The notes under the pieces were generated by a model, which saw only the letters and a program-made list of their open reading frames with translations, was not told the origin of the DNA and made no database searches. A program made the translations under genes and the position numbers. Positions 1 through 56,426 of a stretch of DNA of 56,426 nucleotides are shown in pieces (position 1 is the stretch's first letter; every line of letters begins with the position of its first letter). The stretch is from positions 62,001-118,426 of the forward strand of contig CAUYUJ010000089.1 of assembly GCA_963575745.1 (NCBI GenBank). Reading direction: 5' to 3'. Origin of the DNA: Prorocentrum cordatum. Lineage: Eukaryota.

Positions 1-832
1 CTGCGCATGAGTAACCGCAGGTGTGCATGCGTGCGTGCATCTATTGCGTGAATATGTTGAGCGGGACGTAACCTCCGAGGCTCGAACCGAACCCAGAACT
101 CACTGGACATGTCCCAGAGCCCAGCGGCAAAAACTGAGCAGTCACACCTCGAGCCTCCTCCCTCGCTCCCTGGTTGCGGTCTCTCCCTTGTCCGTTCCCG
201 CCTGCCCGCCCGCCTGCTCCGTCCTGCCAGCCCTGGCCCCCCGCCTGCACGCTCCCCGCCGTCTGGTTGCTTCTCGATCCCTCTTCTCCCCCTCCGTCGC
301 CGCGCAGCAGAGCCTTCCAGGAGCCGATGGTGCCACAGGCTTCGCTCTCACAGGCAGGGTAACGAGCGCGGATTTGCGCGGACGTGCGTCTGCTGTTCGC
401 CCCTGACCTGCAGCTGCTCCGGCGCGGGCAGCTGCGGCAGCAGGCGCAGCGCGGGCAGCAACGTGGCGCGCAGCGCGGGCAGATCCTCCGCCGCCGCCGG
501 CCGCGCCTGCACGTGGCGGATGGCCCTGCGCAGCGATCGCTCTGCGTCCTCGCACGAGAGGCAGCAATGTAGGGAGGACGCAGCGCACCGCCACCAACAA
601 CGCCAGGAGGGCAGAGGCGGAGGGTGGTCAGGGGTGGTGGGGTACATCGTTTCGGGCGCTCTCGCGGGGCACAGTGCGCACCCGCATCGCATCCCGCACA
701 CCAGCTCGCCCTGAATCCCCCCGGGTGGTGGCGGCGGTGGTGCGCTTCCTGCTCCCAACGGACAAGGGAAGGGGCTTGCTCAGGGGTTGAGCAGGCACCG
801 ACCGTCCCGGCATTCCTATAGTCCTACCACGA

Positions 833-1142
833 AATGTTCTTAGAACCCCAAAATGTTCTAAGAACAAAAACAATGTTCTTGGAACATAAACCCGATGTGA
901 TAAAACAAGACAGTCTCCGCCATAAATGTTCTAAGAACATGTTGTGGAAATCACGGAAGGCTGCGAGGCTGCGAGGCTGCGAGGCTGCGCCTATGTCGTC
1001 CCAGGGGGACGGCCCTACGCGGGGCTAGGCGGTAGCGCCGGGGCGCCGGCATCACTCGAGCATCACATATCGCATCGTTGCCATCAAATTCCACACCCTG
1101 TGGTTGTGTCGCTGTGGAAACCACGGGAGGTTCTTAGAACAT
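833..1142. repeat. Dispersed copies (about 5) of the palindrome GTTCTWAGAAC
   Basis: aatgttcttagaac, aatgttctaagaac, aatgttcttggaac and aatgttctaagaacat at 833-940; gttcttagaacat at ~1130-1142. Confidence 0.6.
959..989 (+). repeat. 8-bp tandem repeat (GGCTGCGA) x~4
   Basis: Direct reading. Confidence 0.8.
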
Positions 1143-1322
1143 TGTCTGGTGGGGCTATAGGCGAGCCAGACGCTTCGCCACTGCTTGAAGGGGGGGGGGC
1201 ACGTCGACCTGTGGAGCCGACGGTCCGTCGCCGACGGCCCGGCGATCGGCCCCCGACAACGAGTCCGCACGGCCCTGGACGGGGTCAGACGTCGGGCCGC
1301 CATCGGCGATCGGTGGGCGATC

Positions 1323-1454
1323 GAAGGATTGCAAAAAAACCGAAGGATTGCAAAAAAACCCTGGGTTTTTTTGCAATCCTGGGTTTTTTGCAATCCTTCG
1401 TTTTTTTGCAATCCTTCGGTTTTTGTTGCAATCCTTCGGTTTTTTTGCAATCCT
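1323..1454. repeat. ~19-bp minisatellite with internal inversion (2 forward + 5 reverse copies)
   Basis: gaaggattgcaaaaaaacc x2, followed by ggttttttgcaatccttc-type units x5. Confidence 0.85.
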
Positions 1455-2160
1455 TGGGTCGATGCACTCCCCCCTGAGCCCGCTCCCTCCCACACCGCCC
1501 CCTGAGCTCAGGGGAGGGCGAGTCGAGACAGCGGCAGGTGGCCCCTCCCTGAGGTCCAGGCGTCGCATCTTCCTCGTGCCAGGGCGTTCTCGCGCGGCTG
1601 CGGGCCCCGTGACCCTCGCACATCGATGCGACTCGCAAGGTGGCGCACAAGGATGGGGTCCAGGCCTCTGGTCGTGGTTGCTCGCGATGCTACATATTTT
1701 TATGCAGCGTCGGATCTCAGTGTCGCCTACAAGCTTGACACAGCTCTGAAAACGGGTACACGTGGAGCCCGGGAGGGGTCGGGGGGCCGATTCTGAGCTG
1801 CCGCTGTCTTAGCTTGCCCTGCTCCGATCCTCGATGCGGCGCCACAGCAGCAGCCCAGGCACCCACGCCGCAACCTCCCAGAGTACCCCCTCGTCCCGCT
1901 GGTTCCAGGCCTCTGAGAAGGGCTCGACGAACGCACCACGTCATTTGGTCGGCCGAGAAGCTCGGTCTACAGACGCTCCAGCTGCCCAGCCTTGAGTGGC
2001 AACTCATGCTAGCCTCCCATGTCATCTAGCTGGCTCTTGGGTAACGACGATAGCGAAAGAGAGAAAGAGAGACGCCGTGTACGTCGAAGGTGCATTGGCA
2101 AAGCGGTGTGGCAAGAAGTGGCGCTGTGAAACAATGAGACGCCGTGCAAAACACAGCAGC

Positions 2161-2199
2161 AATCGACGCTAATCGACGTCAATCGACGCCAAATCGACA
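2161..2199 (+). repeat. 10-bp tandem repeat (AATCGACGnn) x4
   Basis: aatcgacgct aatcgacgtc aatcgacgcc aaatcgaca. Confidence 0.75.
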
Positions 2200-2619
2200 C
2201 TGCGTCAGCGCTCTCTCATCGACAACGAGAGGCTAGCCAGCACACGCGAAAACACTCTAAAGATGGAAGTTCAAGGACATAACAGTTTCTCCTGAGTTGC
2301 TACCGAACCCGACCTGTGGGACGCTGGAGCGCCTATACGTTCACAGATGCTTCGCCGAACTCCTGAGCCCCCTGGCCGACTGAGCCCCTCCGAGCCTCGC
2401 TGAAGTCCTCCTCGGGCCCGCCCTCTTCGCCGCCCTTTGGGCTCGCCCCGCTCCAGGAGAAGCGCTGGCCCATCGCGCCCCCGGCGAGCCCGAGAGGTCC
2501 ATCGGCCGAGGAGCGCCAGGGCGGGGGGCGAGGGGGGGGGGCCGCTTCTCCTGCGCCCCTCTCGGGTGGGCGGGGGGGCTTCCTGGCAACGCGCGAGCAA
2601 GAAGCGGGAGGCGAGGCCG

Positions 2620-3235
2620 CCAAGATGCCCTCAGGAGGCCCAGGATGGCCACAAGATATCTCCAAGGTGGCCGAAAATGCACCCAAGACCGCACAAGACG
2701 TACTCAAGATAGGCGAACACGGCCCAGCCCAGGAAGTCTCCAAGAGGACAGGCAAGAAGGCCCGACGTATGTTGGCACTTGCTCGTATGGTGGCATTTGC
2801 TCGTTTTCGGCCTTCCAACGGCCAAAGAAGCCCCAACGATCGCCCCAAGAGCGCCCAAGAGGTCTCCAAAATTGCCACAAGACGGCCCAAGAGAGCCACA
2901 GGTTCGCAGCAAGAGCGCCCAAGAGACCTCCAAAGGGGCCACTAAGACGGCCCGAAGAGGGCACCAAGCTGGGCCAAGAGGCCTCCAAGACACCCAAGAT
3001 GACCCCCCAAAACAACCCTGAAGCATCCCAAACGGCCCCACGTCGACCCAGAGAGACCCGCAAGACGACTTCCGACGGCTTAAAACGAGCCAGGAACGCC
3101 CCAGGACGGCCAAGGAGGCCCCCACGAAGCCCCAAAAGGCCCCCCAGGCGGCCCGAGGAAGCCACCAGGAGGCCTGCAGAGGCCCCCAGGAAGCTCCTAC
3201 GAGGTCCCCAAGAACATGACCCAACAGCTCCCAAG
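2620..3235 (+). repeat. Degenerate ~10-11-bp CCAAGA/CCAGGA-based repeat tract
   Basis: Recurrent (g/c)ccaaga, cccagga and ctccaaga words; overlapping ORFs are low-complexity. Confidence 0.65.
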
Positions 3236-3256
3236 TGATCATTCAATGTTGTTTCT

Positions 3257-3378
3257 CGTCCTCCTCCTCCTCCTCCTCCTCCTCCTCCTCCTCCTCCTCC
3301 TCCTCCTCCTCCTCTTCCTCCTCCTCATCGTCCTCCTCGTCCTCCTCTCCCCCTCCCCCTCGTCCTCCTCCTCCTCCT
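3257..3378 (+). repeat. (CCT)n microsatellite
   Basis: Direct reading. Confidence 0.95.
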
Positions 3379-3608
3379 GCTCTCGTTGTTTCATATCCGC
3401 CGGCCCCCTTGTGGGGCCACCAGGCTGTAGGCCGAAGGTTCGTTGTTTCCAGTGCCAGTTGCAGCTTCTAGTTTCCACTGTTACGGTTCTGCTTATTGCT
3501 GCTTACTGTTCCTTGTTGATGGACCGCGCGAGGGGGGGAGGCCCAAATGGGCAGGTCTAGCACGCCCTGAGCGTGTTGTCTGAATTGCTGGGGTGGGAAA
3601 AAAATGAT

Positions 3609-4375
3609 ACCCCCTCACTCAGATCGGCGGGGTCAGAGTCCCAAAACACACAGGATTTGCCAGACATTCGGTGGCACCCCTCACACAGATCGGCGGGGTC
3701 AGGGTCCAAAAACACATGGGATTTGCCGCATTTCCAAAAATTTGCTGACACCCCTCACGCAGATCGGCGGGGTCAGGGTCCAAAGACACAGGGGATTTGC
3801 CAATTTTCAAAAATTCGGTGCCACCCCTCACGCTGATCGTTGGGGTCAGGGTGCAAAAACACGCAGGATTTGCCACAGTAACATCTGGTAGCACCCCTCA
3901 CGCAGATCGGCAGGGTCAGGGTCCAAAAACACAAGGGAGTTGCCAAATTTCTGAAATTCGGCACCACCCCTCACACAGATCGGCGGGGTCAGGGTCCAAA
4001 AACAACGCGGATTTGCAACATTTTTAAAATTCGATCGCACCCCTCACGCAGATCGGCGGGGTCAGGGTCCGAAAACCAAAGGGATGCTCAACATTTCTGA
4101 AATCCGGTGGCATCCCGCACGCGGATCGACAGAGTCAGGGTCCAAAAACGCAAAAGATGTGCCACATGTTTTAAAAGTCGGTGGCACCCCTCACACAGAA
4201 AGGCGGGGTCATGGTCCAAAAACACACAGGACTTGCCACATTTCTAAAATTCGGTGCCACCGCTCACGCAGATCGGCGGGGTCAGGGTCCAGAAACACAG
4301 GAGTTGTACCACATTCCTGAAATTCAGTTGCGCCCCTCACGCAAATCGGCGGAGCCAGGGTCGAAAAACAACAAA
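3609..4375 (+). repeat. ~73-bp minisatellite, about 11 copies
   Basis: Core cacccctcacgcagatcggcggggtcagggtccaaaaacac recurs at ~3609, 3675, 3749, 3822, 3892, 3965, 4038, 4111, 4185, 4258 and 4331. Confidence 0.9.
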
Positions 4376-4479
4376 GTCCCGACACTGCTTCGGCGGCGCC
4401 CAGGACCTCATGATTTAGTTTTTTGCATCTCCCACTATACGAGACAGGGGGCCAGCGGCATGGGGCGAAGCCCTTACGG

Positions 4480-5330
4480 ATAATCATGATTGGCGTTGCT
4501 ACTAATGTGTGAAGTCTCGCTAGCATGAGTAAGAATCCTGTAGTAGCATGACTATTACGATTGATGGTTACTATGAATAATAGTTGTGCGTTATTATTAG
4601 TACCGCGGGTAAACATGATGGCGAATATTGATATCACTAGTATATGGCATAATACGATTATAATACAAGCTTCAGTATTACTTGAATCACTCCTAAAAAC
4701 ATGATTCAAATGACTTTGATTATTAAGAATTGTAATATCCATACTACGACTGCTATTGTTGAAGCCGTGACAATAATAGTTATTGTATTAGTAGTATTAA
4801 CAGTGTGGGCGTCAGACTTCGCATTGGTATCACTAACAGTATAAAAGATGAGACTGGAAGTAATATTGACAGCAGTAATAACACGAGTAGTAAGAGTACG
4901 AAAACGATTAATGCCATGATTAGTCATAAGAATATTAGCAAAAACGACTAGTGATATACAAGTTGGCTGTGGTCTTACTACGAGGAGTTATCGGATTATT
5001 ACTGTGCGTGCTAGTAGTAGTACCATTATGAGTCGTTTTTGTAATACTCAAACTCATAACACTTGGTATCCAAAATCAAATATGTTAACGGTGCTGGTCT
5101 CATTATTTTTATCGGCAAGAAGAACATACGACTAGTGTTTGAAATAATGCTGCTATAATCAGGATGGGGATTCGTATTAGTAGCCTTCGTATACTTCATG
5201 TGAGCACCACTAACATAGCCGTATTACGAACATTAGATATAGCACTTGCTGGTATTAGCCAACTATAAGTGATTCGTAGTACTATACTTGTCCGTTTCCT
5301 TATTACAGATTTTCTTGTCGAAGGTTGATT
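4480..5330. repeat. AT-rich decayed simple-sequence tract (TAG/TAT/AAT-like triplets)
   Basis: Abrupt AT enrichment with tagtagtag, aataatagt and attattag words; no credible ORF. Confidence 0.55.
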
Positions 5331-5499
5331 ATTGGTAGCAGTCGTCGTAGCATAGTTGTTCCTTGTCCTACAGTTACGAGAACAAGTCGTATAAGCAGTA
5401 GCAAGATCCCTTCCAGTTTACCTTCTGCTCTCATGATTTTGAATCCTGACGATGGTCTGCGGCTCACGCAGTCTTCTGCTACCCTATGCGGCGCTAGAA

Positions 5500-7867
5500 G
5501 AAACATGTCGAAGAACAAGACGTTTATAATGTTGCTCGAGGTAGGAAAAAAACGCCACCGATGTTCAAACTAACCCGTTCGACCCCGCTGAATCGCACGC
5601 GCATTTCAAAGGTCTGTAGTCGCACCCACTGAAAATACGCAATGAAGTCGGTTCCCAGAAAGCAACACACAAAGAGGATCCATATAGATAGATGAGCCTT
5701 TCGCAGAACGAAAAGAACATGCGATGCTTATAGCAAAAAAACAGCACTCTCAACATGAATTTTCGAATTTCGAGCCATATGCAAAAATCGATTTCAGGTC
5801 GCCATATTCTCTCTTCTGGCCGGGTCGACGAACTAGCTCTGCTCGTTGCCGAAATTCCCTAGCTCTGGTCGAACCACGAGGTCGACGAGGTGCTACTACA
5901 ACCGGGCGCCGGCGGTAAACAATCAAGACGGTTACCGCCGAAAGCCTCGTGGAGTTCCTTGCAGCTGCAACGAAATAAATATTATCAATTTTTCTGGTTG
6001 TAGCTTCTTTTGCGTCTCGCGTCGGGCTCGCTTACTTCCGGCATTGCAGCCCCAGCACTGAAGCTTTCACAAGCGGAGAGCGATGAACTGCTCAGATGGC
6101 ATCCGACGTTAGAACAGAGTACGTAGATCTTATCGGTCACAGCTGGGGTAGAAGATTCAGCTCCTGGCCCGTGCCATCGATGTCGTGCACTCGACGCTCT
6201 TCATTGCCGCGCACGGGGCCCCTGCTAAATGTCGGGTAAATTCGCAAACTCAACGCGCACAGAAAATCTTGCAGACTGCAGCGAGTTTATTGGGACATAA
6301 GTCAAGGTCGAACTCGGGTCGCGCGAGTCTTTACATAACTTTCGTCTTCGCTAGTTCGACGTCTGACCAAGAACTCATGTTTTTTAAATGAGATCTACAA
6401 GCCGCATACGCGGCGAAAAAAAATGCAGAGAGCGGGTAGTTGACGCGCGCCCATAAACATTATGAAGTTCAGATGGTTTTCGAATAAAGAACTCATATGG
6501 CATTGCGACGAGGCCTCTCCAGGCTCTCAACAACCGCCTACGGGGCTTCCCAATCTATTCGTAAAACAGAAAGCTTCGTAGCTGCTCTAAGTCTTGAGAA
6601 AATCATCTGGGCCCCCAGCGTACGCCGATCAGAAATGCAGGGGTCGAATACAATATTGACGGTTGCTCGCATGGCTTCTCGCGGACACGCGGTGACACAC
6701 ATAATACTTCTCGAAACATCACTATGCCAAAAAAACTGCGTGGCAAGCCTACATTTCGAGTAAGGTAGAGCAACCAGCATTTGCTGCCGCAATGAACCGC
6801 TGGACATAGCTAGCGCCCTCGCACTTTCACTGGCATAGCGCAATAGAAAACCTGCGATTCCGAAACGAAAATCAAACGTCAAATAATCCAGGTAATCCAC
6901 AAAAAAATTTCAAGTGAAGATATGTGTATGGTCGCAGCTCTGGTAGGAGACCGATGGCTGGCGTCTGAATAATTGGGACTTGCGCTTCTCAGCATTTCCT
7001 GACGATTGGTGCGCGCCTCAGCTCCGCAGCTCGTCCACAGCTCGAATCAAGTAGAGAAAAGGAACATCATGTCTAAAAATGCAATGCGAATGGTTCAGCC
7101 CCAGCTATGGTAGCAAACCGATATCAGACGTCTTGTAGACGTATGTATGTGATCATTCCCTGCTGGACGGCGCGCCTTCCAGCGCCGTAGTTCGCCTAAA
7201 GCTTGAATTCAATTGATAACACACACATTGCCCATCAAACAAATTGAAGATCACAATAAGTGTTCAGGTTGAAATTCTGGCACAAGTTTCAGGTATCTAG
7301 ATAGTTTAAACTAGCGTTCCTGATCATTTCCTGTCGATTAGTGTGCCCTTCAGCTCCGTAGCTTACCTACAGCTCGAATTCCGTTCAGAAAACCGCCCGC
7401 ACCTCCAAGATGACGCTGGCGACTCGATCCCGCCAGAATGCTTCTTGATAATAGTATCCACCAGATCAACCCGATCAGGAAAGATCCACACTGTCTCAAA
7501 GTTGGCAAGCCACAGCTAACCGACACGCAGACCACACATTGAAAAGGATACGGGAAAGGATGAGAATGCAAGAGGCAAGTTGGCAATTCCAACCCACTTC
7601 AACAAGCACAGCGGCGTCACCGCCCCGCGCGCGCCCTCTATGGTGTCGAAAAACGTTACCCGCCACGCCCACGTGCTTTTTGATGGCGATAGCCACCCGG
7701 TCGACCTGAGATCGAGATCGCGAGCGGAAACAAGATCGAACATGGGGGGGAATCTTAGTTTTCTAACGAATGGTTAAATTTCGAGAAACTGTTTTTTTAA
7801 CCGACCACAATTATGCAAAACGTCGGTCAAGATTTTTCGGGCCAACTAGCCCCCCAGCGCGCCGGAA
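5500..7867 (-). mobile_element. Old, highly diverged copies of the Helentron-like non-autonomous families
   Basis: Diverged hairpin cggcggtaa-acaatcaagacgg-ttaccgccg at 5910-5940 followed by a subTIR-like cctcgtggagttcc; 5815-5890 resembles the short-family 5' end; 7650-7867 resembles the long-family 5' region. Confidence 0.6.
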
Positions 7868-7969
7868 CTGGGAGCCGGCGGTAAGCCGTCAACCTTGGTT
7901 TGTTTTGCGTATTGCGCGTCGCCACAGCAGGGTCGGGTCACCGCCCAGGCGATAGCCACATAAAGAGGC

Positions 7970-9985
7970 CTAGTATCCTGCCAAAGGCAGGCATTCCTCC
8001 ACTCCCAAAAGGAGTTGTCGGGCAGACTCTAACTCAGCCGCAGCGATAGTGCTCGAGGGGGGGAGGAGGAAAGAGGATGAAGCCACGTTGGGCTCCCACA
8101 TACCACTCGGGAGGAGGGCAGGATAGCCAACAACGGAAGAGAAGCACACATGAAAATCAATCTGCCAGCCACAGCCTACACCCTGATAGGATCTTCCACC
8201 ATCGAAGCTTCCCCGAATGGCGTCGATCAGAATAGCGTTAGCTTTAACATGGGATAGGAAATCATGCCTAAAACGTGTTCTACAAATTCCCTGCCGAGCT
8301 CTGTGTGTTAACTCATCCGCAGCAGTATTGTCCTCCCTGTATACCCACTTGAAGATATGTCTCCCAAGAGAGGCAGCCTGCACACCACATATCTTAGCTA
8401 GAGCGTCTGAGATATTCTGAATACCGCCCACAATGTGGTCGTCATGCACGTTAGCAGTTAAATACAAGCCTTGAAACCACCGCACAACACATTGAGAGTC
8501 TCCCTTCAGTTCAACAGCGAGCTTTCCTGCCTGGAACTCCCACTCCGTGTAATCCTCCAATATCTTAGCATACCGTTTAGACACCACCTCCTCCTTCTTC
8601 CTGCTGAGCTCCTCCGAAAGCATCTCCTCCTCCCTCTCTTCCATAGGCTTCCAAGGAATAGGATCTTTAAGAACCAGGAAATCAGAAACACCAGGAACCT
8701 GGAGTAGCGTAAAAACTTCACGAGCAAACTTGACCCAGGCCGTCTCCGTCCATTCAAGAATATGGTACCAGTATTTCCCTCCCACTAGCTCGAATGGTGT
8801 TCTCCACGGGCGCATGCCAATAGGAACTCGGCCAGTCCTCGCACGAGTCCCAGCACGTCCAGCCTGACTTCCTGAAGAAAATACAAGATGATCCCGCCTG
8901 GTTTTCCACACACCTCCACCGTGCAACATGGACAGTCGCGCCTGCAGGTAGCCGTTGACAGCAGTGCCCGCGTCCACCACCGTGGGCTGATTGTAAAAAC
9001 GGGTTGGGTCCTCGAACCTGTCTCTGAGCCTCGCCGTGTTCTGTGAAAGTTGGGTCCTCGGACGTTTGGCCTCGTTCATGCACATCGTCTTTCTTTTCCG
9101 TCGGTTCATGGGCTCGGAGGGCGTCGTATTACCAGCAGAAGCACCAGGAGCATACATAGGAGACGGCACCTGCTGTGAGCCACCCACTACAGAAGCCTCC
9201 TCAATGTCACCACCGTCTCTGCCAAAACAAGACAATGCAGTATCCTTTGCCCATCTCCACTGCCAGCGCAAGAAGACTTGTGCCAGTGGAGGTCTGCCAG
9301 CGTCACATAACGCTTGCCTCCATCTCCTGTACATACGTGACATGAATACAGCCCACCCCTCCTCCTCCCTCTTAGCTCTCCACGTCATCCTGCTCAACAT
9401 CTCCCCCTCCTCCTTATGTATGAATGCAATTGTTGAACTGTCGACCGTGGCTCCTTCCAGGCCAAAAAGAAACTTAGATCTCACTCTCGATTCATATCGC
9501 TTAAATTTATTATTCCAAGCAATCCTCCTGGAGGTGTAAAAAGCACGATCATTCCAGAAGGCACGAACAGCTTTTCCCATACGGTATCGCACATCATCAT
9601 GACCCTTGAAATTCCTCGCAATCATCGTCCCGAGCACAATAATCTCATCCACCTGCGGAATGGTAATACTCTCAGGGAGGTACGCATTGGGCTCCCTGGT
9701 CATACCTGGCAAGAACAACGTCACCATGAGAGGCTCCGTCACACCGGTGGTAGCTCCCACGTCCACGAACTCAAGACTGCTCTGCTTCCAACGAAAGCCA
9801 TGATCATGGAGAGCCCACGTTAACTGCAGAATCATAGTAGCCAGTGTGGGGCGATCAGGAGCAGTGAGAAGCACATTGTCCGCCCATATGAAGTGACTCA
9901 CAACAATACCTCCAGCCTCACTAGAGAGTCTGACACCAATAGCATCTCTCGCCCAAGCAGAAGTAATATCACCGAACATGACCAA
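7970..9985 (-). pseudogene. RT C-terminal part plus RNase H-like domain (copy 1)
   Basis: FIWADN and VLGT motifs; KGDSQCVV, VYREDNTAAD, FDGG and AAELES motifs. Confidence 0.85.
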
Positions 9986-9999
9986 TGATCGAGCAGTCC

Positions 10000-10782
10000 T
10001 CAGGTCAGGTCCTTCCTTGGAACCTGTCTTAACACACGTTGTCCAAGGGAGCGCATCAGCGCAGACACCCTCAAATTTGAAGACCGCCTCATTTCCAACA
10101 AAAATCTCAAAAGACCATACCGAAGCTCAACATCCACACACAGACGTTCAAGCGTAGAAGAAGCAACTTGGACAGTGAGCGAATCAAATGCAGTGGCAAC
10201 ATCCAAAGAAGCAAGAACGATATTCTCCTCCTTCCCCCACAACCTGGCATGTCTATACATCGCCTTCAAACCCGATGTCACCTCATGTGTCTTGCGACCT
10301 TGCTGAAAGCCATACAGGCACAGAGACGGAGCAACAACAGGAGCAATAGACACCACATGCAAATTGAGTAGAATACACAAGCAGCCCATATACCAAGTGT
10401 TAACAACAGAATTCACAGCAAGTGTACGACTCTCATCAAACTTATTTTCCTTCCCGCTCTTCAACATAATAGATGCACGCATGAACTTCCAAGACTCAGG
10501 TGCCTCCGCCAGTCGCCAGAAGCGTCGCTGGAAACAGTCTAGCACCACACGTAGGGCTTCCCAGGACAAAGAACGTAACATGCGTGCACTTATCCCGTCA
10601 GCACCTACAGCTTTGCCTTCCCGAAGCCTCGAACGAGCACGACAGAGAACATGCATGGTAATAAGAGAAGAAGTGTGAGTGTTGCACGCGCGTGCCACAT
10701 CAGCTTGAACCCGAAGCTGCCCCAGAGTCGCCAAGTCCATAGCAAGACGTCCCTGACCACCCTCGTCATACCCTCCTTCCAC
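10000..10782 (-). pseudogene. Reverse transcriptase N-terminal part (copy 1), frameshifted
   Basis: KAVGADGI, YGFQQGRKT and LDVATAFDSL motifs. Confidence 0.85.
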
Positions 10783-11350
10783 TTACTGCGGTCTTCACAC
10801 CATTCCCCGTCGATCATCATAGAGTTAGTGACTGTCTTAGTCTTGACCCCATCCCGGTAACGATAAAGAAGTAGACGTTTCGTGAACTGCCTTCGAACAC
10901 GATTCCAACGGCGACGACTATCCTTGAACGTGGCCTCATCGATCTGACCAGATTTCCAGAGTTTGTGAACCCTGTAGTGGGCCTCTTTCCTCCTGGGCCT
11001 CCTCCTGGGTCAACTTCGGGACGAGCGAGGCCGATTTAAAGCCATAACAGCGCTTATCGGCAACAGCCCCCTCCTTCAATCGTGATTCCAGGTCGGCTAG
11101 AGAAATAGATCTCAACCTAGTATGCCAAATCACCCTTCCCTCAGACTCCTCCGTGCAGTACTGATTTTTGCGTTTGTTATGTTGGCCACTCCCCCCACCA
11201 GATTTCCACCCAGCAACCTGCGTAACAGCCATATCGAACTCTCTGCACTGTTTCACCCCCTTTCCCTCCAGTACAAACAACGAAGCGAGCGATCGACTGC
11301 CAGTGGCCTTCGTCCTACCAGAGGACTTTCCCTGCAGCGAACATGGGATA

Positions 11351-13357
11351 TCAAAACATAATCTTGTGGTCACTCCATTCCGTGTCACGAGAGCCAGGAG
11401 GATGCGCATACATAACGCGCAACTTCGAACACATAACATGAGTCTCCCAAGTCACAGGGCACGCAACATAATCAATGACATGTTTAGTCCTAGCACCTCC
11501 ACCACACCAGGTAAACTCACGATCCAGGAATGTGTTAATCAGCTTCAGACGTATCTGGGCCATACAGATACACCAGGCACGCGCACATGCACCCTGCAAC
11601 GCCTTCCTGCCAAAGCCCTCCTCCTCCCTCACAGCACGCACATGCACACCACCACCAGAGACACGAAGCCGATCAATCTCAAAATGAGGCTGCACTTCAA
11701 CATTGGCGTCGGCGCACACGACAGCGTCTCGGATACTGTACTTTTGACGCATGCGCTCCACAGCACGAGATAACTTAAGAAGAACGTTCTGGTGCAAATT
11801 GAACGTGGCCTGGTACCCCTCAGACGTTGTCCCAAAGAAGCCTTGCTGAGGAAGATACACGCTAGCATAGATGAATGCGCCCACTTCTGGCCCACGGAAG
11901 GCACAGACCGCAAATCTTCTACCAACAGCGTGCCCCAAGAAACAGGAGTTAAGAGTAGACGAGAATAGTACACCTGCTTGGCCCACTGTCGAACCACTGT
12001 CAAGCTTCACCTCAGCCGAGCAGCGATAGTGGAAACCAGCCTCATTCAACGTACCCCGTCTGAGGAACTGGCACTCCTGGAGCCCGACGAGTTGCACTCC
12101 AAGCTCACGCAAGTAAGGAAGAGCAGATAGAGCAGTAGCATCACTCATCATTCTGATGTTCCAACTGGCCGCCCTCAACGGGCGCGTACGACGCCATACA
12201 GAGTCACCATTCAGCAGCGTCTGCCAGGGCCCAGGGAGAATCTTGTCATCGAACTCAATCACCGATTCTGGCCTCAGAGTCCAACCATGCCTGGGGTCCC
12301 AAGTTCCCAAACATATCTGCCCACCGGTTTCCGGATAGCCCCAAGCCCAAGACATCTCAGGAAGCCCATACTGAATACGTACACGATTGTTCTTCTTCAA
12401 CGGGCTCCTCACACGAAAGTATGTAGCTGTAAGTTTACTGCCTGCACTCACCTGTCCCTCACGCCAAGGCCCACACTGCACTCGAATACTGATGCACGAC
12501 TGGGTAGCTGCAAGAAGAGAGTCATCTTTCCAAAGAGAATCCGCGCGCGAGGAGATGGCCTTCCAGAACACCTCCCTGACCTTCCAGACTGCATCCTTCC
12601 TCGTGCCGTGCACGAGGAAAACACGCAGCCTAAAGACACCGAGCGGCTTGCCCTGGAACTCTCTCTCAGCGGCCTCACGATCGAAGATCTTCACATCAGC
12701 CTCAAACTGCGAGCCAACTTCATCCAAGAGAATATGAATAACTCTGGTGGCCCTGGCCTCGGACATGATGTTACTCGCACGAGCCTGAACGTCTCGAGGG
12801 TATCCCGAAGTCCAGCCCGAGAGCGTCAAGTAACCAGGGACAAATGGGGGTCTCTTCCTAGTGCCTGCATTGCCTCCAAGACTCACCCGAGTAGAAACAG
12901 AGGCAGCATCACTGGCCGCACCATCATTCCCTACCGTCGCCAACTGCTTCTGAACCTGAGCATTTACCACCTCCTGAAGCTGCTGCTGCCTCACCACCTC
13001 CTTCAGTTGTTCAAGGTCACACTTCAAGGGTGCAACCTCCTGCTGAATCTCCCTCATCACGTCCTCCTTGTGCTCCGTCAGGGTACAATTGAGCATATCC
13101 ACCAAATTCTGAAACTCATTACGCAATAGACCAGTCGCGACAGGTTCTTTATCATCTGAAGCGCCCTTACCACCCATCCCAGCACGAGCCATCTTTGAAG
13201 ACCTGGAAGCATCCCCCACCTCGTCCCCCTCAGTGATCTGCTTCATGGAAACATCAGCACAAGCAGCAGCAGCAGCAGCAGATACAAAGGAATGAGCAGG
13301 GCCATTATGCATGACAAGTTGTGGTGGATGGCCAGCAGAGGAAGGGTATGTCGACAT
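11351..13357 (-). pseudogene. ORF1-like coiled-coil protein fused in frame to an APE-type endonuclease (copy 1)
   Basis: ASWNI, GLQEC, SVYLP, ADANV, TW, IDYV and SDH motifs; N-terminal part aligns by eye with ORF1 of copy 2 (FVPGYLTLSGW vs FTPTYLELKGW; GTRKDAVWKV vs GTPRDTLWRV); frameshift after SDH. Confidence 0.85.
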
Positions 13358-13765
13358 CGAATCTGCGATACGTCCTGCTTTCGAAGTTTCCAGCGCCGAG
13401 AATAGAGCACGTTCGTCCTGTGTAGTATGTTCGGGGATCTCGCCCCAGCCTTCAAAGTCCCAGTCGTCTTCTGAGAAGATAGCCGCGATTACAAACCAAC
13501 AAAATCAACAAGGCGGCCCAAGAGAAAAAACTGGAATACAGTGTGCCAGCTAGCCACAAGATATCTGTAATAGTCCTGCCAACAATTCACCAAGCAGAAA
13601 AGATGCCAGCCGCCAGGCGCCAGCAGCCGCCGCTATCGCGAGGGTGCCAAGGCCCGAGAGGAGAGAGATGGACGGGCGCGGCCGAGGGCAGGTGGGGCGC
13701 GGCGGGGGGGGGGGGCACCAAGGAGTCCCCGACGGCACCAAGGCCCCCGCGAGGAGACCTTGGTT

Positions 13766-14575
13766 TTTCTTGCGGTTTGCGGTCCGCCACTAGAATCCGA
13801 ATCCGAATCGGCGGAGCAGTGCAACTGAGCCCCCACCATCTTAGGTAGGTCGCAGCAGAGCGCACGCCACCTTAGCAGCAGCTCTCGTCAGGGCAGCGCA
13901 GGCAGCTAGTTCACAGCAGGTTACCGTGCTACCTGGAGGCAAGCTCATCGCCTCCTCGGCCACATCGTGCCAATGGAAGCTCTGCGAGCTGATGCAGGAG
14001 AAAGAGGAGGGGGAGGAGGAGGAGGAGGAGATGGGAAAATCAACCTGCACGCTGGAACCCCTACCTACAACGCCAATATGAAGCCACCACCCACCTCCAC
14101 ATCCTTCATTACTGACACCCCCATCGAATGCACCACGGAGAGCAGTCTTACGAGTACTGAGGAACTGATCATATGCAAACCAGCGGGTAATAGTTTGGCC
14201 ACCTCTGGCCTCCCACGACAATCTATCCGCACGTTCATTACCCTCACGAAAGAAGTGCTTATACAGATTCTGTCCCGATGCAGGTGAGGTCATTCCCCAT
14301 CCAGACAGCATCGATACCGTATTTTGTAGTGTTCCCACCAGTCGTACATACTGCTTGTTGCGAATCTGCCACTCGCCACACATCCAGTTAACAACCGTCT
14401 TACTATCTCCCAAGATCTCCATCCCAAGACGCTCAATATTCTCACACCTCCACTCCGTTTCATTATCATAATTAGCGGCAATACGTTTGCTAATCCTCTC
14501 ATTCATCTCTCTCTCCTCCTCCTCCTCCGCCTTCACGTGCCTCACACCAGGTGGCCTGGGTAAAACAGTGGCCTC
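13766..14575 (-). mobile_element. 5'-truncated non-LTR retrotransposon copy 1b (RNase H region only)
   Basis: Flanked by an 11-bp direct repeat AGACCTTGGTT (13755-13765 and 14576-14586); T-rich tail at 13764-13771; the target hairpin and subTIR resume at 14587. Confidence 0.85.
13841..14545 (-). pseudogene. C-terminal RNase H-like domain of a LINE ORF2 (truncated, still open)
   Basis: ILGDSKTVVNW, HFFREGNERAD, AFDGG and LPPGSTVTCCELAA motifs. Confidence 0.85.
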
Positions 14576-14682
14576 AGACCTTGGTTACCGCCGGGAACTC
14601 GCAGAGCTTCCTTGCGATATACATGAATGGCATGCGGGCGCGGCAATCTCGAATTCAGCGCGCGCGAGGGTGCACTTTCATG

Positions 14683-15158
14683 GAGGAGGACGCGGAGGAA
14701 AAGACAGAGTGACGAGGAGAAGGAGGTGGAGGAGGCTGAGGAAGAAGGAGGAGGAGGAGAAGGGGCAAGACGAGAAGGGGGAGAAGGAGGATGAGGAGGA
14801 TGACGAGCAGGAGGGGGAAGGGTGGAGGGGCAAAGGGGGGATAATGATGATGATGAGGAGGAGGAGGAGGAGGAGGAGGGCGAGGAGGAGGAGGAGGAGG
14901 AGAAAGAGGCGAAGGAGCAGATCGAGGAGGAAGAGAAGGAGAAGGAAGAGGAGGAGGAGGAGCAGCAGGAGGAGGAGGAGGAGGAGGGGAGAGGAAGAAG
15001 AAGAAGAAAAAGGAGAACGAGGAGGCGGAGGAGAAGGGGAAGTGGGAGGAGGAGGAGGAGGCGACTGAGGAAGAGAAGGAGGAGGAGGAGAAGAAAGAGG
15101 AGGGGAAGGAAGACAAAAAGGAAGAGGAGAAGGAAGGCAGGGGGGAGGGGAGGAGGAG
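14683..15158 (+). repeat. Purine-rich (GAG/GAA)n simple repeat
   Basis: Direct reading. Confidence 0.9.
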
Positions 15159-16118
15159 CAGCCTACAGCTCGAATTGAGAAAAGAAAACATATATTATCT
15201 CGCACAAGCTGTTGCAGAGTGCTCAGTTCTAGCTCTAGTAGCAGACCGATATCAGGCGTCTAGACTGTAGACTGATGATTCGCAGCATTCCCTGTCGATC
15301 GGCGTGCATCTCAGCTCCTTAGATCTCAAATGAATTCACAAAAACATCATCTCTGGTAGTATAGATATGCAGTGTAGATAGTTGTCCAGTCGTAGCTGTG
15401 GTTACAGGCCGAATTCAGACGTCTCGATACCGCAGGCGAATGTACCTGAAGACCTTCTGCTTCAAAAGCCTACAGTTCGAATGAAGTAGAGAAAACTATC
15501 ATCATCATTTGACACATAAGCAGAGTCCGAATAGTTTCTTGATTCCAGCTCTGGTAGCAACCGAATTCAGGCATCGAGATACCTCAGACTAGCCATCCTC
15601 CTGATCCCGTTCGGATCACTGTGCCGAACAGCCCTGCAGCTCATCTGCAGCTCGAAATAAGTTAAGAAGATCCTCATCTTCTCTGAGAAAAAGTAGCAGA
15701 GTACGAATAGTTTGTTGGTCCCAGCTCTGGTAGCAGACCGGGTTCAGGCATCTAGATTGAGACTAGCGCCCCTGATGATTCCCTCTCGATTGCTGCCCCG
15801 AACAGCTTTGTAGCTCATCTGCAGTTCGAACTCAGTTAAGAAAACCGAAAGCACATGCCAAGATGGCACTCAACTGCCAAACTGGCCCACATGCTTTTTC
15901 ACTGTGAAATCCACCCGATCGACCTGAGATTAAGATGGCAAGCACCATCGAATATCAGGAGAAACAATATTATTGCTCCCACGAAATGTCAAATCTCGAG
16001 GGAATCATTTTCTTTACCGACCAAAATTACGCAATACTTCCTTCGAGATTTTTCGGGTCAACTAGCCCGCCAGCCCGCCGGAATAACTGGGAGCCGGCGG
16101 TAAATCGTCAAACTTGGT

Positions 16119-16334
16119 CTTGCTTTGCTCGAAGCCCACAGGGAACAGAGAAGTCCCGCTCAATATTCAGGCCCGCAGCAGAGGAGCAGGTGCTCGACAC
16201 CTTCAGCGAGGCGCTTGCTGGCCAAGAGCTCAGCTTGACACACAGCGCAGAGGGCGGGATGGCGGCAGCCTCCGAAGCTATGTTGCATAGCCAAACGCCA
16301 TGACAGAGATGAAGAGCAGGGCGAGGGAGCACAA
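16119..16334 (-). mobile_element. 3' fragment of another LINE copy in a hairpin loop, interrupted by a Helentron-like insertion at 16336
   Basis: Follows ...cgtcaaacttggt with a T-rich tail; minus strand encodes W..NIASEAAAIPPSA then, after a frameshift, QAELLASKRLAEGVEHLL, matching the C-terminus of copy 1 (WEPNVASSSFLLPPSSTIAAAELESARQLLLGVEECL). Confidence 0.7.
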
Positions 16335-19300
16335 ACTGGCGCCGGCGGTGAACCGTCAACCTAGTCACCGCCGGGAACCTCGTAGAGCTCCTCACACTGG
16401 TAAGAGTGCTGAGAATCGAAGTAGAGTAACAAAAATAAAGATTTTTCGAAAATCTGTATTATTGATTTTTTCGCTGTTCACATTCGCTCAGTTCCCGGAA
16501 GACAACTCATAAGAAAATACATCAGGAGAGCTTCTGTCAGAGAGGAGTTTATATGCCACTGCGACGCGCAAAAATCTGCTTTCTCAAAATAAATGGTTAA
16601 ATATCTTTCAAAGTTTCGCAAAACCGACCAAAAGTCATCAATTTGTCCGCCCCGGCCGGGTGGGCCAACTGGGCGCCGGCGGTAAACCGTCAACCTTTCT
16701 TACCGCCGGGGGACTCGTAGAGCTTCCTGATAATATATAATGTCGAAACAAATTGCAGATAACGTATAGTTTTTCAGCCTAAGCGATTTCAGACCTCTCG
16801 ATGCAACAGCCGAACGCCCTCCGATGCTTCTGGATTGTCTTCTGTACGAGCTCTGTAGCTCTTCTACAGCCCGAGTTACGTGCGTAAATCGACAGCACCT
16901 CTCAAGATGACTCGAACAATACGAACAGTTTGGCAAACCTAGCTCGAGTATCAGACCGAGTTCAGACCTCTGAATGCGACAAGCGGACGCGTCTGATGTC
17001 TCCGAATCGATTCCTGTGATTACCAGCCCTGCAGCCCCCCTGCAGCCCGAGTTAAGTCCAGAAAGCCGACAGCATTTCTCAGGATGACTCGAACAATACG
17101 AACAGCTTCGCGGACCTAGTTCGGGCAGCAGACCGAGTTCCGAGCTCTCGATTCCACAGGCGGACGCGCCTGATGTCTCCAAATCGATTGCTGTCACCAC
17201 CAGCAGTAGCCCCCCTACAGCACGAGTTGAGTGCAGGAAACCGACAGCATCTCTCAAGATGACTCGAACAATACGAACAGTTTCGCGATTCTGGATCGGG
17301 CAGCAGACCGAGATCAGAGCTCTGGATTTAACAGACAAACGCGACTGATAATTCGCAATCGATTTCTGTGAGAATCACCTCTGTAGCTGTCCTATAGCTG
17401 GAGTTAAGTACAGAAAACCGACAGCGTCTGTCAAGATGACTCGAATAAGACGAATAGGTTTGCGGACCTAGCTCGGCTAGCAGACCGAGTTCAGACCTCT
17501 GGATGCAACAGACGAACGCGCCTGATCATTCTGAATCGATAAGGTGTGCTTACCAGCTCTGTAGCTGTCCTGTATCTCGAGTTAAGTCCAATATACTGAC
17601 AGCGCGTATCAAGATGACTCGAAACGGCCGATCCCGCCGCAGTGATTTTTGGCAGTAAAAGGTACCCGATCGAGCTGAGACCAAGATGGCGAGCGGGAAT
17701 AAGATCGAATACCACGGGAAAAAATACTAGAGCTCTAACGAACGGTTGAATTTCGAGAACAAAATTTTCAACCGACCAAAAATCACCAAAAGGTCCGTCG
17801 AGATTTTTCTTGCCAACTGGCGCCGGCGGTGAACCGTCAACCTAGTCACCGCCGGGAACCTCGTAGAGCTCCTGGCACTGGGAAGAGTGCTGAGGATCGA
17901 AGTAGACTCATAAAATGAAGATTTTTCCAAAATCTTAATTTTCGATTTTTTCGATGTTCATATTCGCTCGGTTCCTGGAGGTCAACTCATAGAAAAATGC
18001 AGCAGGAGAGCTGAGCTTCTGTCAGAGAGGAGTTTATATGCCAATGCGACGCGCAAAAATCTGCTTTCTTAAAATGAATTGTCAAGTATCTTTCAATGGC
18101 AAAACTGACCAAAAGTTGCCACTTTGTCCTTTCTGGCCAGGTGGGCCAACTGGGCGCTGGCGGTAAACCGTCAACCTTCCGGGGGACTCGTAGAGCTTCC
18201 TGATAAAATATATAATGTCGCATAAAAATTGCAGAGAATGAATAGTTTTTCAGCCCAAGCAAATTCAGACCTCTCGATGCAACAGCCGAACGCCCCGATG
18301 CTTCTGGATTGTGTTCTGTACGAGCTCTGCAGCTCTCCTACAGCCCGAGTTACGCGCGTAAATCGACAGCACCTCTCAAGATGACTCGAACAATACAAAT
18401 AGTTTGGCAAACCTAGCTCGTGTATTAGACCGAGTTGAAACCTCTGAATGCGACAGGCGGACGCGTCTGATGTCGCCCAATCAATTCCTGTGATTACCAG
18501 CCATACAGCCCCCCTACAACCCGAGTTAAGTGCAGAAAACCAACAGCACCTCTCAGGATGACTCGAACAATACGAATAGCTTCGCGGACCTAGTTCAGGC
18601 AGCAGACCGAGTTCCGAGCTCTAGATTCGAAAAGCGGACGCGTCTCATGTCTCCAAATCGGTTTCTGTGACTACCAGCACTGTAGCCCTCCCCTACAACT
18701 CGAGATAAGTACAGAAAACCGACAACACCTCTCCAGATGACTCAAGGAATACGAATGGTTTCGCGAATCTAGATCAGGCAAGAGACCGAGTTCAGAGCTC
18801 TGGATATAATAGACGAACGCGACTGATGATTCTCGATCGGTTTTTGTAAATATCAGCTCTATAGCGGTCATAGAGCTCGAGATAAGTACAGAAAACCGAG
18901 AGCGCCTGTCAAGATGACTCAAATAAGACGAACAGGTTTGCGGACCTAGCTCGGCTAGCAGACCGAGTTCAGACCTCTGGATGCAACAGGCGAACGCGCC
19001 TGATCATTCTGAATCCATAAGCTGTGCTTACCAGCTCTGTAGCTGTCCTGTATCTCGAGTTAAGTCCGATATACCGAGAGCGCGTATCAAGATGACTCCA
19101 AACGGCCGATCCCGCCCGTGTGCTGTTTGGCAGTAAAAGGTACCCGATCGAGCTGAGATCAAGATGGCGAGCGGGAATAAGATCGAATATTACGGAAAAA
19201 ATACTAGAGCTCTAACGAATGATTGAAATTCGAGAACAAAATTTCTAACCGACCAACAGTCAGCAAAAGGTCCGTCGAGATTTTTCTTGCCAACTAGCTC

Positions 19301-20454
19301 TCCAGCGCCCCGGAACTGGGCGCCGGCGGTAAACCGTCAACCTCCCTTACCGCCGGGGGACTCGTAGAGCGTCCTGAGCATATATATAATGTCGAAAGAA
19401 ATTGCAGAGAACGAATATTTTTTGAGCCTAAACGATTTCACACCTCTCGATGCAACAGCTAAACGCCGCTCATGCTTCTGGATCGTTTCCTGTGCGCACG
19501 AGCTCCGTAGCCCTCCTCAAGCCCGAGTTACGCGCGAAAATCGACAGCATCTCTCAAGATCACTCGAACAATACAAATAGTTTCGCGAATCTAGCTCGAG
19601 TATCAGACCGAGTTCAGACATCTGAATGCAACAAGCGGACGCGCCTGATGTCTCCCGAATCGATTCCTGTGATGACCAGCCCTGCAGCCCCCGTACAGCC
19701 CGAGTTAAGTGCAGAAAATCGACAGCACCTCTGAAGATGACTCGAACAATACGAATAGCTTCGCGGATCTAGCTCGGGCAGCAGGCTGAGTTCAGGGCTC
19801 TTAATGCGACAGGTGGACGCGACTGATGTCTCTGAATCGATTCCAGTGCTTACCAGCCCTGCAGCCCCCTTACAGCTCGAGTTCAGTGCAAAAAACCGAC
19901 AGCATCCCTTAGGATGACTCGAACAATACGAATAATTTCGCGGACCTAGTTCGGGCAGCAGACCGAGTTCCGAGCTCTCGATTCGACAGGCGAACGCGCC
20001 TGATCTCTTCGAACCGATTTCTGAGATTACCAGCACTCTAGCCTCACTACAGCCCGAGTTCAGTGCAGAAAACTGTGAGCACCTCTCAAGATGACTCCAA
20101 CAACACGAATAGTTTCGCGAACCTAGCTCGGGCAGCAGACCGAGTTCAGACCTCTAGTGCCTGATGATTCGCAGTCGATTTATGTGAGAATCACCTCTGT
20201 AGCTGCCCTACAGCTCGATTTGAGTACAAAATACCGACAACGCGTATCAAGATGACTCGAAACAGCCGATCCCGCCGCGATGCTTTTTTGCAGTAATATC
20301 TAGCCGATCGAGCTGAGATCAAGATGGCGAGCGGGAATAAGATCGAATATGGTGGGAAGAAATACGAGAGCTCAAACGAATTGTTGAATTTCGAGAACAA
20401 AATTTTCAACCGACCCAAAGTCAGCAAAAGGTCCGTCGAGATTTTTCTTGCCAA

Positions 20455-21151
20455 CTGGCGCCGGCGGTGGACCGTCGACCTGGTCACCGCCGGGAAGCTC
20501 GTAGAGCTCCTTGCACGCGTAAGAGTGCTGAGATTTGAAGCAGACAGCTTCTTAGAGCATTTTCTAGAAAAACGTCATAATTGCATTTCTCGGTGTCAAC
20601 GATACGTCGGTTCCTCCAAATGTTTGGATAGTAAAACTCTCACGAACGAGCTGAGCTGCTCGCAAAAGAAAATTAAGATACCGATGCTCGGAGTAACTTG
20701 GTAGCGTCTAAAACCCGGAGAGCGAAGAGAGCCTAAGAAACCGGAAATCCCTCCTGGGGAGTTCTTGGGGGCGCCCCTGCAGCCCTTCCGAAGCACTGCC
20801 AGGAGCGCTTCCACGCGTCCCTGCACGCGCGCAGGCACGCGTGGAAGCTTGCCAGAAGCTCTCCCGGACCAGCTGCCGGCTCGAACAAACTGCTGCGAGG
20901 ATTCTGGAGCGGCGGAGATGGGCTGCTGGCGGGCACCACCACCGCCCGGCTTCTAATCTTAAACCCTCTAGCTCTCAGAGAGCTCTCCGGGAAAAATCTG
21001 CTTTCTCAAAATGAATGCTCAAATATCTTTCAAATCTTCGCAAAACCACCCAAAAGTTACCCCTTTGTCCTTTCTGGCCGGGTCGGCCAACTAGCTCCGC
21101 CCCGCGCCGGAATTTCTCTAGCTCATCGATGACGAAGAGCACTACGAGGTA
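20455..21151 (-). mobile_element. Complete short-family (B) element containing a family-F insertion
   Basis: Hairpin and subTIR at the left, GAGCACTACGAGGTA at the right; the host sequence split at gccaa|ctagctctcc rejoins exactly. Confidence 0.8.
20697..20992 (-). mobile_element. GC-rich ~295-bp family-F element (5'-TCCCGG...CCAAG-3')
   Basis: Splits ctcggagtaa|aaatctgc; inverted repeat cccggagagc (~20714) / gctctccggg (~20982); a homologous copy lies at a different site (37924-38589). Confidence 0.7.
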
Positions 21152-22047
21152 CTAGCTCTCCAGCGCGCCGAAATTACTGGGCGCCGGCGGTGAACCGTCA
21201 ACCTTCCTTACCGCCGGGGGACTCGTAGAGCTTCCTGACAATATATAAGGTGGAAAAAAATGCAGAAAACGAATAGTTTTTCAGCCCAAGCGATTTCAGA
21301 CCTCTCGATGCAACAGCCGAACGCCCCCGATGCTTCTGGACTGTCTTCTTTACGAGCTCTGTAGCTCTCCTACGGCCCGAGTACGTGGGTAAATCGACAG
21401 CACCTCTCAAGATGACTCTAACAAAACGAATAGTTTGGCAACCCAGCTCGAGTATGAAACCGAGTTCAGACCTCTGAATGCGACAGGCGGACGCGTCTGA
21501 TGTCTGCGAATCGACTCCTGTGATGACCAGCCCTGCAGCCCCCCTACAGCCCGAATTAAGTGCAGAAAACCGACAGCACCTCTCAGGATGACTCGAACAA
21601 TACAATAGTTTCGCGGACCTAGTTCGGCAAGCAGAGCGAGTTCCGAGCTCTCGATGCGACAGGCGGACGCGCCTGATGTCTTCAAATCCGTTTCTGTGAC
21701 CACCAGCACTGTAGCCCCCCCCCAGCCCGAGTTGAGTGCAGAAAACCGAGAGCACTGGCGCCGGCGGTGAACCGTCAACCTGGTCTCTCTTTTTTTTGCG
21801 TCTTTGCTGGGACCGTCTTGGCCACTGAGGCCAGGTCCAACAAAGTATCAGGCAAAACAGAGCCTCTTATTCATCACGCAAGCAGTCAGCTCTTATACCA
21901 CACAGCGAAGCTGAAGGAATAAAGAGAATCACATGCCACAATGACACAATCAAACGCAAAGTACACACAGATAAACGAGGAAGCCAGTGAGCAGCGAAGC
22001 TGCAGGAATATACAAGACACGGAAAAGAAGAAACAATGTGTGTCCAA

Positions 22048-25000
22048 TCACTGCGAATGATCAAAGAAGGTCTGCACAACCTGTGGGAGCACCTCGCATA
22101 TGCGCTCCGCCGCCGATAGTTCCGTATCTGTAACAGTGGCGCTCGGTGGTAGACACCAAGCCGCAAGATACACATCCTTGAAAATGATGACGGTCCGCGA
22201 GAAGATATACTTGTTTCGCAGACCAATCTGTATCCATGCACCACAGGCACTTCCGCGGCTACAAACTCCCCCATCAAAGCCGGCTTTGATAAGGCAAGGA
22301 ATATAACACTGAGATTCAAAGTCGTTGAGGTAAACGAAATCGGCGTACACATGGCCCTGACGGGCCTGATGGGTCAGTAAGTCAGCTTTCTGGTTCCATT
22401 CCCGAAACGAATGAGAGAAGAAGTCACGGCCGGCCTCTGGAGGCCTCACCAAGTAAGTTTCCTGCATTTCGTCCAACTTATTAATCAGAGTATCCACCCT
22501 TTTCTGATATACCTGAGCTAATACTTTCCATTTCCCGCAGAGCCAGTTAATAACAAGCAGTGAGTCCCCTTGGATGTCCAGTGGTATCCCATCTGTATCG
22601 AGGTCCCACTGTGTACAACGCATATTATGCAACGCAATACGTTTGCTGAGGCGATCCCTATATGCTGGTGTATCCTCCCGATCCTGACCGATATGAACCC
22701 CTCCATCCTCATCCAAGTTCAAGAACACAGGCACCCCTGAGGACGCCAAACCTTTACACTTCTTTTGGAAGTACTTCAACATAGTACTAGAACAAACATT
22801 AGCAGCGAAATCCATGAAATGCTCAAAACTTCCAGCAAAGAACTCCCACCAGGATAAACCGTAAAACGATTCCAATGAATAATACCACGGACGGAGTCCG
22901 ACGCTCTCCTGTCCCCCCCGATGCCTTTTCATAGAGCTGGCCTCCTTCCAATTTCCCCAACATCTGAGAGCCTCACTTGAATCCGTCCTCATTCTATCCC
23001 ACAGTCGGCCAAACGCCAGACATGAGAAACGAGAATCTCTCCAAGCTCTCATCGAGTTCGCCTCCAACTCCCCCCGATCTGTGATCAGCCTGTGTGCAAA
23101 GTCCTGGATGTCAATTGCCCACATCCAATGCACTCTGAGAAACTTCTGTACAATGCCCACAAAGTGAGCATCATGAATTTTTTGTCTCGCACGTTCATAC
23201 CCCCTCGTATTCCATTCCTGATAACTTTCCCCCTCCCTCCGTATACAGCGAGACATTACAGACAGGCACTTGCCCTCAAAGATATGAAGGGCGCTCAATG
23301 AACTTGAATCGACCGTGCATCCTTCCGCCGCGTAGAGCACAATACTCTGAACTCTCTGAGCATACCTCTCATATTTATCTTTCAACGGGATGGCCGTGGA
23401 GCGGAAGAAGGTCGCCTGCCCCCAGAAGGCCCTGCGAGCACAGTCAATACGAGCGTCCAAATCATGATGTTCATTCACATGTAGTTCAGAACAAATATAA
23501 GCCCCCAGCACCTCCATCTCCGTCGTCCTTCTAAATCGATACACTCCAGACGCCTCCGACCCCACCGAGAGAACAAGATCAGAAGTGTGAAGTATTTCCC
23601 CTTCCACGTCTCGCGGGGGCTCGACCCCGAACACCATGTACAATAGGCTGGATTCCTTCCATCTCATGTCATAATCATGTAACTGTGTAGTTAGACCGTA
23701 TAACATGCGTGTGAGTTCCTCTCGACTCCGAGCCAATACATAACAGTTGTCAGCCCAAAGGAAATGATTAATAATCGAAACACAGCTAGTCGAGCCAGTC
23801 ACATACTCAATACGATAACCTAGTCCTAGTACGTCCCATTCTCGAATCGTGGAGCCCCACATAGCAGCAACAATGAGATTGAAGGCCAACGGTCCCTCGG
23901 GCCCTCCCGTCCGAATACATTTGTCCCACCTAACCTCCACCACCTCAATCCCATCATAATAGACAGTGCCTACACATTCGCACAAGGGGTCAAGTAGAGC
24001 ATACTGTAGGTAAAGGGGTACATCCGCATGATCCAACCCGCGCCTGACATTGGCCACCGTGCAGTGATCGAACGCCTGAAGGACATCAGCGTTCGCCAAG
24101 TGTGCCGTTTCCCCTTTTCCCCATTGTGCAGCATGTTGACCTATGTGTTTGATGCTAGCCGTGATTTCGTGTGTACGACGGTGTTCCTGGAAACCATACA
24201 ACCCAATATGACGAAACACTCCTTTTCTTTCAATATGACCCTCAACCAAGAGAACAACACAGGAACTGAACCATCTCGAAACAGCATTCTGCATACACAG
24301 CAAACGTCCGTCTTTTAACTTAGTGATCCCTGGAGTTTTTGGCATAAAAGAGACGAGAATCTCACGCCACGACTGAGGATACGGAATCGTGAGCTTGATG
24401 ATTTTATCGAACAACTTCTGGATCGCTCTGAGAGCACACCACGGCAAGCTCCTTAGAATCTCGCACGGTATCCCGTCTGGCCCAGTAGCCCTCTGGGTCT
24501 TCAGCCGAGCACGTGCTCTGAGAAGCAGCGCCATACTAATTCCCACAACTGATGTGGAACGTATCTCATGTACAGCCCTCATCCTGATCTCCTCCATCAT
24601 ACTGTTGGTGGAATTGCGTATCTCTTCGGACGACACCTTGCAACGAACGAACTTGTCGAGCTCCTCCTTCCACTCCTCACGGTCCTCCGTCTCCCTCCCA
24701 TCCACCACTAAATGTTTGATAGTATATCTGACCTTTCGTTTTGTTGGGGGGCATCTGCACATAATCATATCACGCCGATAACCTCTGCGTAGACGATTAG
24801 CCTCATTCTTTAACCTCCTCAACCTCTCCACTTCCTCCTTCGGACACATCTTAACCTCCTCCTCCGCTCTTGTGAGCTGCACCGGCCTCGACGGCTCTCT
24901 CGGTCTTCTCGCACCCGTGGTGGAGTAGTCCACCGTCGGTGAAAAGTACGCCTCCAGCATAGTACTCCCCAGACCCTGTGGACAGGTCACAGACGGACAC

Positions 25001-25998
25001 CTTGAAAAGGCAGCACCGCCTAGATACGAATCCACATGCTGTCGAGCCTGATGCTCATCAGCCCAAGTCGAACACTTGTATCCGACCAGAGACGGCCTAG
25101 ACTTCTGACCAGGCTGGGGGTCAGGGCGACGAACAATCACGTTCCCAGGGTCAGTGAAACTCGCCGTGATGATTGCGTGATCGGATAATCTACTGAACTG
25201 CTTCTTCCCACCCCTCTTGAAACACCACTTCACCTCCAGATCCGAGAACTCCCAACGGTGAGGGACCATTAGGTAATCCAGGACCCTCTTCGAAGTCAGA
25301 AACTTGTTCTCCCCCCACGACTCCCAGGTATGCCTCCTAGTACAGAAAGTGTTGGCGGCCTTCAGTCCATGCGATTCCATGAACTCTAACAGCAGCTCCT
25401 TCAGCCTCCTCCTCCGACTCCTCCTTTCAATCTGCTGTGTACCGTCTCCTCCTCTCTCCCACCTTCTGTCCGTACGAGTACCTTCCTTTCCAGTAGCCTC
25501 ATACTCCTCCCCATTATACGTAAATCTGCATCCAGGCGGAATCTCCACGTTTGCATCTAGCAGAACACAAAAGCTGGCCTGAGGAAACTTAGTGCGGAGA
25601 ACATTGCGAGCACGACCGATCTGCTCATATACCTCCGCAGCAATCTCTACACAATCCTCCACATGAGGGTCTGGCAAATACGCTGACACAATAATGAGTG
25701 GTGACTTCTCTGACCCAAAGACACCGATAACGAACCTCGTGAAACAAGTGAAAAACATACGGACGGCAGCCGCCCAAGATCTGTCGAAGATGAGAGCTGC
25801 CTTACTACACGAACTAGTTTTGATGCGCCACCCCAAGCGTTCAAATTCCCCGTGCACTAGGTATTGAGTTTCCTGACATGCAAAGAGCCCACCACATGCC
25901 CTCATATGATGGAGAATCTCAGCACATTTGAAATGAGCCTCCCCTGCTTTGTTCAGGTTCCAGCTCGCCAAGCGTATGCCTCGGACGAGGCGCCGCAA
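22048..25998 (-). CDS. LINE ORF2: APE endonuclease, reverse transcriptase and RNase H-like domain
   Basis: ASWNL, CQET, SAYLP, LDANV, HTW, LDY and SDH; ATGPDGI, YGFQ, ADVLQAFD, FLWADN and VLG; QGDSLLV, HSFREWNQKAD, FDGG and TELSA; no ATG before the first APE motif. Confidence 0.95.
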   Translation of the reverse strand: MRRLVRGIRLASWNLNKAGEAHFKCAEILHHMRACGGLFACQETQYLVHGEFERLGWRIKTSSCSKAALIFDRSWAAAVRMFFTCFTRFVIGVFGSEKSPLIIVSAYLPDPHVEDCVEIAAEVYEQIGRARNVLRTKFPQASFCVLLDANVEIPPGCRFTYNGEEYEATGKEGTRTDRRWERGGDGTQQIERRSRRRRLKELLLEFMESHGLKAANTFCTRRHTWESWGENKFLTSKRVLDYLMVPHRWEFSDLEVKWCFKRGGKKQFSRLSDHAIITASFTDPGNVIVRRPDPQPGQKSRPSLVGYKCSTWADEHQARQHVDSYLGGAAFSRCPSVTCPQGLGSTMLEAYFSPTVDYSTTGARRPREPSRPVQLTRAEEEVKMCPKEEVERLRRLKNEANRLRRGYRRDMIMCRCPPTKRKVRYTIKHLVVDGRETEDREEWKEELDKFVRCKVSSEEIRNSTNSMMEEIRMRAVHEIRSTSVVGISMALLLRARARLKTQRATGPDGIPCEILRSLPWCALRAIQKLFDKIIKLTIPYPQSWREILVSFMPKTPGITKLKDGRLLCMQNAVSRWFSSCVVLLVEGHIERKGVFRHIGLYGFQEHRRTHEITASIKHIGQHAAQWGKGETAHLANADVLQAFDHCTVANVRRGLDHADVPLYLQYALLDPLCECVGTVYYDGIEVVEVRWDKCIRTGGPEGPLAFNLIVAAMWGSTIREWDVLGLGYRIEYVTGSTSCVSIINHFLWADNCYVLARSREELTRMLYGLTTQLHDYDMRWKESSLLYMVFGVEPPRDVEGEILHTSDLVLSVGSEASGVYRFRRTTEMEVLGAYICSELHVNEHHDLDARIDCARRAFWGQATFFRSTAIPLKDKYERYAQRVQSIVLYAAEGCTVDSSSLSALHIFEGKCLSVMSRCIRREGESYQEWNTRGYERARQKIHDAHFVGIVQKFLRVHWMWAIDIQDFAHRLITDRGELEANSMRAWRDSRFSCLAFGRLWDRMRTDSSEALRCWGNWKEASSMKRHRGGQESVGLRPWYYSLESFYGLSWWEFFAGSFEHFMDFAANVCSSTMLKYFQKKCKGLASSGVPVFLNLDEDGGVHIGQDREDTPAYRDRLSKRIALHNMRCTQWDLDTDGIPLDIQGDSLLVINWLCGKWKVLAQVYQKRVDTLINKLDEMQETYLVRPPEAGRDFFSHSFREWNQKADLLTHQARQGHVYADFVYLNDFESQCYIPCLIKAGFDGGVCSRGSACGAWIQIGLRNKYIFSRTVIIFKDVYLAAWCLPPSATVTDTELSAAERICEVLPQVVQTFFDHSQ

Positions 25999-26001
25999 AC
26001 G

Positions 26002-27388
26002 TCACTGCCTACGATTCACTTCCTGAAGTATATCATTCATGGGAACCTTCAGCGCCGGATAAAAAGAAACAATACGAGCCCATGCATCAGCATGAAGAAC
26101 CCAAGCCCCTGTGGTATTCGTATACGTCGCAAAACAGACGGGTCGGAAATTCGGAACAGCTTGAGTCCAAATCTGACTTCTCGGTGGCCCCACCTCCCCA
26201 CGGATCTCGATTTGAACATGAGCCGAGGTCATACTACGCCAAGTCCCACAGAAACGAGCAACCGCTTTCACATGATCACGCTTCCAGGGTGCACACTCCA
26301 CTAACGTACGAATCTTTCTGGGATCGATTGGCGTGTCCATATCATGAGTGAGAACATCGGCATCTGGATACGTATAACCTGGGGGCGGGGCAATGCGATC
26401 GGCGGGTTCCTTACAGACCATATCCATCCATTTCTTTACTCTCCAAAGAGTGTCCCGTGGTGTCCCTTCTTTGAAACCGACCTTCAAACTGCCGTACATA
26501 TATCTTCCTCCGTTTAATCGTTCAGTTTTATCTTTATCGTAAGCATTCCTTTCCTCCCCCTGAAGTGTCCCAAATCATATTTGATATTAACTGTGCCGCA
26601 TCTGCCCAGGGTATCATTTGATTTCCCCGATTTACTTGATTCGACCAATCCGTAACCCACCCTTTCAGCTCTAGATAAGTTGGTGTGAACTGGCTCGATC
26701 GCTCCTGTTGCACGCGAGGGATCGAACCTCCACCACCACCAGAGGACCCACCAGGGCCCACACTAGTCGAAACCGAAGCTGCAGGAGATCCAGCCAAAAT
26801 TTGCTTAACCTGTTTCTCCAAAATATCTGTCCGTGCATCTGATTTGTCCATTCTCTCCGTATGCAACTTGAGTGTGTCATCAACTCTTTTGATGTCCGTC
26901 TTCGTCGATTGAACAACATGGATGAGATCCTCATGGGCATCCTCCGTTTTCCAAACATGCTTCATCATCATCTGTTTGAATGGATCCTTCTCCTTTTCTA
27001 ACATCACTTTCCTCTCCTCCTCAATCTCTGTTCCACGTGCACGTTTGGATCGAGTCTCACCATCCCCAGTCATCGCGGCATCCGCCGCTGCTGCAACATG
27101 AGTCATATCTTCAAGAATATTACCGTTCAATCCGTATTTATCTAACCAGCTCCTATCGTCCTCACGTTGACGTTTGTTTGATGCTGCCTCCAGTGCCTGC
27201 AGATCTTTCTGATCCCACGGCTGGTATTCCTCAAGGTAATCAAAGTTGACTCTCTCGTCCTGGTAGTCTTCTGTGGGTATGTCCAAATTCCTTTGACGCC
27301 GAAACCACTCCTCAGTACTTTCACCCCAATGCTCGAGTCCTATCTCTCTCCTCAATGCCAGCTGAGCCTCAGGACTGTCGTACGACAT
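26002..27388 (-). CDS. LINE ORF1 (coiled-coil region), split by a 1-nt frameshift near 26572
   Basis: Likely ATG at 27388 (MSYDSP). Removing one T in atttggg joins the 348-aa and 165-aa ORFs into ...NMIGTLQGEERNAYDKDKTERLNGGRYMYGSLKV..., which matches copy 1 (FDREAAERE). Confidence 0.75.
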
Positions 27389-27626
27389 GATGTCAACAAC
27401 GATCCACACACAAGTAACTACCACTCGTTCAATAAGAGGTACTGAATGCAGACAGACAATGAACAGCAATGCAGCACACCAGAGAATCTCAATACCACGA
27501 AGAAGAATACAGCGTACAATACAAGAGATGTAGAGTAGGCAGACAAAAACCTCGAGGGAACCCAGGCAAGCCAGGCTCACACCCCGAGGCCAGGGCTCGC
27601 TAGAACGTCTGGAGGTTCCCCAGGCA

Positions 27627-27658
27627 GAGACGTTCTTGAGCCGAGACGTTCTTGAGCC
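27627..27658 (-). other. Spliced-leader relic GGCTCAAG (x2, within a 16-bp duplication) at the 5' end of LINE copy 2
   Basis: Minus strand reads GGCTCAAGaacgtctc GGCTCAAGaacgtctc; the dinoflagellate SL ends ...TTTTGGCTCAAG. Confidence 0.7.
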
Positions 27659-29011
27659 GGGAACCTCGTAGAGCTCCTTGCACGCGTAAGAGCAGACAGC
27701 TTCTCAGATTTCTAGAAAAACACCGAATTCCGATTTTTCGGTATCAACATGATGTCTGTTCCTCCAAATGTTTAGATATCAAAACTCCCCCCAGACGGCT
27801 GAGCTGCTCGAAGAAGGAAGTTTAGATACAAATGCTCGGAGTAAAAATCTGCTTTTCCAAAAAAATAAATTGTCAAATATCTTTCAAACTGGGCGCCGGC
27901 GGTAAACCGTCAACCTCCCTTACCGCCGGGGGACTCGTAGAGCTTCCTAAGCATATATAATGTCGGAAAAAATTGCAGAGAACGAATAATTTTTCAGCCT
28001 AAACGATTTCGGACCTCTCGATGCAACAGTAAACGCCCCTCATGCATCTGGATCGTTGTCTGTGCGCGCGAGCTCCGTAGCTCTCGTACAGCGCGAATTA
28101 CGTACGAAAACCGACAGCACCTCTCAAGATCAGTCGAACAATACAAATAATTTCGCGATTCTAGCTCGAGTATCAGACGAGTTCAGACATCTTAAAGCAA
28201 CAGGCGGACGCCACTGATGTCTGCGAATCGATTCCTGTGATTACCAGCCCTGCAGCTAAAGCCCGAGTTGAGTGCACAAAAACGACAGCACCTCTGCAGA
28301 TGACTCGAACAATACAAATAGCTTCGTGGACCTAGCTCGGGCAGCAGGCCGAGTTAAGAGATCTAAATGCGACAGCTGGACGCGATTGATGTCTTCGAAT
28401 CGATTCCAGTGATTACCAGCACTGCAGCCCCCTTACAGCTCGAGTTAAGTGCAAACGGACAGCGGCTCTCAAGATGACTCGACGAATACGATCCTAGGGT
28501 AGCACGCCGAGTTCCGAGCTCTGGATTCGGCAGGCATACATGTCTGATGTCTCTGAATCGATTTCTGTGAGTACGAGCCCTGTAGCCCCCCTACAGCCCG
28601 CGTTAAGTGCAGAAAACTGTCAGCACTTCTCAAGATGACTCCAACAAGACGAATCGTTTTGTGAACCTAGCTAAGGCAGCAGAGCGATTTCAGACTTCTA
28701 GATGGACAGACGAACGCACCTGATGATTTGCAATCGATTCCTGTGAGAATCAGCTCTATAGCTGACCTACAGCTCGAGTTCAATGAAAAATACCGACAAC
28801 GCGTATCAAGATTTCTCGAAACAGCCGATCCCGCCGCGATGCTTTTTTGCAGAAATATTTACCCGATCGAGCTGAGATCAAGATTTCGAGCAGGAATAGA
28901 TCGAATCTGGTCAGGAAAAATACTAATGCCCAAACGAATTGTTGAATTTTGAGAACAAAATTTTCAACCGACCCAAAGTCAGCAAAGGTCCGTGGAGATT
29001 TGTCTTGCCAA

Positions 29012-29410
29012 CTGGCGCCGGCGGTGAACCGTCAACCTGGTCACCGCCGGGACCCTCGTAGAGCTCCTTCCACGCGTAAGAGTGCTCAGAGCCGAAAGAG
29101 AGAGCTTCTGGAAGCATTTCTCGAAAAAGGGAAAAATTGTTTTTTTTTCGCGTCGACATGAAGATGGTTCCTCCAAGTCTTTTGATAGTAAAACTGTCTT
29201 GGAAGAGCTGAGCTGCTCGCAGGATCTAGTTAAGATGCCAATACTCGGATTTAAAATCTGCTTTCTTAAAATGAATTGTCAAATATCTTTGAAAAAATGC
29301 AAAACCACCCAAAAGTTACCACTTTGTCCTTTCTGGCCGGGTCGACCAACTAGCTCCACCCTGCGCCGGAATTCCTCTAGCTCATCGTTGCCGAAGAGCT
29401 CTACGAGGTA
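29012..29410 (-). mobile_element. Complete short-family (B) element, ~400 bp
   Basis: Both termini present; host split at gccaa|ctagctctcc with no TSD. Confidence 0.85.
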
Positions 29411-30244
29411 CTAGCTCTCCAGCGCGCCGGAATTACTGGGCGCCGGCGGTAAACCGTCAACCTTGGTTACCGCCGGGAGACTCGTAGAGCTTCCTAGCTC
29501 GACTTTAAGTTGAGCTCTGATAGTGAATATTTTTTGACTCATAGTGAATATTTTGTGACCTCTGAATGCGACAGGCGGACGCGTCTGATGTCTGCGAATC
29601 GACTCCTGTCATTACCAGCCCTGCAGCCCTCCTACAGCCCGAGTTAAGTGCAAGAGACCGACAGCACCTCTCAGGATGACTCGAACAGTACAGTAGTTTC
29701 GCAGACCTGATTCGGGCAGCAGACCGAGTTCCGAGCTCTGGATTCGACAGGCGGACGCGCCTGATGTCTTCAAATCGATTCCTGTGACAACAAGCACAAT
29801 AGCACCCCTGAACGCGAGGTAAGTGAAGAAAACCGAGAAGACTTCTCAAGATTACTCGTCCAATACGAATAGTTTCGCGATTCTAGATCGGGCAGCAGAC
29901 CGAGTTCAGAGATCTGGATTCGACACACAAACGCAATTCATGATTCTGAATCGGTTTCTGTAAATATCAGCTCTGTAGCTGTCCTACAGCTCGAGTTAAG
30001 TACAGAAAACCGAGAGTTTCTGTCAAGATGACTCGAATAATACGAATAGGTTTGCGGACCTAGCTCGGCTAACAGACCGAGTTCAGATCTCTGGATTCAA
30101 CAGGCGAACGTGCTGTGCTTACCAGCTCTGTAGCGGTTCTGAAGCTCGAGTTATGTTCAGAAAACCGTCAGCGCTTATCAAGATGACTCGAAACAGCCGA
30201 TCCCGCCACAGTGCTTTTCGATAGTAATATCACGGGAAAAAATA

Positions 30245-31440
30245 CTGGCGCCGGCGGTAAACCGTCAACCTTGGGACTCGTAGAGCTTCCTGACAACATA
30301 TAATGTCGAAAAAATTACACAGAAAGAATAGTTTCTCAGCCAAAGGAATTTCAGACCTCTCGGCAGCCGAACGCCCCCGCTTCTGGATTGTCTTCTGTAC
30401 GAGCTCTCTAGCTCTCCTCCAGCCTGAGTTACGTGCGTAAATCGACACCTCTCAAGATGATTCGAACAATTCGAATAGTTTGGCAAACCTAGCTCTAGTA
30501 TCAGACCGAGTTCAGACCTCTGCATGCGACAGGCGCACGCGTCTGATGTCTCTGGATCGATCCCTGTGATTACCAGCCCTACAGCCCCCCTACAGCCCGA
30601 GTCAAGTGCAGGAAACCGACAGCACCTCTCAGGATTACTCGAACAATACGAATAGTTTGGCGGACCTAGTTCGGGCAGCAGGCAGAGTTCGGAGCTCTCG
30701 ATTGGAAATGCACACGCGCCTGATGTTTCGGAATCGATTCCACTGATTACCAGCCATGCAACCCCCACGACGCCCCAAGTTAAGTGTAGGAGAACGATAG
30801 CACCTCTGAAGATGACTCGAACAATACGAATAGTTTCGCGATTCTAGATCGGGCAGCAGATCGAGTTCAGAGCTCTGGATTCAGACAACAGCCACTGATG
30901 ATTCTGAATCAGATTCTGTGCGCATCAGCTCTGTAGCCGTCCTGTAGCTCGAGTTAAGTACAGAAAACCGAGAGCGTCTGTCAAGATGACTCGAATGATA
31001 CAAATAGGTTTGCGGACCTAGCTCGGCTAGCAGACCGAGTTGAGACCTCTAGGTTGAACAGGCGAACGCGCATGATCATTCTAAATCGATTAGCTGTGCT
31101 AACCAGCTCTGTAGCTGCCCTACATAAAGCTCGAGTTATCTTGAGAAAACGGTCACCGCGTGAAAAGATAACCGAAACGGGCGATCCCGCCGCAGTCCTT
31201 TTTGGTAGTAAAAAGTACCTGCTCGAGCTGAGATCAAGATGACGAGCGGAAATAAGATCGAATATCACGAGAGAAAACGACTAGAGCTCAAACGAATTCT
31301 TGAATTTCAAGGAAAAAATTTTCAACCGACCAAGTCATTAAAATGTCCGTCGCGATTTTTCTTGCCAACTAGCTCTCCAGCGCCCCGGAATTACTCTCAA
31401 GCTTCCAGCAATACCTTGCTAAGGGAAGCTCTACGAGTTA
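30245..31440 (-). mobile_element. Long-family element with both ends (hairpin partly deleted)
   Basis: Ends with GGAAGCTCTACGAGTTA; host split at aaaata|c(t)agagctc. Confidence 0.75.
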
Positions 31441-32298
31441 CAGAGCTCAAACGAATTGTTGAATTTCGAGAACAAAATTTCCAACCGAGCAAAAGTCACC
31501 AAAAGTTCAGTCGAGATTTTTCTTGCCAACTAGCTTTCCAGCGCGCCGGAACTGGGCGCCGGCGGTAAACCGTCAACCTTGGTTACCGCCGGGAGACTCG
31601 TAGAGCTTCGTAGCTTGACTTAAGTTGAGAAAACCGACAGCACCTACCAACATTCCGACTTATAGTGAATATTTTTTGACCTCTGAACGCGACAGGCGGG
31701 CGCGTCTGATGTCTGCGAATCGACTCCTGTCATTACCAGCCCTGCAGCCCTCTACAGCCCGAGTTAAGTGCAGAAAACCGACAGCACCTCTCAGGATGAC
31801 TCGAAGAATACTGTAGTTTCGCAGACCTGATTCGGGCAGCAGACCGAGTTCCGAGCTCTGGATTCGACAGGTGGACGCGCCTGATGTCTTCGAATCGATT
31901 CCTGTGACAACAAGCACTGTAGCCCCCCTCAGCGCGAGTTCAGTGGAGAACACCGAGAGCACTTCTCAAGATGACTCGACCAATACGAATAATTTCGCAA
32001 TTCTAGGTCGGGCAGCAGACCGAGTTCAGAGCTCTGGGTTCGACAGAACAACACAACTGCTGATTCTGAATCGGTTTCTGTAAATATCAGCTCTGCAGCT
32101 GTCCTACAGATCGAGTTAAGTACAGAAAACCGAGAGTTTCTGTCAAGATGACTCCAATAATACGAATAGGTTTGCGGACCTAGCTCGGATAACAGACCGA
32201 GTTCAGACCTCTGGATTGAACAGCCGAACGCGCCTAATCATTCTACATCGATTAGCTGTGCTTACCAGCCCTGTGGCTGTCCTAAAGCTCGAGTTATG

Positions 32299-33520
32299 TA
32301 ACTCGTAGAGCTTCCCTTAGCAAGTTATTGCTGGAAGCTTAAGAGTAGTTCCGGGGCGCTGGAGAGCTAGTTGGTAAGGAAAATCTCGACGGACCTTTTG
32401 CTGACTTTTGGTCGGTTGAAAATTTGGTTCTCGAAATTCAACAATTCGTTTGAGCTCTAGTATTTTTTCCCGTGATATTCGATCTTATTCCCGCTCGCCA
32501 TCTTGATCTCAGCTCGATCGGGTACCTTTTACTGCCAAAAAGCAGGCAGGCGGGATCGGCCGTTTCGAGTCATCTTGTCACGCGGTGTCGGTTTTCTCAA
32601 AATAACTCGAGCTTCAGAACAGCTAAAGAGCTGGTAAGCACAGCTAATCGATTCAGAATGATCAGGCGCTTTCGCCTGTTGAACCCAGAGGTCTGAATTC
32701 GGTCTGCTAGCCGAGCTAGGTGCGCAAACCTATTCGTATTATTCGAGTCATCTTGACAGGCGCTCTCGGTTTTCTGTACTTAACTCGAGCTACAAGACAG
32801 CTGAAGAGCCGATACGTATAGAATCTGATTCAGAATCATCAGTGGCCGTTGTTTGTTGAATGCAGAGCTCTGAACTCGGTCTGTTGCCCGATCTAGAATC
32901 GCGAAACTATTCGTATTGTTCGAGTCGCTTGCGAGATGCTGTCGGTTCTCTGCACTTAACTCGGGCTGTAGGGGGGCTGCATGGCTGGTAATCACTGGAA
33001 TCGATTCGGAGACATCAGGCGCGTTCGTCGGCGGAATCCAGAGCTCCGACCTCGGTCTGTTGCCCGAACTAGGTTCGCGAAACTATTCATATTGTTCGAG
33101 TCATCCTGAGAGATGCTGTCGGTTTCCTGCACTTAACTCGGCTGCAGGGGGGGCTGCAGGGCTGGTAATCACAGGGATCGATTGAGAGACATCATACGCG
33201 TCCGCCTGTCGCATGCAGAGGTCTGAACTCGGTCTGATACTCGAACTAGGTTTGCCAAACTATTCGTATGGTTCGAGTCATCTTGAGAGGTGCTGTCGAT
33301 TTACGCACGTAGCTCCGGCTGTAGGAGAGCTACAGAGCTCGTACAGAAGACAATCTAGAAGCATCGGCGGCGCTCGTCTTTTGCATCCGAGAGGTCTCAA
33401 ATTGCCCGGGCTGAAAAATTATTTGTTCCTGTGTAATTTCTTTCGACATTATATGTTGTCAGGAAGCTCTACGAGTCCCCCGGCGGTAAGAAAGGTTGAC
33501 GGTTCACCGCCGGCGCCCAG
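32299..33520 (+). mobile_element. Complete long-family element in the opposite orientation (1222 bp); defines the element structure
   Basis: Inserted in gagttatg|ttcagaaaacc with no TSD; 5' subTIR ACTCGTAGAGCTTCC (32301-32315) with internal IR GGAAGCT (32333-32339); central ~177-bp repeats; 3' subTIR GGAAGCTCTACGAGT (33462-33476); hairpin 33480-33513; CCAG end. Confidence 0.9.
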
Positions 33521-33780
33521 TTCAGAAAACCGTCAGCGCGTATCAAGATGACTCGAAACGGCCGATCCCGCCACAGGGCTTTCGATAGTAATATTCACCC
33601 GATCGAGCTGAGATCAAGATGACGAGCGGGAATAAGATCGAATATCACGGGAAAAAATACTAGAGCCCAAACGAATGTTCAGATTTCGAGAACAAAATTT
33701 TCAACCGACCAAAAGTCACCAAAAGTTCCGTCGAGATTTTTCTTGTCAACTAGCTCTCCAGCGCGCCGGAATTACTCTTA

Positions 33781-34995
33781 CTGGGCGCCGGCGGTAAACC
33801 GTCAACCTTCCTTACCGCCGGGGGACTCGTAGAGCTTCCTGACAACATAACGTCGAAAGAAATTACACCGAAAAAATAGTTTTCAGCCCAGGCAATTTGA
33901 AACCTGTCGGATGCAACAGCCGAACGCCCCCGATGCTTCTAGATTGTCTTCTGTACGAGCTCTGTAGCTCTCCTACAGCCCGAGCTACGTGCGTAAATCG
34001 ACAGCACCTCTCAAGATGACTCGAACAATACGAATAGTTTGGCAAACCTAGTTCGAGTATCAGACCGAGTTCAGGCCTCTGCATGCGACAGGCGGACGCG
34101 TCCAATGTCTCTGAATCGATCCATGTGATTACCAGCCCTGCAGCCCCCCCTGCAGCCGAGTTAAATGCAGGAAACGGACAGCATCTCTCAGGATGACTCG
34201 AGCAATACGAATAGTTTCGCGCACCTAGTTTGGGCAACAGACCGAGTTCGAAGCTCTGGATTCCGCAGACGAACGCGCCTGATGTCTCTGAATCGATTCC
34301 AGTGATTACCAGCCATGTAGCCCCCCTACAGCCAGAGTTAAGTGCAGAGAACCGACAGCATCTCGCAAGCGACTCGAAGAATACGATAGTTTCGCGATCC
34401 TAGATCGGGCAGCAGACCGAGTTCAGAGCTCTGGATTCCAGAGACAACGGCCACTGATGATTCTGAATCAGATTCTGTACGTATCAGCTCTTTGGCTGTC
34501 CTGTAGCTCGATATAAGTACAGAAAACCGAGAGCGCCTGTCAAGATGACTCGAATAATACGAATAGGTTTGCGCACCTAGCTCGGCTAGCAGACCGAATA
34601 CAGACTTCTGGCTTCAACAGGCGAACGCGCCTGATCATTCTGAATCGATTAGCTGTGCTTACCAGCTCTTCAGCTGTCCTGAAGCTCGAGTTATCTTGAG
34701 AAAACCGACACCGCGTGACAAGATGACTCGAAACGGCCGATCCCGCCATGACGCTTTTCGATAGTAATACCCACCCGATCGAGCTGAGATCAAAAAGGCG
34801 AGCGGGAATAAGATCGAATATCACGGGAAAAGATACTAGAGCTCAAACGAATTGTTGAATTTCGAGAACATAATTTTCAACCGAGCCAAAGTTGTGAAAA
34901 GTTCAGTCGAGATTTTTCGAGCCAACTAGCCTGCCAGCGTTTTCGAATTACTCTTAAGCTTCGCCGCTGCGCTCTCAGGGAAGCTCTACGAGTCA
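33781..34995 (-). mobile_element. Complete long-family (A) element
   Basis: Both termini; host split at ttactctta|agcttccag. Confidence 0.8.
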
Positions 34996-35992
34996 AGCTT
35001 CCAGCAACTAGCATAGGGAAGGCTTCTGGATTGTCTTCTGCACGAGCTCTGTAGCTCTGCTACAGCCTGAGTTACGCGCGCTAATCAACAGCACCTCTGG
35101 AGATAACTCAAACAAAACGAATAGTTTCCTAAACCCAGCTCGAGTATCAGACCGAGTTAAGGCCTCTGAATGCGACAGGCGGACGCGACTGATGTCTCCG
35201 AATCGATTCCTGTGATTACCAGCCCTGCAGCTCCCCTACAGCCCGAGTTAAGTGCAGAAAACCGATAGCATCTTTCAGGATGACTCGAACAATACGAACA
35301 GGTTCGCGGACCGAGTTCAGGCAGCAGGCCGAGTTCCGAGCTCTGGCTTCCACAGGCGGACGCGCCTGATGTCTTCAAATCGATTGCTGTCCCCAGCAGC
35401 ACTGTAGCCCCCTACAGCCCGAGTTAAGTTTAGAAAGCGACAGTACCTCTTCAGATGATTCGAACAATACGAATAGTTTCGCGATTCTAGCTCGGGCAGC
35501 AGGGCGAGTTCAGAGCTCTCGATTCAACAGACGAACGCGCCTGATGATTCCTAATCGATTTCTGTGACTATCAGCTCTGTAGCTGCCCTACAGCTCGAGT
35601 TAAGCACAAAATACCGAGAGCGTCTGTCAAGATGACTCGCATAATACGAATAGGTTGTTGAACCTAGCTCGGCTAGCAGACCGAGTTCAGGCCTCTGGGT
35701 TCAACAGACGAAAGCGTCTGTTCAGAAAACCGACAGCGCGTATCAAGATGACTCGAAACGACCGATCCCGCCTGCCTGCTTTTTGGCAGTAAAAGGTACC
35801 CGATCGAGCTGAGATCAAGATGGCGAGCGGGAATAAGATCGAATATCATGGGAAAAAATACTAGAGCTCTAACGAATTGTTGAATTTTGAGAACAAAATT
35901 TTCAACCGACCAAAAGTCACCAAAAGGTCCGTCGAGATTTTTCTTGCCAACTAGCTCTCCAGCGCCCCGGAATTACTCTTAGCTTCCAGCAA

Positions 35993-36387
35993 CTGGGAAC
36001 CGGCGGTAAACCGTCAACCCGGTTACCGTCGGGACCCTCGTAGAGCTCTGCATAGAATGAGGTCGGTTCCAAGATAACATCAGAAAAAAACTTCTGCATA
36101 CTAGCTTCAAACATATAGACATTTTTTTCGGTCGTAAAGAATGGTGGTCCCCCCTAGTCTTTTTTTTCGAAATAATGCAGCTAGGGCCCTGAGAATTAAA
36201 CCATCGAAAGCGCCATGATTCACTGCATAGAATAAAAATTCAAATTAGCAAATCGAATTTCAGAATTTCGCCATCTTCGAACCGACCCCAGGTCACCACA
36301 TTGTCCGCCCGGGACGGGTTGGCTAACTAGCTGCACCCCGCGCCGGAATTCCTCTAGCTCATCGATGCCGAAGAGCTCTACGAGGTA
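35993..36387 (-). mobile_element. Complete short element of a divergent family (D)
   Basis: Variant hairpin and cctcgtagagctc / gagctctacgagg subTIRs around a different internal sequence. Confidence 0.75.
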
Positions 36388-37923
36388 CTGGAAGCCGGCG
36401 GTAAACCGTCAACAAGGTTACCGCCGGGGCCCTCGTAGAGCTCTCTTCTCGAACGGCGCTCCTCGGTACACATGAAGGAAGATTCTGGAGCAAAACCCAA
36501 AAAAATCGAAAAATGACGTTTTTATGTTTTTTCCAAAGACGGTTCCGCCAAGTGTTTTGATAGTAATACTGCAGCTACGGACCTGAAAATTGTACTGGCA
36601 GACGCGCCTTATTCCACTACAGGTGCGCAAAATCTGGTTTCTCAAAATAAATTGTCGAATATCTTCAAATATTTGCAAAACCACCCAAAAGTTAACACTT
36701 TGTCCTTTCTGGCCGGGTCGACCAACTGGGCGCCGGCGGTAAACCGTCAACCTTCGTTACCGCCGCAGGACTCGTAGAGCTTCCTGACAACATATAATGT
36801 CGAAAAAAATTGCAGAGAACGAATAGTTTTTCAGCCCAACTCGAGTATCAGACCGAGTTCAGACCTCTGAATGCGACAGACGGACGCGTCTGATGTCTCC
36901 GAATCGATTCCTGTGATTACCCGCCCTGCAGCCTCCCTACAGCCCGAGTTAAGTGCAGAACGCCGACAGTAGCTCTCAAGATGACTGGAAGAATACGAAC
37001 AGTTTCGTGATTCTGGATCGCGCAGCAGACCGAATTCAGAGCTCTGGATTCGACAGACAAACGCGACTGATGATTCTGAATCGGTTTCTGTAACTATCAG
37101 CCCTGTAGCTGTCCTATAGCTCGAGTTAAGTACAGGAAACCGAGAGCGCCTATCAAGATGATTCGAATAATACGAATAGGTTTGCGGACCTGGCTCGGCT
37201 AGCAGACCCAGTTCAGACCTCGGGTTGGAACAGCCGAACGCGCCTGATGATTCTGAGTCGATGAGGCGTGCTTACAAGCTCTGTAGCTGTCCTATATCTC
37301 GAGTTAAGTTCAGCATACCGACAGTGCGAATCAAGATCACTTGAATAATACGAATACATTTGCGGGCCTAGCTGGCTAGCAAGCCGAGTTCAGAGCTCTG
37401 GATTGAACAGGCGAACGCACCTAATCATTCTGCATCGATTAGCTGTGCTTACTTACCAGCTCTGTAGCTGTCCTACAGCTCGAGTTAAGTACAAAATACC
37501 GACAACGCGTATCAAGATGACTCGAAACGGCCGATCCCGCCAAAAATACTAGAGCACAAACGAATAGTTGAATTTCGAGAACAACATTTTTAACCGACCA
37601 AAAGTTGTGAAAAGTTCAGTTCTTTTTTTTCGAGCCAACTGGCGCCGGCTGTGAACCGTCAACCTGGTCAACGCCGGGAACATCGTAGGGCTCCTTTCAC
37701 GCGTAAGAGTGCTCAGAATCGAAAGATAGAGCTTCTGGAAGCATTTCTCGAACAAGGGAAAACATGATTTTTTTCGTGTCGACATGAAGATGGTTCCGCC
37801 AAGTGTTTTGATAGTAAAAGTGCGCCTACAGCGCTCATACTAAGACAGATAGGCCCTCATAGTCGTTTACAGGTGCGAAAAATCTGCTTTCTCAAAATGC
37901 ATTGTCAAATATCTTTCAAAAAA

Positions 37924-38589
37924 CTTGGTAGCGCCCAAAACCCGGAGAGCAAAGAAACACACACTGGCACCGGCGGTGAAACGTCAATCTGGTCATCGCC
38001 GGGAACCTCGTAGAGCTCCTTCCACGCGTAAGAATGCTCAGAGTCGAAGAAGGAAGCTTCTGGAGGCATTTCTCAAAAAAAATAAACATCTATTTTTTTC
38101 ATGTCGACATGAAGTTGGTTCCGCCAAGTGTTTTAATAGTAAATGTGCGCCTACAGAGCTCATATTAAGAGGAAGAGGCCTCACATTCGTCTACAGGTGC
38201 GAAAAATCTGCTTTCTCAGACTAACTTATCAAATATCTTTCAAATATTCGCAAAACTACCCAAAAGTTAACACTTTGTCCTTTCTGGCCGGGTCGACCAA
38301 CTAGCTTCACCCCGCGCCGGAATTCCTCTAGCTCATCGATGGCGAAAAGCTCTACGAGATACCGGAAAGCTTTCCTGGCGAGCCCTCGGACGCTCTCGTG
38401 AAAGCGCCTCTGGGTCTCTGGGGGGAGTCCCCTGCCGCCCTGCTCAAGCGCTGACAGGAACGCTTCTACGCGTGCCTGCGCGCGTGAGGGCACGCGTGAA
38501 CGCGTGCCGGAAGCACTGCCGGACACGCTGCCGGCTCGGGCGAGCCGCTGCGGGGATCGTGGACCGGCGGAGATGGGCTGCTGCCGGGA
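37924..38589 (-). mobile_element. Second family-F element, itself interrupted by a B element (37964-38361)
   Basis: Starts cttggtagcg..aaaacccggagagc and ends ccggga; host split at ctttcaaaaaa|attgcaaaacc. Confidence 0.7.
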
Positions 38590-39852
38590 ATTGCAAAACC
38601 ACCCAAAAGTTACCACTTTGTCCTTTCTGGCCGGGTCGACCAACTGGGCGCCGGCGGTAAACCGTCAACCTTGGTTACCGCCAGGAGACTCGTAGAGCTT
38701 CCTAACTCGACTTACGTTGAGAAGACAGACAGCACTTACCAACAATCTGACTTATAGTCAATAGTTTTTGACCTCTGAATGCGACAGACGGACGCGTCTG
38801 ATGTCTTCGAATCGACTACTATCATTACCAGCCTGCAGCCCCCCTACAGCCCGAGTTAAGTGCGAAAACCGACAGCATCTCTCAGGATGACTCGAACAAT
38901 AGGAATAGTTTCGCGGACCTAGTTCGGGCAGCAGACAGAGTTCAGAGCTCTGTATTCGACAGGCGGACGCGCCTGATGTCTTCAAATCGATCCCAGTGAT
39001 TACCAGCCATGCAGCCCCTCTACAGCCCGAGTTAAGGCCAGATAACCAACAGCATCTCGCAAGCGACTCGAACAATACGAATAGTTTCGCGATTCTAGAT
39101 CGGGCAGCAGACCGAGTTCAGAGCTCTGGATTCGACAGACAAACGCAACTGATGATTCTGAATTCGTGCCTGTGAATATCAGCTCTGTAGCTGTCCTACA
39201 GCTCGAGTTAAGTGCAGAAAACCGAGAGCGTCTGTCAAGATGACTCGAATAATTCGAACAGGTTTGCGGACCTAGCTCGGCTAGCAGACCGAGTTCAGAC
39301 CTCTGGGGTCAACAGGCGAACGCGCCTGATCATTCTGCATGTATTAGCTGTGCTTACCAGCTCTGTGACTGCCCTAAAGCTCGAGTTATGTTCAGAAAAC
39401 CGTCAGCGCATATCAAGACAACTCAAAACGGCCGATCCCGCCACCGTGCTTTTCGATAGTAATATTCACCCGATCGAGCTGAGATCAAGATGGCGAGCGG
39501 GAATAAGATCGAATATCACGGGAAAACAAAATAGAGCTCAAACGAGTTGTTGAATTTCGAGAATAAAACTGGCGCCGGCGGTGAACCGTCAACCTCGTCA
39601 TCGCCGGGAACCTCGTAGAGCTCCTTCCACGCGTAAGAGTGCTCATAGTCGAAAGAACGATTTTCTAGAAGCGTTTTTGGAAGAAGAGAAAATTTGGTTT
39701 TTTTCGTGTCGACATGAAGATGGTTGCGCCAAGTGTTTTGATAGTAAAAGTGCGCCGACAGAGCTCGTATTAAGACGGAGAGGCCTTCATAGTTATTTGC
39801 AGGTGCGAAAAATCTGCTTTCTTAAAATGAATTGTCAAATATCTTTCAAATA

Positions 39853-40898
39853 TGGGCGCCGGCGGTAAACCGTCAACCTTGGTTACCGCCGGGGAACTCG
39901 TAGAGCTTCCAAGCTCGACTTAAGTTGAGAAAACCGACAGCATCTACCAACATTCTGACTCATACTGAGTATTTTTTGGCCTCTGAATGCGACAAGCGGG
40001 CGCGTCTGATGTCTGCGAATCGACTCCTGTCATTACCAGCCCCGCAGCCCCCCTACAGCCCGAGGTCAGTGCGGAAAACCGACAGCATCTCTCAGGATGA
40101 CTCGAACAATACAGTAGTTTCGCGAACCTAGTTCGGGCAGCAGACCGAGTTCCGAGCTCTGGATTCGACAGGCGGACGCGCATGATCTCTTTAAATCGAT
40201 TCATATGATAACCAGCACTGTAGCCCCCTCTCAGCGCAAGTTCAGTGAAGGAAACCGAGAGCACTTCTCAAGATGAACCGACCAATACGAATAATTTCGC
40301 GATTCTAGATCGGGCAGAAGACCGAGTTCAGAGCTCTCGATTCGACAGACAAACGCAACTGACGATTCTGAATCAGTTTCTGTAAACATCAGCTCTGTAG
40401 CTGTCTTACAGCTCGAGATAAGTACAGAAAACCGAGAGTTTCTGTCAAGATGACTCGAATAATACGAATAGGTTTGCGGACCTAGCTCGGCTCACAGACC
40501 GAGTTCAGACCTCTGGATTCAACAGGCGAACGCGCCTAATCATTCTGCATCGATTAGCTGTGCTTACCAGCTCTGTAGATGTCCTAAAGCTCGAGTTATG
40601 TTGAGAAAACCGTCAGCGCGTATCAAGATGACTCGAAACGACCGATCCCGCCAGAGTGCTTGTTGGCTTTCAAAGTTACCCGATCGAGCTGAGATCAAGA
40701 TGGCAGGCGGGAATAAAATCGAATATCACGGGAAAAAATACTAGAGCTCTAACGAATGTTCAAATTTCGAGAACAAAATTTTCAACCGACCAAAGGTCAG
40801 CAAAAGTTCCGTCGAGATTTTTCTTGCCAACTAGCTCTCCAGCGCGCCGGAATTACTCTTAAGCTTCCAGCAACTAGCTTGGGAAGCTCTACGAGTCA
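39853..40898 (-). mobile_element. Complete long-family (C) element
   Basis: Both termini; host split at ctttcaaata|ttcgcaaaacc. Confidence 0.8.
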
Positions 40899-43025
40899 TT
40901 CGCAAAACCACCCAAAAGTTGTCACATTGTCCGCCTCGGCCGGGTCGGCCAACTAGCTCCACCCCGCGCCGGAATTCCTCTAGCTCATCGATGACGAAGA
41001 GCTCTACGAGATATTTTCAACCGACCAAAAGTCAGCAAAAGTTCCGTCGAGACTGGGCGCCGGCGGTAAGCCGTCAACCTTGGTTACCGCCGGGGAACTC
41101 GTAGAGCTTCCAAGCTCGACTTAAGTTGAGAAAACCGACAGCACCTACCAACATTCTGACTGATAGTGAATATTGTTTGACCTCTGAATGCGACAAGCGG
41201 ACGCGTCTGATGTCTGCGAATCGACTCCTGTCACTACCAGCCCCGCAGCCCCCCTACAGCCCGAGGTCAATGCAGAAAACCGACAGCATCTCTCAGGATG
41301 ACTCGAACAATACAATAGTTTCGCGAACCTAGTTCGGGCAGCAGACCGAGTTCCGAGCTCTGGATTCGACAGGCGGACGCGCATGATCTCTTTAAATCGA
41401 TTCATATGAGAACCAGCACTGTATCCCCCCTCTCAGCGCAAGTTGAGTGAAGAAAACCGAGAGCACTTCTCAAGATGACTCGACCAATACGAATATAATT
41501 TCGCGATTCTAGATCGAGCAGAAGACCGAGTTCAGAGCTCTGGATTCGACAGACGAAAGCAACTGACGATTCTGAATCAGTTTCTGTAAATATCAGCTCT
41601 GCAGCTGTCTTACAGCTCGAGTTAAGTACAGAAAACCGAGAGTTTCTGTCAAGATGACTCGAATAATACGAACAGGTTTGCGGACCTAGCTCGGCTCACA
41701 GACCGAGTTCAGACCTCTAGGTTCAACATGCGAACGCGCCTGATCACTCTGCATGCATTAGCTGTGCTTACCAGCTCTGTAGCTGCCCTAGAGCTCGAGT
41801 TATGTTGATAAAACCGTCAGCGCATATCAAGATGACTCGAAACGGCCGATCCCGCCAGAGTGTTTTTTGGCCTCCAAAGTTACCCGAGCTGAGATCAAGA
41901 TGGCGATCGGGAATAAGATCGAATATCACGGGAAAAAATACTAGAGCTCTAACGAATGTTCAAATTTCGAGAACAAATTTTTCAACCGACCAAAAGTCAT
42001 CAAAACTGGGCGCCGGCGGTAAACCGTCAACCTTTCTTACCGCCGGGGGACTCGTAGAGCTTCCTAACAATATATAATGTGGAAAAGGATTTCAGAGAAC
42101 GACTAGTTTTTCAGCCCAAGCGATTATACTCTCAAGATGACTCTAAGAAAACAAACGAACAGGTTTCCAATCGAGCTCGAGTATGAAACCGATTTCAGAC
42201 CTCTGAATGCGACAGGCGGACACGTCTGATGTCTGCGGATCGATTCCTGTGATTACCAGCTCTGCAGCCCCCATACAGCCTGAGTTAAGTGCAGAAAACC
42301 GAGAGTACATCTCAGGATGACTCGAATAATACAACAGTTTCGCGGATCTCGTTCGAGCAGCAGGCTGAGTTCCGAGCTCTCGGTTCGACGAAGGGACGCG
42401 CCTGATGTCTCGAAATCGATTCCTGTGCACGATTTATGTACAGAAAACCGAGAGCACTTATCTTGAGAAACCCGACAGCGCGTATCAAGGTGACTCGAAA
42501 CGGTCGTTCCCGCCTGCCTGCTTTTTGGCCTTCAAAGTTAACCGATCGAGCTGAGATCGAGATGGCGAGCGGGAATAAGATCGAATAGCATGGGAAAAAA
42601 TACTAGAGCTCTAACGAATAGTCAAATTTTGAGCACAAAATTTTCAACCGACCAAAAGTCACCAAAAGGTCCGTCGAGATTTTTCTTGCCAACTAGCTCT
42701 CCAGCTTCCCGGAACTGGCGCCGGCGGTAAACCGTCAACCTGGTCACCGCCGGGAACCTCGTAGAGCTGATTCCACAAGTAAGAGTGCTCGAAGTCGAAA
42801 GAGAGAGCTTCTGGAAGCATTTCTGGAACAAACAGAAAAATTGATTTTTTTCGTGTCGACATGAAGATGGTTCCTCCAAGTGTTTTGATAGTAAAAATGC
42901 GCCTACAGAGCTCATACTAAGACAGAGAGGCCCTCATATTCGTTTACAGGTGCGAAAAATCTGCTTTCTGAAAATGAATTGTCAAATATCTTTCAAAAAA
43001 CTGCAAAACCACCAAAAAGTTACCA

Positions 43026-44652
43026 CTGGGCGCCGGCGGTAAACCGTCAACCTTGGTTACCGCCGGGGAACTCGTAGAGCTTCCAAGCTCGACTTAAGTT
43101 GAGAAAACCGAGAGCACCTACCAACATTCTGACTCATAGTGAATATTTTTTGACCTCTGAATGCGACAAGCGGACGCGTCTGATCAGACCGAGTTCAGAG
43201 CTCTCAATGCGACAGGCGGACGCGTCTGATGTCTGCGAATCGACTCATGTGATTTCCAGCCCTGCAGCCCCCCTACAGCCCGAGTTAAGTGCAGAAACCG
43301 AAAGCATCTCTCAGGATGACTCGAATAATATAATAGTTTCGCAGACCTGTTTCGAGCAGCAGACCAAGTTCTGAGCTCTCGAATCGACCAACGAACGCGC
43401 CTGCTATGTGCAAATCGATTTCTATGACCCGCAGCACTGTAGCTCTCCCCCAGCACGAGTTGAGTGCAGAAAATTGAGAGCACTTTTCACGATAATTCTG
43501 ACAAAACGAATAGTTTCGCGAACCTAGCTCGGGCAGCAGGCCGAGTTCAGAGCTCTCGATACAACAGACAAACGCGCCCGATAATTCTCAATCGATTTCT
43601 GTGACTGTAGGCTCTGTAGCTGCCTACAGCTCGAGTTAAGTACAGAAAATACCGAGAGCGTTTGTCAAGAAGACTCGAATAATACGAATAGATTTGCGGA
43701 CCTAGCTCGGCTAGCAGACCCAGTTCAGACCTCTGGAGTCAAGAGGCGAACGCGCCTGATGATTTTGAGTGCGATAGGAGTGCTTACCGGCACTGTAGCT
43801 GCCCTGCAGCTCGAATTAAGTACAAAATACTCACCACGCGTATCAAGTTGACTCGAATAATACGAATAGGTTTGCGGACCTAGCTCGGCTAGCAGATCGA
43901 GTTCAGACCTATGGATTCAACAGGCGAACGCGCCTGATGATTCTGAGTGCGATAGGTGTGCTTACCAGCACTGTAGCTGCCCTACAGCTCGAGTTAAGTA
44001 GAAATACCGACAACGCGTATCATGTTTACTCGAATAATACGAATAAGTTTGCGGACCTAGCTAGGCTAGCAGACCGAGTTCAGACCTATGGATTGAACAG
44101 GCGAACGCGTCTGATGATTCTAAGTGCGATAGATGTGCTTACCAGCACTGTAGCTGCCCTACAGTTCGAGTTAAGTAGGAAATACCGACAATGCGTATCA
44201 AGTTGACTCGAATAATACGAATAGGTTTGCGGACCTAGCTCGGCTAGCAGACCGAGTTCAGACCTATGGATTCAACACGCGAACGACTGATGATTCTGAG
44301 TGCGATAGCTGTGCTTACCAGCTCTGTAGCTGTTCTACAGCTCGAGTTAAGTACAAAATACAGACAGCGCGTATTAAGATGACTCGAAACGGCCGATCCC
44401 GCCAGTGTGCTTTTTGGCAGTAAAAGGTACCCGATCGAGCTGAAATCAAGATGGCGAGCGGGAATGAGATCGAATATCACGGGAAAAAATACTAGAGCAC
44501 AGACGAATTGTTGAATTTCGAGAACATAATTTTCAACCGACCAAAAGTTGTGAAAAGTTCAGTTCTTTTTTTTCGAGCCAACTAGCTCTCCAGCGCGCCG
44601 GAATTACTCTTAGCTTCCAGCTATAAGTAGCTAAGGGAAGCTCTACGAGTTA
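43026..44652 (-). mobile_element. Complete long-family (C) element with expanded ~177-bp repeats; innermost member of the 8-deep nest
   Basis: Host split at gttacca|ctttgtcc; repeat anchors at 43672, 43850, 44027, 44205 and 44381. Confidence 0.85.
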
Positions 44653-45161
44653 CTTTGTCCTTTCTGGCCGGGCCGGCCAACTAGCTCCACCTCGCGCCGG
44701 AATTCCTCTAGCTCATCGATGCCGAAGAGCTCTACGAGGTATTACTCTTAAGCTTCCAGCAATAACCTGCTAAGGGAAGCTCTACGAGTTAATTCCGTCG
44801 ATATTTTTCTTGCCAACTAGCTCTCCAGCGCGCCGGAATTACTCTTAAGCTTCCATCAACTAGCTTAGGGAAGCTATACGAGTCATTTTTCTTGCCAACT
44901 AGCTCTCCAGCGCCCCGGAATTACTCTAAAGCTTTCAGCAATAACTTTCTAAGGGAAGCTCTACGAGTTACTAGCTCCACCCCGCGCCGGAATTCCTCTA
45001 GCTCATCGATTCCGAAGAGCTCTACGAGGTACTAGCTCTCCAGTGCGCCGGAATTACTCGTAAGCTTCCAGCAACTAGCTTAGGGAAGCCCCACGAGTCA
45101 CTAGCTCCACCCCGCGCCGGAATTCCTCCAGCTCATCGATGCCGAAGAGCTTTACGAGGTA
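44653..45161 (-). mobile_element. Run of seven displaced 5'-terminal fragments closing the nested elements
   Basis: Fragments end at 44741, 44791, 44885, 44970, 45031, 45100 and 45161; each resumes the sequence of an element interrupted upstream. Confidence 0.85.
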
Positions 45162-46868
45162 CTGGGCGCCGGCGGTAAACCGTCAACCTTGGTTACCGCC
45201 GGGGAACTCGTAGAGCTTCCAAGCTGAAAACCGAGAGCACCTACCAACATTCTGACTCATAGTGAATATTTTTTTACCTCTGAATGCGACAAGCGGACGC
45301 GTCTGATGAGACCGAGTTCAGGCCTCTCAATGCGACAGGCGAACGCGTCTGATGTCTGCGAATCGACTCATGTGATTACCAGCCCTGCAGCCCCCCGACA
45401 GCCCGAGTTAAGTGCAGAAAACCGACAGCATCTCTGAGGATGACTCGAATAATATAATAGTTTCGCAGACTGTTTCGAGAAGCAGACCAAGTTCTAAGCT
45501 CTCGAATCGACCAACGAACGCGCCTGATGTGTGCAAATCGATTTCTATGACCCGCAGCACTGTAGCCCTCCCCCAGCACGAGTTGAGTGCAGAAAATTGA
45601 GAGCACTTTTCACCATGAATCGGACAATACGAATAGTTTCGCGAACCTTGCTCGGGCAGCAGGCCGAGTTCAGAGCTCTCGATACAACAGACAAACGCGC
45701 CCGATAATTATCAATCGATTTCTGTGACTGTAGGCTCTGTAGCTGCCTACAGCTCGAATTGAGTACAGAAAATACCCAGAGTGTTTGTCAAGATGACTCG
45801 AATAATACGAATAGATTTGCGGACCTAGCTCAGCTAGCAGACAGACCTATGGATTTAACCGTCGAACGCGCCTGATGATTCTGAGTGCGATAGGTGTGCT
45901 TACCAGCACTGTAGCTGCCCGGCAGCTCGGATTAAGTACAAAATACCCACCACACGTATCAAGTTCACTCGAATGATACGAATAGGTTTGCGGACCTAGA
46001 TCGGCTAGCAGACCGAGTTCAGACCTATCGATTCAGCAGGCGAACGCGCCTGATGATTCTGAGTGCGATAGGCGTGCTTACCAGCAATGTAGCTGCCCTA
46101 CAGCTCGAGTTAAGTAGAAAATATCGACAACGCGTATCAAGTTGACTCGAATGATACGAATAGGTTTGCGGACCTAGCTCGGCTAGCAGACCGAGTTCAG
46201 ACCTATGCATTCAACAGGCGAACGCGCCTGACGATTCTGAGTGCGATAGGTGTGCTTACCAGCACTGTAGCTGCCCTACAGCTCGAGTTAAGTAGAAAAT
46301 ATCGACAACGCGTATCAAGTTGACTCGAATAATACGAATAGGTTTGCTGACCTAGCTCGGCTAGCAGACCGAGTACAGACCTATGGATTCAACAGGCGAA
46401 CGCGCCTCATGATTCTGAGTGCGATAGCTGTGCTTGCCAGCTCTGTAGCTGACCTACAGCTGGAGTTAAGTACAAAATACCGACAACGCGTATCAAGATG
46501 ACTCGAAACGACCGATCCCGCCAGAGTGCTTTTTGGCAGTAAAAGGTACCCGATCGAGCTCAGATCAAGATGGCGAGCGGGAATAAGATCGAATATCACG
46601 GGAAAAATACTAGAGCTCTAACGAATTGTCAAATTTCGAGAACGTAATCTTCAACCGACCAAAAGTTGTGAAAAATTCAGTTCTTTTTTTTCGAGCCAAC
46701 TGGCGCCGGCCGTGAACCGTCAACCTGGTCATCGCCGGGAACCTCGTAGAGCTCCTCTCACTAGTAAGAGTGCAGAGAATCGACACAGAATGAAAAATTG
46801 AGATTTTTCGAAAATCTTCAAACTTATTTTTTTTCAATGTTCATATTCGCTCAGTTCCCGGAAGTCAA

Positions 46869-47270
46869 CTGGAAACCGGCGGTAAACCGTCAACCAGATT
46901 ACCGCCGGGACCCTCGTAGAGCTCTTTTCTATCACCGCGCTTCTCGTAATACATCAAGAGAGCTTCTGGAGCGAGAAACGAAAAAATCGAAGAATCACGT
47001 TTTTTCTGTTTTCAGCCAACGTTGGTTCCCCCAAGTGTTTTGATAGTAATACTGTATCTACAGAACTGAAAATTTTACTGGCGAGTGCGGCATAACTCAC
47101 TACAGGTGCGAAAAATCTGGATTCTCGAAATGAATTGTTAAATATCTTTCAAATATTCGCAAAACCACCCAAAAGTTGTCACATTGTCCGCCTCGGCCGG
47201 GTGGCCCAACTAGCTCCACCCCGCGCCGGAATTCCTCTAGCTCATCGACGACGAAGAGCTCTACGAGGTA
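46869..47270 (-). mobile_element. Complete short element, family E (related to the one opening at 36388)
   Basis: Both termini; host split at gaagtcaa|ctcat. Confidence 0.8.
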
Positions 47271-47625
47271 CTCATGCAAAAATGCATCGAGAGAGCTGAG
47301 CTGCTGTCAGAATGGAGTTCATATGCCAATGCTCGGCGTAAAAATCTGCTTATTCAAAATAAATGGTCAAATATCTTTCAAATTTTCGCAAAACCACCCA
47401 AATGGGCGCCGGCGGTAAACCGTCAACCTTGGTTTTGTTTGTTTGTTTGCGCTCCTGTGCACCAGCTGTAAAGCAGCTGGAGGAGAACGAGTCCCGAAGC
47501 AGCGAACGCAGCGAACGGGCAACGCACAAAGCGTTCAGGCGGCACACCTACACAGTGAACCTCCTTTGAAGGTCAGGCAACGTTTCAACGATCGGAGTTA
47601 AGGGGAAAGCAGAGCAGAAAGAAGA

Positions 47626-49203
47626 TTACGAGTAGCCTACTACACAATACTCATGTGGCGCAGGATAAAAGTAAAAGGCACACATCTCATCATAAGTCCA
47701 GCCGTATGGATGCCAGTCGAAATCCATAAGCTCCGATGGTGCAGGCATATGGCACAGGTCCATGTACGACCACTCCAGTTCTTCAAATCTCGCACTGGAC
47801 ATTTGCGGATTCCGCACCGCCTCCTCGACTGAGACAGCATTGTGCAGCATACCGAGCAGGGGAAGGACGTCGGCGAGTCGCATATGTAGTAACTTCGTAC
47901 CGCAAATGACGTCCCCCATAGCGACATACGTGCGCACGACCACTGTGAAAGGGTCGAAGAACTTCGCACATCCCAAGTCAACATACAGTGGGTGCCGTTG
48001 GACCTCTGGGGACGCCGCAAGAATGGAGCCCACCTCGGACTTGCTGACCCTGCGGATACACTTGAACTCATTCTCAGCGCCCATAAGGAGAAAACCCTCC
48101 AACGGCGTCCCAAGAGACTCACTCAGACCAGCATAACCCGCATACCCGCTCTCTGGGTGGAGGACGTCCTGGAGATTCTCGCCACTCGCAGCCTCCCTCC
48201 AAGCACCAACAATGAAACATATAGGCACCCAAGTATCGTGTACATCATCTGCGCAGCACGTCACCAGTTCCCGCGGCGCAGGGAACTCAATATCATAAGT
48301 GGGAACACAGCCTGGATTCAATACAACATTGAGCGTGACATCGGAATCTGCCTGCACTTTGGGCGTCGAAGAAAACTCTGCACTCGAAAGAGGTACCGCG
48401 GGAAGCAACGAGTGAGCCCTTACATCAGCCAAAGAAGCACTCTGCGCACAGCCAGGGTTCGATACCACAGCGAGCGTGACATCGGATACTGCCTCCAACT
48501 CCTCCTCCGCCTCCTCCGTCACTTTCCCAAGAACAGTTCCTGAAGCTTCTCCCTCCATCCCAAAAACACTCTCTGTCTGACAGCCGACTTCAAAGGGCTC
48601 CAGAGGATAAGATGAAAGAAGTGCATACACGTCCGAAGAAGATGAGACCACTGCCTTCACATCAGAAGAAGATGAGACCACTGCCTTCACATCAGAAGAA
48701 GAAGATGAAAGAACTGCATACATGTCAGAAGAAGATGAGACCACTGCCTGCACATCCTCGCAAGTGAACTGAGTTTGCACGCCGGCACCCATTGAAGAAA
48801 CTGGAATGCTTTGAGAATTCACTTGGACCTCAGCATCCATTGAAGACACTCGAATGCTTGGAAAGGGGGAATGCACTTCGTCAACCTGGACACCAGCATC
48901 AATTGAAAATACTCGAATGCTTTGAGAAGGATGTTCGACCTCGTCAACCTGGACCCCAGCATCAATAGCAGAAGAAAAACCGCGAAGTGCAACGGAATCA
49001 ACTATCGGGCAGCTATCAGAGGGATGGAGTAATGCTGTCAACAACTCATTCGCCTGAGCATCCAACTCTGCATGCAAGACCGTGTCGCGGGCGACTAGGC
49101 CTTCGAGCACCAACGGAAGAGGACAATTCGGTCGAACCCATTTAAGTTGACAAGCCCGAGCCCGACGCAAACACCTGGATGCGAGACTCCGCACATGAGG
49201 CAT
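47626..49203 (-). CDS. Intronless ~525-aa acidic, Ser/Val-rich hypothetical protein with internal repeats
   Basis: Uninterrupted ORF (first ATG at 49203); repeats DAGVQVDEV, DVKAVVSSSS and SDVTLxVVxNPGC; no APE or RT motifs. Confidence 0.6.
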   Translation of the reverse strand: MPHVRSLASRCLRRARACQLKWVRPNCPLPLVLEGLVARDTVLHAELDAQANELLTALLHPSDSCPIVDSVALRGFSSAIDAGVQVDEVEHPSQSIRVFSIDAGVQVDEVHSPFPSIRVSSMDAEVQVNSQSIPVSSMGAGVQTQFTCEDVQAVVSSSSDMYAVLSSSSSDVKAVVSSSSDVKAVVSSSSDVYALLSSYPLEPFEVGCQTESVFGMEGEASGTVLGKVTEEAEEELEAVSDVTLAVVSNPGCAQSASLADVRAHSLLPAVPLSSAEFSSTPKVQADSDVTLNVVLNPGCVPTYDIEFPAPRELVTCCADDVHDTWVPICFIVGAWREAASGENLQDVLHPESGYAGYAGLSESLGTPLEGFLLMGAENEFKCIRRVSKSEVGSILAASPEVQRHPLYVDLGCAKFFDPFTVVVRTYVAMGDVICGTKLLHMRLADVLPLLGMLHNAVSVEEAVRNPQMSSARFEELEWSYMDLCHMPAPSELMDFDWHPYGWTYDEMCAFYFYPAPHEYCVVGYS

Positions 49204-49560
49204 CTGGCACAAACAAAACCACAAATGATAGGTATATGGCAGAAAACTGAAGGGAGATGTGTGAGGACACCTGAGAGATCACAACAATGATATACTGCAA
49301 ATTGAACAATATGCAATCCACTCAAGGCAGATCTGAAAGAACCGAGACTTACGAGCACCACTCTGGGCAGTGAGGAACAAGTCAGCGTATACAAATTGCC
49401 GCCGCCGAACCGCAACGAGAAATGAATATGAGAGGCCAACAATGACAAGCAAGATGTACAGGGAGATGGGCAGTTGCGTAAGCAGAGCAAAACAACACGC
49501 TAGCTCAACGTTCACCTTCGCGGAGGTTCCCCAGGCAGGAGAAAATGAACGTAGCGGAGC

Positions 49561-49582
49561 CTTGAGCCTTGAGCCTTGAGCC
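49561..49582 (-). other. Triplicated spliced-leader relic (G)GCTCAAG
   Basis: Plus strand cttgagc cttgagc cttgagc c, directly abutting the resumed target ggggaactcgtagagcttcc. Confidence 0.7.
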
Positions 49583-51892
49583 GGGGAACTCGTAGAGCTT
49601 CCAAGCTCGACTTGAGTTGAGAAAACCGAGAGCACCTACCAACATTCTGACTCATAGTGAATATTTTTTGACCTCTGAATGCGACAAGCGGGCGCGTCTG
49701 ATCAGACCGAGTTCAGACCTCTCAATGCGACAGGCGGACGCGTCTGATGTCTGCGAATCGACTCATGTGAGTACCAGCCCTGCAGCCCCCCTACAGCCCG
49801 AGTTAAGTGCAGAAAACCGACAGCATCTCTCAGGATGACTCGAATAATACAACAGTTTCGCAGACCTATTTCCAGCAGCAGACCAAGTTCTGGGCTCAAG
49901 AATCGACCAACGAACGCGCCGGATGTGTGCAAATCGATTTCTATGACCCGCAGCACTGTAGCCCTCCCCCAGCACGAGTTGAGTGCAGAAAATTGAGGGC
50001 ACTTTCCACGATGATTCGGACAATACGAATAGTTTCGCGAACCTAGCTCGGGCAGCAGGCCGAGTTCAGAGCTTTTCGCACAAGAGACAAACGCGCCCGA
50101 TAATTCTCAATCGATTTCTGTGACTGTAGTCTCTGTAGCTGCCGACAGCTCGAGTTAAGTACAGAAAATACCGAGAGCGTTTGTCAAGATGACTCGAATA
50201 ATACCAATAGATTTGCGGACCTAGCTTGGCTAGCAGACCGAGTTCAGACCTCTGGAGTCAAGAGGCGAACGCGCCTGATCATTCTGAACGCGATAGGTGT
50301 GCTTACCATCACTGTAGCTGCCCTGAAGCTCCAATTAAGTACAAAATACCCACCACGCGTATCAAGTGGACTCGAATAATACGAATAGGTTTGCGAACCT
50401 AGCTCGGCTAGACCGAGTTCAGACCTGTCGATTCAACGGGCAAACGCGCCCGATGATTCTGAGTGCGATAGATGTGCTTACCAGCACTGTAGCTGCCCTG
50501 AAGCTCGAGTTAAGTAGAAAATACCGACAACGCGTATCAAGATGACTCGAATAATACGAGTAGGTTTGCGGACCTAGCTCTGCTGATAGACCGAGTTGAG
50601 ACCTCTGGGTTCAACAGGCGAACGCGTCTCATGGTTCTGAGTGCGATAGCTGTGCTTACCAGCTCTGTAGCTGTCCTACAGCTCGAGTTAAGTACAAAAT
50701 ACCGACAATGCGTATCAAGATGACTCGAAACGACCGATCCCGCCAGTGTGCTTTTTGGCAGTAAAAGGTACCCGATCGAGCTGAGATCAAGATGGCGAGC
50801 GGGAATAAGATCGAATATCACGAGAAAAAATACTAGAGCTCTAACGAATTGTCCAATTTTTAGAACATAACTGGGCGCCGGCGGTAAACCGTCAACCTTT
50901 CTTACCGCCGGGGGACTCGTAGAGCTTCCTGACAATATATAATGTGGAAAAGAATTTCAGAGAACGACTAGTTTTTCAGCCCAAGCGATTACATACCTCT
51001 CAAGATGACTCTAACAAAAACAACGAACAGTTTTCCAATCGAGGTTGAGTATGAAACCGAGTTCAGACCTCTGAATGCGACAGGCGGACGCGTCTGATGT
51101 CTGCGGATCGGTTCCTGTGATTACCAGCTCTGCAGCCCCCCATACAGCCTGAGTTAAGTGCAGAAAACCGAGAGTACCTCTCAGGATGACTCGAATAATA
51201 CAACAGTTTCGCGAATCTTGTTCGAGCAGCAGAGCGAGTTCCGAGCTCTGAGTTCGACGAACGGACGCGCCTGATGTCTCGAAATCGATTCCTGTGACCA
51301 GCAGCACTGTAGCCCTGCCCCAGCACGATTTAAGTACAGAAACCGAGAGCACTTCTCAAGATGGCACGAACAATATCAATAGGTTCGCGAACCTAGCTCG
51401 CGGAGCAGGCCGAGTTCAGAGCTCTTGATTCAACAGACGAACGCGCCTGATAATTCTCAATCGATCTCTGTGATTACCAGCTCTGTGGCTGCCCTATAGA
51501 TCGAGTTAAGTACGGAAAATCGAGAGCATCTGCTACAATGACTCGAATAATACGAATAGGTTTGCGACCCTAGCTCGGCTAGCAGACCGAGTTCAGAGCT
51601 CTGGATTCAACAGGCGAACGCGCCTGATCATTCTGGATGCATTAGCTGTGCCAACCAGCTCTGTAGTTGTCCTGAAGCTCGAGTTATCTTGAGAAAACCG
51701 ACAGCGCGTATCAAGATGACTCGAAACGGCCGTTCCCGCCGGGACGCTTTTTGGCCTTCAAAGTTACCCGATCGAGCTGAGATCAAGATGACGAGCGGGA
51801 ATAAGATCGAATATCATGGGAAAAAATACTAGAGCTCAAACGAATTGTTGAATTTCGAGAACAAAATTTTCAACCGACCCAAAGTCACCAAA

Positions 51893-52291
51893 CTGGCGCC
51901 GGCGGTGAACCGTCAACCTGGTCACCGCCGGGAACCTCGTAGAGCTCCTTGCATCCGTGAGAAAGCTCAGCATCGAAGCGGGAGCTTCTGGTAGCTTTTC
52001 TAGAAAAACTTCAAGTTGAGATTTTTCGGAGTCAACATGAAGTCGGTTCCTCCAAGTGAACTGGTACTGGAAATGACTCTAGAGGGCTGAGCTGCTCAGA
52101 GAACAAAGTTTATATCTCAATGCTCGGAGTAAAAATCTGTTTTATCAAAATGAATTGTCAAATATCTTTCAAAAAAATTGCAAAACCACCCAAAAGTTGT
52201 CACATTGTCCGCCTCGGCCGGCTGGGCCAACTAGCTCCACCCCGCGCCGGAATTTCTCTAGCTCATCGATGCCGAAAAGCTCTACGAGGTA
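51893..52291 (-). mobile_element. Complete short-family (B) element
   Basis: Both termini; host split at caccaaa|aggtccgtc. Confidence 0.8.
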
Positions 52292-52363
52292 AGGTCCGTC
52301 GAGATTTTTCTTGCCAACTAGCTCTCCAGCTCCCCGGAATTACTCTTAAGCTTCCAGCAATAA

Positions 52364-53482
52364 CTGGGCGCCGGCGGTAAACCGTCAACCTTTCCTACCG
52401 CCGGGGGACTCGTAGAGCTTCCTGACAATATATAATGTGGGGAAGAATTTCAGAGAACGACTAGTTTTTCAGCCCAAGCGATTATAGACCTCTCAAGATG
52501 ACTCTAACAAAACAAACGAACAGTTTTCCAATCGAGCTCGAGTATGAAACCGAGTTCAGACCTCTGAATGCGACTGGCGGACGCGTCTCATGTCTGCGGA
52601 TCGATTCCTGTGATTACCAGCTCTGCAGCCCCCCATACAGCCTGAGTTAAGTGCAGAAAACCGAGAGTACCTCTCAGGATAACTCGAATAATACAACAGT
52701 TTCGTGGATCTCGTTCGCAGCAGACCGAGTTCCGAGCTCTCGGTTCGACCAACGGACGCGCCTAATGTCTCGAAATCGATTCCTGTGACCAGCAGCACTG
52801 TAGCCCTCCCCCAGCACGATTTAAGTACAGAAAACCGAGAGCACTTCTCAAGATGACTCGAACAATACCAATAGGTTCGCGAACCTAGCTCGGGAATCAG
52901 GCCGAATTCAGAGCTCTTGATTCAACAGACGAACGCGCCTGATAATTCTCAATCGATTTCTGTGATTATCAGCTCTGTGGCTGCCCTACAGATCGAGTTA
53001 AGTACGAAAAACCAAGAGCGTCTGCTACAATGACTCGAATAATACGAATAGGTTTGCGACCCTAGCTCGGCTAGCAGACCGAGTTCAGACCTCTGGATTC
53101 AACAGGCGAACGCGCCTGATCATTCTGAATGCATTAGCTGTGCTGACCAGCTCTGTAGTTGTCCTAAAGCTCGAGTTATCTTGAGAAAACCGACAGCGCG
53201 TATCAAGATAACTCGAAACGGCTGTTCCCGCCCGTGCGCTTTTTGGCCTTCAAAGTTACTCGATCGAGCTGAAATCAAGATGGCGAGCGGGAATAAGATC
53301 GAATATCATGGGAAAAAATACTAGAGCTCTAACGAATGTTCAAATTTCAAGAAGAAAATTTTCAACCGACCAAAAGTCAGCAAAAGGTCCGTCGAGATTT
53401 TTCTGGCCAACTAGCTCTCCAGCTCCCCGGAATTACTCTTAAGCTTCCAGCAATAACGTGCTAAGGGAAGCTCTACGAGTTA
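52364..53482 (-). mobile_element. Complete long-family (A) element
   Basis: Both termini; host split at cagcaataa|cttgctaaggg. Confidence 0.85.
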
Positions 53483-53585
53483 CTTGCTAAGGGAAGCTCT
53501 ACGAGTTATTTTCAACCGATCAAAAGTTGTGAAAAGTTCAGTTCTTTTTTTTCGAGCCAACTAGCTCTCCAGCGCGCCGGAATTA

Positions 53586-55761
53586 CTGGGCGCCGGCGGT
53601 AAACCGTCAACCTTTCTTACCGCCGGGGGACTCGTAGAGCTTCCTGACAATATATACTGTGGGACAAAACTCCAAGGAACGACTATTTTTTAAGCCCAAG
53701 CGATTTCAGACCTCTCAAGATAACGCTAACAAAAAACAAGCAGTTTCGCAACCCAGTTCGAGTATCAAACCGAGTTCAGACCTCTGAATGCGACAGGCGG
53801 GCGCGTCTGATGTCTGCGAATCCACTCATGTGATTCCCAGCCCTGAAGCCCCCCTACAGCCCGAGTTAAGTGCAGAAAACTAACAGTATCGACTCGAATA
53901 ATATAATAGTTTTGCGAACCTAGTTCGAGCAGCAGACCGAGTTCCGAGCTGTCGAATCGACCGAAAGACGCGCCTGGTGTGTGCAAATCGATATATGTGT
54001 CCTGCAGCACTGTAGCCATCCCCCAGCACAAGTTCAGTGCAGAATATTGAGAGCACGTCTCAAGATCATTCGGACAATATGAACAGTTTCGCGAACCTAG
54101 CTCGGGCAGCAGGCCGAGTTCAGAGCTCTCGGTTCAAAAGACGGACGCGACTGATGATTCCCCATCGATGTCTGTCACAATAAGCTCTGTAGCCGCCCTA
54201 CAGCTCGAGTTAAGTACAGAAAACCGAGAGCGTCTATCAAGATGACTCGAATAATACAAATAGGTTTGCGGACCTAGCTCGGCTAGCAGACCGAGTTCAG
54301 ACCTCTGGATTCAACACGCGAACGCGCGTGATGATTCTGAGTGCGATAGGTGTGCTTACCATCACTGTAGCTGCCCTAAAGCTCGAGTTAAGTACAGAAA
54401 ACCGAGAGTGTCTATCAAGATGACTCCAATAATACGAATAGGTTTGCGACCCTAGCTCGAATGGCAGACCGAGTTCAGACCTCTGGATTCAACAGACGAA
54501 CGCGCCTGATCATTCTGAGTGCGATAGCTGTGCTCACCAGCTCAGTAGCTGCCCTACAGCTCGAGTTAAGCACAAAATACCGACAGCGCGTATCAAGATG
54601 ACTCGAAACGGTCGTTCCCGCCGGGACGCTTTTTGGCCTTCAAAGTTACCCGATCGAGCTGAGATCAAGATGGCGAGCGGGAATAAGATCGAATATCATG
54701 GGAAAAAATACTAGAGCTCTAACGAATGTTGTCAAATTTCGAGAACAAAATTTTCAACCAACCAAAAGTCACCAAAAGGTCCGTCGAGATTTTTCTTGCC
54801 AAACTAGCTCTCCAGCGCTCCGGAATTACTCTTAAGCTTCCAGCAATAACTTGGCTAAGGGAAGCTCTACGAGTTACTGGGCGCCGGCGGTAAACCGTCA
54901 ACCTTGGTTACCGCCGGGGGACTCGTAGAGCTTCCTGACAACATATACTGTCGGAAAAAATTGCAGAGAACGAATAGTTTTTCAGCCGAGTTCGAGTATC
55001 AGACCGAGTTCAGACATCTGAATGCGACAGACGGACGCGTCTGATCTCGCCGAATCGATTCCTGTGATTACCCGCCCTGCAGCCTCCCTACAGCCCGAAT
55101 TAAGTGCAGAACGCCGACAGTAGCTCTCAAGATGACTGGAAGAATGCGAACAGTTTCGTGATTCTGGATCGCGCAACAGACTGAGTTCAGAGCTCTGGAT
55201 TCAACAGGCGAACGCGCCTGATGATCCTGAGTGCGATACGAGTGCTTACCAGCACTGTAGCTGCCCTACAGCTCGAGTTAAGTAGAAAATACCGACAACG
55301 TGTATCAAGTTGACTCGAATAATACAAACAGGTTTGCGGACCTAGCTCGGCTGACAGACCGAGTTCAGACCTCTGGGTTCAACAGGCGAACGCGCCTAAT
55401 CATTCTGCATGCATTAGCTGTGCTTACCAGCTCTGTAGCTGCTCTAGAGCTCGAGTTATGTTCAGAAAACCGACAGCGCGCATCAAGATGACTCGAAACG
55501 GGCGTTCCCGCCAGAGTGCTTTTTGGCCTTCAAAGTTACCCGATCGAGCTGAGATCAAGATGGAGAGCGGAAATAAGATCGAATATCACGGGAAAAAATA
55601 CTAGAGCTCTAACGAATGTTCAAATTTCGAGAACGAAATTTTCAACCGAGCAAAAGTCATCAAAAGTTCCGTCGAGATTTTTCTTGCCAACTAGCTCTCC
55701 AGCGCGCCGGAATTACTCTTAGCTTCCAGCTATAACTAGCTAAGGGAAGCTCTACGAGTTA
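53586..55761 (-). mobile_element. Two complete long-family elements head-to-tail (53586-54876 and 54877-55761) at one site
   Basis: Junction tacgagtta|ctgggcgcc; host split at ggaatta|ctcttagcttcc. Confidence 0.8.
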
Positions 55762-56426
55762 CTCTTAGCTTCCAGCTATAACTGGCGCCGGCGGTAAACC
55801 GTCAACCTGGTCACCGCCGGGAACCTCGTAGAGCTCCTACGCGCGTACAAGTGCTGAGCATCATAAGAGAGGCCTTCTGGAGGCATTTCTCAAGAAAGAG
55901 AAAACATGATGTTTTTTTAATGTCGAAATGAAGTTAGTTTCGCCAAGTGTTTTGATAGTAAAAGTGCATCTAGAGAGCTCATATCGAGACGCAGAGGCCC
56001 TCATAGTCGTCTACAGGTGCGAAGAATCTGCTTTCTCAAAATAAATGGTCAACTATCTTTCAAAAAATCGCAAAACCACCCAAAAGTTGTCACATTGTCC
56101 GTTCTGGCCGGGTCGGCCAACTGGGCGCCGGCGGTAAACCGTCAACCTTTCTTACCGCCGGGGGACTCGTAGAGCTTCCTGACAATATATACTGTGGAAA
56201 AAAACTCAAAAGAACGACTATTTCTTTAAGCCCAAGCGATTTCAGACCTCTCAAGATAACGCTAACAAAAAGCAAACAGTTTCGCAACCCAGTTCGAGTA
56301 TCAAACCGAGTTCAGACCTCTGAATTCGACAGACGGGCGCGTCTGATGTCTGCGAATCCACTCATCTCATTCCCAGCTCTGAAGCCCCCCTACAGCCCGA
56401 GTTAAGTGCAGAAAACCGACAGTATC

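Follow-up and report, generated by a model that had tools for sequence, protein, structure and literature searches.

The window analyzed here, a 56,426-nt stretch of Prorocentrum cordatum DNA, is filled from ~5.6 kb to its end by an array of ~41 copies of a hairpin-bearing repeat, which five retro-insertions interrupt (Table 1). A fuzzy scan of the window recovered 41 left arms of the hairpin (40 on the plus strand, one on the minus strand), comprising 35 intact palindromes, two palindromes with internal deletions (at 18149 and 30244) and four arms that run into LINE tails; an old, diverged array copy has its hairpin at ~5905-5945. Most units contain arrays of 177-bp tandem repeats, and a (GAG)n tract lies at 14714-15158. 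The sense strand of the element is the minus strand of the window, as for the LINEs, and the hairpin is therefore the element's 3′ palindrome. Read in this sense, the units stop sharply at CCCAGT on the 3′ side and are truncated to varying degrees at the 5′ end; most copies are 5′-truncated and start just after an internal AGT. When 61-91-nt stretches were folded as single strands, the hairpin alone reached -15.7 kcal/mol (z = -3.4), and -30.4 kcal/mol (z = -8.6) with its flanking repeats.

In element sense, the repeat begins with 5′-AA, a subterminal inverted repeat (CTCGTAGAGCTTCC, 2 nt from the 5′ end) and the 177-bp tandem repeats, and finishes with a second subterminal repeat (GGAAGCTCTACGAG, starting 60 nt from the 3′ end), a GC-rich palindrome of 10-12 bp with the conserved loop GGTTGACGG, and CGCCCAGT-3′, these last 8 nt separating the palindrome stem from the 3′ terminus as defined by a clean insertion. 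That insertion is an element in the opposite orientation, which defines the termini 5′-AACTCGTAGAGC...GGCGCCCAGT-3′ and whose filled site, GAGTTATGT[AACTCG...CCCAGT]TCAGAAAACCG, is a T^T insertion without target duplication. Three paralogous empty sites (30148, 39383 and 55453) read GAGTTATGTTCAGAAAACCG, and 76-86 uninterrupted satellite copies can be aligned with the element's joined flanks straight through the junction; this is the one example of T^T insertion by the host element.

These directly observed features fit the original prediction of a Helentron-like 3′ hairpin, on the minus strand and in an architecture of the non-autonomous Helitron2/Helentron type. In the cited passages of the literature, HINEs are described with a 5′ subterminal inverted repeat 2-4 nt from the end and a 3′ one ~38-60 bp from the end (PMC4067079), and HINE, Helitron2 and Helentron elements with a palindrome 8-35 bp from the 3′ terminus (PMC4067079) and insertion at T/T (or T/C) without target duplication (PMC4067079, PMC13085455). 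All four structural HINE features (subterminal repeats, palindrome, T^T insertion and central tandem repeats) were found in the host repeat, so that, on sequence, its geometry fits these published descriptions and resembles HINE/DINE-1/Helentron/Helitron2 elements as characterized there (PMC4067079, PMC13085455, PMC8788227). Because no RepHel ORF with the same termini was found among the ORFs in the 56-kb window, the assignment is made on structure; a Helitron2-like RepHel has been reported from a dinoflagellate, according to the passage cited (PMC8788227). Unlike those elements, the host repeat thus has no RepHel partner in the window and its copies, most of them truncated, stand directly head to tail. 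Because they abut directly, the palindrome lies only 3-4 nt from the next element's repeat, closer than in the published HINE-type cases as far as the cited passages describe them.

Table 1. Features of the LINE-bearing array, in window coordinates
Feature	Position	Strand	Details
HINE-like element array	5560..56426	-	head-to-tail copies with internal 177-bp tandem repeats; left limit approximate
Left arm and loop of palindrome hit by LINE1 and LINE2	7867..7900	+	includes the left ACCTTGGTT copy (7892-7900), part of the 9-bp duplication
LINE1 3′ junction	7900/7901	-	...CCGTCAACCTTGGTT then TGTTTTGCG
LINE1	7901..13756	-	~5.86 kb; broken ORFs 7970-9985, 10000-10782, 11351-13357
Middle ACCTTGGTT copy	13757..13765	.	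between LINE1 5′ end and LINE2 3′ tail
LINE2 3′ junction	13765/13766	-	...GAGGAGACCTTGGTT then TTTCTTGCGG
LINE2	13766..14577	-	5′-truncated; ORF 13841-14545 matches the C-terminal ~180 residues of ORF2
Right ACCTTGGTT copy, right arm ACCGCCGGG, subterminal repeat CTCGCAGAGCT	14578..14612	+	orphan right palindrome half
Left arm and loop of palindrome hit by LINE3	16086..16119	+	
LINE3 3′ junction	16119/16120	-	...TCGTCAAACTTGGTC then TTGCTTTGC
LINE3 (assigned from tail and junction)	16120..16334	-	215-bp 3′ fragment, A-rich tail
Left arm and loop of palindrome hit by LINE4	21754..21785	+	TGGTC variant
LINE4 3′ junction	21785/21786	-	...CCGTCAACCTGGTC then TCTCTTTTTTTTGCG
LINE4	21786..27655	-	full length, 5.87 kb; ORF2 22048-25998, 1316 aa: APE, RT, C-terminal domain
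Orphan right half GCCGGGAACCTCGTAGAGCTCC at LINE4 5′ junction	27656..27700	+	target ACC missing
Inverted HINE-like element	32300..33521	+	1222 bp, opposite orientation; flanked by T32299 and T33522 within a 177-bp satellite monomer
Intact target example	43025..43085	+	ACTGGGCG, stem CCGGCGGTAA(A)CC, loop GTCAACCTT, stem GGTTACCGCCGG, then GGGAACTCGTAGAGC
Left arm and loop of palindrome hit by LINE5	47402..47434	+	TTGGTT variant
LINE5 3′ junction	47434/47435	-	...CCGTCAACCTTGGTT then TTGTTTGTTTG
LINE5	47435..49579	-	2.1 kb; 532-aa ORF 47626-49224, (CAAA)n tail
Orphan right half GCCGGGGAACTCGTAGAGCTTCC at LINE5 5′ junction	49580..49620	+	ACC missing

It had been predicted that five insertions share one hairpin position and one orientation, and reading and aligning the junctions directly bore this out: each 3′ junction falls after CC(T)TGGT(T/C) and before ACCGCC. 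To the right of all five stands T/G-rich sequence, the reverse complement of an A-rich LINE tail, which therefore places all five LINEs on the minus strand. As a random insertion would meet this exact position and orientation with a chance of 41/(2 x 56426), or ~3.6e-4 by our own arithmetic, the five are not a chance collection. The claim that no such insertion lies elsewhere also held, as no LINE coding sequence turned up in the window outside the five sites when every LINE ORF was used as a tblastn query. Other parts of the prediction need adjusting. The shared hairpin position stands, but the cut falls at the border between loop and stem, two nucleotides into the stem's 3′ arm, rather than within the loop itself. 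Four of the five junctions follow a left arm of the hairpin, whereas that at 13765 has only ACCTTGGTT on its left and abuts the LINE1 5′ end, for which reason LINE1 and LINE2 are placed in tandem inside one hairpin. The proposed bias towards the (T)TGGT loop variant is weak and only suggestive, with insertions at 5/21 sites of this class against 0/19 other intact sites (C(21,5)/C(40,5) ~0.03 by hand; 0.021 with a slightly different count), and the bases at the junction may themselves come in part from the LINEs.

The five copies differ in what they retain. ORF2 sequence identifies LINE1, LINE2 and LINE4 as LINEs, as predicted for all five, but LINE5 contains no ORF2 and no RT, and LINE3, whose 215 bp gave no coding match, is a probable LINE judged by its tail and junction. 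The broken ORFs of LINE1 span an ORF1-like region, APE, RT and a C-terminal domain, and the ORF1 region of LINE4 lies in two frames (26534-27703 and 26002-26574). Of LINE3 the upstream region is gone, as is the right half of the hairpin around it, and the ACTGG end of the next element has taken their place. LINE4 and LINE5 have in common a 17-nt 5′-UTR motif, CTGCCTGGGGAACCTCC.

At the LINE2, LINE4 and LINE5 5′ junctions the right half of the palindrome starts again. The window has no other orphan right halves, except for a single copy of the subterminal repeat that forms part of the inverted element. The outcome at the 5′ junction is a 9-bp target duplication around LINE1 and LINE2, versus a 3-bp deletion of ACC at LINE4 and LINE5. 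Instead of a duplication, the middle ACCTTGGTT might have come in with the RNA as read-through sequence; R1 can prime with read-through target sequence, and by analogy such priming may also explain this copy. Runs X2, X4 and X5 contain contigs that join 21785 to 27656 with ACC between them, which is the intact palindrome of an empty site, and among the matches listed at least one contig of run X5 has GCCGGAAAACCGCAAACCAGC, a degenerate left arm, before the LINE 3′ end. Scanning metagenomes for relatives with flanks returned one locus (L001), on a contig ending before its 3′ end.

LINE hallmarks are present in the form of A-rich 3′ tails, 5′ truncation (LINE2) and the 9-bp duplication or 3-bp deletion. 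At the N-terminus of ORF2, modeling predicts an APE-type endonuclease fold with catalytic motifs: a 330-aa model from LINE4 (pLDDT 73, pTM 0.75) retrieved ExoIII, APE1 and the R1Bm, L1 and TRAS1 EN domains in Foldseek (E 1.7e-9 to 7e-9), and the endonuclease models matched solved structures, including 2ei9 and 1wdu, at a sequence identity of 13-16%. The motifs QE, YLPD, DANVE, NTF, LDY and SDH are visible in the ORF2 alignment and are kept across lineages only 24-37% identical; Pfam Exo_endo_phos gave a weak hint in relative P0015 only (E 0.05). Profile matches indicate a reverse transcriptase domain, RVT_1 missing the 29.6 cut-off in LINE4 with 24.1 bits and passing it with 32.3-34.3 bits in the relatives P0013, P0015 and P0003 (33-46% identical). 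Among sequences of solved structures nothing related to the RT was matched, and this domain is strongly diverged. The C-terminal model (pLDDT 86) has a weak, partial match to RNase H1 (Foldseek rank 49, 83 columns; VIA Z 3.5-3.8 over model residues 38-128), with RVT_3 hints below the cut-off and an RNase H motif order that looks permuted.

The dinoflagellate spliced leader, DinoSL, is DCCGTAGCCATTTTGGCTCAAG and ends in GGCTCAAG (PMC12014239, passage cited). Two GGCTCAAG relics stand at the 5′ end of LINE4 and three, as GCTCAAG, at that of LINE5, while the related metagenome contig L001 has GGCTCAAG at base 1, and the 5′ ends of full-length LINEs are, by their sequence, carriers of DinoSL relics. 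GGC microhomology joins the target to the copied 3′ end of the spliced leader, from which we infer that the LINE RNAs were trans-spliced. DNA-encoded, repeated DinoSL remnants (GGCTCAAG) at the 5′ end also mark the dinoflagellate retrogenes with relict spliced leaders, as described in the cited part of PMC12014239; here, however, it is the retrotransposon's RNA itself that was retroposed, and the spliced-leader relic is involved in the 5′ junction through GGC. One relative, P0017, is 85% identical and named Prorocentrum cordatum or Polarella glacialis by its sources, and sequences homologous to the LINE5 ORF likewise carry the name P. cordatum; by these names the dinoflagellate is probably a Prorocentrum.

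Spread of a single ancestral LINE insertion, by segmental duplication or amplification of the host array, would be conceivable in so repetitive an array, but the comparison of the five elements by blastn and tblastn refutes segmental duplication and leaves this explanation with next to no probability. All-against-all blastn gave three 23-25-nt matches, between LINE2 and LINE5 only, and none for any other pair. The ORF2 pieces of LINE1, LINE2 and LINE4 are only 24-37% identical (25-37% between LINE1 and LINE4; LINE2 30% to LINE4 and 34-35% to LINE1), and the copies sit in different hairpin subtypes with different flanks. Since no pair has meaningful DNA similarity, the five insertions are independent events, as predicted from their divergence. 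It is also very improbable that the hairpin repeat is a SINE-like retroposon sharing a 3′ tail with the LINEs, the insertions being LINE/SINE chimeras. The sharp 3′ ends, variable 5′ truncations and LINE orientation of the units would suit such an origin, but the left arm stands outside the A-rich LINE tail, with the right arm picked up again where the LINE's 5′ end stops, and one element is cleanly inserted between T and T with no target duplication. The units moreover have no A-rich tail and no spliced-leader relic, a search for TTGGCTCAAG with <=1 mismatch giving 2 matches where 4.3 were expected by chance.

Somewhat more plausible, though still unlikely, is that the palindrome is a fragile or nicked site (through a cruciform, a replication stall or a cut by the host transposase) and that the LINEs use an existing 3′-OH, the specificity being that of the break. 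Helentron transposases do have an APE domain, of unknown function in the cited passage (PMC8788227). The palindrome folds stably as a single strand, alone and more so with its flanking repeats, LINE junction types vary from event to event, and the internal deletions in two palindromes suggest an unstable site. Against a fragile site, all five events fell on one strand and at one nucleotide although the stem is nearly symmetric, and the APE motifs have been retained in ORF2s that are otherwise so divergent. Furthermore, Helitron-type transposases cut at element termini and are not known to cut inside the hairpin.

We therefore favor, with a probability of about 0.78, the reading that a clade of APE/RT LINEs inserts specifically into the 3′ palindrome of the HINE-like array elements, in the orientation of the host element. 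This targeting, and with it the adoption of the hairpin as a target, is suggested by five events in one 56-kb window. The LINE APE endonuclease, the predicted nicking protein, would recognize the duplex around AACC(T)TGGT(T/C)^ACC and nick the plus strand of the window 2 nt inside the stem, and the freed, T-ended 3′-OH would serve as the primer for copying the RNA from its A-rich tail by reverse transcription. A second-strand cut 9 bp away would yield the ACCTTGGTT duplication around LINE1 and LINE2, and one 3 bp to the other side the loss of ACC at LINE4 and LINE5; full-length cDNAs would be joined through the GGC microhomology. The endonuclease is predicted to read sequence rather than hairpin shape: all five insertions share an orientation despite the symmetry of the stem, and the duplicated 9-mer includes loop bases, both of which argue for sequence-specific recognition.

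We read the group as target-specific APE LINEs, a known kind, with a different target. In Xenopus, Tx1L has the DNA transposon Tx1D as its insertion site and is likewise an APE-type LINE with a specific target inside another multicopy transposon, but here a dinoflagellate is the host, the target is the 3′ palindrome of a rolling-circle-type element instead of a cut-and-paste transposon, and the RT is too diverged for any solved-structure sequence to match. R1, TRAS and SART of insects, also sequence-specific APE LINEs, share the APE fold at the ORF2 N-terminus and a fixed nucleotide and orientation in a multicopy target; their targets, however, are rDNA or telomeric repeats, and the endonuclease model is only 13-16% identical. 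For these LINEs, a multicopy, conserved palindrome may offer a safe haven, with read-through transcripts freed by trans-splicing, and the use of a Helitron-type end hairpin as a LINE target looks like a new kind of transposon-on-transposon targeting.

The five retro-insertions (LINE1 to LINE5) share a recurring target, the 3' palindrome of a HINE-like repeat, i.e. a Helitron2/Helentron-type non-autonomous element. With at most one mismatch, the palindrome loop CCGTCAACC occurs 42 times in the window versus 10.8 expected (41/42 on the plus strand), and it sits as the loop in a conserved ~60-bp block. A fuzzy scan recovered 41 left arms, 40 on the plus strand and one on the minus strand; 35 belong to intact palindromes, two to palindromes with internal deletions, and four run into LINE tails. 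The space between hairpin blocks is filled by 177-bp tandem repeats and further shared modules. Folded as single strands, the hairpin stretches reach -13 to -15.7 kcal/mol, or -30.4 kcal/mol (z = -8.6) with the flanking inverted repeats, and the stem is longer by two pairs in the TTGG and TGG loop variants. Two palindromes are missing the right arm together with some of the loop (..CAACCTTCCGGGGG and ..CAACCTTGGGACTCG), and these small deletions are centred on the LINE entry spot. The sequence left of the array contains a tandem repeat, an AT-rich block and a (CTC)n tract; the AT-rich block spans about 1.1 kb and is unusual in composition (GC 0.44 in bin 4001-6000).

To the right of the left arm, all five insertions begin with T/G-rich sequence that reads as A-rich tails, for example CGCAAAACAA or GCGCAAACAAACAAACAAA, on the opposite strand. 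The five LINEs are therefore minus-strand elements whose 3' ends abut ...CC(T)TGGT(T/C). Since intact palindromes continue with ACCGCCGG after this point, the break falls 2 nt within the 3' arm. The original prediction of a single hairpin position and a single orientation thus holds at every junction, and its further claim that the family is absent from the rest of the window agrees with tblastn, which returned zero LINE coding pieces outside the five sites. Scanning the window for the right-hand repeat lacking a left arm recovered orphan right halves only for LINE2, LINE4 and LINE5; the one extra match is a subterminal-repeat copy of the inverted host element. Three copies of ACCTTGGTT place LINE1 and LINE2 in tandem within a single palindrome, with a 9-bp duplication at the flanks, the middle copy being either a second duplication or read-through sequence on the LINE2 RNA. 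LINE3 is a tail fragment; where its upstream part and the right half of the hairpin would be, the ACTGG end of the next unit takes over. Within the host element, a long impure (GAG)n tract follows closely downstream of the LINE1 and LINE2 insertion.

Coordinates and sequence features of the LINE insertions and their host repeat in the window
Feature	Position	Strand	Detail
LINE1	7901..13756	-	3' junction 7900
LINE2	13766..14577	-	3' junction 13765
LINE3	16120..16334	-	3' junction 16119; 215 bp
LINE4	21786..27655	-	3' junction 21785
LINE5	47435..49579	-	3' junction 47434
LINE2 5' junction	14577/14578		...CCTCAG / ACCTTGGTTACCGCCGGG
LINE4 5' junction	27655/27656		...GTTCTTGA / GCCGGGAACCTCGTAGAGC; ACC lost
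LINE5 5' junction	49579/49580		...CCTTGA / GCCGGGGAACTCGTAGAGC; ACC lost
ACCTTGGTT copies	7892-7900, 13757-13765, 14578-14586		
LINE4 ORF1 region	26002-27703	-	two overlapping frames, 26534-27703 and 26002-26574
LINE4 ORF2	22048-25998	-	
ORF2 C-terminal domain	22051-22728	-	residues 1091-1316
RT motif C, LINE4	23749-23760	-	WADN
RT motif C, LINE1	9875-9886	-	WADN
Conserved block, ~60 bp			ACTGG(G)CGCCGGCGGT(A/G)AA-CCGTCAACC-(TTGG/TGG/TTTC/TCCC...)-T(T/C)ACCGCCGGG-(3-4 nt)-CTCGTAGAGCT
Host-repeat array	5560..56426	-	
Host-element order			AACTCGTAGAGC...palindrome...CGCCCAGT
Inverted host-element copy	32300-33521		1222 bp
Palindromes with deletions	18149-18190, 30244-30285		
(GAG)n tract	14714-15158		
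73/147-bp tandem repeat	3611-4376		
(CTC)n tract	3255-3382		
AT-rich block	4400-5500		

The copies had been described as strongly diverged products of independent events, and the comparison of their sequences bears this out. LINE4 keeps an open ORF2 of 1316 aa, to which the broken ORFs of LINE1 are 37% identical in the RT, 34% and 25% in C-terminal parts and 26% in the endonuclease, and a 234-aa ORF of LINE2 matches the last ~180 ORF2 residues at 30% identity to LINE4 and 34-35% to LINE1. At the DNA level the five have nearly nothing in common, the only matches being three between LINE2 and LINE5, each of 23-25 nt, and their flanks represent different hairpin-unit subtypes. Segmental duplication of one insertion, the alternative source of a shared position, is therefore excluded. 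Moreover, with at least three lineages at 24-37% identity and the target unchanged, the specificity must be old.

Evidence from beyond the window was drawn from several sources. When contigs of four coded sequencing runs were aligned to LINE4 and its flanks, some from X2, X4 and X5 joined 21785 to 27656 with ACC between, restoring an intact palindrome; 1998 of 5733 contigs in X2 were at least 99% alike to LINE4. Loose ends upstream of the ACTGG boundary at 21754 were heterogeneous (agreement 0.41-0.68), and among the matches listed at least one X5 contig passes from a degenerate left arm into a LINE 3' end. Hairpin-flank words were far commoner than LINE words in the runs, depth figures not being equivalent to copy numbers. 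Taken together, the run contigs speak weakly for hairpin-specific insertion. A metagenome scan for further LINE copies yielded one locus, contig L001, which lacks the 3' end, and scans of viral contigs for copies with flanks gave no match. A pattern scan of prokaryote genome contigs returned three loci, none of them carrying a LINE (0/3). One (L003), on a bacterial contig, matches by chance and has no palindrome; the other two (L002 2826-2890, L004 1686-1740) are intact hairpin relatives that share both the loop, which is GGTTGACGG in element sense, and the subterminal repeat, on AT-rich contigs of a marine MAG filed as Nitrospinota. These contigs are probably eukaryotic and misbinned; an ORF2 search of the MAG found no match. 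Retention of the loop outside the Prorocentrum cordatum genome marks it as a stable target.

The nature of the host repeat was judged from its architecture. Read in its own sense, the element carries a subterminal repeat at 2 nt from its 5' terminus and tandem repeats in its centre; towards the 3' terminus come the inverted partner of the subterminal repeat, at 60 nt, and the palindrome, at 8 nt. This geometry is like that described for HINEs and Helentrons (PMC4067079). The inverted copy is a discrete mobile unit inserted between T and T with no duplication: a single 177-bp monomer is split between its two flanks, the sequence at the filled site is GAGTTATGT[AACTCGTAGAGC...GGCGCCCAGT]TCAGAAAACCG, that at three paralogous empty sites is GAGTTATGTTCAGAAAACCG, and the joined flanks align over the junction with 76-86 other monomer copies. 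Helitron2 and Helentron insert at such a target, T(T/C) or TT (PMC13085455), and the proposed Helentron-like 3' hairpin as host of the insertions accordingly fits published descriptions. Replitrons were provisionally set aside by an informal comparison of termini: their hallmark short direct terminal repeats (PMC10288648) differ from the termini of the host element. A small RNA or spliced-leader RNA gene was dropped as an explanation of the hairpin because Rfam gave no match for the whole window at gathering scores, nor for 41000-43400 at E <= 1, and no tRNAs were found in the window.

Copies in the array are arranged head to tail; their 3' ends are sharp (CCCAGT), and most are truncated at the 5' end. 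Such arrays would arise from nothing more than insertion between the last T of one element and the next host T. We examined 36 unit junctions, of which 33 were informative (three lack paralogues); the parental sequence continues with ACT, or AGT in element sense, at 19 of the 33, and with ATT at six more. The 5'-truncated copies thus join after an internal AGT, the triplet that also ends the host element. We infer either alternative transposase nicking or a nick-anchored microhomology deletion, and the AGT starts suggest that the predicted transposase nicks or joins at a specific sequence.

The LINE proteins carry the usual APE motifs in the N-terminal region of ORF2. A model of its first 330 residues, built from a 9-sequence alignment (pLDDT 73), matches ExoIII, APE1 and the endonuclease domains of R1Bm, L1 and TRAS1 at E about 1e-9. 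RVT_1 (Pfam) is sub-threshold in LINE4 and above cut-off in relatives. The family is large, with 815 proteins in a representative library at E <= 1e-3 and 30 at E <= 1e-30; a word-indexed search found two, at 54% and 45% identity. Sequences of solved structures gave no relevant match to ORF2 or to profile A2, and Atlas clusters of relatives offered only generic RVT_1, those of ten distant relatives having no informative names. RT motif C is WADN rather than the usual (F/Y)ADD, also in relatives P0002-P0142. Among 150 representatives, 54 have [FYW]ADN, 12 only [FYW]ADD and 84, mostly fragments, neither; A-D-N is invariant across the nine sequences of alignment A1. This would be an RT clade, apparently active, in which Asn replaces the second catalytic Asp. 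In the conserved C-terminal domain (model pLDDT 86), the sequence of RNase H-like motifs is GDS..., RE.N..AD.LTH, then FDGG and T.TELSAAE, so that the C-terminal half of RNase H seems to come first, possibly a circular permutation; the model gave weak, partial matches to RNase H1, and a wide VIA-align search with it nothing above Z 5.

In LINE4, ORF2 follows directly after the ORF1 stop codon, in the same frame and with no ATG; L001 has an in-frame ATG 30 nt past that stop, and protein P0019 runs from ORF1 into ORF2 without interruption. The LINE4 arrangement could reflect a frameshift mutation, a programmed shift or readthrough. LINE5 has no ORF2, only a 532-aa ORF with homologues named Prorocentrum cordatum and an A-rich tail, and shares the 5'-UTR motif CTGCCTGGGGAACCTCC with LINE4; it is taken as a putative non-autonomous rider on LINE4-type machinery.

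A dinoflagellate host is named for P0017, a protein 85% identical to part of ORF2 (Prorocentrum cordatum / Polarella glacialis, by sources). In LINE sense, the 5' ends read CCGG/CTCAAG GCTCAAG GCTCAAG GCTCC in LINE5 and CCGG/CTCAAGAACGTCTCG GCTCAAGAACGTCTC in LINE4, and L001 (67% identical) has GGCTCAAG from its first base. The dinoflagellate spliced leader (DinoSL) is DCCGTAGCCATTTTGGCTCAAG, its 3' end GGCTCAAG, and DNA-encoded relics of it, often truncated and repeated, are an accepted mark of retroposed RNAs (PMC12014239). These relics show that the LINE RNAs are trans-spliced, which would allow copies embedded in a co-oriented array to be expressed even if they lack a promoter. Target ...CCCGGC and leader ...GGCTCAAG overlap by GGC, so the 5' junction appears to be a microhomology join. 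By eye only, the hairpin loop loosely resembles DinoSL.

Target-specific LINEs occupy rDNA, telomeres, small RNA genes, microsatellites and one cut-and-paste transposon. On the sequence evidence, LINE1 to LINE5 stand as a candidate target-specific APE LINE clade with a new target class and a predicted endonuclease specificity. Among the top 7-20 literature matches listed per search, with subscription journals and Repbase reports outside scope, there was no LINE aimed at a Helitron-type hairpin and no site-specific LINE in dinoflagellates; the sole listed report of a Helentron in dinoflagellates is the Helitron2-like RepHel of Symbiodinium (PMC8788227). A more ambitious proposal, which we consider improbable (about one chance in eight), is that the clade co-evolved with Helitron2/Helentron elements, its predicted endonuclease reading the terminator hairpin, perhaps extruded, and not plain duplex, each hit disabling the host 3' end and the insertions offering a route to the Helentron APE domain. 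That route is suggested because the LINE enters downstream of where a RepHel gene would be expected, in the same orientation and with APE first in ORF2.

Within the literature matches listed, the window gives the first structural description of a dinoflagellate HINE-like family. The LINE endonuclease may be a natural case of stringent sequence recognition, to be compared with R1, TRAS and L1. If true, a LINE clade at a rolling-circle terminator hairpin would add a target class, and its insertion into the host hairpin would be one mobile element specifically inactivating another.

Follow-up and report, generated by a model that had tools for sequence, protein, structure and literature searches.

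Retroelements and retroviruses have RNase H as one of their core modules, and its fold is both a textbook example and a model in studies of how proteins fold. The ORF2 of a LINE element in a 56,426-nt stretch of a Prorocentrum cordatum contig (here called the window) ends in RNase H motifs that run in an unusual order, which raises the question of whether the two halves of this domain have exchanged places along the chain. A preliminary description of the DNA had read the arrangement as a circular permutation of an archaeal/plant-type RNase H. Our analysis supports this reading through swapped profile matches, half-by-half hhalign alignments, the order of elements in an AlphaFold2 model and half-by-half structural matches, and the ORF2 C-terminus is probably a type-1, archaeal-type RNase H (aRNH) that has been circularly permuted in nature. 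Homology, swapped order and conservation are based on sequence profiles, and the single domain on a confident AlphaFold2 model.

The LINE element and its C-terminal domain

Judged by its reverse transcriptase (RT) sequence, ORF2 appears to be of the non-LTR (LINE) type. The RT core of the window copy matches Pfam RVT_1 at E 3.3e-5 and 24.1 bits, under the cut-off of 29.6 that the full-length relatives P0007 (34.3 bits) and P0018 (32.3 bits) pass. An Atlas feature search returned RVT_1 clusters, and the solved structure that best matches the ORF2 RT is human L1 ORF2p (8c8j, E 0.015). The element is multi-copy, with three diverged copies within the window (copies 1, 1b and 2, of which copy 2 is described here) and many variant copies in sequencing runs. 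A 389-codon ORF upstream of ORF2 is a candidate ORF1. Pfam and PDB sequence searches recognised no endonuclease family in ORF2 residues 1-330, and a regex search found no CCHC motif in five full-length ORF2s; SWN near the start of ORF2 and SDH near residue 285 may be APE-like motifs. The copy described here carries an in-frame TGA ahead of its ORF2, and the window is highly repetitive, with arrays of a ~177-bp satellite.

The C-terminal domain of copy 2 consists of a leading helix, a first-encoded half that corresponds to the canonical C-terminal half (C-half), a linker and a last-encoded half that corresponds to the canonical N-terminal half (N-half), ~200 aa in all (Table 1). Its motifs follow one another as GDSLLVINWLCGKW, FREWNQKADLL, FDGGVCSRGSACGAW and LPPSATVTDTEL; the signature of the C-half is GDS...W and then H.YRE.N..AD, and that of the N-half is FDGG and then T...EL. 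GDS and FDGG lie exactly where the preliminary description had placed them. It had further held that no DG motif precedes GDS, which is literally incorrect for copy 2, where D32-G33-G34 lies within an upstream DEDGG. This segment is modelled at a pLDDT of only 44-51 and is missing from the closest full-length relative, P0002. Moreover, the canonical N-half that might have lain unrecognised upstream of GDS was not found in six aligned full-length ORF2s (hhalign probability <=0.2 in 4/4 windows). The upstream DGG is therefore not a hidden β1 motif.

Table 1. Positions of the element, the domain parts and the key residues in the window (residue numbers D79, R133, D140, D176, E227, R54 and W65 are positions in the last 250 aa of ORF2)
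Feature	Position	Strand	Details
LINE ORF2	22048..26001	minus	1317 codons + stop; ORF list and translation
ORF2 stop codon	22048-22050	minus	
RT core	23659-24201	minus	ORF2 residues 601-781; Pfam RVT_1
Candidate ORF1	26534-27703		
Whole domain, probably permuted RNase H	22051..22668	minus	residues 45-250 of the last 250 aa = ORF2 1112-1317; AlphaFold2
Upstream DEDGG	22713-22699	minus	
Leading helix	22621..22668	minus	model H45-60; then conserved R54, W65
First-encoded half (canonical C-terminal half)	22360..22587	minus	β4, αB, αC/D, β5, αE
GDS (G78-D79-S80)	22569-22561	minus	
D79	22564-22566	minus	GDS, β4
R133	22402-22404	minus	
D140	22381-22383	minus	
Linker	22306..22359	minus	18 residues; old C-terminus (αE end) to old N-terminus (β1 start)
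Last-encoded half (canonical N-terminal half)	22054..22305	minus	β1, β2, β3, αA
FDGG (F175-D-G-G178)	22278-22267	minus	
D176	22273-22275	minus	FDGG, β1
E227	22120-22122	minus	T222...E227, αA
Copy 1 domain	8000..8530	minus	C-half 8530-8288, N-half 8224-8000; tblastn + half-HMMs
Copy 1b domain	13874..14431	minus	C-half 14431-14198, N-half 14146-13874; tblastn + half-HMMs

Profile comparison and family-wide conservation

Using a family profile built from 76 members, we found matches to six solved RNase H sequences (E 1.9e-9 to 6.9e-5). The best of these, 4e19_A (E 1.9e-9; the other five, E 5e-7 to 7e-5), is matched in two swapped stretches, with profile positions 30-104 on chain residues 134-197 and profile positions 95-187 on chain residues 45-128, the N-half part being the weaker (14.7 bits, i-Evalue 0.16). 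The same exchange is seen when the whole domain is compared by hhalign with a canonical alignment of 25 RNase H proteins (A3): the first alignment pairs Q34-120 with T76-151 (probability 98.8) and the second Q127-195 with T15-74 (probability 81.9). Taken separately, the C-half matches A3 with a probability of 98.8-99.1 (E 9e-17 to 1e-18) and the N-half with 90.7 (P 1.2e-6, query 5-70 on template 17-72). Support for the N-half is weaker than for the C-half: its HMM reaches 10-18 bits against six canonical proteins, and it takes profile-profile comparison, out of order, to recover it. However, 48 column shuffles of the N-half reached a maximum probability of 1.3 and the reversed alignment 0.1, which excludes a chance resemblance. 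Against the single E. coli RNase HI, hhalign returned only a weak alignment of the C-half (E 0.055, probability ~1%), which was set aside, and a tblastn search of plasmids for canonical RNase H genes gave five chance-level matches (E 3-7).

Within these alignments the carboxylates fall on invariant residues of the canonical set, with D176 on D7, E227 on E47, D79 on D71 and D140 on the Asp of AD, so that, by alignment, the four carboxylates of a type-1 RNase H (Asp in β1, Glu in αA, Asp in β4 and Asp in αE) are in place. R133 aligns with the invariant R114. At the active-site position that precedes αE, aRNH proteins are marked by Arg in place of His (PMC5348765), and R133 gives the domain this hallmark. 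The canonical TNN before the catalytic Glu is replaced by T-V-T.

The catalytic acidic residues were claimed to be retained, and the family bears this out: D79 is kept in 60/63, D140 in 73/75, D176 in 73/74 and E227 in 59/62 aligned sequences, and R133 in 75/76. Retention of the four acidic residues and the Arg is thus 95-99%, while members are otherwise only 20-35% identical. Near-identical contigs occur in poly(A) marine metatranscriptome libraries, although presence in an RNA library is not proof of transcription. Among the near-identical copies in RNA libraries, 17/32 listed differences are synonymous, where 21-33% would be expected. Together with the near-invariant catalytic columns, this synonymous excess indirectly supports the earlier suggestion that the arrangement is maintained by selection. 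In some related copies from sequencing runs, the domain is interrupted by a stop or by an insertion of 2 nt.

The swapped order is common to a large family of marine retrotransposons. At E<=1e-3, 166 database proteins match, and half-HMMs run on 151 stored relatives found at least one half in 149. Both halves are present in 101, always C-half before N-half, and none of the 149 has the canonical order. The other 48 are one-half fragments, 42 with the C-half only, every one of which stops <=65 aa past it, and six with the N-half only. Across the family, the gap between the half-matches has a median of 17 and a range of -1 to 35. A canonical HMM applied to the same 151 proteins finds both halves in 41, swapped in 41/41, and no duplicated half, tandem or canonical-order intermediate was seen in any of the 151. 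By these profiles, each half is homologous to the opposite-end half of the canonical domain and neither has a second copy, as in a natural circular permutant.

The two other copies in the window show the same arrangement, as the preliminary description had noted. In copy 1, whose host element is older and frameshifted, the C-half scores 66.9 bits and the N-half 53.5 bits; in copy 1b, a 3' fragment (30% identity by tblastn), the scores are 95.9 and 72.8 bits. In each copy the two halves share one open frame, and the copies are ~30% identical. In so repetitive and satellite-rich a window one could suspect that the assembly is rearranged, that the locus has been inverted or duplicated, or that the motifs are alike by chance, and we hold any of these to be highly improbable: the order is common to three such diverged copies in single open frames, it recurs in 101 independent database proteins from several sources, contigs from other runs cross the junction at 22300-22360 unbroken (X1 record 3, 22151-22593; X8 record 18, 22239-22387), and the shuffle controls exclude chance.

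Pfam makes no RNase H call on the window ORF2. Its 250-aa piece and N-half tail have no RNase H match in Pfam, its C-half alone reaches 13.2 bits against RVT_3 (profile 62-104 of 123), under the 21.6 cut-off, and the window sequence does not attain the whole-profile aRNH/RVT_3 threshold in N-to-C order. At E<=0.1, RVT_3 (PF13456) matches 40/76 family members; among 19 relatives checked individually, seven match, over profile positions 57-123 only. Six N-half fragments have no Pfam match, and a shallow 7-sequence N-half profile has no PDB match. Standard domain scans thus miss the RNase H of these LINEs because its halves are swapped, and RNase H-bearing LINEs may be under-reported in surveys of dinoflagellate and marine plankton retrotransposons.

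Predicted structure and function

AlphaFold2 predicts the last 250 aa of ORF2 as one compact domain with a pLDDT of 87.4 and a pTM of 0.81. From residue 41 on, pLDDT averages 83-98 per block, and the first 44 residues are disordered. The elements of the model run β4-αB-αC/D-β5-αE-linker-β1-β2-β3-αA. The canonical connectivity (β1-β2-β3-αA-β4-αB..αD-β5-αE) is therefore absent from the model, in which every element is predicted to be present in rotated order. The model's αA is long (27 residues), and the linker, poorly conserved in sequence, contains the segments E152-155 and H160-165.

No chain matches the model over the whole domain: the highest TM from Foldseek is 0.26, and the highest Z from VIA-align, 5.4, belongs to unrelated chains. 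Such an outcome is expected for a permutation and is not evidence of a new fold. With VIA-align, only residues 62-152 of the whole model match 3u3g_D, 4e19_A and 3aly_B (Z 3.8-4.3). A model of the tail alone (pLDDT 93.7) has residues 1-69 of 3u3g_D as its top match among 48,161 chains (Z 5.4, rmsd 2.4 over 67), and RNase H enzymes or RT chains account for 13 of its best 50 matches. Sequential aligners thus place each half on its counterpart in the same solved RNase H chains, at middling Z-scores (3.8-5.4) tied with unrelated alpha/beta folds. The two halves predicted as separate chains by single-sequence ESMFold2, which left the alignment unused, gave a score of 0.17 against a mark of 0.34, which is counted neither way.

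In the permuted RNase H proposed here, the chain would enter at β4 and pass through αB, αC/D, β5 and αE; the linker of ~18 residues would then bridge the two ancestral termini, from C to N, and β1, β2, β3 and αA would close the chain. The new pair of termini would correspond to the ancestral αA-β4 loop. The same set of structural elements, with D176, E227, D79, D140 and R133, is predicted to form one RNase H-like domain. The domain may do what RNase H usually does in retrotransposition: once target-primed reverse transcription has produced an RNA:DNA hybrid, it would degrade the RNA strand and so make synthesis of the second DNA strand possible. We infer the geometry of the active site, the activity as an enzyme and this role.

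Two other accounts of the domain bear on this function. It could be a decayed remnant, made of the C-half of one RNase H and the N-half of the next and serving as an inactive structural or nucleic-acid-binding tail of ORF2, a view that fits the sub-threshold Pfam scores of the window copy and its altered TNN motif; retroelements with a degenerate first RNase H beside an acquired one are known (PMC4408406). Decay would nevertheless lose the acidic residues and the Arg that diverged members keep, the AlphaFold2 model has the two halves packed together as a single confident domain, and the missing outer halves have left no trace in any member, so we regard a remnant as unlikely. The domain could also be a folded, active, permuted RNase H-like nuclease with a changed job, such as nicking DNA for second-strand synthesis or processing the RNA of the element itself. 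The substrate-contacting TNN is replaced, the face that bears the active site has the new termini next to it, no canonical counterpart exists for the leading helix and its conserved R54 and W65, and Pfam and PDB sequence searches recognised no endonuclease family in the N-terminus of ORF2. Yet there is no positive sign of another substrate, the nearest proteins by sequence and fold are all hybrid-cleaving type-1 RNases H, and the aRNH-type Arg is kept, which makes a changed job improbable.

Known RNase H elements and the origin of the swapped order

By sequence and by fold, both halves are closest to cellular aRNH RNases HI (S. tokodaii 3ALY/2EHG, Halobacterium 4E19 and metagenomic LC11 3U3G). 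The LINE domain shares with them GDS.LV..Q/W..G.W, R-E-x-N-x-x-A-D with the aRNH Arg, FDGG and T...E on αA, and their four acidic residues all align with its own. In contrast to them, it places β4-αE before β1-αA with a ~18-aa linker joining the old termini, has T-V-T for TNN, a long αA and an extra leading helix, and is fused to a LINE RT.

Smyshlyaev et al. (2013) reportedly described L1-type LINEs whose ORF2 ends in an aRNH domain. According to PMC5348765, plant (Ta11) and oomycete L1-type LINEs carry an aRNH at the C-terminal end of ORF2, in canonical order and with a CCHC motif upstream, and a Repbase screen placed aRNH elements in plants and oomycetes only. The element described here likewise has an archaeal-type RNase H at the very C-terminus of ORF2, but its order is permuted, the five full-length ORF2s contain no CCHC, and its host lineage is dinoflagellate or marine plankton. 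The acquisition of aRNH by LINEs would thus extend past plants and oomycetes.

Dual RNase H arrangements, with modules duplicated, acquired and partly degraded, are known from retroviruses and Tat/Archon LTR elements (PMC4408406, PMC10508981). There two complete domains adjoin and one degenerates, whereas here a single full set of elements is left, with its order rotated.

Circular permutations usually arise by way of a tandem stage. For folding studies, circular permutants of E. coli RNase HI have been engineered. The engineered proteins suggest that the fold tolerates new termini; they are laboratory constructs, while the LINE domain is natural and family-wide. A natural permutation across a whole family would mean that the catalytic architecture of RNase H survives rewiring of the chain, and would offer a natural test case for how topology relates to folding and how permutations arise. 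We found no paper that describes a retroelement with a naturally permuted RNase H, in a search that was thin on subscription journals and Repbase reports, and an earlier account may exist. A fuller proposal, to which we give an even chance, is that no natural circular permutation of a type-1 RNase H precedes this one, that it is catalytically active and is the sole RNase H topology of a whole abundant, transcribed LINE clade of dinoflagellates or marine plankton, and that an aRNH at the ORF2 C-terminus was duplicated in tandem and then lost its outer halves, a route that the preliminary description had named as possible, with the leading helix (R54, W65) as the last relic of the first copy's αA.

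The leading helix takes an αA-like place before β4 and has no catalytic Glu. In P0007 the canonical-HMM alignment extends over it and pairs the catalytic E with a K, and hhalign found no significant similarity between the helix and canonical RNase H; with that one alignment in its favour, its identity as a relic αA is speculation. R54 is kept in 39/46 and W65 in 51/55 family sequences.

Motif order and conserved residues at the ORF2 C-terminus

We examined the C-terminus of the LINE ORF2, which had been proposed to carry a circularly permuted RNase H. ORF2 is an open frame of 1317 codons (22048-26001, minus strand), in which Pfam reports a weak RVT_1 match at residues 601-781 (24.1 bits vs a cut-off of 29.6) and no match to RNase H. 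Its last 250 residues (the 250-aa piece, whose numbering is used below) run IPLDIQGDSLLVINWLCGKW, then FFSHSFREWNQKADLLTHQARQG, LIKAGFDGGVCSRGSACGAWIQIG and LPPSATVTDTELSAAE before the stop; GDS (22569-22561) and FDGG (22278-22267) occupy the very positions given in the preliminary description. Using tblastn with ORF2, we found two more copies inside the window, copies 1 and 1b, at 25-37% identity. Both repeat the ORF2 succession, each within a single open frame, so the swapped order holds in all three window copies.

A phmmer search of 1.84 billion representative proteins with the 250-aa piece gave 166 matches at E<=1e-3, 50 at <=1e-10 and 11 at <=1e-30. The family alignment A1 comprises 76 rows, namely the window piece and 75 matches, each of at most 330 aa and covering at least 110 query residues. 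Despite identities to the window sequence of mostly 20-35%, several A1 columns are near-invariant, including all four catalytic acidic residues (D79, D140, D176 and E227), which had been described as retained. The parent family of the domain is the archaeal-type RNase H (aRNH, Pfam RVT_3). Of the 76 A1 members, 40 match RVT_3 at E<=0.1 (best 5.8e-8); of 19 further relatives scanned singly, 7 match RVT_3, each at profile positions 57-123 only, which form its C-terminal half. A language-model feature search with the 206-aa domain, which offers lead-level support only, reached RVT_3 and RNase_H clusters (scores 0.90-0.92).

Features of the ORF2 C-terminal domain (residues of the 250-aa piece; window positions for copies 1 and 1b; elements from the AlphaFold2 model)
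Feature	Position	Observation
Copy 1 domain	8530-8000	one open frame, motif order as in ORF2
Copy 1b domain	14431-13874	one open frame, motif order as in ORF2
Leading helix	45-60	helix
beta4	72-78	strand
G78	78	kept 62/63 in A1
D79	79	kept 60/63 in A1
alphaB	81-87	helix
W86	86	kept 64/66 in A1
alphaC/D	96-116	helix
beta5	128-130	strand
H130	130	kept 68/76 in A1
R133	133	kept 75/76 in A1
E134	134	kept 72/76 in A1
N136	136	kept 75/76 in A1
alphaE	137-147	helix
D140	140	kept 73/75 in A1
Short linker elements	152-155, 160-165	strand, helix
beta1	166-180	strand
D176	176	kept 73/74 in A1
G177	177	kept 73/74 in A1
beta2	183-196	strand
beta3	206-217	strand
alphaA	223-249	helix
E227	227	kept 59/62 in A1

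Profile comparisons of the two halves

Searched against PDB sequences, the A1 profile matches six RNases H (4e19, 3u3g, 3aly, 2ehg, 4h8k and 3hst; E 1.9e-9 to 6.9e-5). Chain 4e19_A is matched in two stretches whose order is reversed: profile 30-104 corresponds to chain 134-197 (GDS...RE.N..AD), and profile 95-187 to chain 45-128 (FDG...T..AE; 14.7 bits, i-Evalue 0.16). We then refer to the parts equivalent to the C- and N-terminal halves of canonical RNase H as the C-half and N-half. Separate half-HMMs matched 149 of 151 stored relatives at E<1e-3, with C-half then N-half in 101, C-half only in 42, N-half only in 6, and canonical order or a repeated half in none. Since every C-half-only relative ends 0-65 residues past the C-half, these are truncated predictions. 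A canonical HMM found both halves in 41 of the 151 relatives, swapped in all 41.

For alignment-to-alignment comparison, canonical RNase H proteins were collected by an A1 profile search of 5.8 billion proteins (P0163-P0168) and a P0164-seeded search (31 more), and 25 of this set were aligned as A3. By hhalign, the C-half match between A1 and A3 has probability 98.8 (E 8.9e-17). The whole domain aligns to A3 twice, Q34-120 to T76-151 (probability 98.8) and Q127-195 to T15-74 (81.9, P 1.1e-5). Taken alone, the C-half reaches 99.1 and the N-half 90.7 (P 1.2e-6, query 5-70 to template 17-72); N-half controls gave at most 1.3 in 48 column shuffles (lowest P 0.039) and 0.1 for the reversed alignment. 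Family residues pair with canonical ones as D176=D7, T222=T42, E227=E47, D79=D71, R133=R114 and N136=N117.

We looked for a canonical N-half hidden upstream of GDS and found none: on six full-length ORF2s the canonical HMM matched at the C-terminal domain only, and four windows upstream of it (ORF2 residues 850-1140), compared with A3 by hhalign, reached a probability of <=0.2. The DEDGG in ORF2 (22713-22699) lies in a non-conserved, low-confidence stretch. In one relative, P0007, the canonical HMM alignment continues over the helix before beta4 with canonical alphaA spacing and a Lys at the position of the catalytic Glu. Such a pattern would suit a remnant of alphaA from a first copy; taken singly, the similarity falls short of significance.

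Predicted structure and proposed role

AlphaFold2 with A1 gave a model with mean pLDDT 87.4 and pTM 0.81 (block means 83-98 from residue 41 onward), in which the predicted elements are the RNase H set in rotated order. As expected for a permutation, sequential aligners return no whole-domain match: Foldseek reaches a TM of at most 0.26 and ranks 3aly_A no higher than 32nd, and VIA-align against 48,161 chains gives a top Z of 5.4 to unrelated folds, RNase H chains pairing with model residues 62-152 only (3u3g_D Z 4.3, 4e19_A 4.0, 3aly_B 3.8; 76-79 residues). Of the same 48,161 chains, a tail-only model (91 aa, pLDDT 93.7) matches 3u3g_D best, at residues 1-69 (Z 5.4, with an rmsd of 2.4 Å over 67 residues). 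It also matches 3aly_B 1-70, 1goa_A 1-64 and 2lsn 1-77, and RNase H enzymes or RT chains make up 13 of its best 50 rows. Because the Z scores are middling, and unrelated small alpha/beta units score just as high, these matches support the RNase H reading without proving it.

Swapped profile matches, separate half alignments and rotated model elements together support the proposal that the ORF2 C-terminal domain is a circularly permuted aRNH, for which tandem duplication would be one possible origin. In the rewired chain, the RT would lead into beta4 and the protein would terminate past alphaA. Judging from conservation, the domain probably functions as an RNase H and would clear away the RNA template once target-primed reverse transcription has taken place.

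PMC5348765 states the hallmark Arg of aRNH and describes plant and oomycete L1 elements whose ORF2 ends in an aRNH domain preceded by a CCHC motif; its Repbase screen detected aRNH elements in these two groups only. The ORF2 domain described here differs in being permuted and in its host, and no CCHC motif was found in five ORF2s of the permuted family. The literature, of which coverage was partial, yielded no account of a retroelement RNase H that is circularly permuted in nature, so that an earlier report is possible. Such a LINE domain is relevant to specialists in protein evolution and retroelements.

Host, copies and surrounding sequence

The relatives that bear a name are 'unnamed protein product [Prorocentrum cordatum]' entries, at 85-95% identity, and EukProt entries under Pyramimonas sp.; assemblies of marine metagenomes or metatranscriptomes supply most of the others. 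The host is therefore most likely a dinoflagellate. Pyramimonas sp. is a green alga, and its entries (P0013, P0021, P0030, P0158, P0159, P0161 and P0162), 77-89% identical to the dinoflagellate-type LINE tail, may reflect a shared element or dinoflagellate sequence inside that transcriptome set. Full-length ORF2s (1299-1455 aa) occur in identical form on several contigs, which suggests that intact elements exist.

The stretch is present whole or in part in 20 of 24 listed sequencing runs. RNA is the recorded source for 7 of these 20, and six of the 7 are poly(A) marine metatranscriptomes; presence in RNA libraries is no proof of transcription. In four runs, contigs span all 1351 bases of the stretch and with them the point where the halves join. 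Among 32 listed in-ORF single-base differences (7 more lie beyond those listed), 17 are synonymous, exceeding the expectation of 21% with all changes equally likely or 33% with transitions only (P 7e-5 to 0.014); a stop in one variant and an insertion of 2 nt are also seen in some copies. Together these hint that purifying selection acts on a population in which some copies are live and others are decaying. At 22190 (ORF2 codon 1271), the window has A (Val) whereas all contigs of the four runs have T (Asp), which looks like a private change of the window's genomic copy.

An in-frame TGA (26002-26004, minus strand) is all that separates ORF2 from an upstream 190-codon open frame (26005-26574) in the same reading frame, so ORF2 is either interrupted in the window copy or read through. 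The ORF2 stop-to-stop frame has no ATG near its start, and Pfam gives no match for the 190-aa piece. Upstream, a 389-codon ORF (26534-27703, minus strand), which is read in a different frame and shares 41 nt with the 190-codon one, is likely ORF1; its Pfam matches are chance-level only. An older, diverged LINE copy (7970-12193, minus strand) is frameshifted and fragmentary, with RT and RNase H pieces in three frames (10844-8168) and a detached N-terminal ORF2-like piece (12193-11357). Tandem repeats of 9-bp period (14734-15100) lie directly upstream of the copy 1b fragment. Beyond the LINE copies, the window is mostly taken up by arrays of a ~177-bp repeat (about 16800-21850 and 28100-56426); the unit forms several diverged subfamilies, some inverted (e.g. 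arms 32423-33125 and 38866-39568, 88% complementary), and the satellite-rich part contains a 550-codon open frame (47626-49278, minus strand).

Follow-up and report, generated by a model that had tools for sequence, protein, structure and literature searches.

Two retroposed elements in the 56,426-nucleotide stretch of DNA analysed here (the window), the full-length LINE copy 2 and an RT-less element, start exactly with the octamer GGCTCAAG, which corresponds to the final eight bases of DinoSL, the dinoflagellate spliced leader, and both occupy the same hairpin motif, which is conserved across a satellite array. The bases that follow the octamer differ between the two elements (AACGTCTC in copy 2 and GCTCCGCTACG in the RT-less element, respectively). 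A spliced-leader origin of the octamer is likely, since it is present at both 5′-junctions and relatives of the host use a DinoSL ending in GGCTCAAG. We give slightly better than even credence to a wider account, in which the LINEs are hairpin-specific, the octamer represents the DinoSL 3′-end, the element RNAs would be trans-spliced, the cDNA would be joined at the GGC, and the repeats would arise by slippage or template switching.

Octamers at the 5′-junctions

The original prediction placed the octamer at the start of copy 2, doubled within a 16-bp unit, and tripled at the start of the RT-less element, which is confirmed by the coordinates. Read on the minus strand, the flank ...AGCTCTACGAGGTTCCC of copy 2 is followed by GGCTCAAGAACGTCTC GGCTCAAGAACGTCTC TGCCTGG..., with the exact 16-nt units located at 27643-27658 and 27627-27642. 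Likewise, the flank ...AGCTCTACGAGTTCCCC of the RT-less element continues with GGCTCAA GGCTCAA GGCTCAAG GCTCCGCTACG..., that is, with three GGCTCAA units of a 7-nt period and then GGCTCC (49561-49582). In both cases nothing separates GGCTCAAG from the target flank on one side and the element body on the other, as a leader 3′-end abutting a retro-copied RNA would. Five of the six GGCTCAAG sequences in the window reside at these junctions (27635-27642 and 27651-27658 in copy 2; 49561-49568, 49568-49575 and 49575-49582 in the RT-less element) and all five are identical, whereas the sixth is found on the plus strand inside the satellite (49893-49900). The count by itself (six observed, 2.75 expected) is not significant, because at least six were obtained in 9/100 shuffles; the chance of one given 5′-end matching one pre-named octamer is 1 in 65,536.

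At either junction only the last 8 nt of the leader are present, and none of the leader bases upstream of the GGC. Neither the complete leader nor the 15-nt relic CCATTTTGGCTCAAG matched in the window at ≤3 mismatches, and relics longer than the octamer (such as ..ATTTTGGCTCAAG) were absent from it. Moreover, full-leader and relic searches (≤3 mismatches) gave no leader match anywhere in the window apart from the two octamer junctions, and the target is not an SL RNA gene.

The hairpin target and the inserted elements

Intact target sites read ..CCC GGC GGT (G/A)ACCA(A) GGTTGACGG, and the hairpin stem is formed by CCGGCGGTAA/TTACCGCCGG. On the minus strand, the window contains 38 5′ half-sites (≤1 mismatch), and in 33 of them the 3′ half comes within the next 49 nt, while CCYGGCGRT is present in 31; an AG precedes 36 of the 37 exact half-sites. 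The 33 unoccupied sites with both halves served as the comparison set for site specificity. The features are listed in Table 1.

Table 1. Elements, open reading frames, repeats and target site in the window.
Feature	Position	Strand	Description
Copy 1	7901..13756	-	full-length LINE of the same other subfamily as copy 1b; broken ORF2; no octamer; start CTCCTCGCGGGGG
Copy 1b	13766..14577	-	5′-truncated LINE fragment of another subfamily; RNase H-like C-terminus and tail; no octamer
LINE 3′ fragment	16114..16337	-	~220 nt; end ...GCAAAGCAAGACCAA at hairpin 3′ half; 5′-junction just behind another complete hairpin
LINE copy 2	21781..27658	-	full length; two 16-nt 5′ units, 5′-UTR, ORF1, ORF2, A-rich tail ...AAAAAAAAGAGAGACCA
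Copy 2 ORF2	22048..25998	-	1316 codons, intact
Copy 2 ORF1	26534..27388	-	from first ATG of a 348-codon open frame
Motif TGCCTGGGGAACCTCC	27611..27626	-	16 nt; common to copy 2 and the RT-less element
Tandem GGCTCAAGAACGTCTC	27627..27658	-	two exact copies; leader-like octamer plus first 8 nt of element body
Intact target (example)	27888..27946	-	AGCTCTACGAG-TCCCCCGGCGGTAA-loop-TTACCGCCGGCGCC; 10-bp stem; one of the 33 sites with both halves
RT-less element	47429..49582	-	retroposed; 5′ heptamer repeats, ~380-nt 5′-UTR, one ORF, 3′-UTR, tail ...CAAACAAACAAACAAAACCAA
RT-less ORF	47626..49203	-	525 codons from MPHVRSL
Motif TGCCTGGGGAACCTCC, second copy	49522..49537	-	in the RT-less element
GGCTCAA GGCTCAA GGCTCAAG	49561..49582	-	three overlapping GGCTCAAG, 7-nt period, continuing into GCTCC

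In the copy 2 and RT-less insertions the CCC of the target is kept, the first GGC is common to element and target, and 3′ of the insertion GACCA or AACCAA, respectively, is retained, matching the local site variant; GACCA at the end of copy 2 and AACCAA of the RT-less element are likewise common to element and target. Comparison with intact sites agrees with the earlier proposal that the first GGC coincides with that of the target's own CCC-GGC-GGT. The loss of 3-4 target bases, instead of their duplication, was found to be 3 bp in both cases, only GGT being removed (6 bp, if the GGC is assigned to the element). Empty-site DNA contigs (run X3) join 21785 to 27656 with ACC (= GGT) in between. 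All five 3′-junctions are located at the same hairpin position, with ACCA(A) directly before G(G/T)TTGACG, in copy 1b before a duplicated GGT. Hallmarks of retroposition are thus present, namely A-rich tails ending in ACCA(A) together with a 3-bp loss or a 9-bp duplication.

The 9-bp duplication, AACCAAGGT, bounds each of copies 1 and 1b, which start with CTCCTCG.. and CTGAGG.., respectively; copy 1 lies head-to-tail behind copy 1b within one target site. That these copies lack the octamer had been stated correctly, and of the target site duplications of 9-11 bp given for them the lower end is right. As they entered the same target without any leader stub, they count against the account that we favour.

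In copy 2 ORF2, a reverse transcriptase core lies between an endonuclease-like N-terminal and an RNase H-like C-terminal part. The Pfam family RVT_1 matched below the cut-off (E 3.3e-5) and a relative (P0018) above it (34.7 bits); in addition, PDB 8c8j_A, 'RNA-directed DNA polymerase', was matched with a profile (A4; E 5.4e-10), and Exo_endo_phos, RVT_1 and RNase_H domains occur in the nearest Atlas clusters. By the RVT_1 and PDB matches, ORF2 encodes a reverse transcriptase of the non-LTR type. The N-terminal endonuclease of the hairpin LINEs is probably AP-endonuclease-like. Its motifs resemble EEP enzymes by eye only, Exo_endo_phos matched the first ORF of copy 1 with E 0.1, and no Pfam endonuclease matched ORF2. 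A weak similarity (E 2e-7) links ORF1 of copy 2 to the N-terminal part of the first ORF of copy 1, and Pfam gave no match for it. The RT-less ORF, for which no Pfam family was matched either, shows no relationship to ORF1; the annotation of three contigs of Prorocentrum cordatum includes close copies of it, and it is also matched by one MMETSP transcript. RNA contigs (runs X13, X18 and X15) cover 21790-23729 only, the 3′-terminal 2 kb of copy 2. No description of this site-specific LINE family was found in the literature searched.

Host affinity and origin of the octamer

ORF2 is 94% identical (601/639) to P. cordatum CAK0900484.1, five more matches at 73-92% bear the same species name, and the RT-less ORF is ~97% identical in the aligned parts to P. 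cordatum CAK0907395.1. Short fragments with 75-95% identity are also filed under the green alga Pyramimonas sp. (EukProt). A Prorocentrum-like dinoflagellate as the source of the window, and with it the predicted host using DinoSL, is supported on the names of the nearest homologues (94% and ~97%), which belong to a species with DinoSL. P. cordatum is a bloom-forming dinoflagellate. DinoSL is reported on 4.95% of its transcripts (PMC10666404). DinoSL is given as the 22-nt DCCGTAGCCATTTTGGCTCAAG, with GGCTCAAG as its last eight bases, in PMC7245778, PMC8045281 and PMC12014239. The leader part in front of GGCTCAAG is CCGTAGCCATTTT, and the element bodies behind it begin with AACGTCTCTGCC.. or GCTCCGCTACG.., respectively. 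Truncated relics (CTCAAG) are reported in dinoflagellate retrogenes (PMC12014239), genes bearing relics show an enrichment of RT-related GO terms (PMC5585692), and the published recycling relic is the 15-nt CCATTTTGGCTCAAG (PMC7245778, PMC12014239, PMC5585692).

Further evidence comes from a metagenome scan, in which GGCTCA stood directly in front of one of 40 non-hairpin matches, compared with ~0.01 expected. The contig concerned (L041) has tandem TTGGCTCAAG units attached to the same target half-site, at the AG of the latter. Its sequence ...GCCTGATTGGCTCAAG GTTGGCTCAAG is joined to CTCTACGAGGTCCCCGGC at this AG, which lies 18 nt upstream of the insertion point, and immediately beyond GGC it no longer follows the hairpin consensus. 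The same metagenome also contains a genuine hairpin site (L015). In the window, the flanks upstream of the half-sites match the leader at 3.8 of the last 10 positions (background 2.5), a slight likeness due to the conserved AG.

These data bear on the possibility that GGCTCAAG is simply the family's own 5′-terminus, duplicated by slippage as at the 5′-junctions of other site-specific LINEs. The match comprises 8 nt with nothing upstream, shuffled sequences can reach the octamer count of the window, and the two occurrences are not fully independent events, because a shared 16-nt 5′-UTR motif makes the 5′-ends related. However, the terminal eight bases of the leader are the terminal eight bases of the element, the nearest named relatives of the host use precisely this leader, and L041 independently links the tandem units to the same half-site. 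We consider such a coincidence improbable.

A more serious alternative is that an ancestor of both elements gained the last eight leader bases and that the octamer is now a DNA-encoded terminus, with no fresh leader abutting the body. The RNAs would then start at the octamer or further upstream, as satellite read-through trans-spliced between the flank AG and CTCTACGAG, and the CCC-GGC join would result from flank or terminal-GGC homology. In favour of this explanation, the 16-nt motif TGCCTGGGGAACCTCC is perfectly conserved 16-31 nt behind the octamer in both elements, suggesting a common 5′ module, and identical octamers and motif copies, as observed, are also expected from selection on an encoded end. 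The AG in front of nearly all exact half-sites and the L041 join at such an AG fit as well: an RNA of this kind, with 18 nt of target homology, would join precisely and leave no visible leader. Moreover, the 5′-UTRs contain complementary stretches, as expected of an encoded structured terminus: in copy 2 a GAGCC downstream of GGCTC could pair with it, and in the RT-less element TTGAGC is the counterpart of GCTCAA. On the other hand, the predicted folds were no better than those of shuffles (z -0.55 to +0.15), and the stretch between octamer and motif is fully diverged, so that conservation of the octamer needs a selective reason of its own. In addition, trans-splicing is the expectation for mRNAs in a dinoflagellate, and the AG of the relic itself is available as acceptor. 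We consider a fossil leader less likely than the account that we favour. When both 5′-regions were searched for an HDV-like self-cleaving ribozyme, Rfam returned nothing at the gathering score and chance-level rows only at E up to 5.

Alternatively, the LINE reverse transcriptase might have jumped from the 5′-end of the element RNA to a free SL RNA, as in U6/L1 chimeras, without trans-splicing. Insertions combining LINE sequence with small nuclear RNAs have been described (PMC11838501). The SL donor RNA, however, continues with its intron after ..CTCAAG and intron bases would be expected, yet the octamer abuts the body in both elements, and we deem this route very improbable.

An added leader, as proposed in the account that we favour, fits the two 5′-UTRs, because they differ directly behind the octamer and have only the 16-nt motif in common. 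The AG in front of nearly all exact half-sites, a potential acceptor, also speaks for this account. According to this account, the LINE family would nick the bottom strand of the hairpin at one position, between GGT and (A/G)ACCA, and reverse transcription would be primed on the A-rich RNA tail ending in the same ACCA(A); the RT-less element would be LINE-mobilised. The element RNAs would first be trans-spliced, with the AG at the relic end reused as acceptor. The cDNA would then be joined to the upstream target where the leader GGC meets the target CCC-GGC; the first 14 leader bases and the three target bases GGT would be discarded. We infer both the trans-splicing and the GGC pairing as the joining step. 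Finally, the 16-nt and 7-nt tandem copies would stem from slippage or template switching on short direct repeats (GGCTC...GGCTC). The original prediction allowed for slippage or repeated cycles; the tandem units are at odds with the recycling relic of the literature, because the 15-nt CCATTTTGGCTCAAG is absent at ≤3 mismatches, and slippage appears to be the better reading, whereas recycling rounds are disfavoured.

Reverse-complementing the motif TGCCTGGGGAACCTCC gives the upstream target flank GAGGTTCCC; where it occurs in copy 2, the motif is flanked by the 9-nt inverted repeat AGAACGTCT/AGACGTTCT. In a speculative and rather unlikely extension, promoter-less hairpin-specific LINEs would live off the host SL system: satellite read-through RNA would be trans-spliced at the element's 5′ AG or at the target AG in front of CTCTACGAG, the leader would supply the cap, its GGC would dock the cDNA on CCC-GGC, and TGCCTGGGGAACCTCC would hold the RNA 5′-end at the site. 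If this holds true, the same machinery would be one origin of the leader-tagged retrogenes with which dinoflagellate genomes are filled.

Comparison with known systems

R1, TRAS/SART and Tx1-type AP-endonuclease LINEs insert at one fixed position of a repeated target, and the site is restored by their tandem head-to-tail insertions; at the nick, the target agrees with the 3′-end of the RNA, and the 5′-junctions vary, with small duplications or deletions. The hairpin LINEs share the fixed-position insertion, the tandem copies, the RNA 3′-end matching the nick and the variable 5′-junctions. However, the targets of those elements are rDNA, telomeric repeats and small-RNA genes, here a dinoflagellate satellite hairpin, and to our knowledge the 5′ leader stub has no counterpart among them. 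For SLACS, CZAR and CRE of trypanosomatids and NeSL-1 of nematodes, the insertion site is the SL RNA gene, and the endonuclease that they encode is restriction-like. They are likewise site-specific non-LTR elements tied to a spliced-leader sequence, but the leader is in their target, whereas here the target is devoid of it and the leader bases are on the element side. Human L1 employs microhomology in 5′ joining, with few bases shared by RNA and target, small target deletions and random truncation points. The shared-base 5′-junction and the small deletion are alike, yet here the microhomology occurs twice at the same three bases of an added leader.

The closest parallel is provided by DinoRL retrogenes, as described by the Slamovits and Keeling model in PMC7245778, PMC12014239 and PMC5585692, where retrocopies carry a 3′ portion of DinoSL fixed in the DNA of their 5′-end, leader parts occur in tandem and the relic AG can be reused as trans-splice acceptor. 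In these accounts, the canonical 15-nt CCATTTTGGCTCAAG arises by re-splicing at the internal AG of the leader and the carriers are host genes, whereas here 8 nt cut at the target-shared GGC are found on a LINE and its non-autonomous partner, in units of 7 and 16 nt. The case presented here is a variant form of this relic-leader phenomenon, carried by a LINE family with a specific insertion site.

A satellite hairpin as common insertion target

From about 16 kb to its end, the window is occupied by a complex satellite whose basic period is ~177 bp and which contains the conserved motif AGCTCTACGAG, (T/G)(C/T)(C/T)CCC GGC GGT (A/G)A, a short loop and GGTTGACGGTT(T/C)ACCGCCGGCGCC. When folded as DNA, this motif yields a hairpin with a 10-bp stem (CCGGCGGTAA/TTACCGCCGG; -11.4 to -12.8 kcal/mol). 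Allowing at most one mismatch, we identified 38 minus-strand 5′ half-sites of the hairpin motif, 31 of which carry CCYGGCGRT. The 3′ half follows within 49 nt in 33 of the 38 half-sites, the others being interrupted by insertions (three), degenerate (one) or located in another context (one). Moreover, one pair of the stem covaries among 29 sites between positions 16372 and 56159, as GGTAA..TTACC (A-T) in 18 and GGTGA..TCACC (G-C) in seven, with a mismatch in the remaining four (Fisher p 7e-4, for copies that are related by descent and not independent). This covariation is a hint of constraint on the hairpin, short of proof. The hairpin pattern yielded no matches in prokaryote-genome contigs or in viral contigs.

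All elements of the window lie on the minus strand, and five retro-element 3′ ends adjoin the hairpin motif at a single position (see table). The terminal GACCA or AACCAA of the elements matches the local target variant and is therefore common to target and tail. From this overlap, the nick in the bottom strand can be assigned to the boundary of GGT and (A/G)ACCA. In two half-sites, at 30287 and 18197 (minus strand), small deletions affect precisely the nick region, giving TCCC-AA-GGTTGACGG and TCCCCCGG-AA-GGTTGACGG; insertions that were aborted or later lost may have left these scars.

Retro-elements and further sequence features of the window (a slash marks the 3′ junction between element and target)
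Feature	Position	Strand	3′ junction or remark
LINE copy 2	21781-27658	minus	...GAGAGACCA/GGTTGACGG
Octamer block, copy 2	27627-27658	minus	
RT-less element	47429-49582	minus	...CAAAACCAA/GGTTGACGG
Octamer block, RT-less element	49561-49582	minus	
ORF of RT-less element	47626-49203	minus	525 codons
LINE copy 1	7901-13756	minus	...CAAACCAA/GGTTGACGG
LINE copy 1b	13766-14577	minus	...AAAAACCAAGG/T, copy 1 directly next
Fragment of ~220 nt	16114-16337	minus	...GCAAGACCAA/GTTTGACG
16-nt motif TGCCTGGGGAACCTCC	27611-27626; 49522-49537	minus	reverse complement of upstream target flank
Upstream target flank GAGGTTCCC(C)	27659-27670; 49583-49595		
Inverted satellite stretch	32300-33500		inverted versus remaining array; arms of up to 703 nt with 88-94% complementarity link to many other units
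Start of window	1-4500		first 4 kb GC-rich (60-63%); short tandem units around 3560-4480
CT-rich low-complexity tract	14700-15160		upstream of copy 1b

The LINE copies 1b and 1, which belong to another subfamily than copy 2, share one target site (7901-14577), in which they are arranged head to tail. Copy 1b is 5′-truncated, and copy 1 is full length with its ORF2 broken into several frames. Each is bounded by AACCAAGGT, indicating repeated use of a site that was regenerated by duplication. Neither carries the octamer discussed below, as had been noted. The target-site duplication measures 9 bp, the lower end of the 9 to 11 bp attributed to them.

The octamer at the 5′ junctions

The octamer GGCTCAAG, which corresponds to the last eight bases of the spliced leader, occurs six times in the window versus 2.75 times expected. 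Since 9 of 100 shuffled sequences reach six occurrences, the count alone is not significant. However, five of the six octamers form the very start of either LINE copy 2 or the RT-less element, a retroposed element with a single ORF. Copy 2 starts with two units of GGCTCAAGAACGTCTC, and the RT-less element with GGCTCAA GGCTCAA GGCTCAAG. At both insertions, the flank ends with CCC and the element opens with GGC, the triplet that also comes after CCC in the intact target. Beyond the 3′ end of the element, the target picks up again with GACCA or AACCAA; only GGT is therefore lost. Contigs of the DNA sequencing run X3 derived from unoccupied sites join position 21785 to 27656 with ACC in between, the plus-strand reading of GGT. 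Thus, the original description of octamers at these two elements, of a shared GGC and of target loss is correct, the loss amounting here to 3 bp, as opposed to the 9-bp duplication at copies 1 and 1b.

The bases following the octamer differ between the two elements (AACGTCTC in copy 2 versus GCTCCGCTACG in the RT-less element), and their 5′ UTRs otherwise share only the 16-nt motif TGCCTGGGGAACCTCC. As this motif is the reverse complement of the upstream flank, flank and 5′ UTR make up an inverted repeat of 9-10 nt, which encloses each octamer block and may have a guiding or docking role. The predicted folds of the 5′ ends are no better than those of shuffled sequences, without a stable conserved 5′ hairpin, and no Rfam RNA family or ribozyme matches the 5′ junctions. 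In addition, a pattern combining the motif with CTAGCG, aimed at other copies of the 5′ UTR, had no match in metagenome or viral contigs, and none of the 26 matches to the octamer-pair pattern in viral contigs contained the half-site or the motif.

Probable leader origin of the octamer and proposed mechanism

The dinoflagellate leader is given as DCCGTAGCCATTTTGGCTCAAG in parts of PMC7245778, PMC8045281 and PMC12014239, and its presence on P. cordatum transcripts is stated in part of PMC10666404. The leader's last eight bases are found at the first eight bases of the elements; this terminal match at an element terminus and the differing bases behind the octamer both count for a leader origin. 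Against it counts that no leader base is present upstream of the GGC anywhere in the window. Moreover, the octamers of the two elements are not independent occurrences, given the 5′ module common to both elements.

Further weight comes from metagenome contigs, in which a search for the 5′ half-site returned 46 loci: six true hairpin sites, 39 chance matches, mostly in GC-rich sequence, and the locus L041. All six true sites are unoccupied, and one is 95% identical to the satellite of the window. L041 comprises the last 474 bases (1-474) of contig Ga0115006_10033215 and stems from the same metagenome as one of the true hairpin loci, L015. In it, leader-like units in tandem, ...GCCTGATTGGCTCAAG GTTGGCTCAAG, join AG/CTCTACGAG (half-site CTCTACGAGGTCCCCGGC) precisely at its AG; the sequence departs from the hairpin consensus right after GGC and continues from GGC on as unrelated GC-rich sequence. 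Among the 40 non-hairpin matches, GGCTCA directly precedes the half-site in L041 only, with ~0.01 such cases expected by chance. The 300 nt downstream in L041 show no significant similarity to the 5′ UTRs of copy 1, copy 2 or the RT-less element (z 1.9, -0.8 and 0.7, respectively). In the window, AG directly precedes 36 of the 37 exact half-sites. Together with the fusion in L041, this points to leader-capped RNAs beginning at the motif, and argues that such RNAs exist in a relative and were copied into DNA. We rejected the notion that decayed leader relics precede every half-site; the mean identity of the flanks to the last 10 nt of the leader (3.8 versus 2.5 in the background) is raised because of the conserved AG.

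Considering these lines of evidence, we regard it as likely that the octamer derives from the leader, a judgement that combines the two readings below. In the one that best explains the junctions, read-through would generate the element RNA and trans-splicing would use the final AG of the relic, so that leader and body would be regenerated in each cycle. Reverse transcription would be primed at the nick and extend to the 5′ end of the RNA, where the upstream target end ...CCCGGC would pair with the cDNA at the only GGC of the leader, entailing the loss of the 14 distal leader bases and of the target's GGT. Transcripts with the full 22-nt leader directly before AACGTCTCTGCCTGG.. or GCTCCGCTACG.. 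would then be expected. Joining of the leader to a body starting with GCTCC would create GGCTCAAGGCTCC, a 5-nt direct repeat with 7-nt spacing that would be prone to slippage, and the 16-nt duplication of copy 2 looks like the product of slippage or template switching. It had been suggested that the repeats could record either slippage or repeated cycles; the former agrees with these features and is the better reading, as the units do not fit the recycling relic, described with 15 nt in PMC12014239.

Alternatively, the octamer could be leader-derived but by now an encoded fossil, with the precise joining mediated by homology of a co-transcribed flank. L041 speaks in favor of this possibility, since it suggests that chimeric leader-half-site RNAs of the required kind occur. 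We consider it the main rival, less likely than the trans-splicing scheme. It would predict RNAs starting at GGC, or consisting of leader, CTCTACGAG..CCC and GGCTCAAG. Conversely, longer relics (..ATTTTGGCTCAAG) at non-GGC joins of AGCTCTACGAG..GGTTGACGG sites would be expected occasionally, and only if the RNA carries fresh leaders, as in the trans-splicing scheme. Within 21700-27760, RNA contigs from three studies (runs X13, X18 and X15) cover only 21790-23729, about 2 kb at the 3′ end of copy 2. On one side these contigs stop near 23704-23729, with no loose ends, and on the other they extend past the A-tail into the 3′ half of the hairpin. This pattern fits 3′-biased libraries and read-through transcripts; DNA carry-over is also possible.

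Coding content, relatives and known systems

Copy 2 is full length and contains ORF1 and an intact ORF2 of 1316 codons. ORF2 shows a weak match to RVT_1 (Pfam), and a profile of ORF2 with three relatives (A4) matches PDB 8c8j_A, 'RNA-directed DNA polymerase' (E 5.4e-10). The nearest Atlas clusters carry Exo_endo_phos, RVT_1 and RNase_H. We therefore read copy 2 as a LINE with a putative endonuclease of unproven type, a putative reverse transcriptase and a putative RNase H. Profile A4 revealed no relative in viral or prokaryote-genome contigs, and a protein search with words from the first 500 residues of ORF2 returned nothing, while later regions gave matches. The ORF of the RT-less element matches no Pfam family and no Atlas entry, bears no likeness to ORF1 and offered no clue to its family or fold.

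Over residues 665-1303, ORF2 shares 94% identity (601/639) with P. cordatum CAK0900484.1, and five more matches named P. cordatum show 73-92% identity. Matches to the RT-less ORF comprise three P. cordatum proteins from three contigs, including CAK0907395.1 (548 residues; ~97% identity in the aligned parts, with two indels in the internal repeat region), and one MMETSP transcript, which suggests that this family is multi-copy and probably expressed. The indel variation lies among short internal repeats (SSSSDVKAVV and IDAGVQVDEV units). Many short fragments with 75-95% identity to the LINE and the RT-less ORF came from the EukProt set labelled Pyramimonas sp. CCMP1952 (proteins P0007, P0016, P0017, part of P0029-P0056, P0060, P0076, P0083 and P0084). 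Because the long or full-length matches are NCBI P. cordatum proteins, this set probably contains Prorocentrum-like sequence. Judged by the names of the nearest homologues, the host is accordingly a Prorocentrum-like dinoflagellate, as predicted.

The case for dinoflagellate genomes having grown through the copying of mRNA back into DNA rests mainly on relic spliced leaders. Parts of PMC12014239 and PMC5585692 treat the enzyme source of this retroposition as unknown or merely presume LINEs. According to PMC5585692, genes with relics are enriched in RT-related GO terms, so that RT genes tagged with a leader are in themselves already known. The literature searched yielded no account of a dinoflagellate LINE specific for a hairpin, nor of LINEs with leader stubs at their 5′ junctions. 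Here, a young LINE with intact ORFs carries a putative leader stub, as does an RT-less element at the same target nucleotide, which would link one LINE family to the retroposition of leader-capped RNA. In this system, both target and junction are defined, and the RNAs are amenable to testing. Separately, the site-specific use of a satellite hairpin bears on the persistence of such elements in very large genomes.

R1, TRAS and Tx1-type elements are site-specific AP-endonuclease LINEs. The insertion behavior observed here is reminiscent of theirs. In contrast, the elements differ from those targeting SL genes, because their hairpin target holds no leader sequence. The proposed working resembles that of the relic-leader retrocopies of dinoflagellates, with the window elements lying outside the canonical 15-nt definition.

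Follow-up and report, generated by a model that had tools for sequence, protein, structure and literature searches.

A deep nest of Helitron2-like non-autonomous transposons in a repeat array of Prorocentrum cordatum

The nest described here occupies positions 36388–45161 of a 56,426-nt stretch of Prorocentrum cordatum DNA (GenBank assembly GCA_963575745.1, contig CAUYUJ010000089.1, positions 62,001 to 118,426), which is called the window below and whose numbering is used throughout. It is built of two non-coding families, A (0.8–1.6 kb, with an internal 177-bp satellite) and B (about 400 bp). All eight layers are assigned to the minus strand, following the Helitron convention in which the 5′ T and the terminal inverted repeat stand at the right-hand end. 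The outermost layer is a B-type element (36388–45161) with arms at 36388–36725 and 45101–45161, which is broken at CCAA|CTAGCTC and rebuilds to 399 bp. Layer 2 (36726–45100; arms 36726–37638 and 45032–45100) is an A-type element of 982 bp broken at the same motif. Layer 3 (37639–45031; arms 37639–37923, 38591–38643 and 44971–45031) is again B-type, and measures 399 bp once a small element, C, and the inner nest are excised. Layers 4, 5 and 6 are all A-type: the first (38644–44970; arms 38644–39568, 41014–41052 and 44886–44970) has 1049 bp, the second (41053–44885; arms 41053–42005 and 44792–44885) shows one substitution at its joint, 42005|44792, and the third (42006–44791; arms 42006–42714 and 44742–44791) is broken at CCGGAA|TTACTCTT. 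Layer 7 (42715–44741; arms 42715–43025 and 44653–44741) is a B-type element of 400 bp. It encloses the innermost layer, an intact A-type element of 1627 bp that contains five satellite units of 178 bp (43026–44652).

The remaining 44653–45161 is a stack of seven closing fragments of 89, 50, 94, 85, 61, 69 and 61 nt, in which the order of opening is reversed. Two side nests interrupt the outer layers. In the initial annotation they were parsed in the same way as the main nest, and this is right for the one at 39569–41013 (minus strand), where a B copy of 399 bp (39569–39852 and 40899–41013) surrounds an A copy of 1046 bp (39853–40898) that has lost its first base, with 17 and 7 gapless reference matches. 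The other, at 37924–38590, turned out to be the different element C (37924–37963 and 38362–38590; strand not assigned), which matches neither A, B nor the LINE sequences and carries a B copy of 398 bp at 37964–38361. A further region, 47403–55782, parses as a nest as proposed, except that the element opening at 47403 itself is not closed inside the window.

The eight openings (36388, 36726, 37639, 38644, 41053, 42006, 42715 and 43026) and the eight closures (44652, 44741, 44791, 44885, 44970, 45031, 45100 and 45161) given in the initial annotation all coincide with element ends, the closures in exact reverse order, and its four quoted joints (gttacca|ctttgtcc, cccggaa|ttactctt, gtcgaga|tttttcttg and ccaa|ctagctc) are correct. 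It had further predicted that excision from the inside out would leave seamless hosts. For each joint, the 40 nt to the left of the interruption and the 40 nt to the right of the matching closer were aligned across the joint to uninterrupted copies outside the nest; all seven joints were gapless, with 88–99% identity. In the whole window 19 of 23 excisions were seamless, the other four comprising a 1-nt gap (left by excising 30245–31440), two tandem partners and one joint, that of element C, without a reference copy for the comparison. At about 35019/35020 a deletion has taken the end of one element together with the head of the next.

The rebuilt hosts also have the expected size, the four nested B copies returning to 399, 399, 399 and 400 bp as compared with 399 bp for an intact B. 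When all left arms were paired with all right arms in a 7 × 7 matrix, every diagonal cell, corresponding to last-in/first-out pairing, was positive. Hosts 3–6 match their own closer only, and hosts 0–2, which are all broken at CCAA|CTAGCTC, cross-match at the 15-nt level. The A/B type of the tail still sets host 1 apart from the two B hosts, 0 and 2, so that no closers other than those of these two could be exchanged. The head 20-mer has 41 copies and never appeared in 100 shuffles, which excludes chance.

No target duplication was found at the A and B insertions. Taken together, the seamless excisions, the canonical rebuilt lengths and the order of the closers by family and break point leave serial insertion without target-site duplication as the only fitting reading, and the earlier view of the array as a chronological record of such insertions is thereby supported. 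Because each insertion went into an earlier copy, the nesting records relative order, the host being older than its insert. The intergenic LTR nests of maize likewise consist of insertions into earlier insertions and give a relative chronology; unlike the present elements, they have target duplications, either orientation and no fixed host site, and are datable by LTR pairs. A fall of divergence with nesting depth had also been suggested as a check, and here no gradient was obtained (Spearman rho −0.43, p = 0.29, n = 8; divergence from the family majority consensus); among 11 pairs of host and direct insert, the host had the higher divergence in only 4. The order of arrival is readable from topology, not from divergence.

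The termini of the elements have a constant architecture. Read on the minus strand, they start with TAACTCG, TACCTCG, TGACTCG or TATCTCG, that is, with a 5′ T, one or two nucleotides and a conserved ACTCGTAGAGC arm, itself part of a 5′ hairpin, and they finish with the complementary arm, a hairpin of 12–13 bp and 6–7 further nucleotides. In the window copies the terminal inverted repeat is perfect over 11–16 nt, starting 1–3 nt from the 5′ end. The innermost element has a perfect 16-nt repeat, its 3′ subterminal arm at 43069–43084 (AACTCGTAGAGCTTCC on the plus strand) pairing with the 5′ terminal arm at 44636–44651, which lies 1 nt from the element end and is part of the 5′ hairpin. Extensions of the repeat are family-specific and co-vary in both arms (...GCTTCC in A, ...GCTC in B). 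The 3′ arm stands 45 nt from the terminus, directly upstream of the terminal hairpin; in the innermost element this hairpin (43033–43066, stem 43033–43045 with 43055–43066; minus strand) has a folding energy of −15.9 kcal/mol (z = −2.96) and ends 7 nt from the Helitron-sense 3′ terminus. At the other end, a DNA fold that includes the 5′ arm pairs nucleotides 3 to about 37–47 of both A and B on the minus strand, with moderate support (z about −2.2; nucleotides 3–47 and z = −2.18 for the innermost element; 5 of 200 shuffles fold equally well).

LINE-like retroelements, which do not belong to the nest-forming families, occupy one fixed site in the terminal hairpin. L1 (21786–27655, minus strand; ORFs of 348, 165 and 1316 aa) lies in the hairpin of the B copy at 21755. 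The same hairpin position is taken by L2 (7901–14578, minus strand), whose ORF2 is 33–37% identical to L1, and by the retroelement-like L3 (47435–49579, minus strand), which has the 5′ motif GGAGGTTCCCCAGGCAG in common with L1. The hosts of L1 and L3 both lack three nucleotides (ACC), and L2 is flanked by an 8-bp duplication, CCTTGGTT (7893–7900 and 14579–14586). A Pfam search with the 550-aa ORF of L3 gave no match. L1–L3 resemble R2 in rDNA, Tx1L in the Tx1D transposon and other site-specific non-LTR retrotransposons, which likewise insert repeatedly and in one orientation at a single position within a conserved target of many copies; here the target is the terminal hairpin of a Helitron-like transposon, the endonuclease specificity being putative.

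Insertion of the A and B elements is strongly biased in strand and position. Heads lie on the plus strand in 40 of 41 cases, and the inverted exception (32299–33520) is also seamlessly inserted. Although the hosts are 0.4–1.6 kb long, 30 of the 31 mapped insertion sites fall 0–161 nt from the plus-strand 3′ end of the host, which is its Helitron-sense 5′ end. The head is preceded by A at 39 of 39 sites and by AA at 26 of 39; on the minus strand every element is thus followed immediately by a T of its host. Independent copies agree: the exact hairpin 21-mer is present in at least 124 metagenome contigs, and of 106 distinct heads 96 have an A 7 nt upstream. One hot spot, CCAA|CTAGCTC, recurs, CCAA|CTAG having been used about ten times; read on the minus strand, the hot spots come shortly after the 5′ hairpin, at ...GAGCTAG|TTGG, AAGAGTAA|TTCCGG and AAGAG|TAATTCC. 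When 12-element trees were simulated by uniform attachment, 0.8% of them reached a height of at least 8. Of the heads that opened upstream, 13 have not yet closed at 36388, so that the true depth is probably greater than 20; these 13 elements would close beyond the window. At the window end 18 heads are open.

What kind of transposon would have built this array? We regard the region as most probably a nest of non-autonomous Helitron2/Helentron (HINE-like) rolling-circle transposons, formed by serial insertions without target duplication; they look like a known kind of element that behaves in an extreme way. No Rep/helicase ORF was found among the window ORFs (no Helitron_like_N or PIF1 match) or among 46 metagenome-contig ORFs, and membership in Helitron2/Helentron is accordingly a structural assignment, the enzyme class too being deduced from DNA structure. 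Non-autonomous Helitron2 elements, such as Helitron-1N1_CRe of Chlamydomonas, likewise have a 5′ T and short asymmetric terminal inverted repeats, with the 5′ arm terminal and within a 5′ hairpin and the 3′ arm just upstream of the 3′ hairpin; they make no target duplication, and from one related family to another the arms change in concert (Bao and Jurka 2013, PMC3627910). Their target is TTTT|T/C, as opposed to any base followed by T in our elements, and extreme self-nesting is not described in the parts of that paper used here (PMC3627910). The Helentron-derived HINEs/DINE-1 elements are alike in their sub-terminal inverted repeats, 2–4 nt from the 5′ end and 38–60 nt from the 3′ end, their 3′ palindrome 8–35 nt from the end, their central tandem repeats, represented here by the 177-bp repeats of A, and the many copies that they have in regions rich in repeats (Thomas et al. 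2014, PMC4067079). With its distance of 45 nt, the 3′ arm falls inside the HINE range of 38–60 nt (PMC4067079) and outside the 20–30 nt of Helitron2 (PMC3627910). The published targets are TT for Helentrons and T(T/C) for Helitron2; only 26 of our 39 sites fit, as TT, and this only if the ambiguous terminal T is phased in one of two ways that are equally valid. Unlike HINEs, the present elements lack T runs at their boundaries, and a strong preference for the own 5′ end is not reported in the sections of the HINE paper drawn on here (PMC4067079).

A rival reading keeps the same nest and the same growth and assigns the elements to an undescribed or different superfamily, for instance one with a single-tyrosine HUH Rep, an IS200/IS605-like peel-and-paste enzyme or another single-strand transposase, that shares the layout of hairpin plus inverted repeat with Helitron2. 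We consider it unlikely. It draws on the missing RepHel partner and on the hairpin itself, whose exact 21-mer is present in at least 124 metagenome contigs from families otherwise unrelated in leaders and interiors and which is absent from the searchable literature and from Rfam. Strand-specific, duplication-free insertion beside subterminal hairpins, moreover, is a hallmark of IS200/IS605 that the nest elements share. Against this, every testable structural definer of Helitron2 and HINE elements was found in them. Elements of the IS200/IS605 type insert 3′ of a specific word of 4–5 nt that also flanks their left end, and have no terminal inverted repeats; the flanks of the present elements are fixed at a single base (A in 39/39, the second A in 26/39) and an inverted repeat of 11–16 nt is present, which speaks against this candidate. 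Replitrons carry short direct repeats at their ends, which were not seen in the nest elements.

Two further classes were set aside on their termini. Canonical Helitrons (Helitron1) have 5′-TC and 3′-CTRR ends, insert between A and T and lack a 5′ hairpin, whereas the present elements begin with T[AGC][ACT]C..., end with ...CCAG or ...CGCCAG, have G, A, C or T as 5′ flank and possess a 5′ hairpin. In Crypton/DIRS-like tyrosine-recombinase elements the ends and the target share a core of several nucleotides and terminal hairpins are not required; here the sequence common to target and end junction never exceeds A|CT or A|TT, and the window ORFs include no recombinase.

That the nested order results from mis-joining of a highly repeated family during assembly is very improbable. 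The family is indeed extremely abundant in public runs (summed word depths up to about 1e5), in which reads and contigs cover one or two joints at most (contigs of about 80–170 nt). Mis-joins at homologous positions, however, would give recombinant copies, rather than seven closers that agree with their openers in family and break point, in exact reverse order, and hosts that rebuild to 399–400 bp, and the copies differ by 6–33%, which makes them distinguishable by long-read assemblers. Just as improbable is an origin without transposition, by unequal crossing-over, gene conversion or segmental duplication in a satellite-like array. Internal 177-bp tandem repeats do exist, and a composite of B tail, 25 nt of A tail and A head recurs at 21151–21177 and 29410–29436, but the recurring composites differ inside (a B copy of 697 bp versus 399 bp), as fits reuse of a hot spot. 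Recombination yields tandem or hybrid units, not precise brackets round complete elements with defined termini, and the inverted copy at 32299–33520 argues against it as well. Finally, mobilisation of A and B as SINE-like copies by the LINE-like elements, which have endonuclease/RT-type ORFs and lie in the array in the same orientation, can be dismissed almost entirely, as A and B are bounded exactly at either end and lack an A-rich tail, a target duplication and a 5′ truncation series, their ends are unlike those of the LINEs, they show no similarity to LINE sequences, and the 8-bp duplication around L2 shows how a retro-insertion looks at this locus.

Returning to the Helitron2/HINE reading, the array probably grew as follows. 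New copies, mobilised in trans by a RepHel (HUH plus helicase) enzyme, would enter the same strand of resident copies, mostly in the first ~25–160 nt past the resident 5′ end; the bias could arise if enzyme loaded on that end exposes the strand as a single-stranded target. Each insertion would split and destroy the hot spot it used and yet supply a fresh one, for which reason the next insertion would tend to go into the newest copy. The array would then grow as a nearly linear Russian doll, with the long bodies on one side and the short 5′ stubs on the other.

A precedent is FoHeli of Fusarium, which has Helitron2-like termini and several short (<200 bp) 5′ termini with a single 3′ terminus, the stacks of 5′ termini being explained in that study by self-insertion close to this end (Chellapan et al. 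2016, PMC5148889). As presented in the parts of that study used here, FoHeli shows one or two duplications, with nesting inferred and one nested case reported (PMC5148889); in the present nest, by contrast, no fewer than eight layers are verified with both halves of each, hot spots recur and the strand bias is near-total.

A broader, tentative interpretation, which we hold possible with considerable doubt, is that aquatic microbial eukaryotes harbour an undescribed but widespread lineage of single-strand (HUH-type) transposons, to which these elements belong and in which four properties are linked. The near-invariant terminal hairpin may be recognised by a conserved enzyme. New insertions may be directed to the 5′ end of the most recent copy; by such a self-targeting 'safe haven' strategy the elements may produce one-directional Russian dolls of more than 20 layers. 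Such nests may turn transposons into satellite-like heterochromatin, and the conserved hairpin may be the dedicated landing site of a site-specific LINE clade.

The nest is an unusually clean, fully bracketed case of a DNA transposon with a target preference for its own 5′ end, and it provides direct sequence evidence for the self-insertion model of Helitrons with several 5′ termini. It also shows how a mobile element, by using up and renewing a hot spot, can give rise to a satellite-like array that is long and runs in one direction. The target motif is a concrete and testable one for Helitron-type target choice, which is poorly understood, and the conserved hairpin module of environmental contigs, together with its resident LINE-like elements, offers leads for the annotation of protist repeats.

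One repeat system fills nearly all of the window, from ~5.9 kb to the right end. Its left end on the plus strand, here called the head, is marked in two non-coding families, A and B, by the 20-nt motif GCCGGCGGTRAACCGTCAAC; 41 copies of this motif were found at no more than 3 mismatches, 40 of them on the plus strand, and none appeared across 100 shuffled sequences. Family A starts with CTGGGCGCC, carries 2–5 units of a 177-bp satellite and ends with GGGAAGCTCTACGAGT[TC]A, and family B starts with CTGGCGCC, has a length of ~400 bp and ends with GAAGAGCTCTACGAG[GA]TA. The array as a whole seems to be rooted in a diverged element at 5902–7867, whose head is degenerate (GCCGGCGGTAAACAATCAAG...) and whose tail is A-like. 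The DNA to its left (1–5800, ~60–63% GC) is unique and GC-rich, with a (CTC)43 run at 3255–3382 and a 73-bp tandem repeat at 3611–4376.

Within this array, the initial annotation had described 36388–45161 as eight elements inserted one inside another, opening at 36388, 36726, 37639, 38644, 41053, 42006, 42715 and 43026 and closing in reverse order. All eight openers and all eight closers proved to be element ends to the base. The 40 nt before each interruption were joined to the 40 nt after the matching closer and searched against what remained of the window once the nest had been masked; all seven joints aligned gaplessly to uninterrupted copies at 88–99% identity, and the hosts are seamless after excision. 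In a 7 × 7 matrix of left arms against right arms, with the interrupted copies numbered from the outermost (0–6), only the last-in/first-out pairing was positive for hosts 3–6. Hosts 0–2 have a common break site, CCAA/CTAGCTC (the slash marks the break), and cross-match across 15 nt, their order being set by their tails (B, A, B) save for a swap of the two B closers. Excising the inserts restores the nested B copies, four in all, to 399, 399, 399 and 400 bp, compared with 399 bp for an intact copy. From the joints, the arm matrix and the rebuilt lengths, we judge that both the arrangement and its reading as a record of serial insertions were right. Contigs assembled from four public runs are only ~80–170 nt long in this repeat, too short to bridge the layers, and are neutral on the long-range order; the share of words of the window present in public runs is 0.48 and 0.40 for two organisms and 0.12–0.26 for aquatic metagenomes.

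When excision was extended to the whole window, 19 of 23 joints were matched gaplessly by another copy. The four misses comprise the joint 30245–31440 with a 1-nt gap, two members of head-to-tail pairs for which the flanks had been wrongly chosen, and one insertion in a rare element that has no reference copy to compare. The side nest proposed at 39569 is borne out, with B 39569–41013 enclosing A 39853–40898. The one proposed at 37924/37964 is real as a nest, but its host is another kind of small element, 'C', with B 37964–38361 inside it. Element 'C' is GC-rich and bears no relation to A, B or the LINE-like insertions; it has entered B copies at two distinct sites (37924–37963 plus 38362–38590; 20693–20992), and one of its copies is itself the host of a B element.

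Parsed as a stack, the whole window yields 22 closed elements, with 18 heads still open where it ends on the right; 13 of these begin before 36388. If these heads close beyond the window, where their closers would lie, the innermost copy at 43026 would be more than 20 layers deep. The predicted closing order, innermost first, is 56121 (A), 55782 (B, to resume at CTAGCTCC), 47403 (A, ~26 nt left), 46700 (B) and 45162 (A, to resume at CTAGCTCT), followed by the headless A at 35020 (~29 nt), 29436 (~50 nt), 27889 (~46 nt), 21755 (B, ~115 nt), 21177 (~1.2 kb), 19316 (~46 nt), 18150 (~50 nt), 17817 (61 nt), 16669 (~74 nt) and 16336 (61 nt), then the rest of a LINE-like insertion, L4, and finally 16087, 7868 and the root element at ~5902. 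The bracket parse is locally broken at ~35019–35020, since a ~160-bp deletion across a head-to-tail junction has removed the ~12-nt end of one A copy and ~150 nt of the next copy's head.

The expectation that divergence falls with nesting depth found no signal (rho = −0.43, p = 0.29, eight layers), and the host was more diverged than its own insert in just 4 of 11 direct pairs; this measure is confounded by subfamilies that are interleaved through the layers, and its power is low. Copies differ by 6–33%, whereas the functionally constrained hairpin core shows 17 mismatches in 820 sites, which suggests that most differences predate insertion and that decay since insertion is ~2%. A divergence clock therefore has little power here.

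What kind of element builds such a nest? Read on the minus strand, an element starts with T, 1–2 nt and ACTCGTAGAGC... (A) or CCTCGTAGAGC... (B), and finishes with ...GCTCTACGAG, 4–5 nt, a 12–13 bp hairpin (CCGGCGGTAACC / GGTTTACCGCCGG) and 6–7 nt. In the copies of the window, the arms pair as a perfect inverted repeat of 11–16 nt; in complete elements of metagenome contigs the repeat measures 8–23 nt, and family-specific extensions occur in both arms, such as GCTTCC for A, GCTC(T) for B and, for other families, GCAGGATG or GCTCCTT. Folded as single-stranded DNA, the 3′ hairpin has a free energy of −15.9 kcal/mol (z = −2.96), and the hairpin at the 5′ end takes in the 5′ arm (z ~ −2.2). Helitron2 is defined, in the part of its description that concerns termini, by a 5′ T, terminal inverted repeats that are short and asymmetric, and no target duplication, with the 5′ arm terminal and within a 5′ hairpin and the 3′ arm just upstream of the 3′ hairpin (PMC3627910); all of these features are present in the A and B elements. 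The related Helentron-derived non-autonomous elements (HINEs) are described in PMC4067079 as having a 3′ palindrome, tandem repeats in their centre, and arms 2–4 nt from the 5′ end and 38–60 nt from the 3′ end.

Canonical Helitron1 carries the signature TC...CTRR, A/T, which the A and B elements lack. On the element features, IS200/IS605-like, tyrosine-recombinase and SINE readings were rejected. A ribozyme or other known RNA finds no support, as an Rfam search of the whole window, run at gathering thresholds, gave no match, and one of 42700–45300 at E up to 1 gave none either. Pfam scans for a Rep/helicase partner gave none in the ORFs of the window and none in 46 of the 144 ORFs (≥130 aa) from metagenome contigs of at least 1.5 kb; a search for an autonomous partner in genome contigs returned three short, uninformative MAG contigs, and viral contigs gave no match. 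Class membership is therefore read from DNA structure, and on that footing we consider it fairly likely that the A and B elements are rolling-circle transposons of the Helitron2/HINE type and make up a new family.

At least 124 metagenome contigs contain the hairpin 21-mer as an exact match, several from records titled as marine assemblies. The contigs listed (L001–L117) hold many families with the same hairpin and inverted-repeat core (ACTCGTAGAGC core) and unrelated interiors, including complete elements of 340–1800 bp. Their 6-nt leaders vary (TGTCGA, CTCGAA, CTGGGA, CTTGAC and others), and an A lies 7 nt upstream in 96 of 106 distinct heads among the matches listed. Among the genes alongside are those for pantoate ligase, pyruvate kinase and PAPS reductase, and one with a starch-synthase domain. 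In the searchable literature, 11-mers from the hairpin and repeat words matched only unrelated primers by coincidence, and 14-mers gave none.

The hairpin itself has been a target. Four minus-strand, LINE-like insertions occupy one fixed phosphodiester of the terminal hairpin, where the plus strand reads ...CAACCTTGGT[TC]/ACC... (GGT[TC]/ACC): L1 at 21786–27655, L2 at 7901–14578 with an 8-bp target duplication (CCTTGGTT), L3 at 47435–49579, and L4, which runs from 16120 to 16335 and is broken at 16336 by a B copy. The 1316-aa ORF of L1 has a weak RVT_1 match and Atlas neighbours bearing endonuclease, RT and RNase H domains; no homologue of this ORF2 reached E ≤ 1e-10 among 8000 candidates scored. 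The L2 ORFs are 33–37% identical to L1 ORF2, and the 550-aa ORF of L3 (47629–49278, minus strand) matched no Pfam family and resembles neither the L1 nor the L2 ORFs. L1 and L3 have a 5′ motif in common, and each removed ACC from its host. A similar insertion lies at ~140–435 of a metagenome contig (L112). The four are probably a clade of site-specific LINEs living in the terminus of Helitron-like elements. An imperfect (GAG)n run of 445 bp (14714–15158) directly follows the resumed host element beside L2.

The base before the head on the plus strand is A in 39 of 39 cases and AA precedes in 26, so that the minus-strand element always lies 5′ of T; the boundary carries a one-base ambiguity because the element's own first base is T. 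Among the 31 of 39 heads placeable on a host reference, 30 lie 0–161 nt from the plus-strand 3′ end (the Helitron-sense 5′ end) of hosts of 0.4–1.6 kb, and one lies at 1170 nt from the same end. Recurrent sites adjoin the 5′ hairpin, just past it: CCAA/CTAGCTC, used ~10 times (61 nt from the end for B, 71–74 nt for A), CCGGAA/TTACTCTT and GGAATTA/CTCTT; a candidate single-strand target near the 5′ hairpin is GGAGAGCTAG/TTGGCAAG. Another recurrent site is the extreme terminus of a resident copy, with three head-to-tail junctions between different families. The partners at head-to-tail junctions 36387/36388, 45161/45162 and 54876/54877 are different copies, 67–84% identical, or different families, so each junction represents a separate insertion made precisely where a resident copy ends, and not a concatemer of one circle. 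The sole inverted A copy, at 32299–33520, is seamless, sits between G and T with the T following on its own strand, and lies in the host's satellite part, outside the terminal hot region.

Strand bias and position bias alike would follow if RepHel, the HUH Rep plus helicase enzyme of Helitrons, loaded on a resident copy's 5′ end, unwinds that strand, and if an incoming copy prefers, as its single-stranded target, the R/T sites so exposed just past the hairpin. Each insertion into a hot spot splits the site it uses and supplies an intact one with the incoming copy, which accounts for the nearly linear chain of the nest; with uniform host choice, a 12-element tree reached height 8 in only 0.8% of simulated runs. 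For the Helitron2-like FoHeli, the relevant section of PMC5148889 describes several 5′ stubs of <200 bp ahead of one 3′ end, ascribed to self-insertion, the same pattern on a small scale. The nest of P. cordatum shows this known tendency, self-insertion close to the 5′ end, in an extreme and fully verifiable form.
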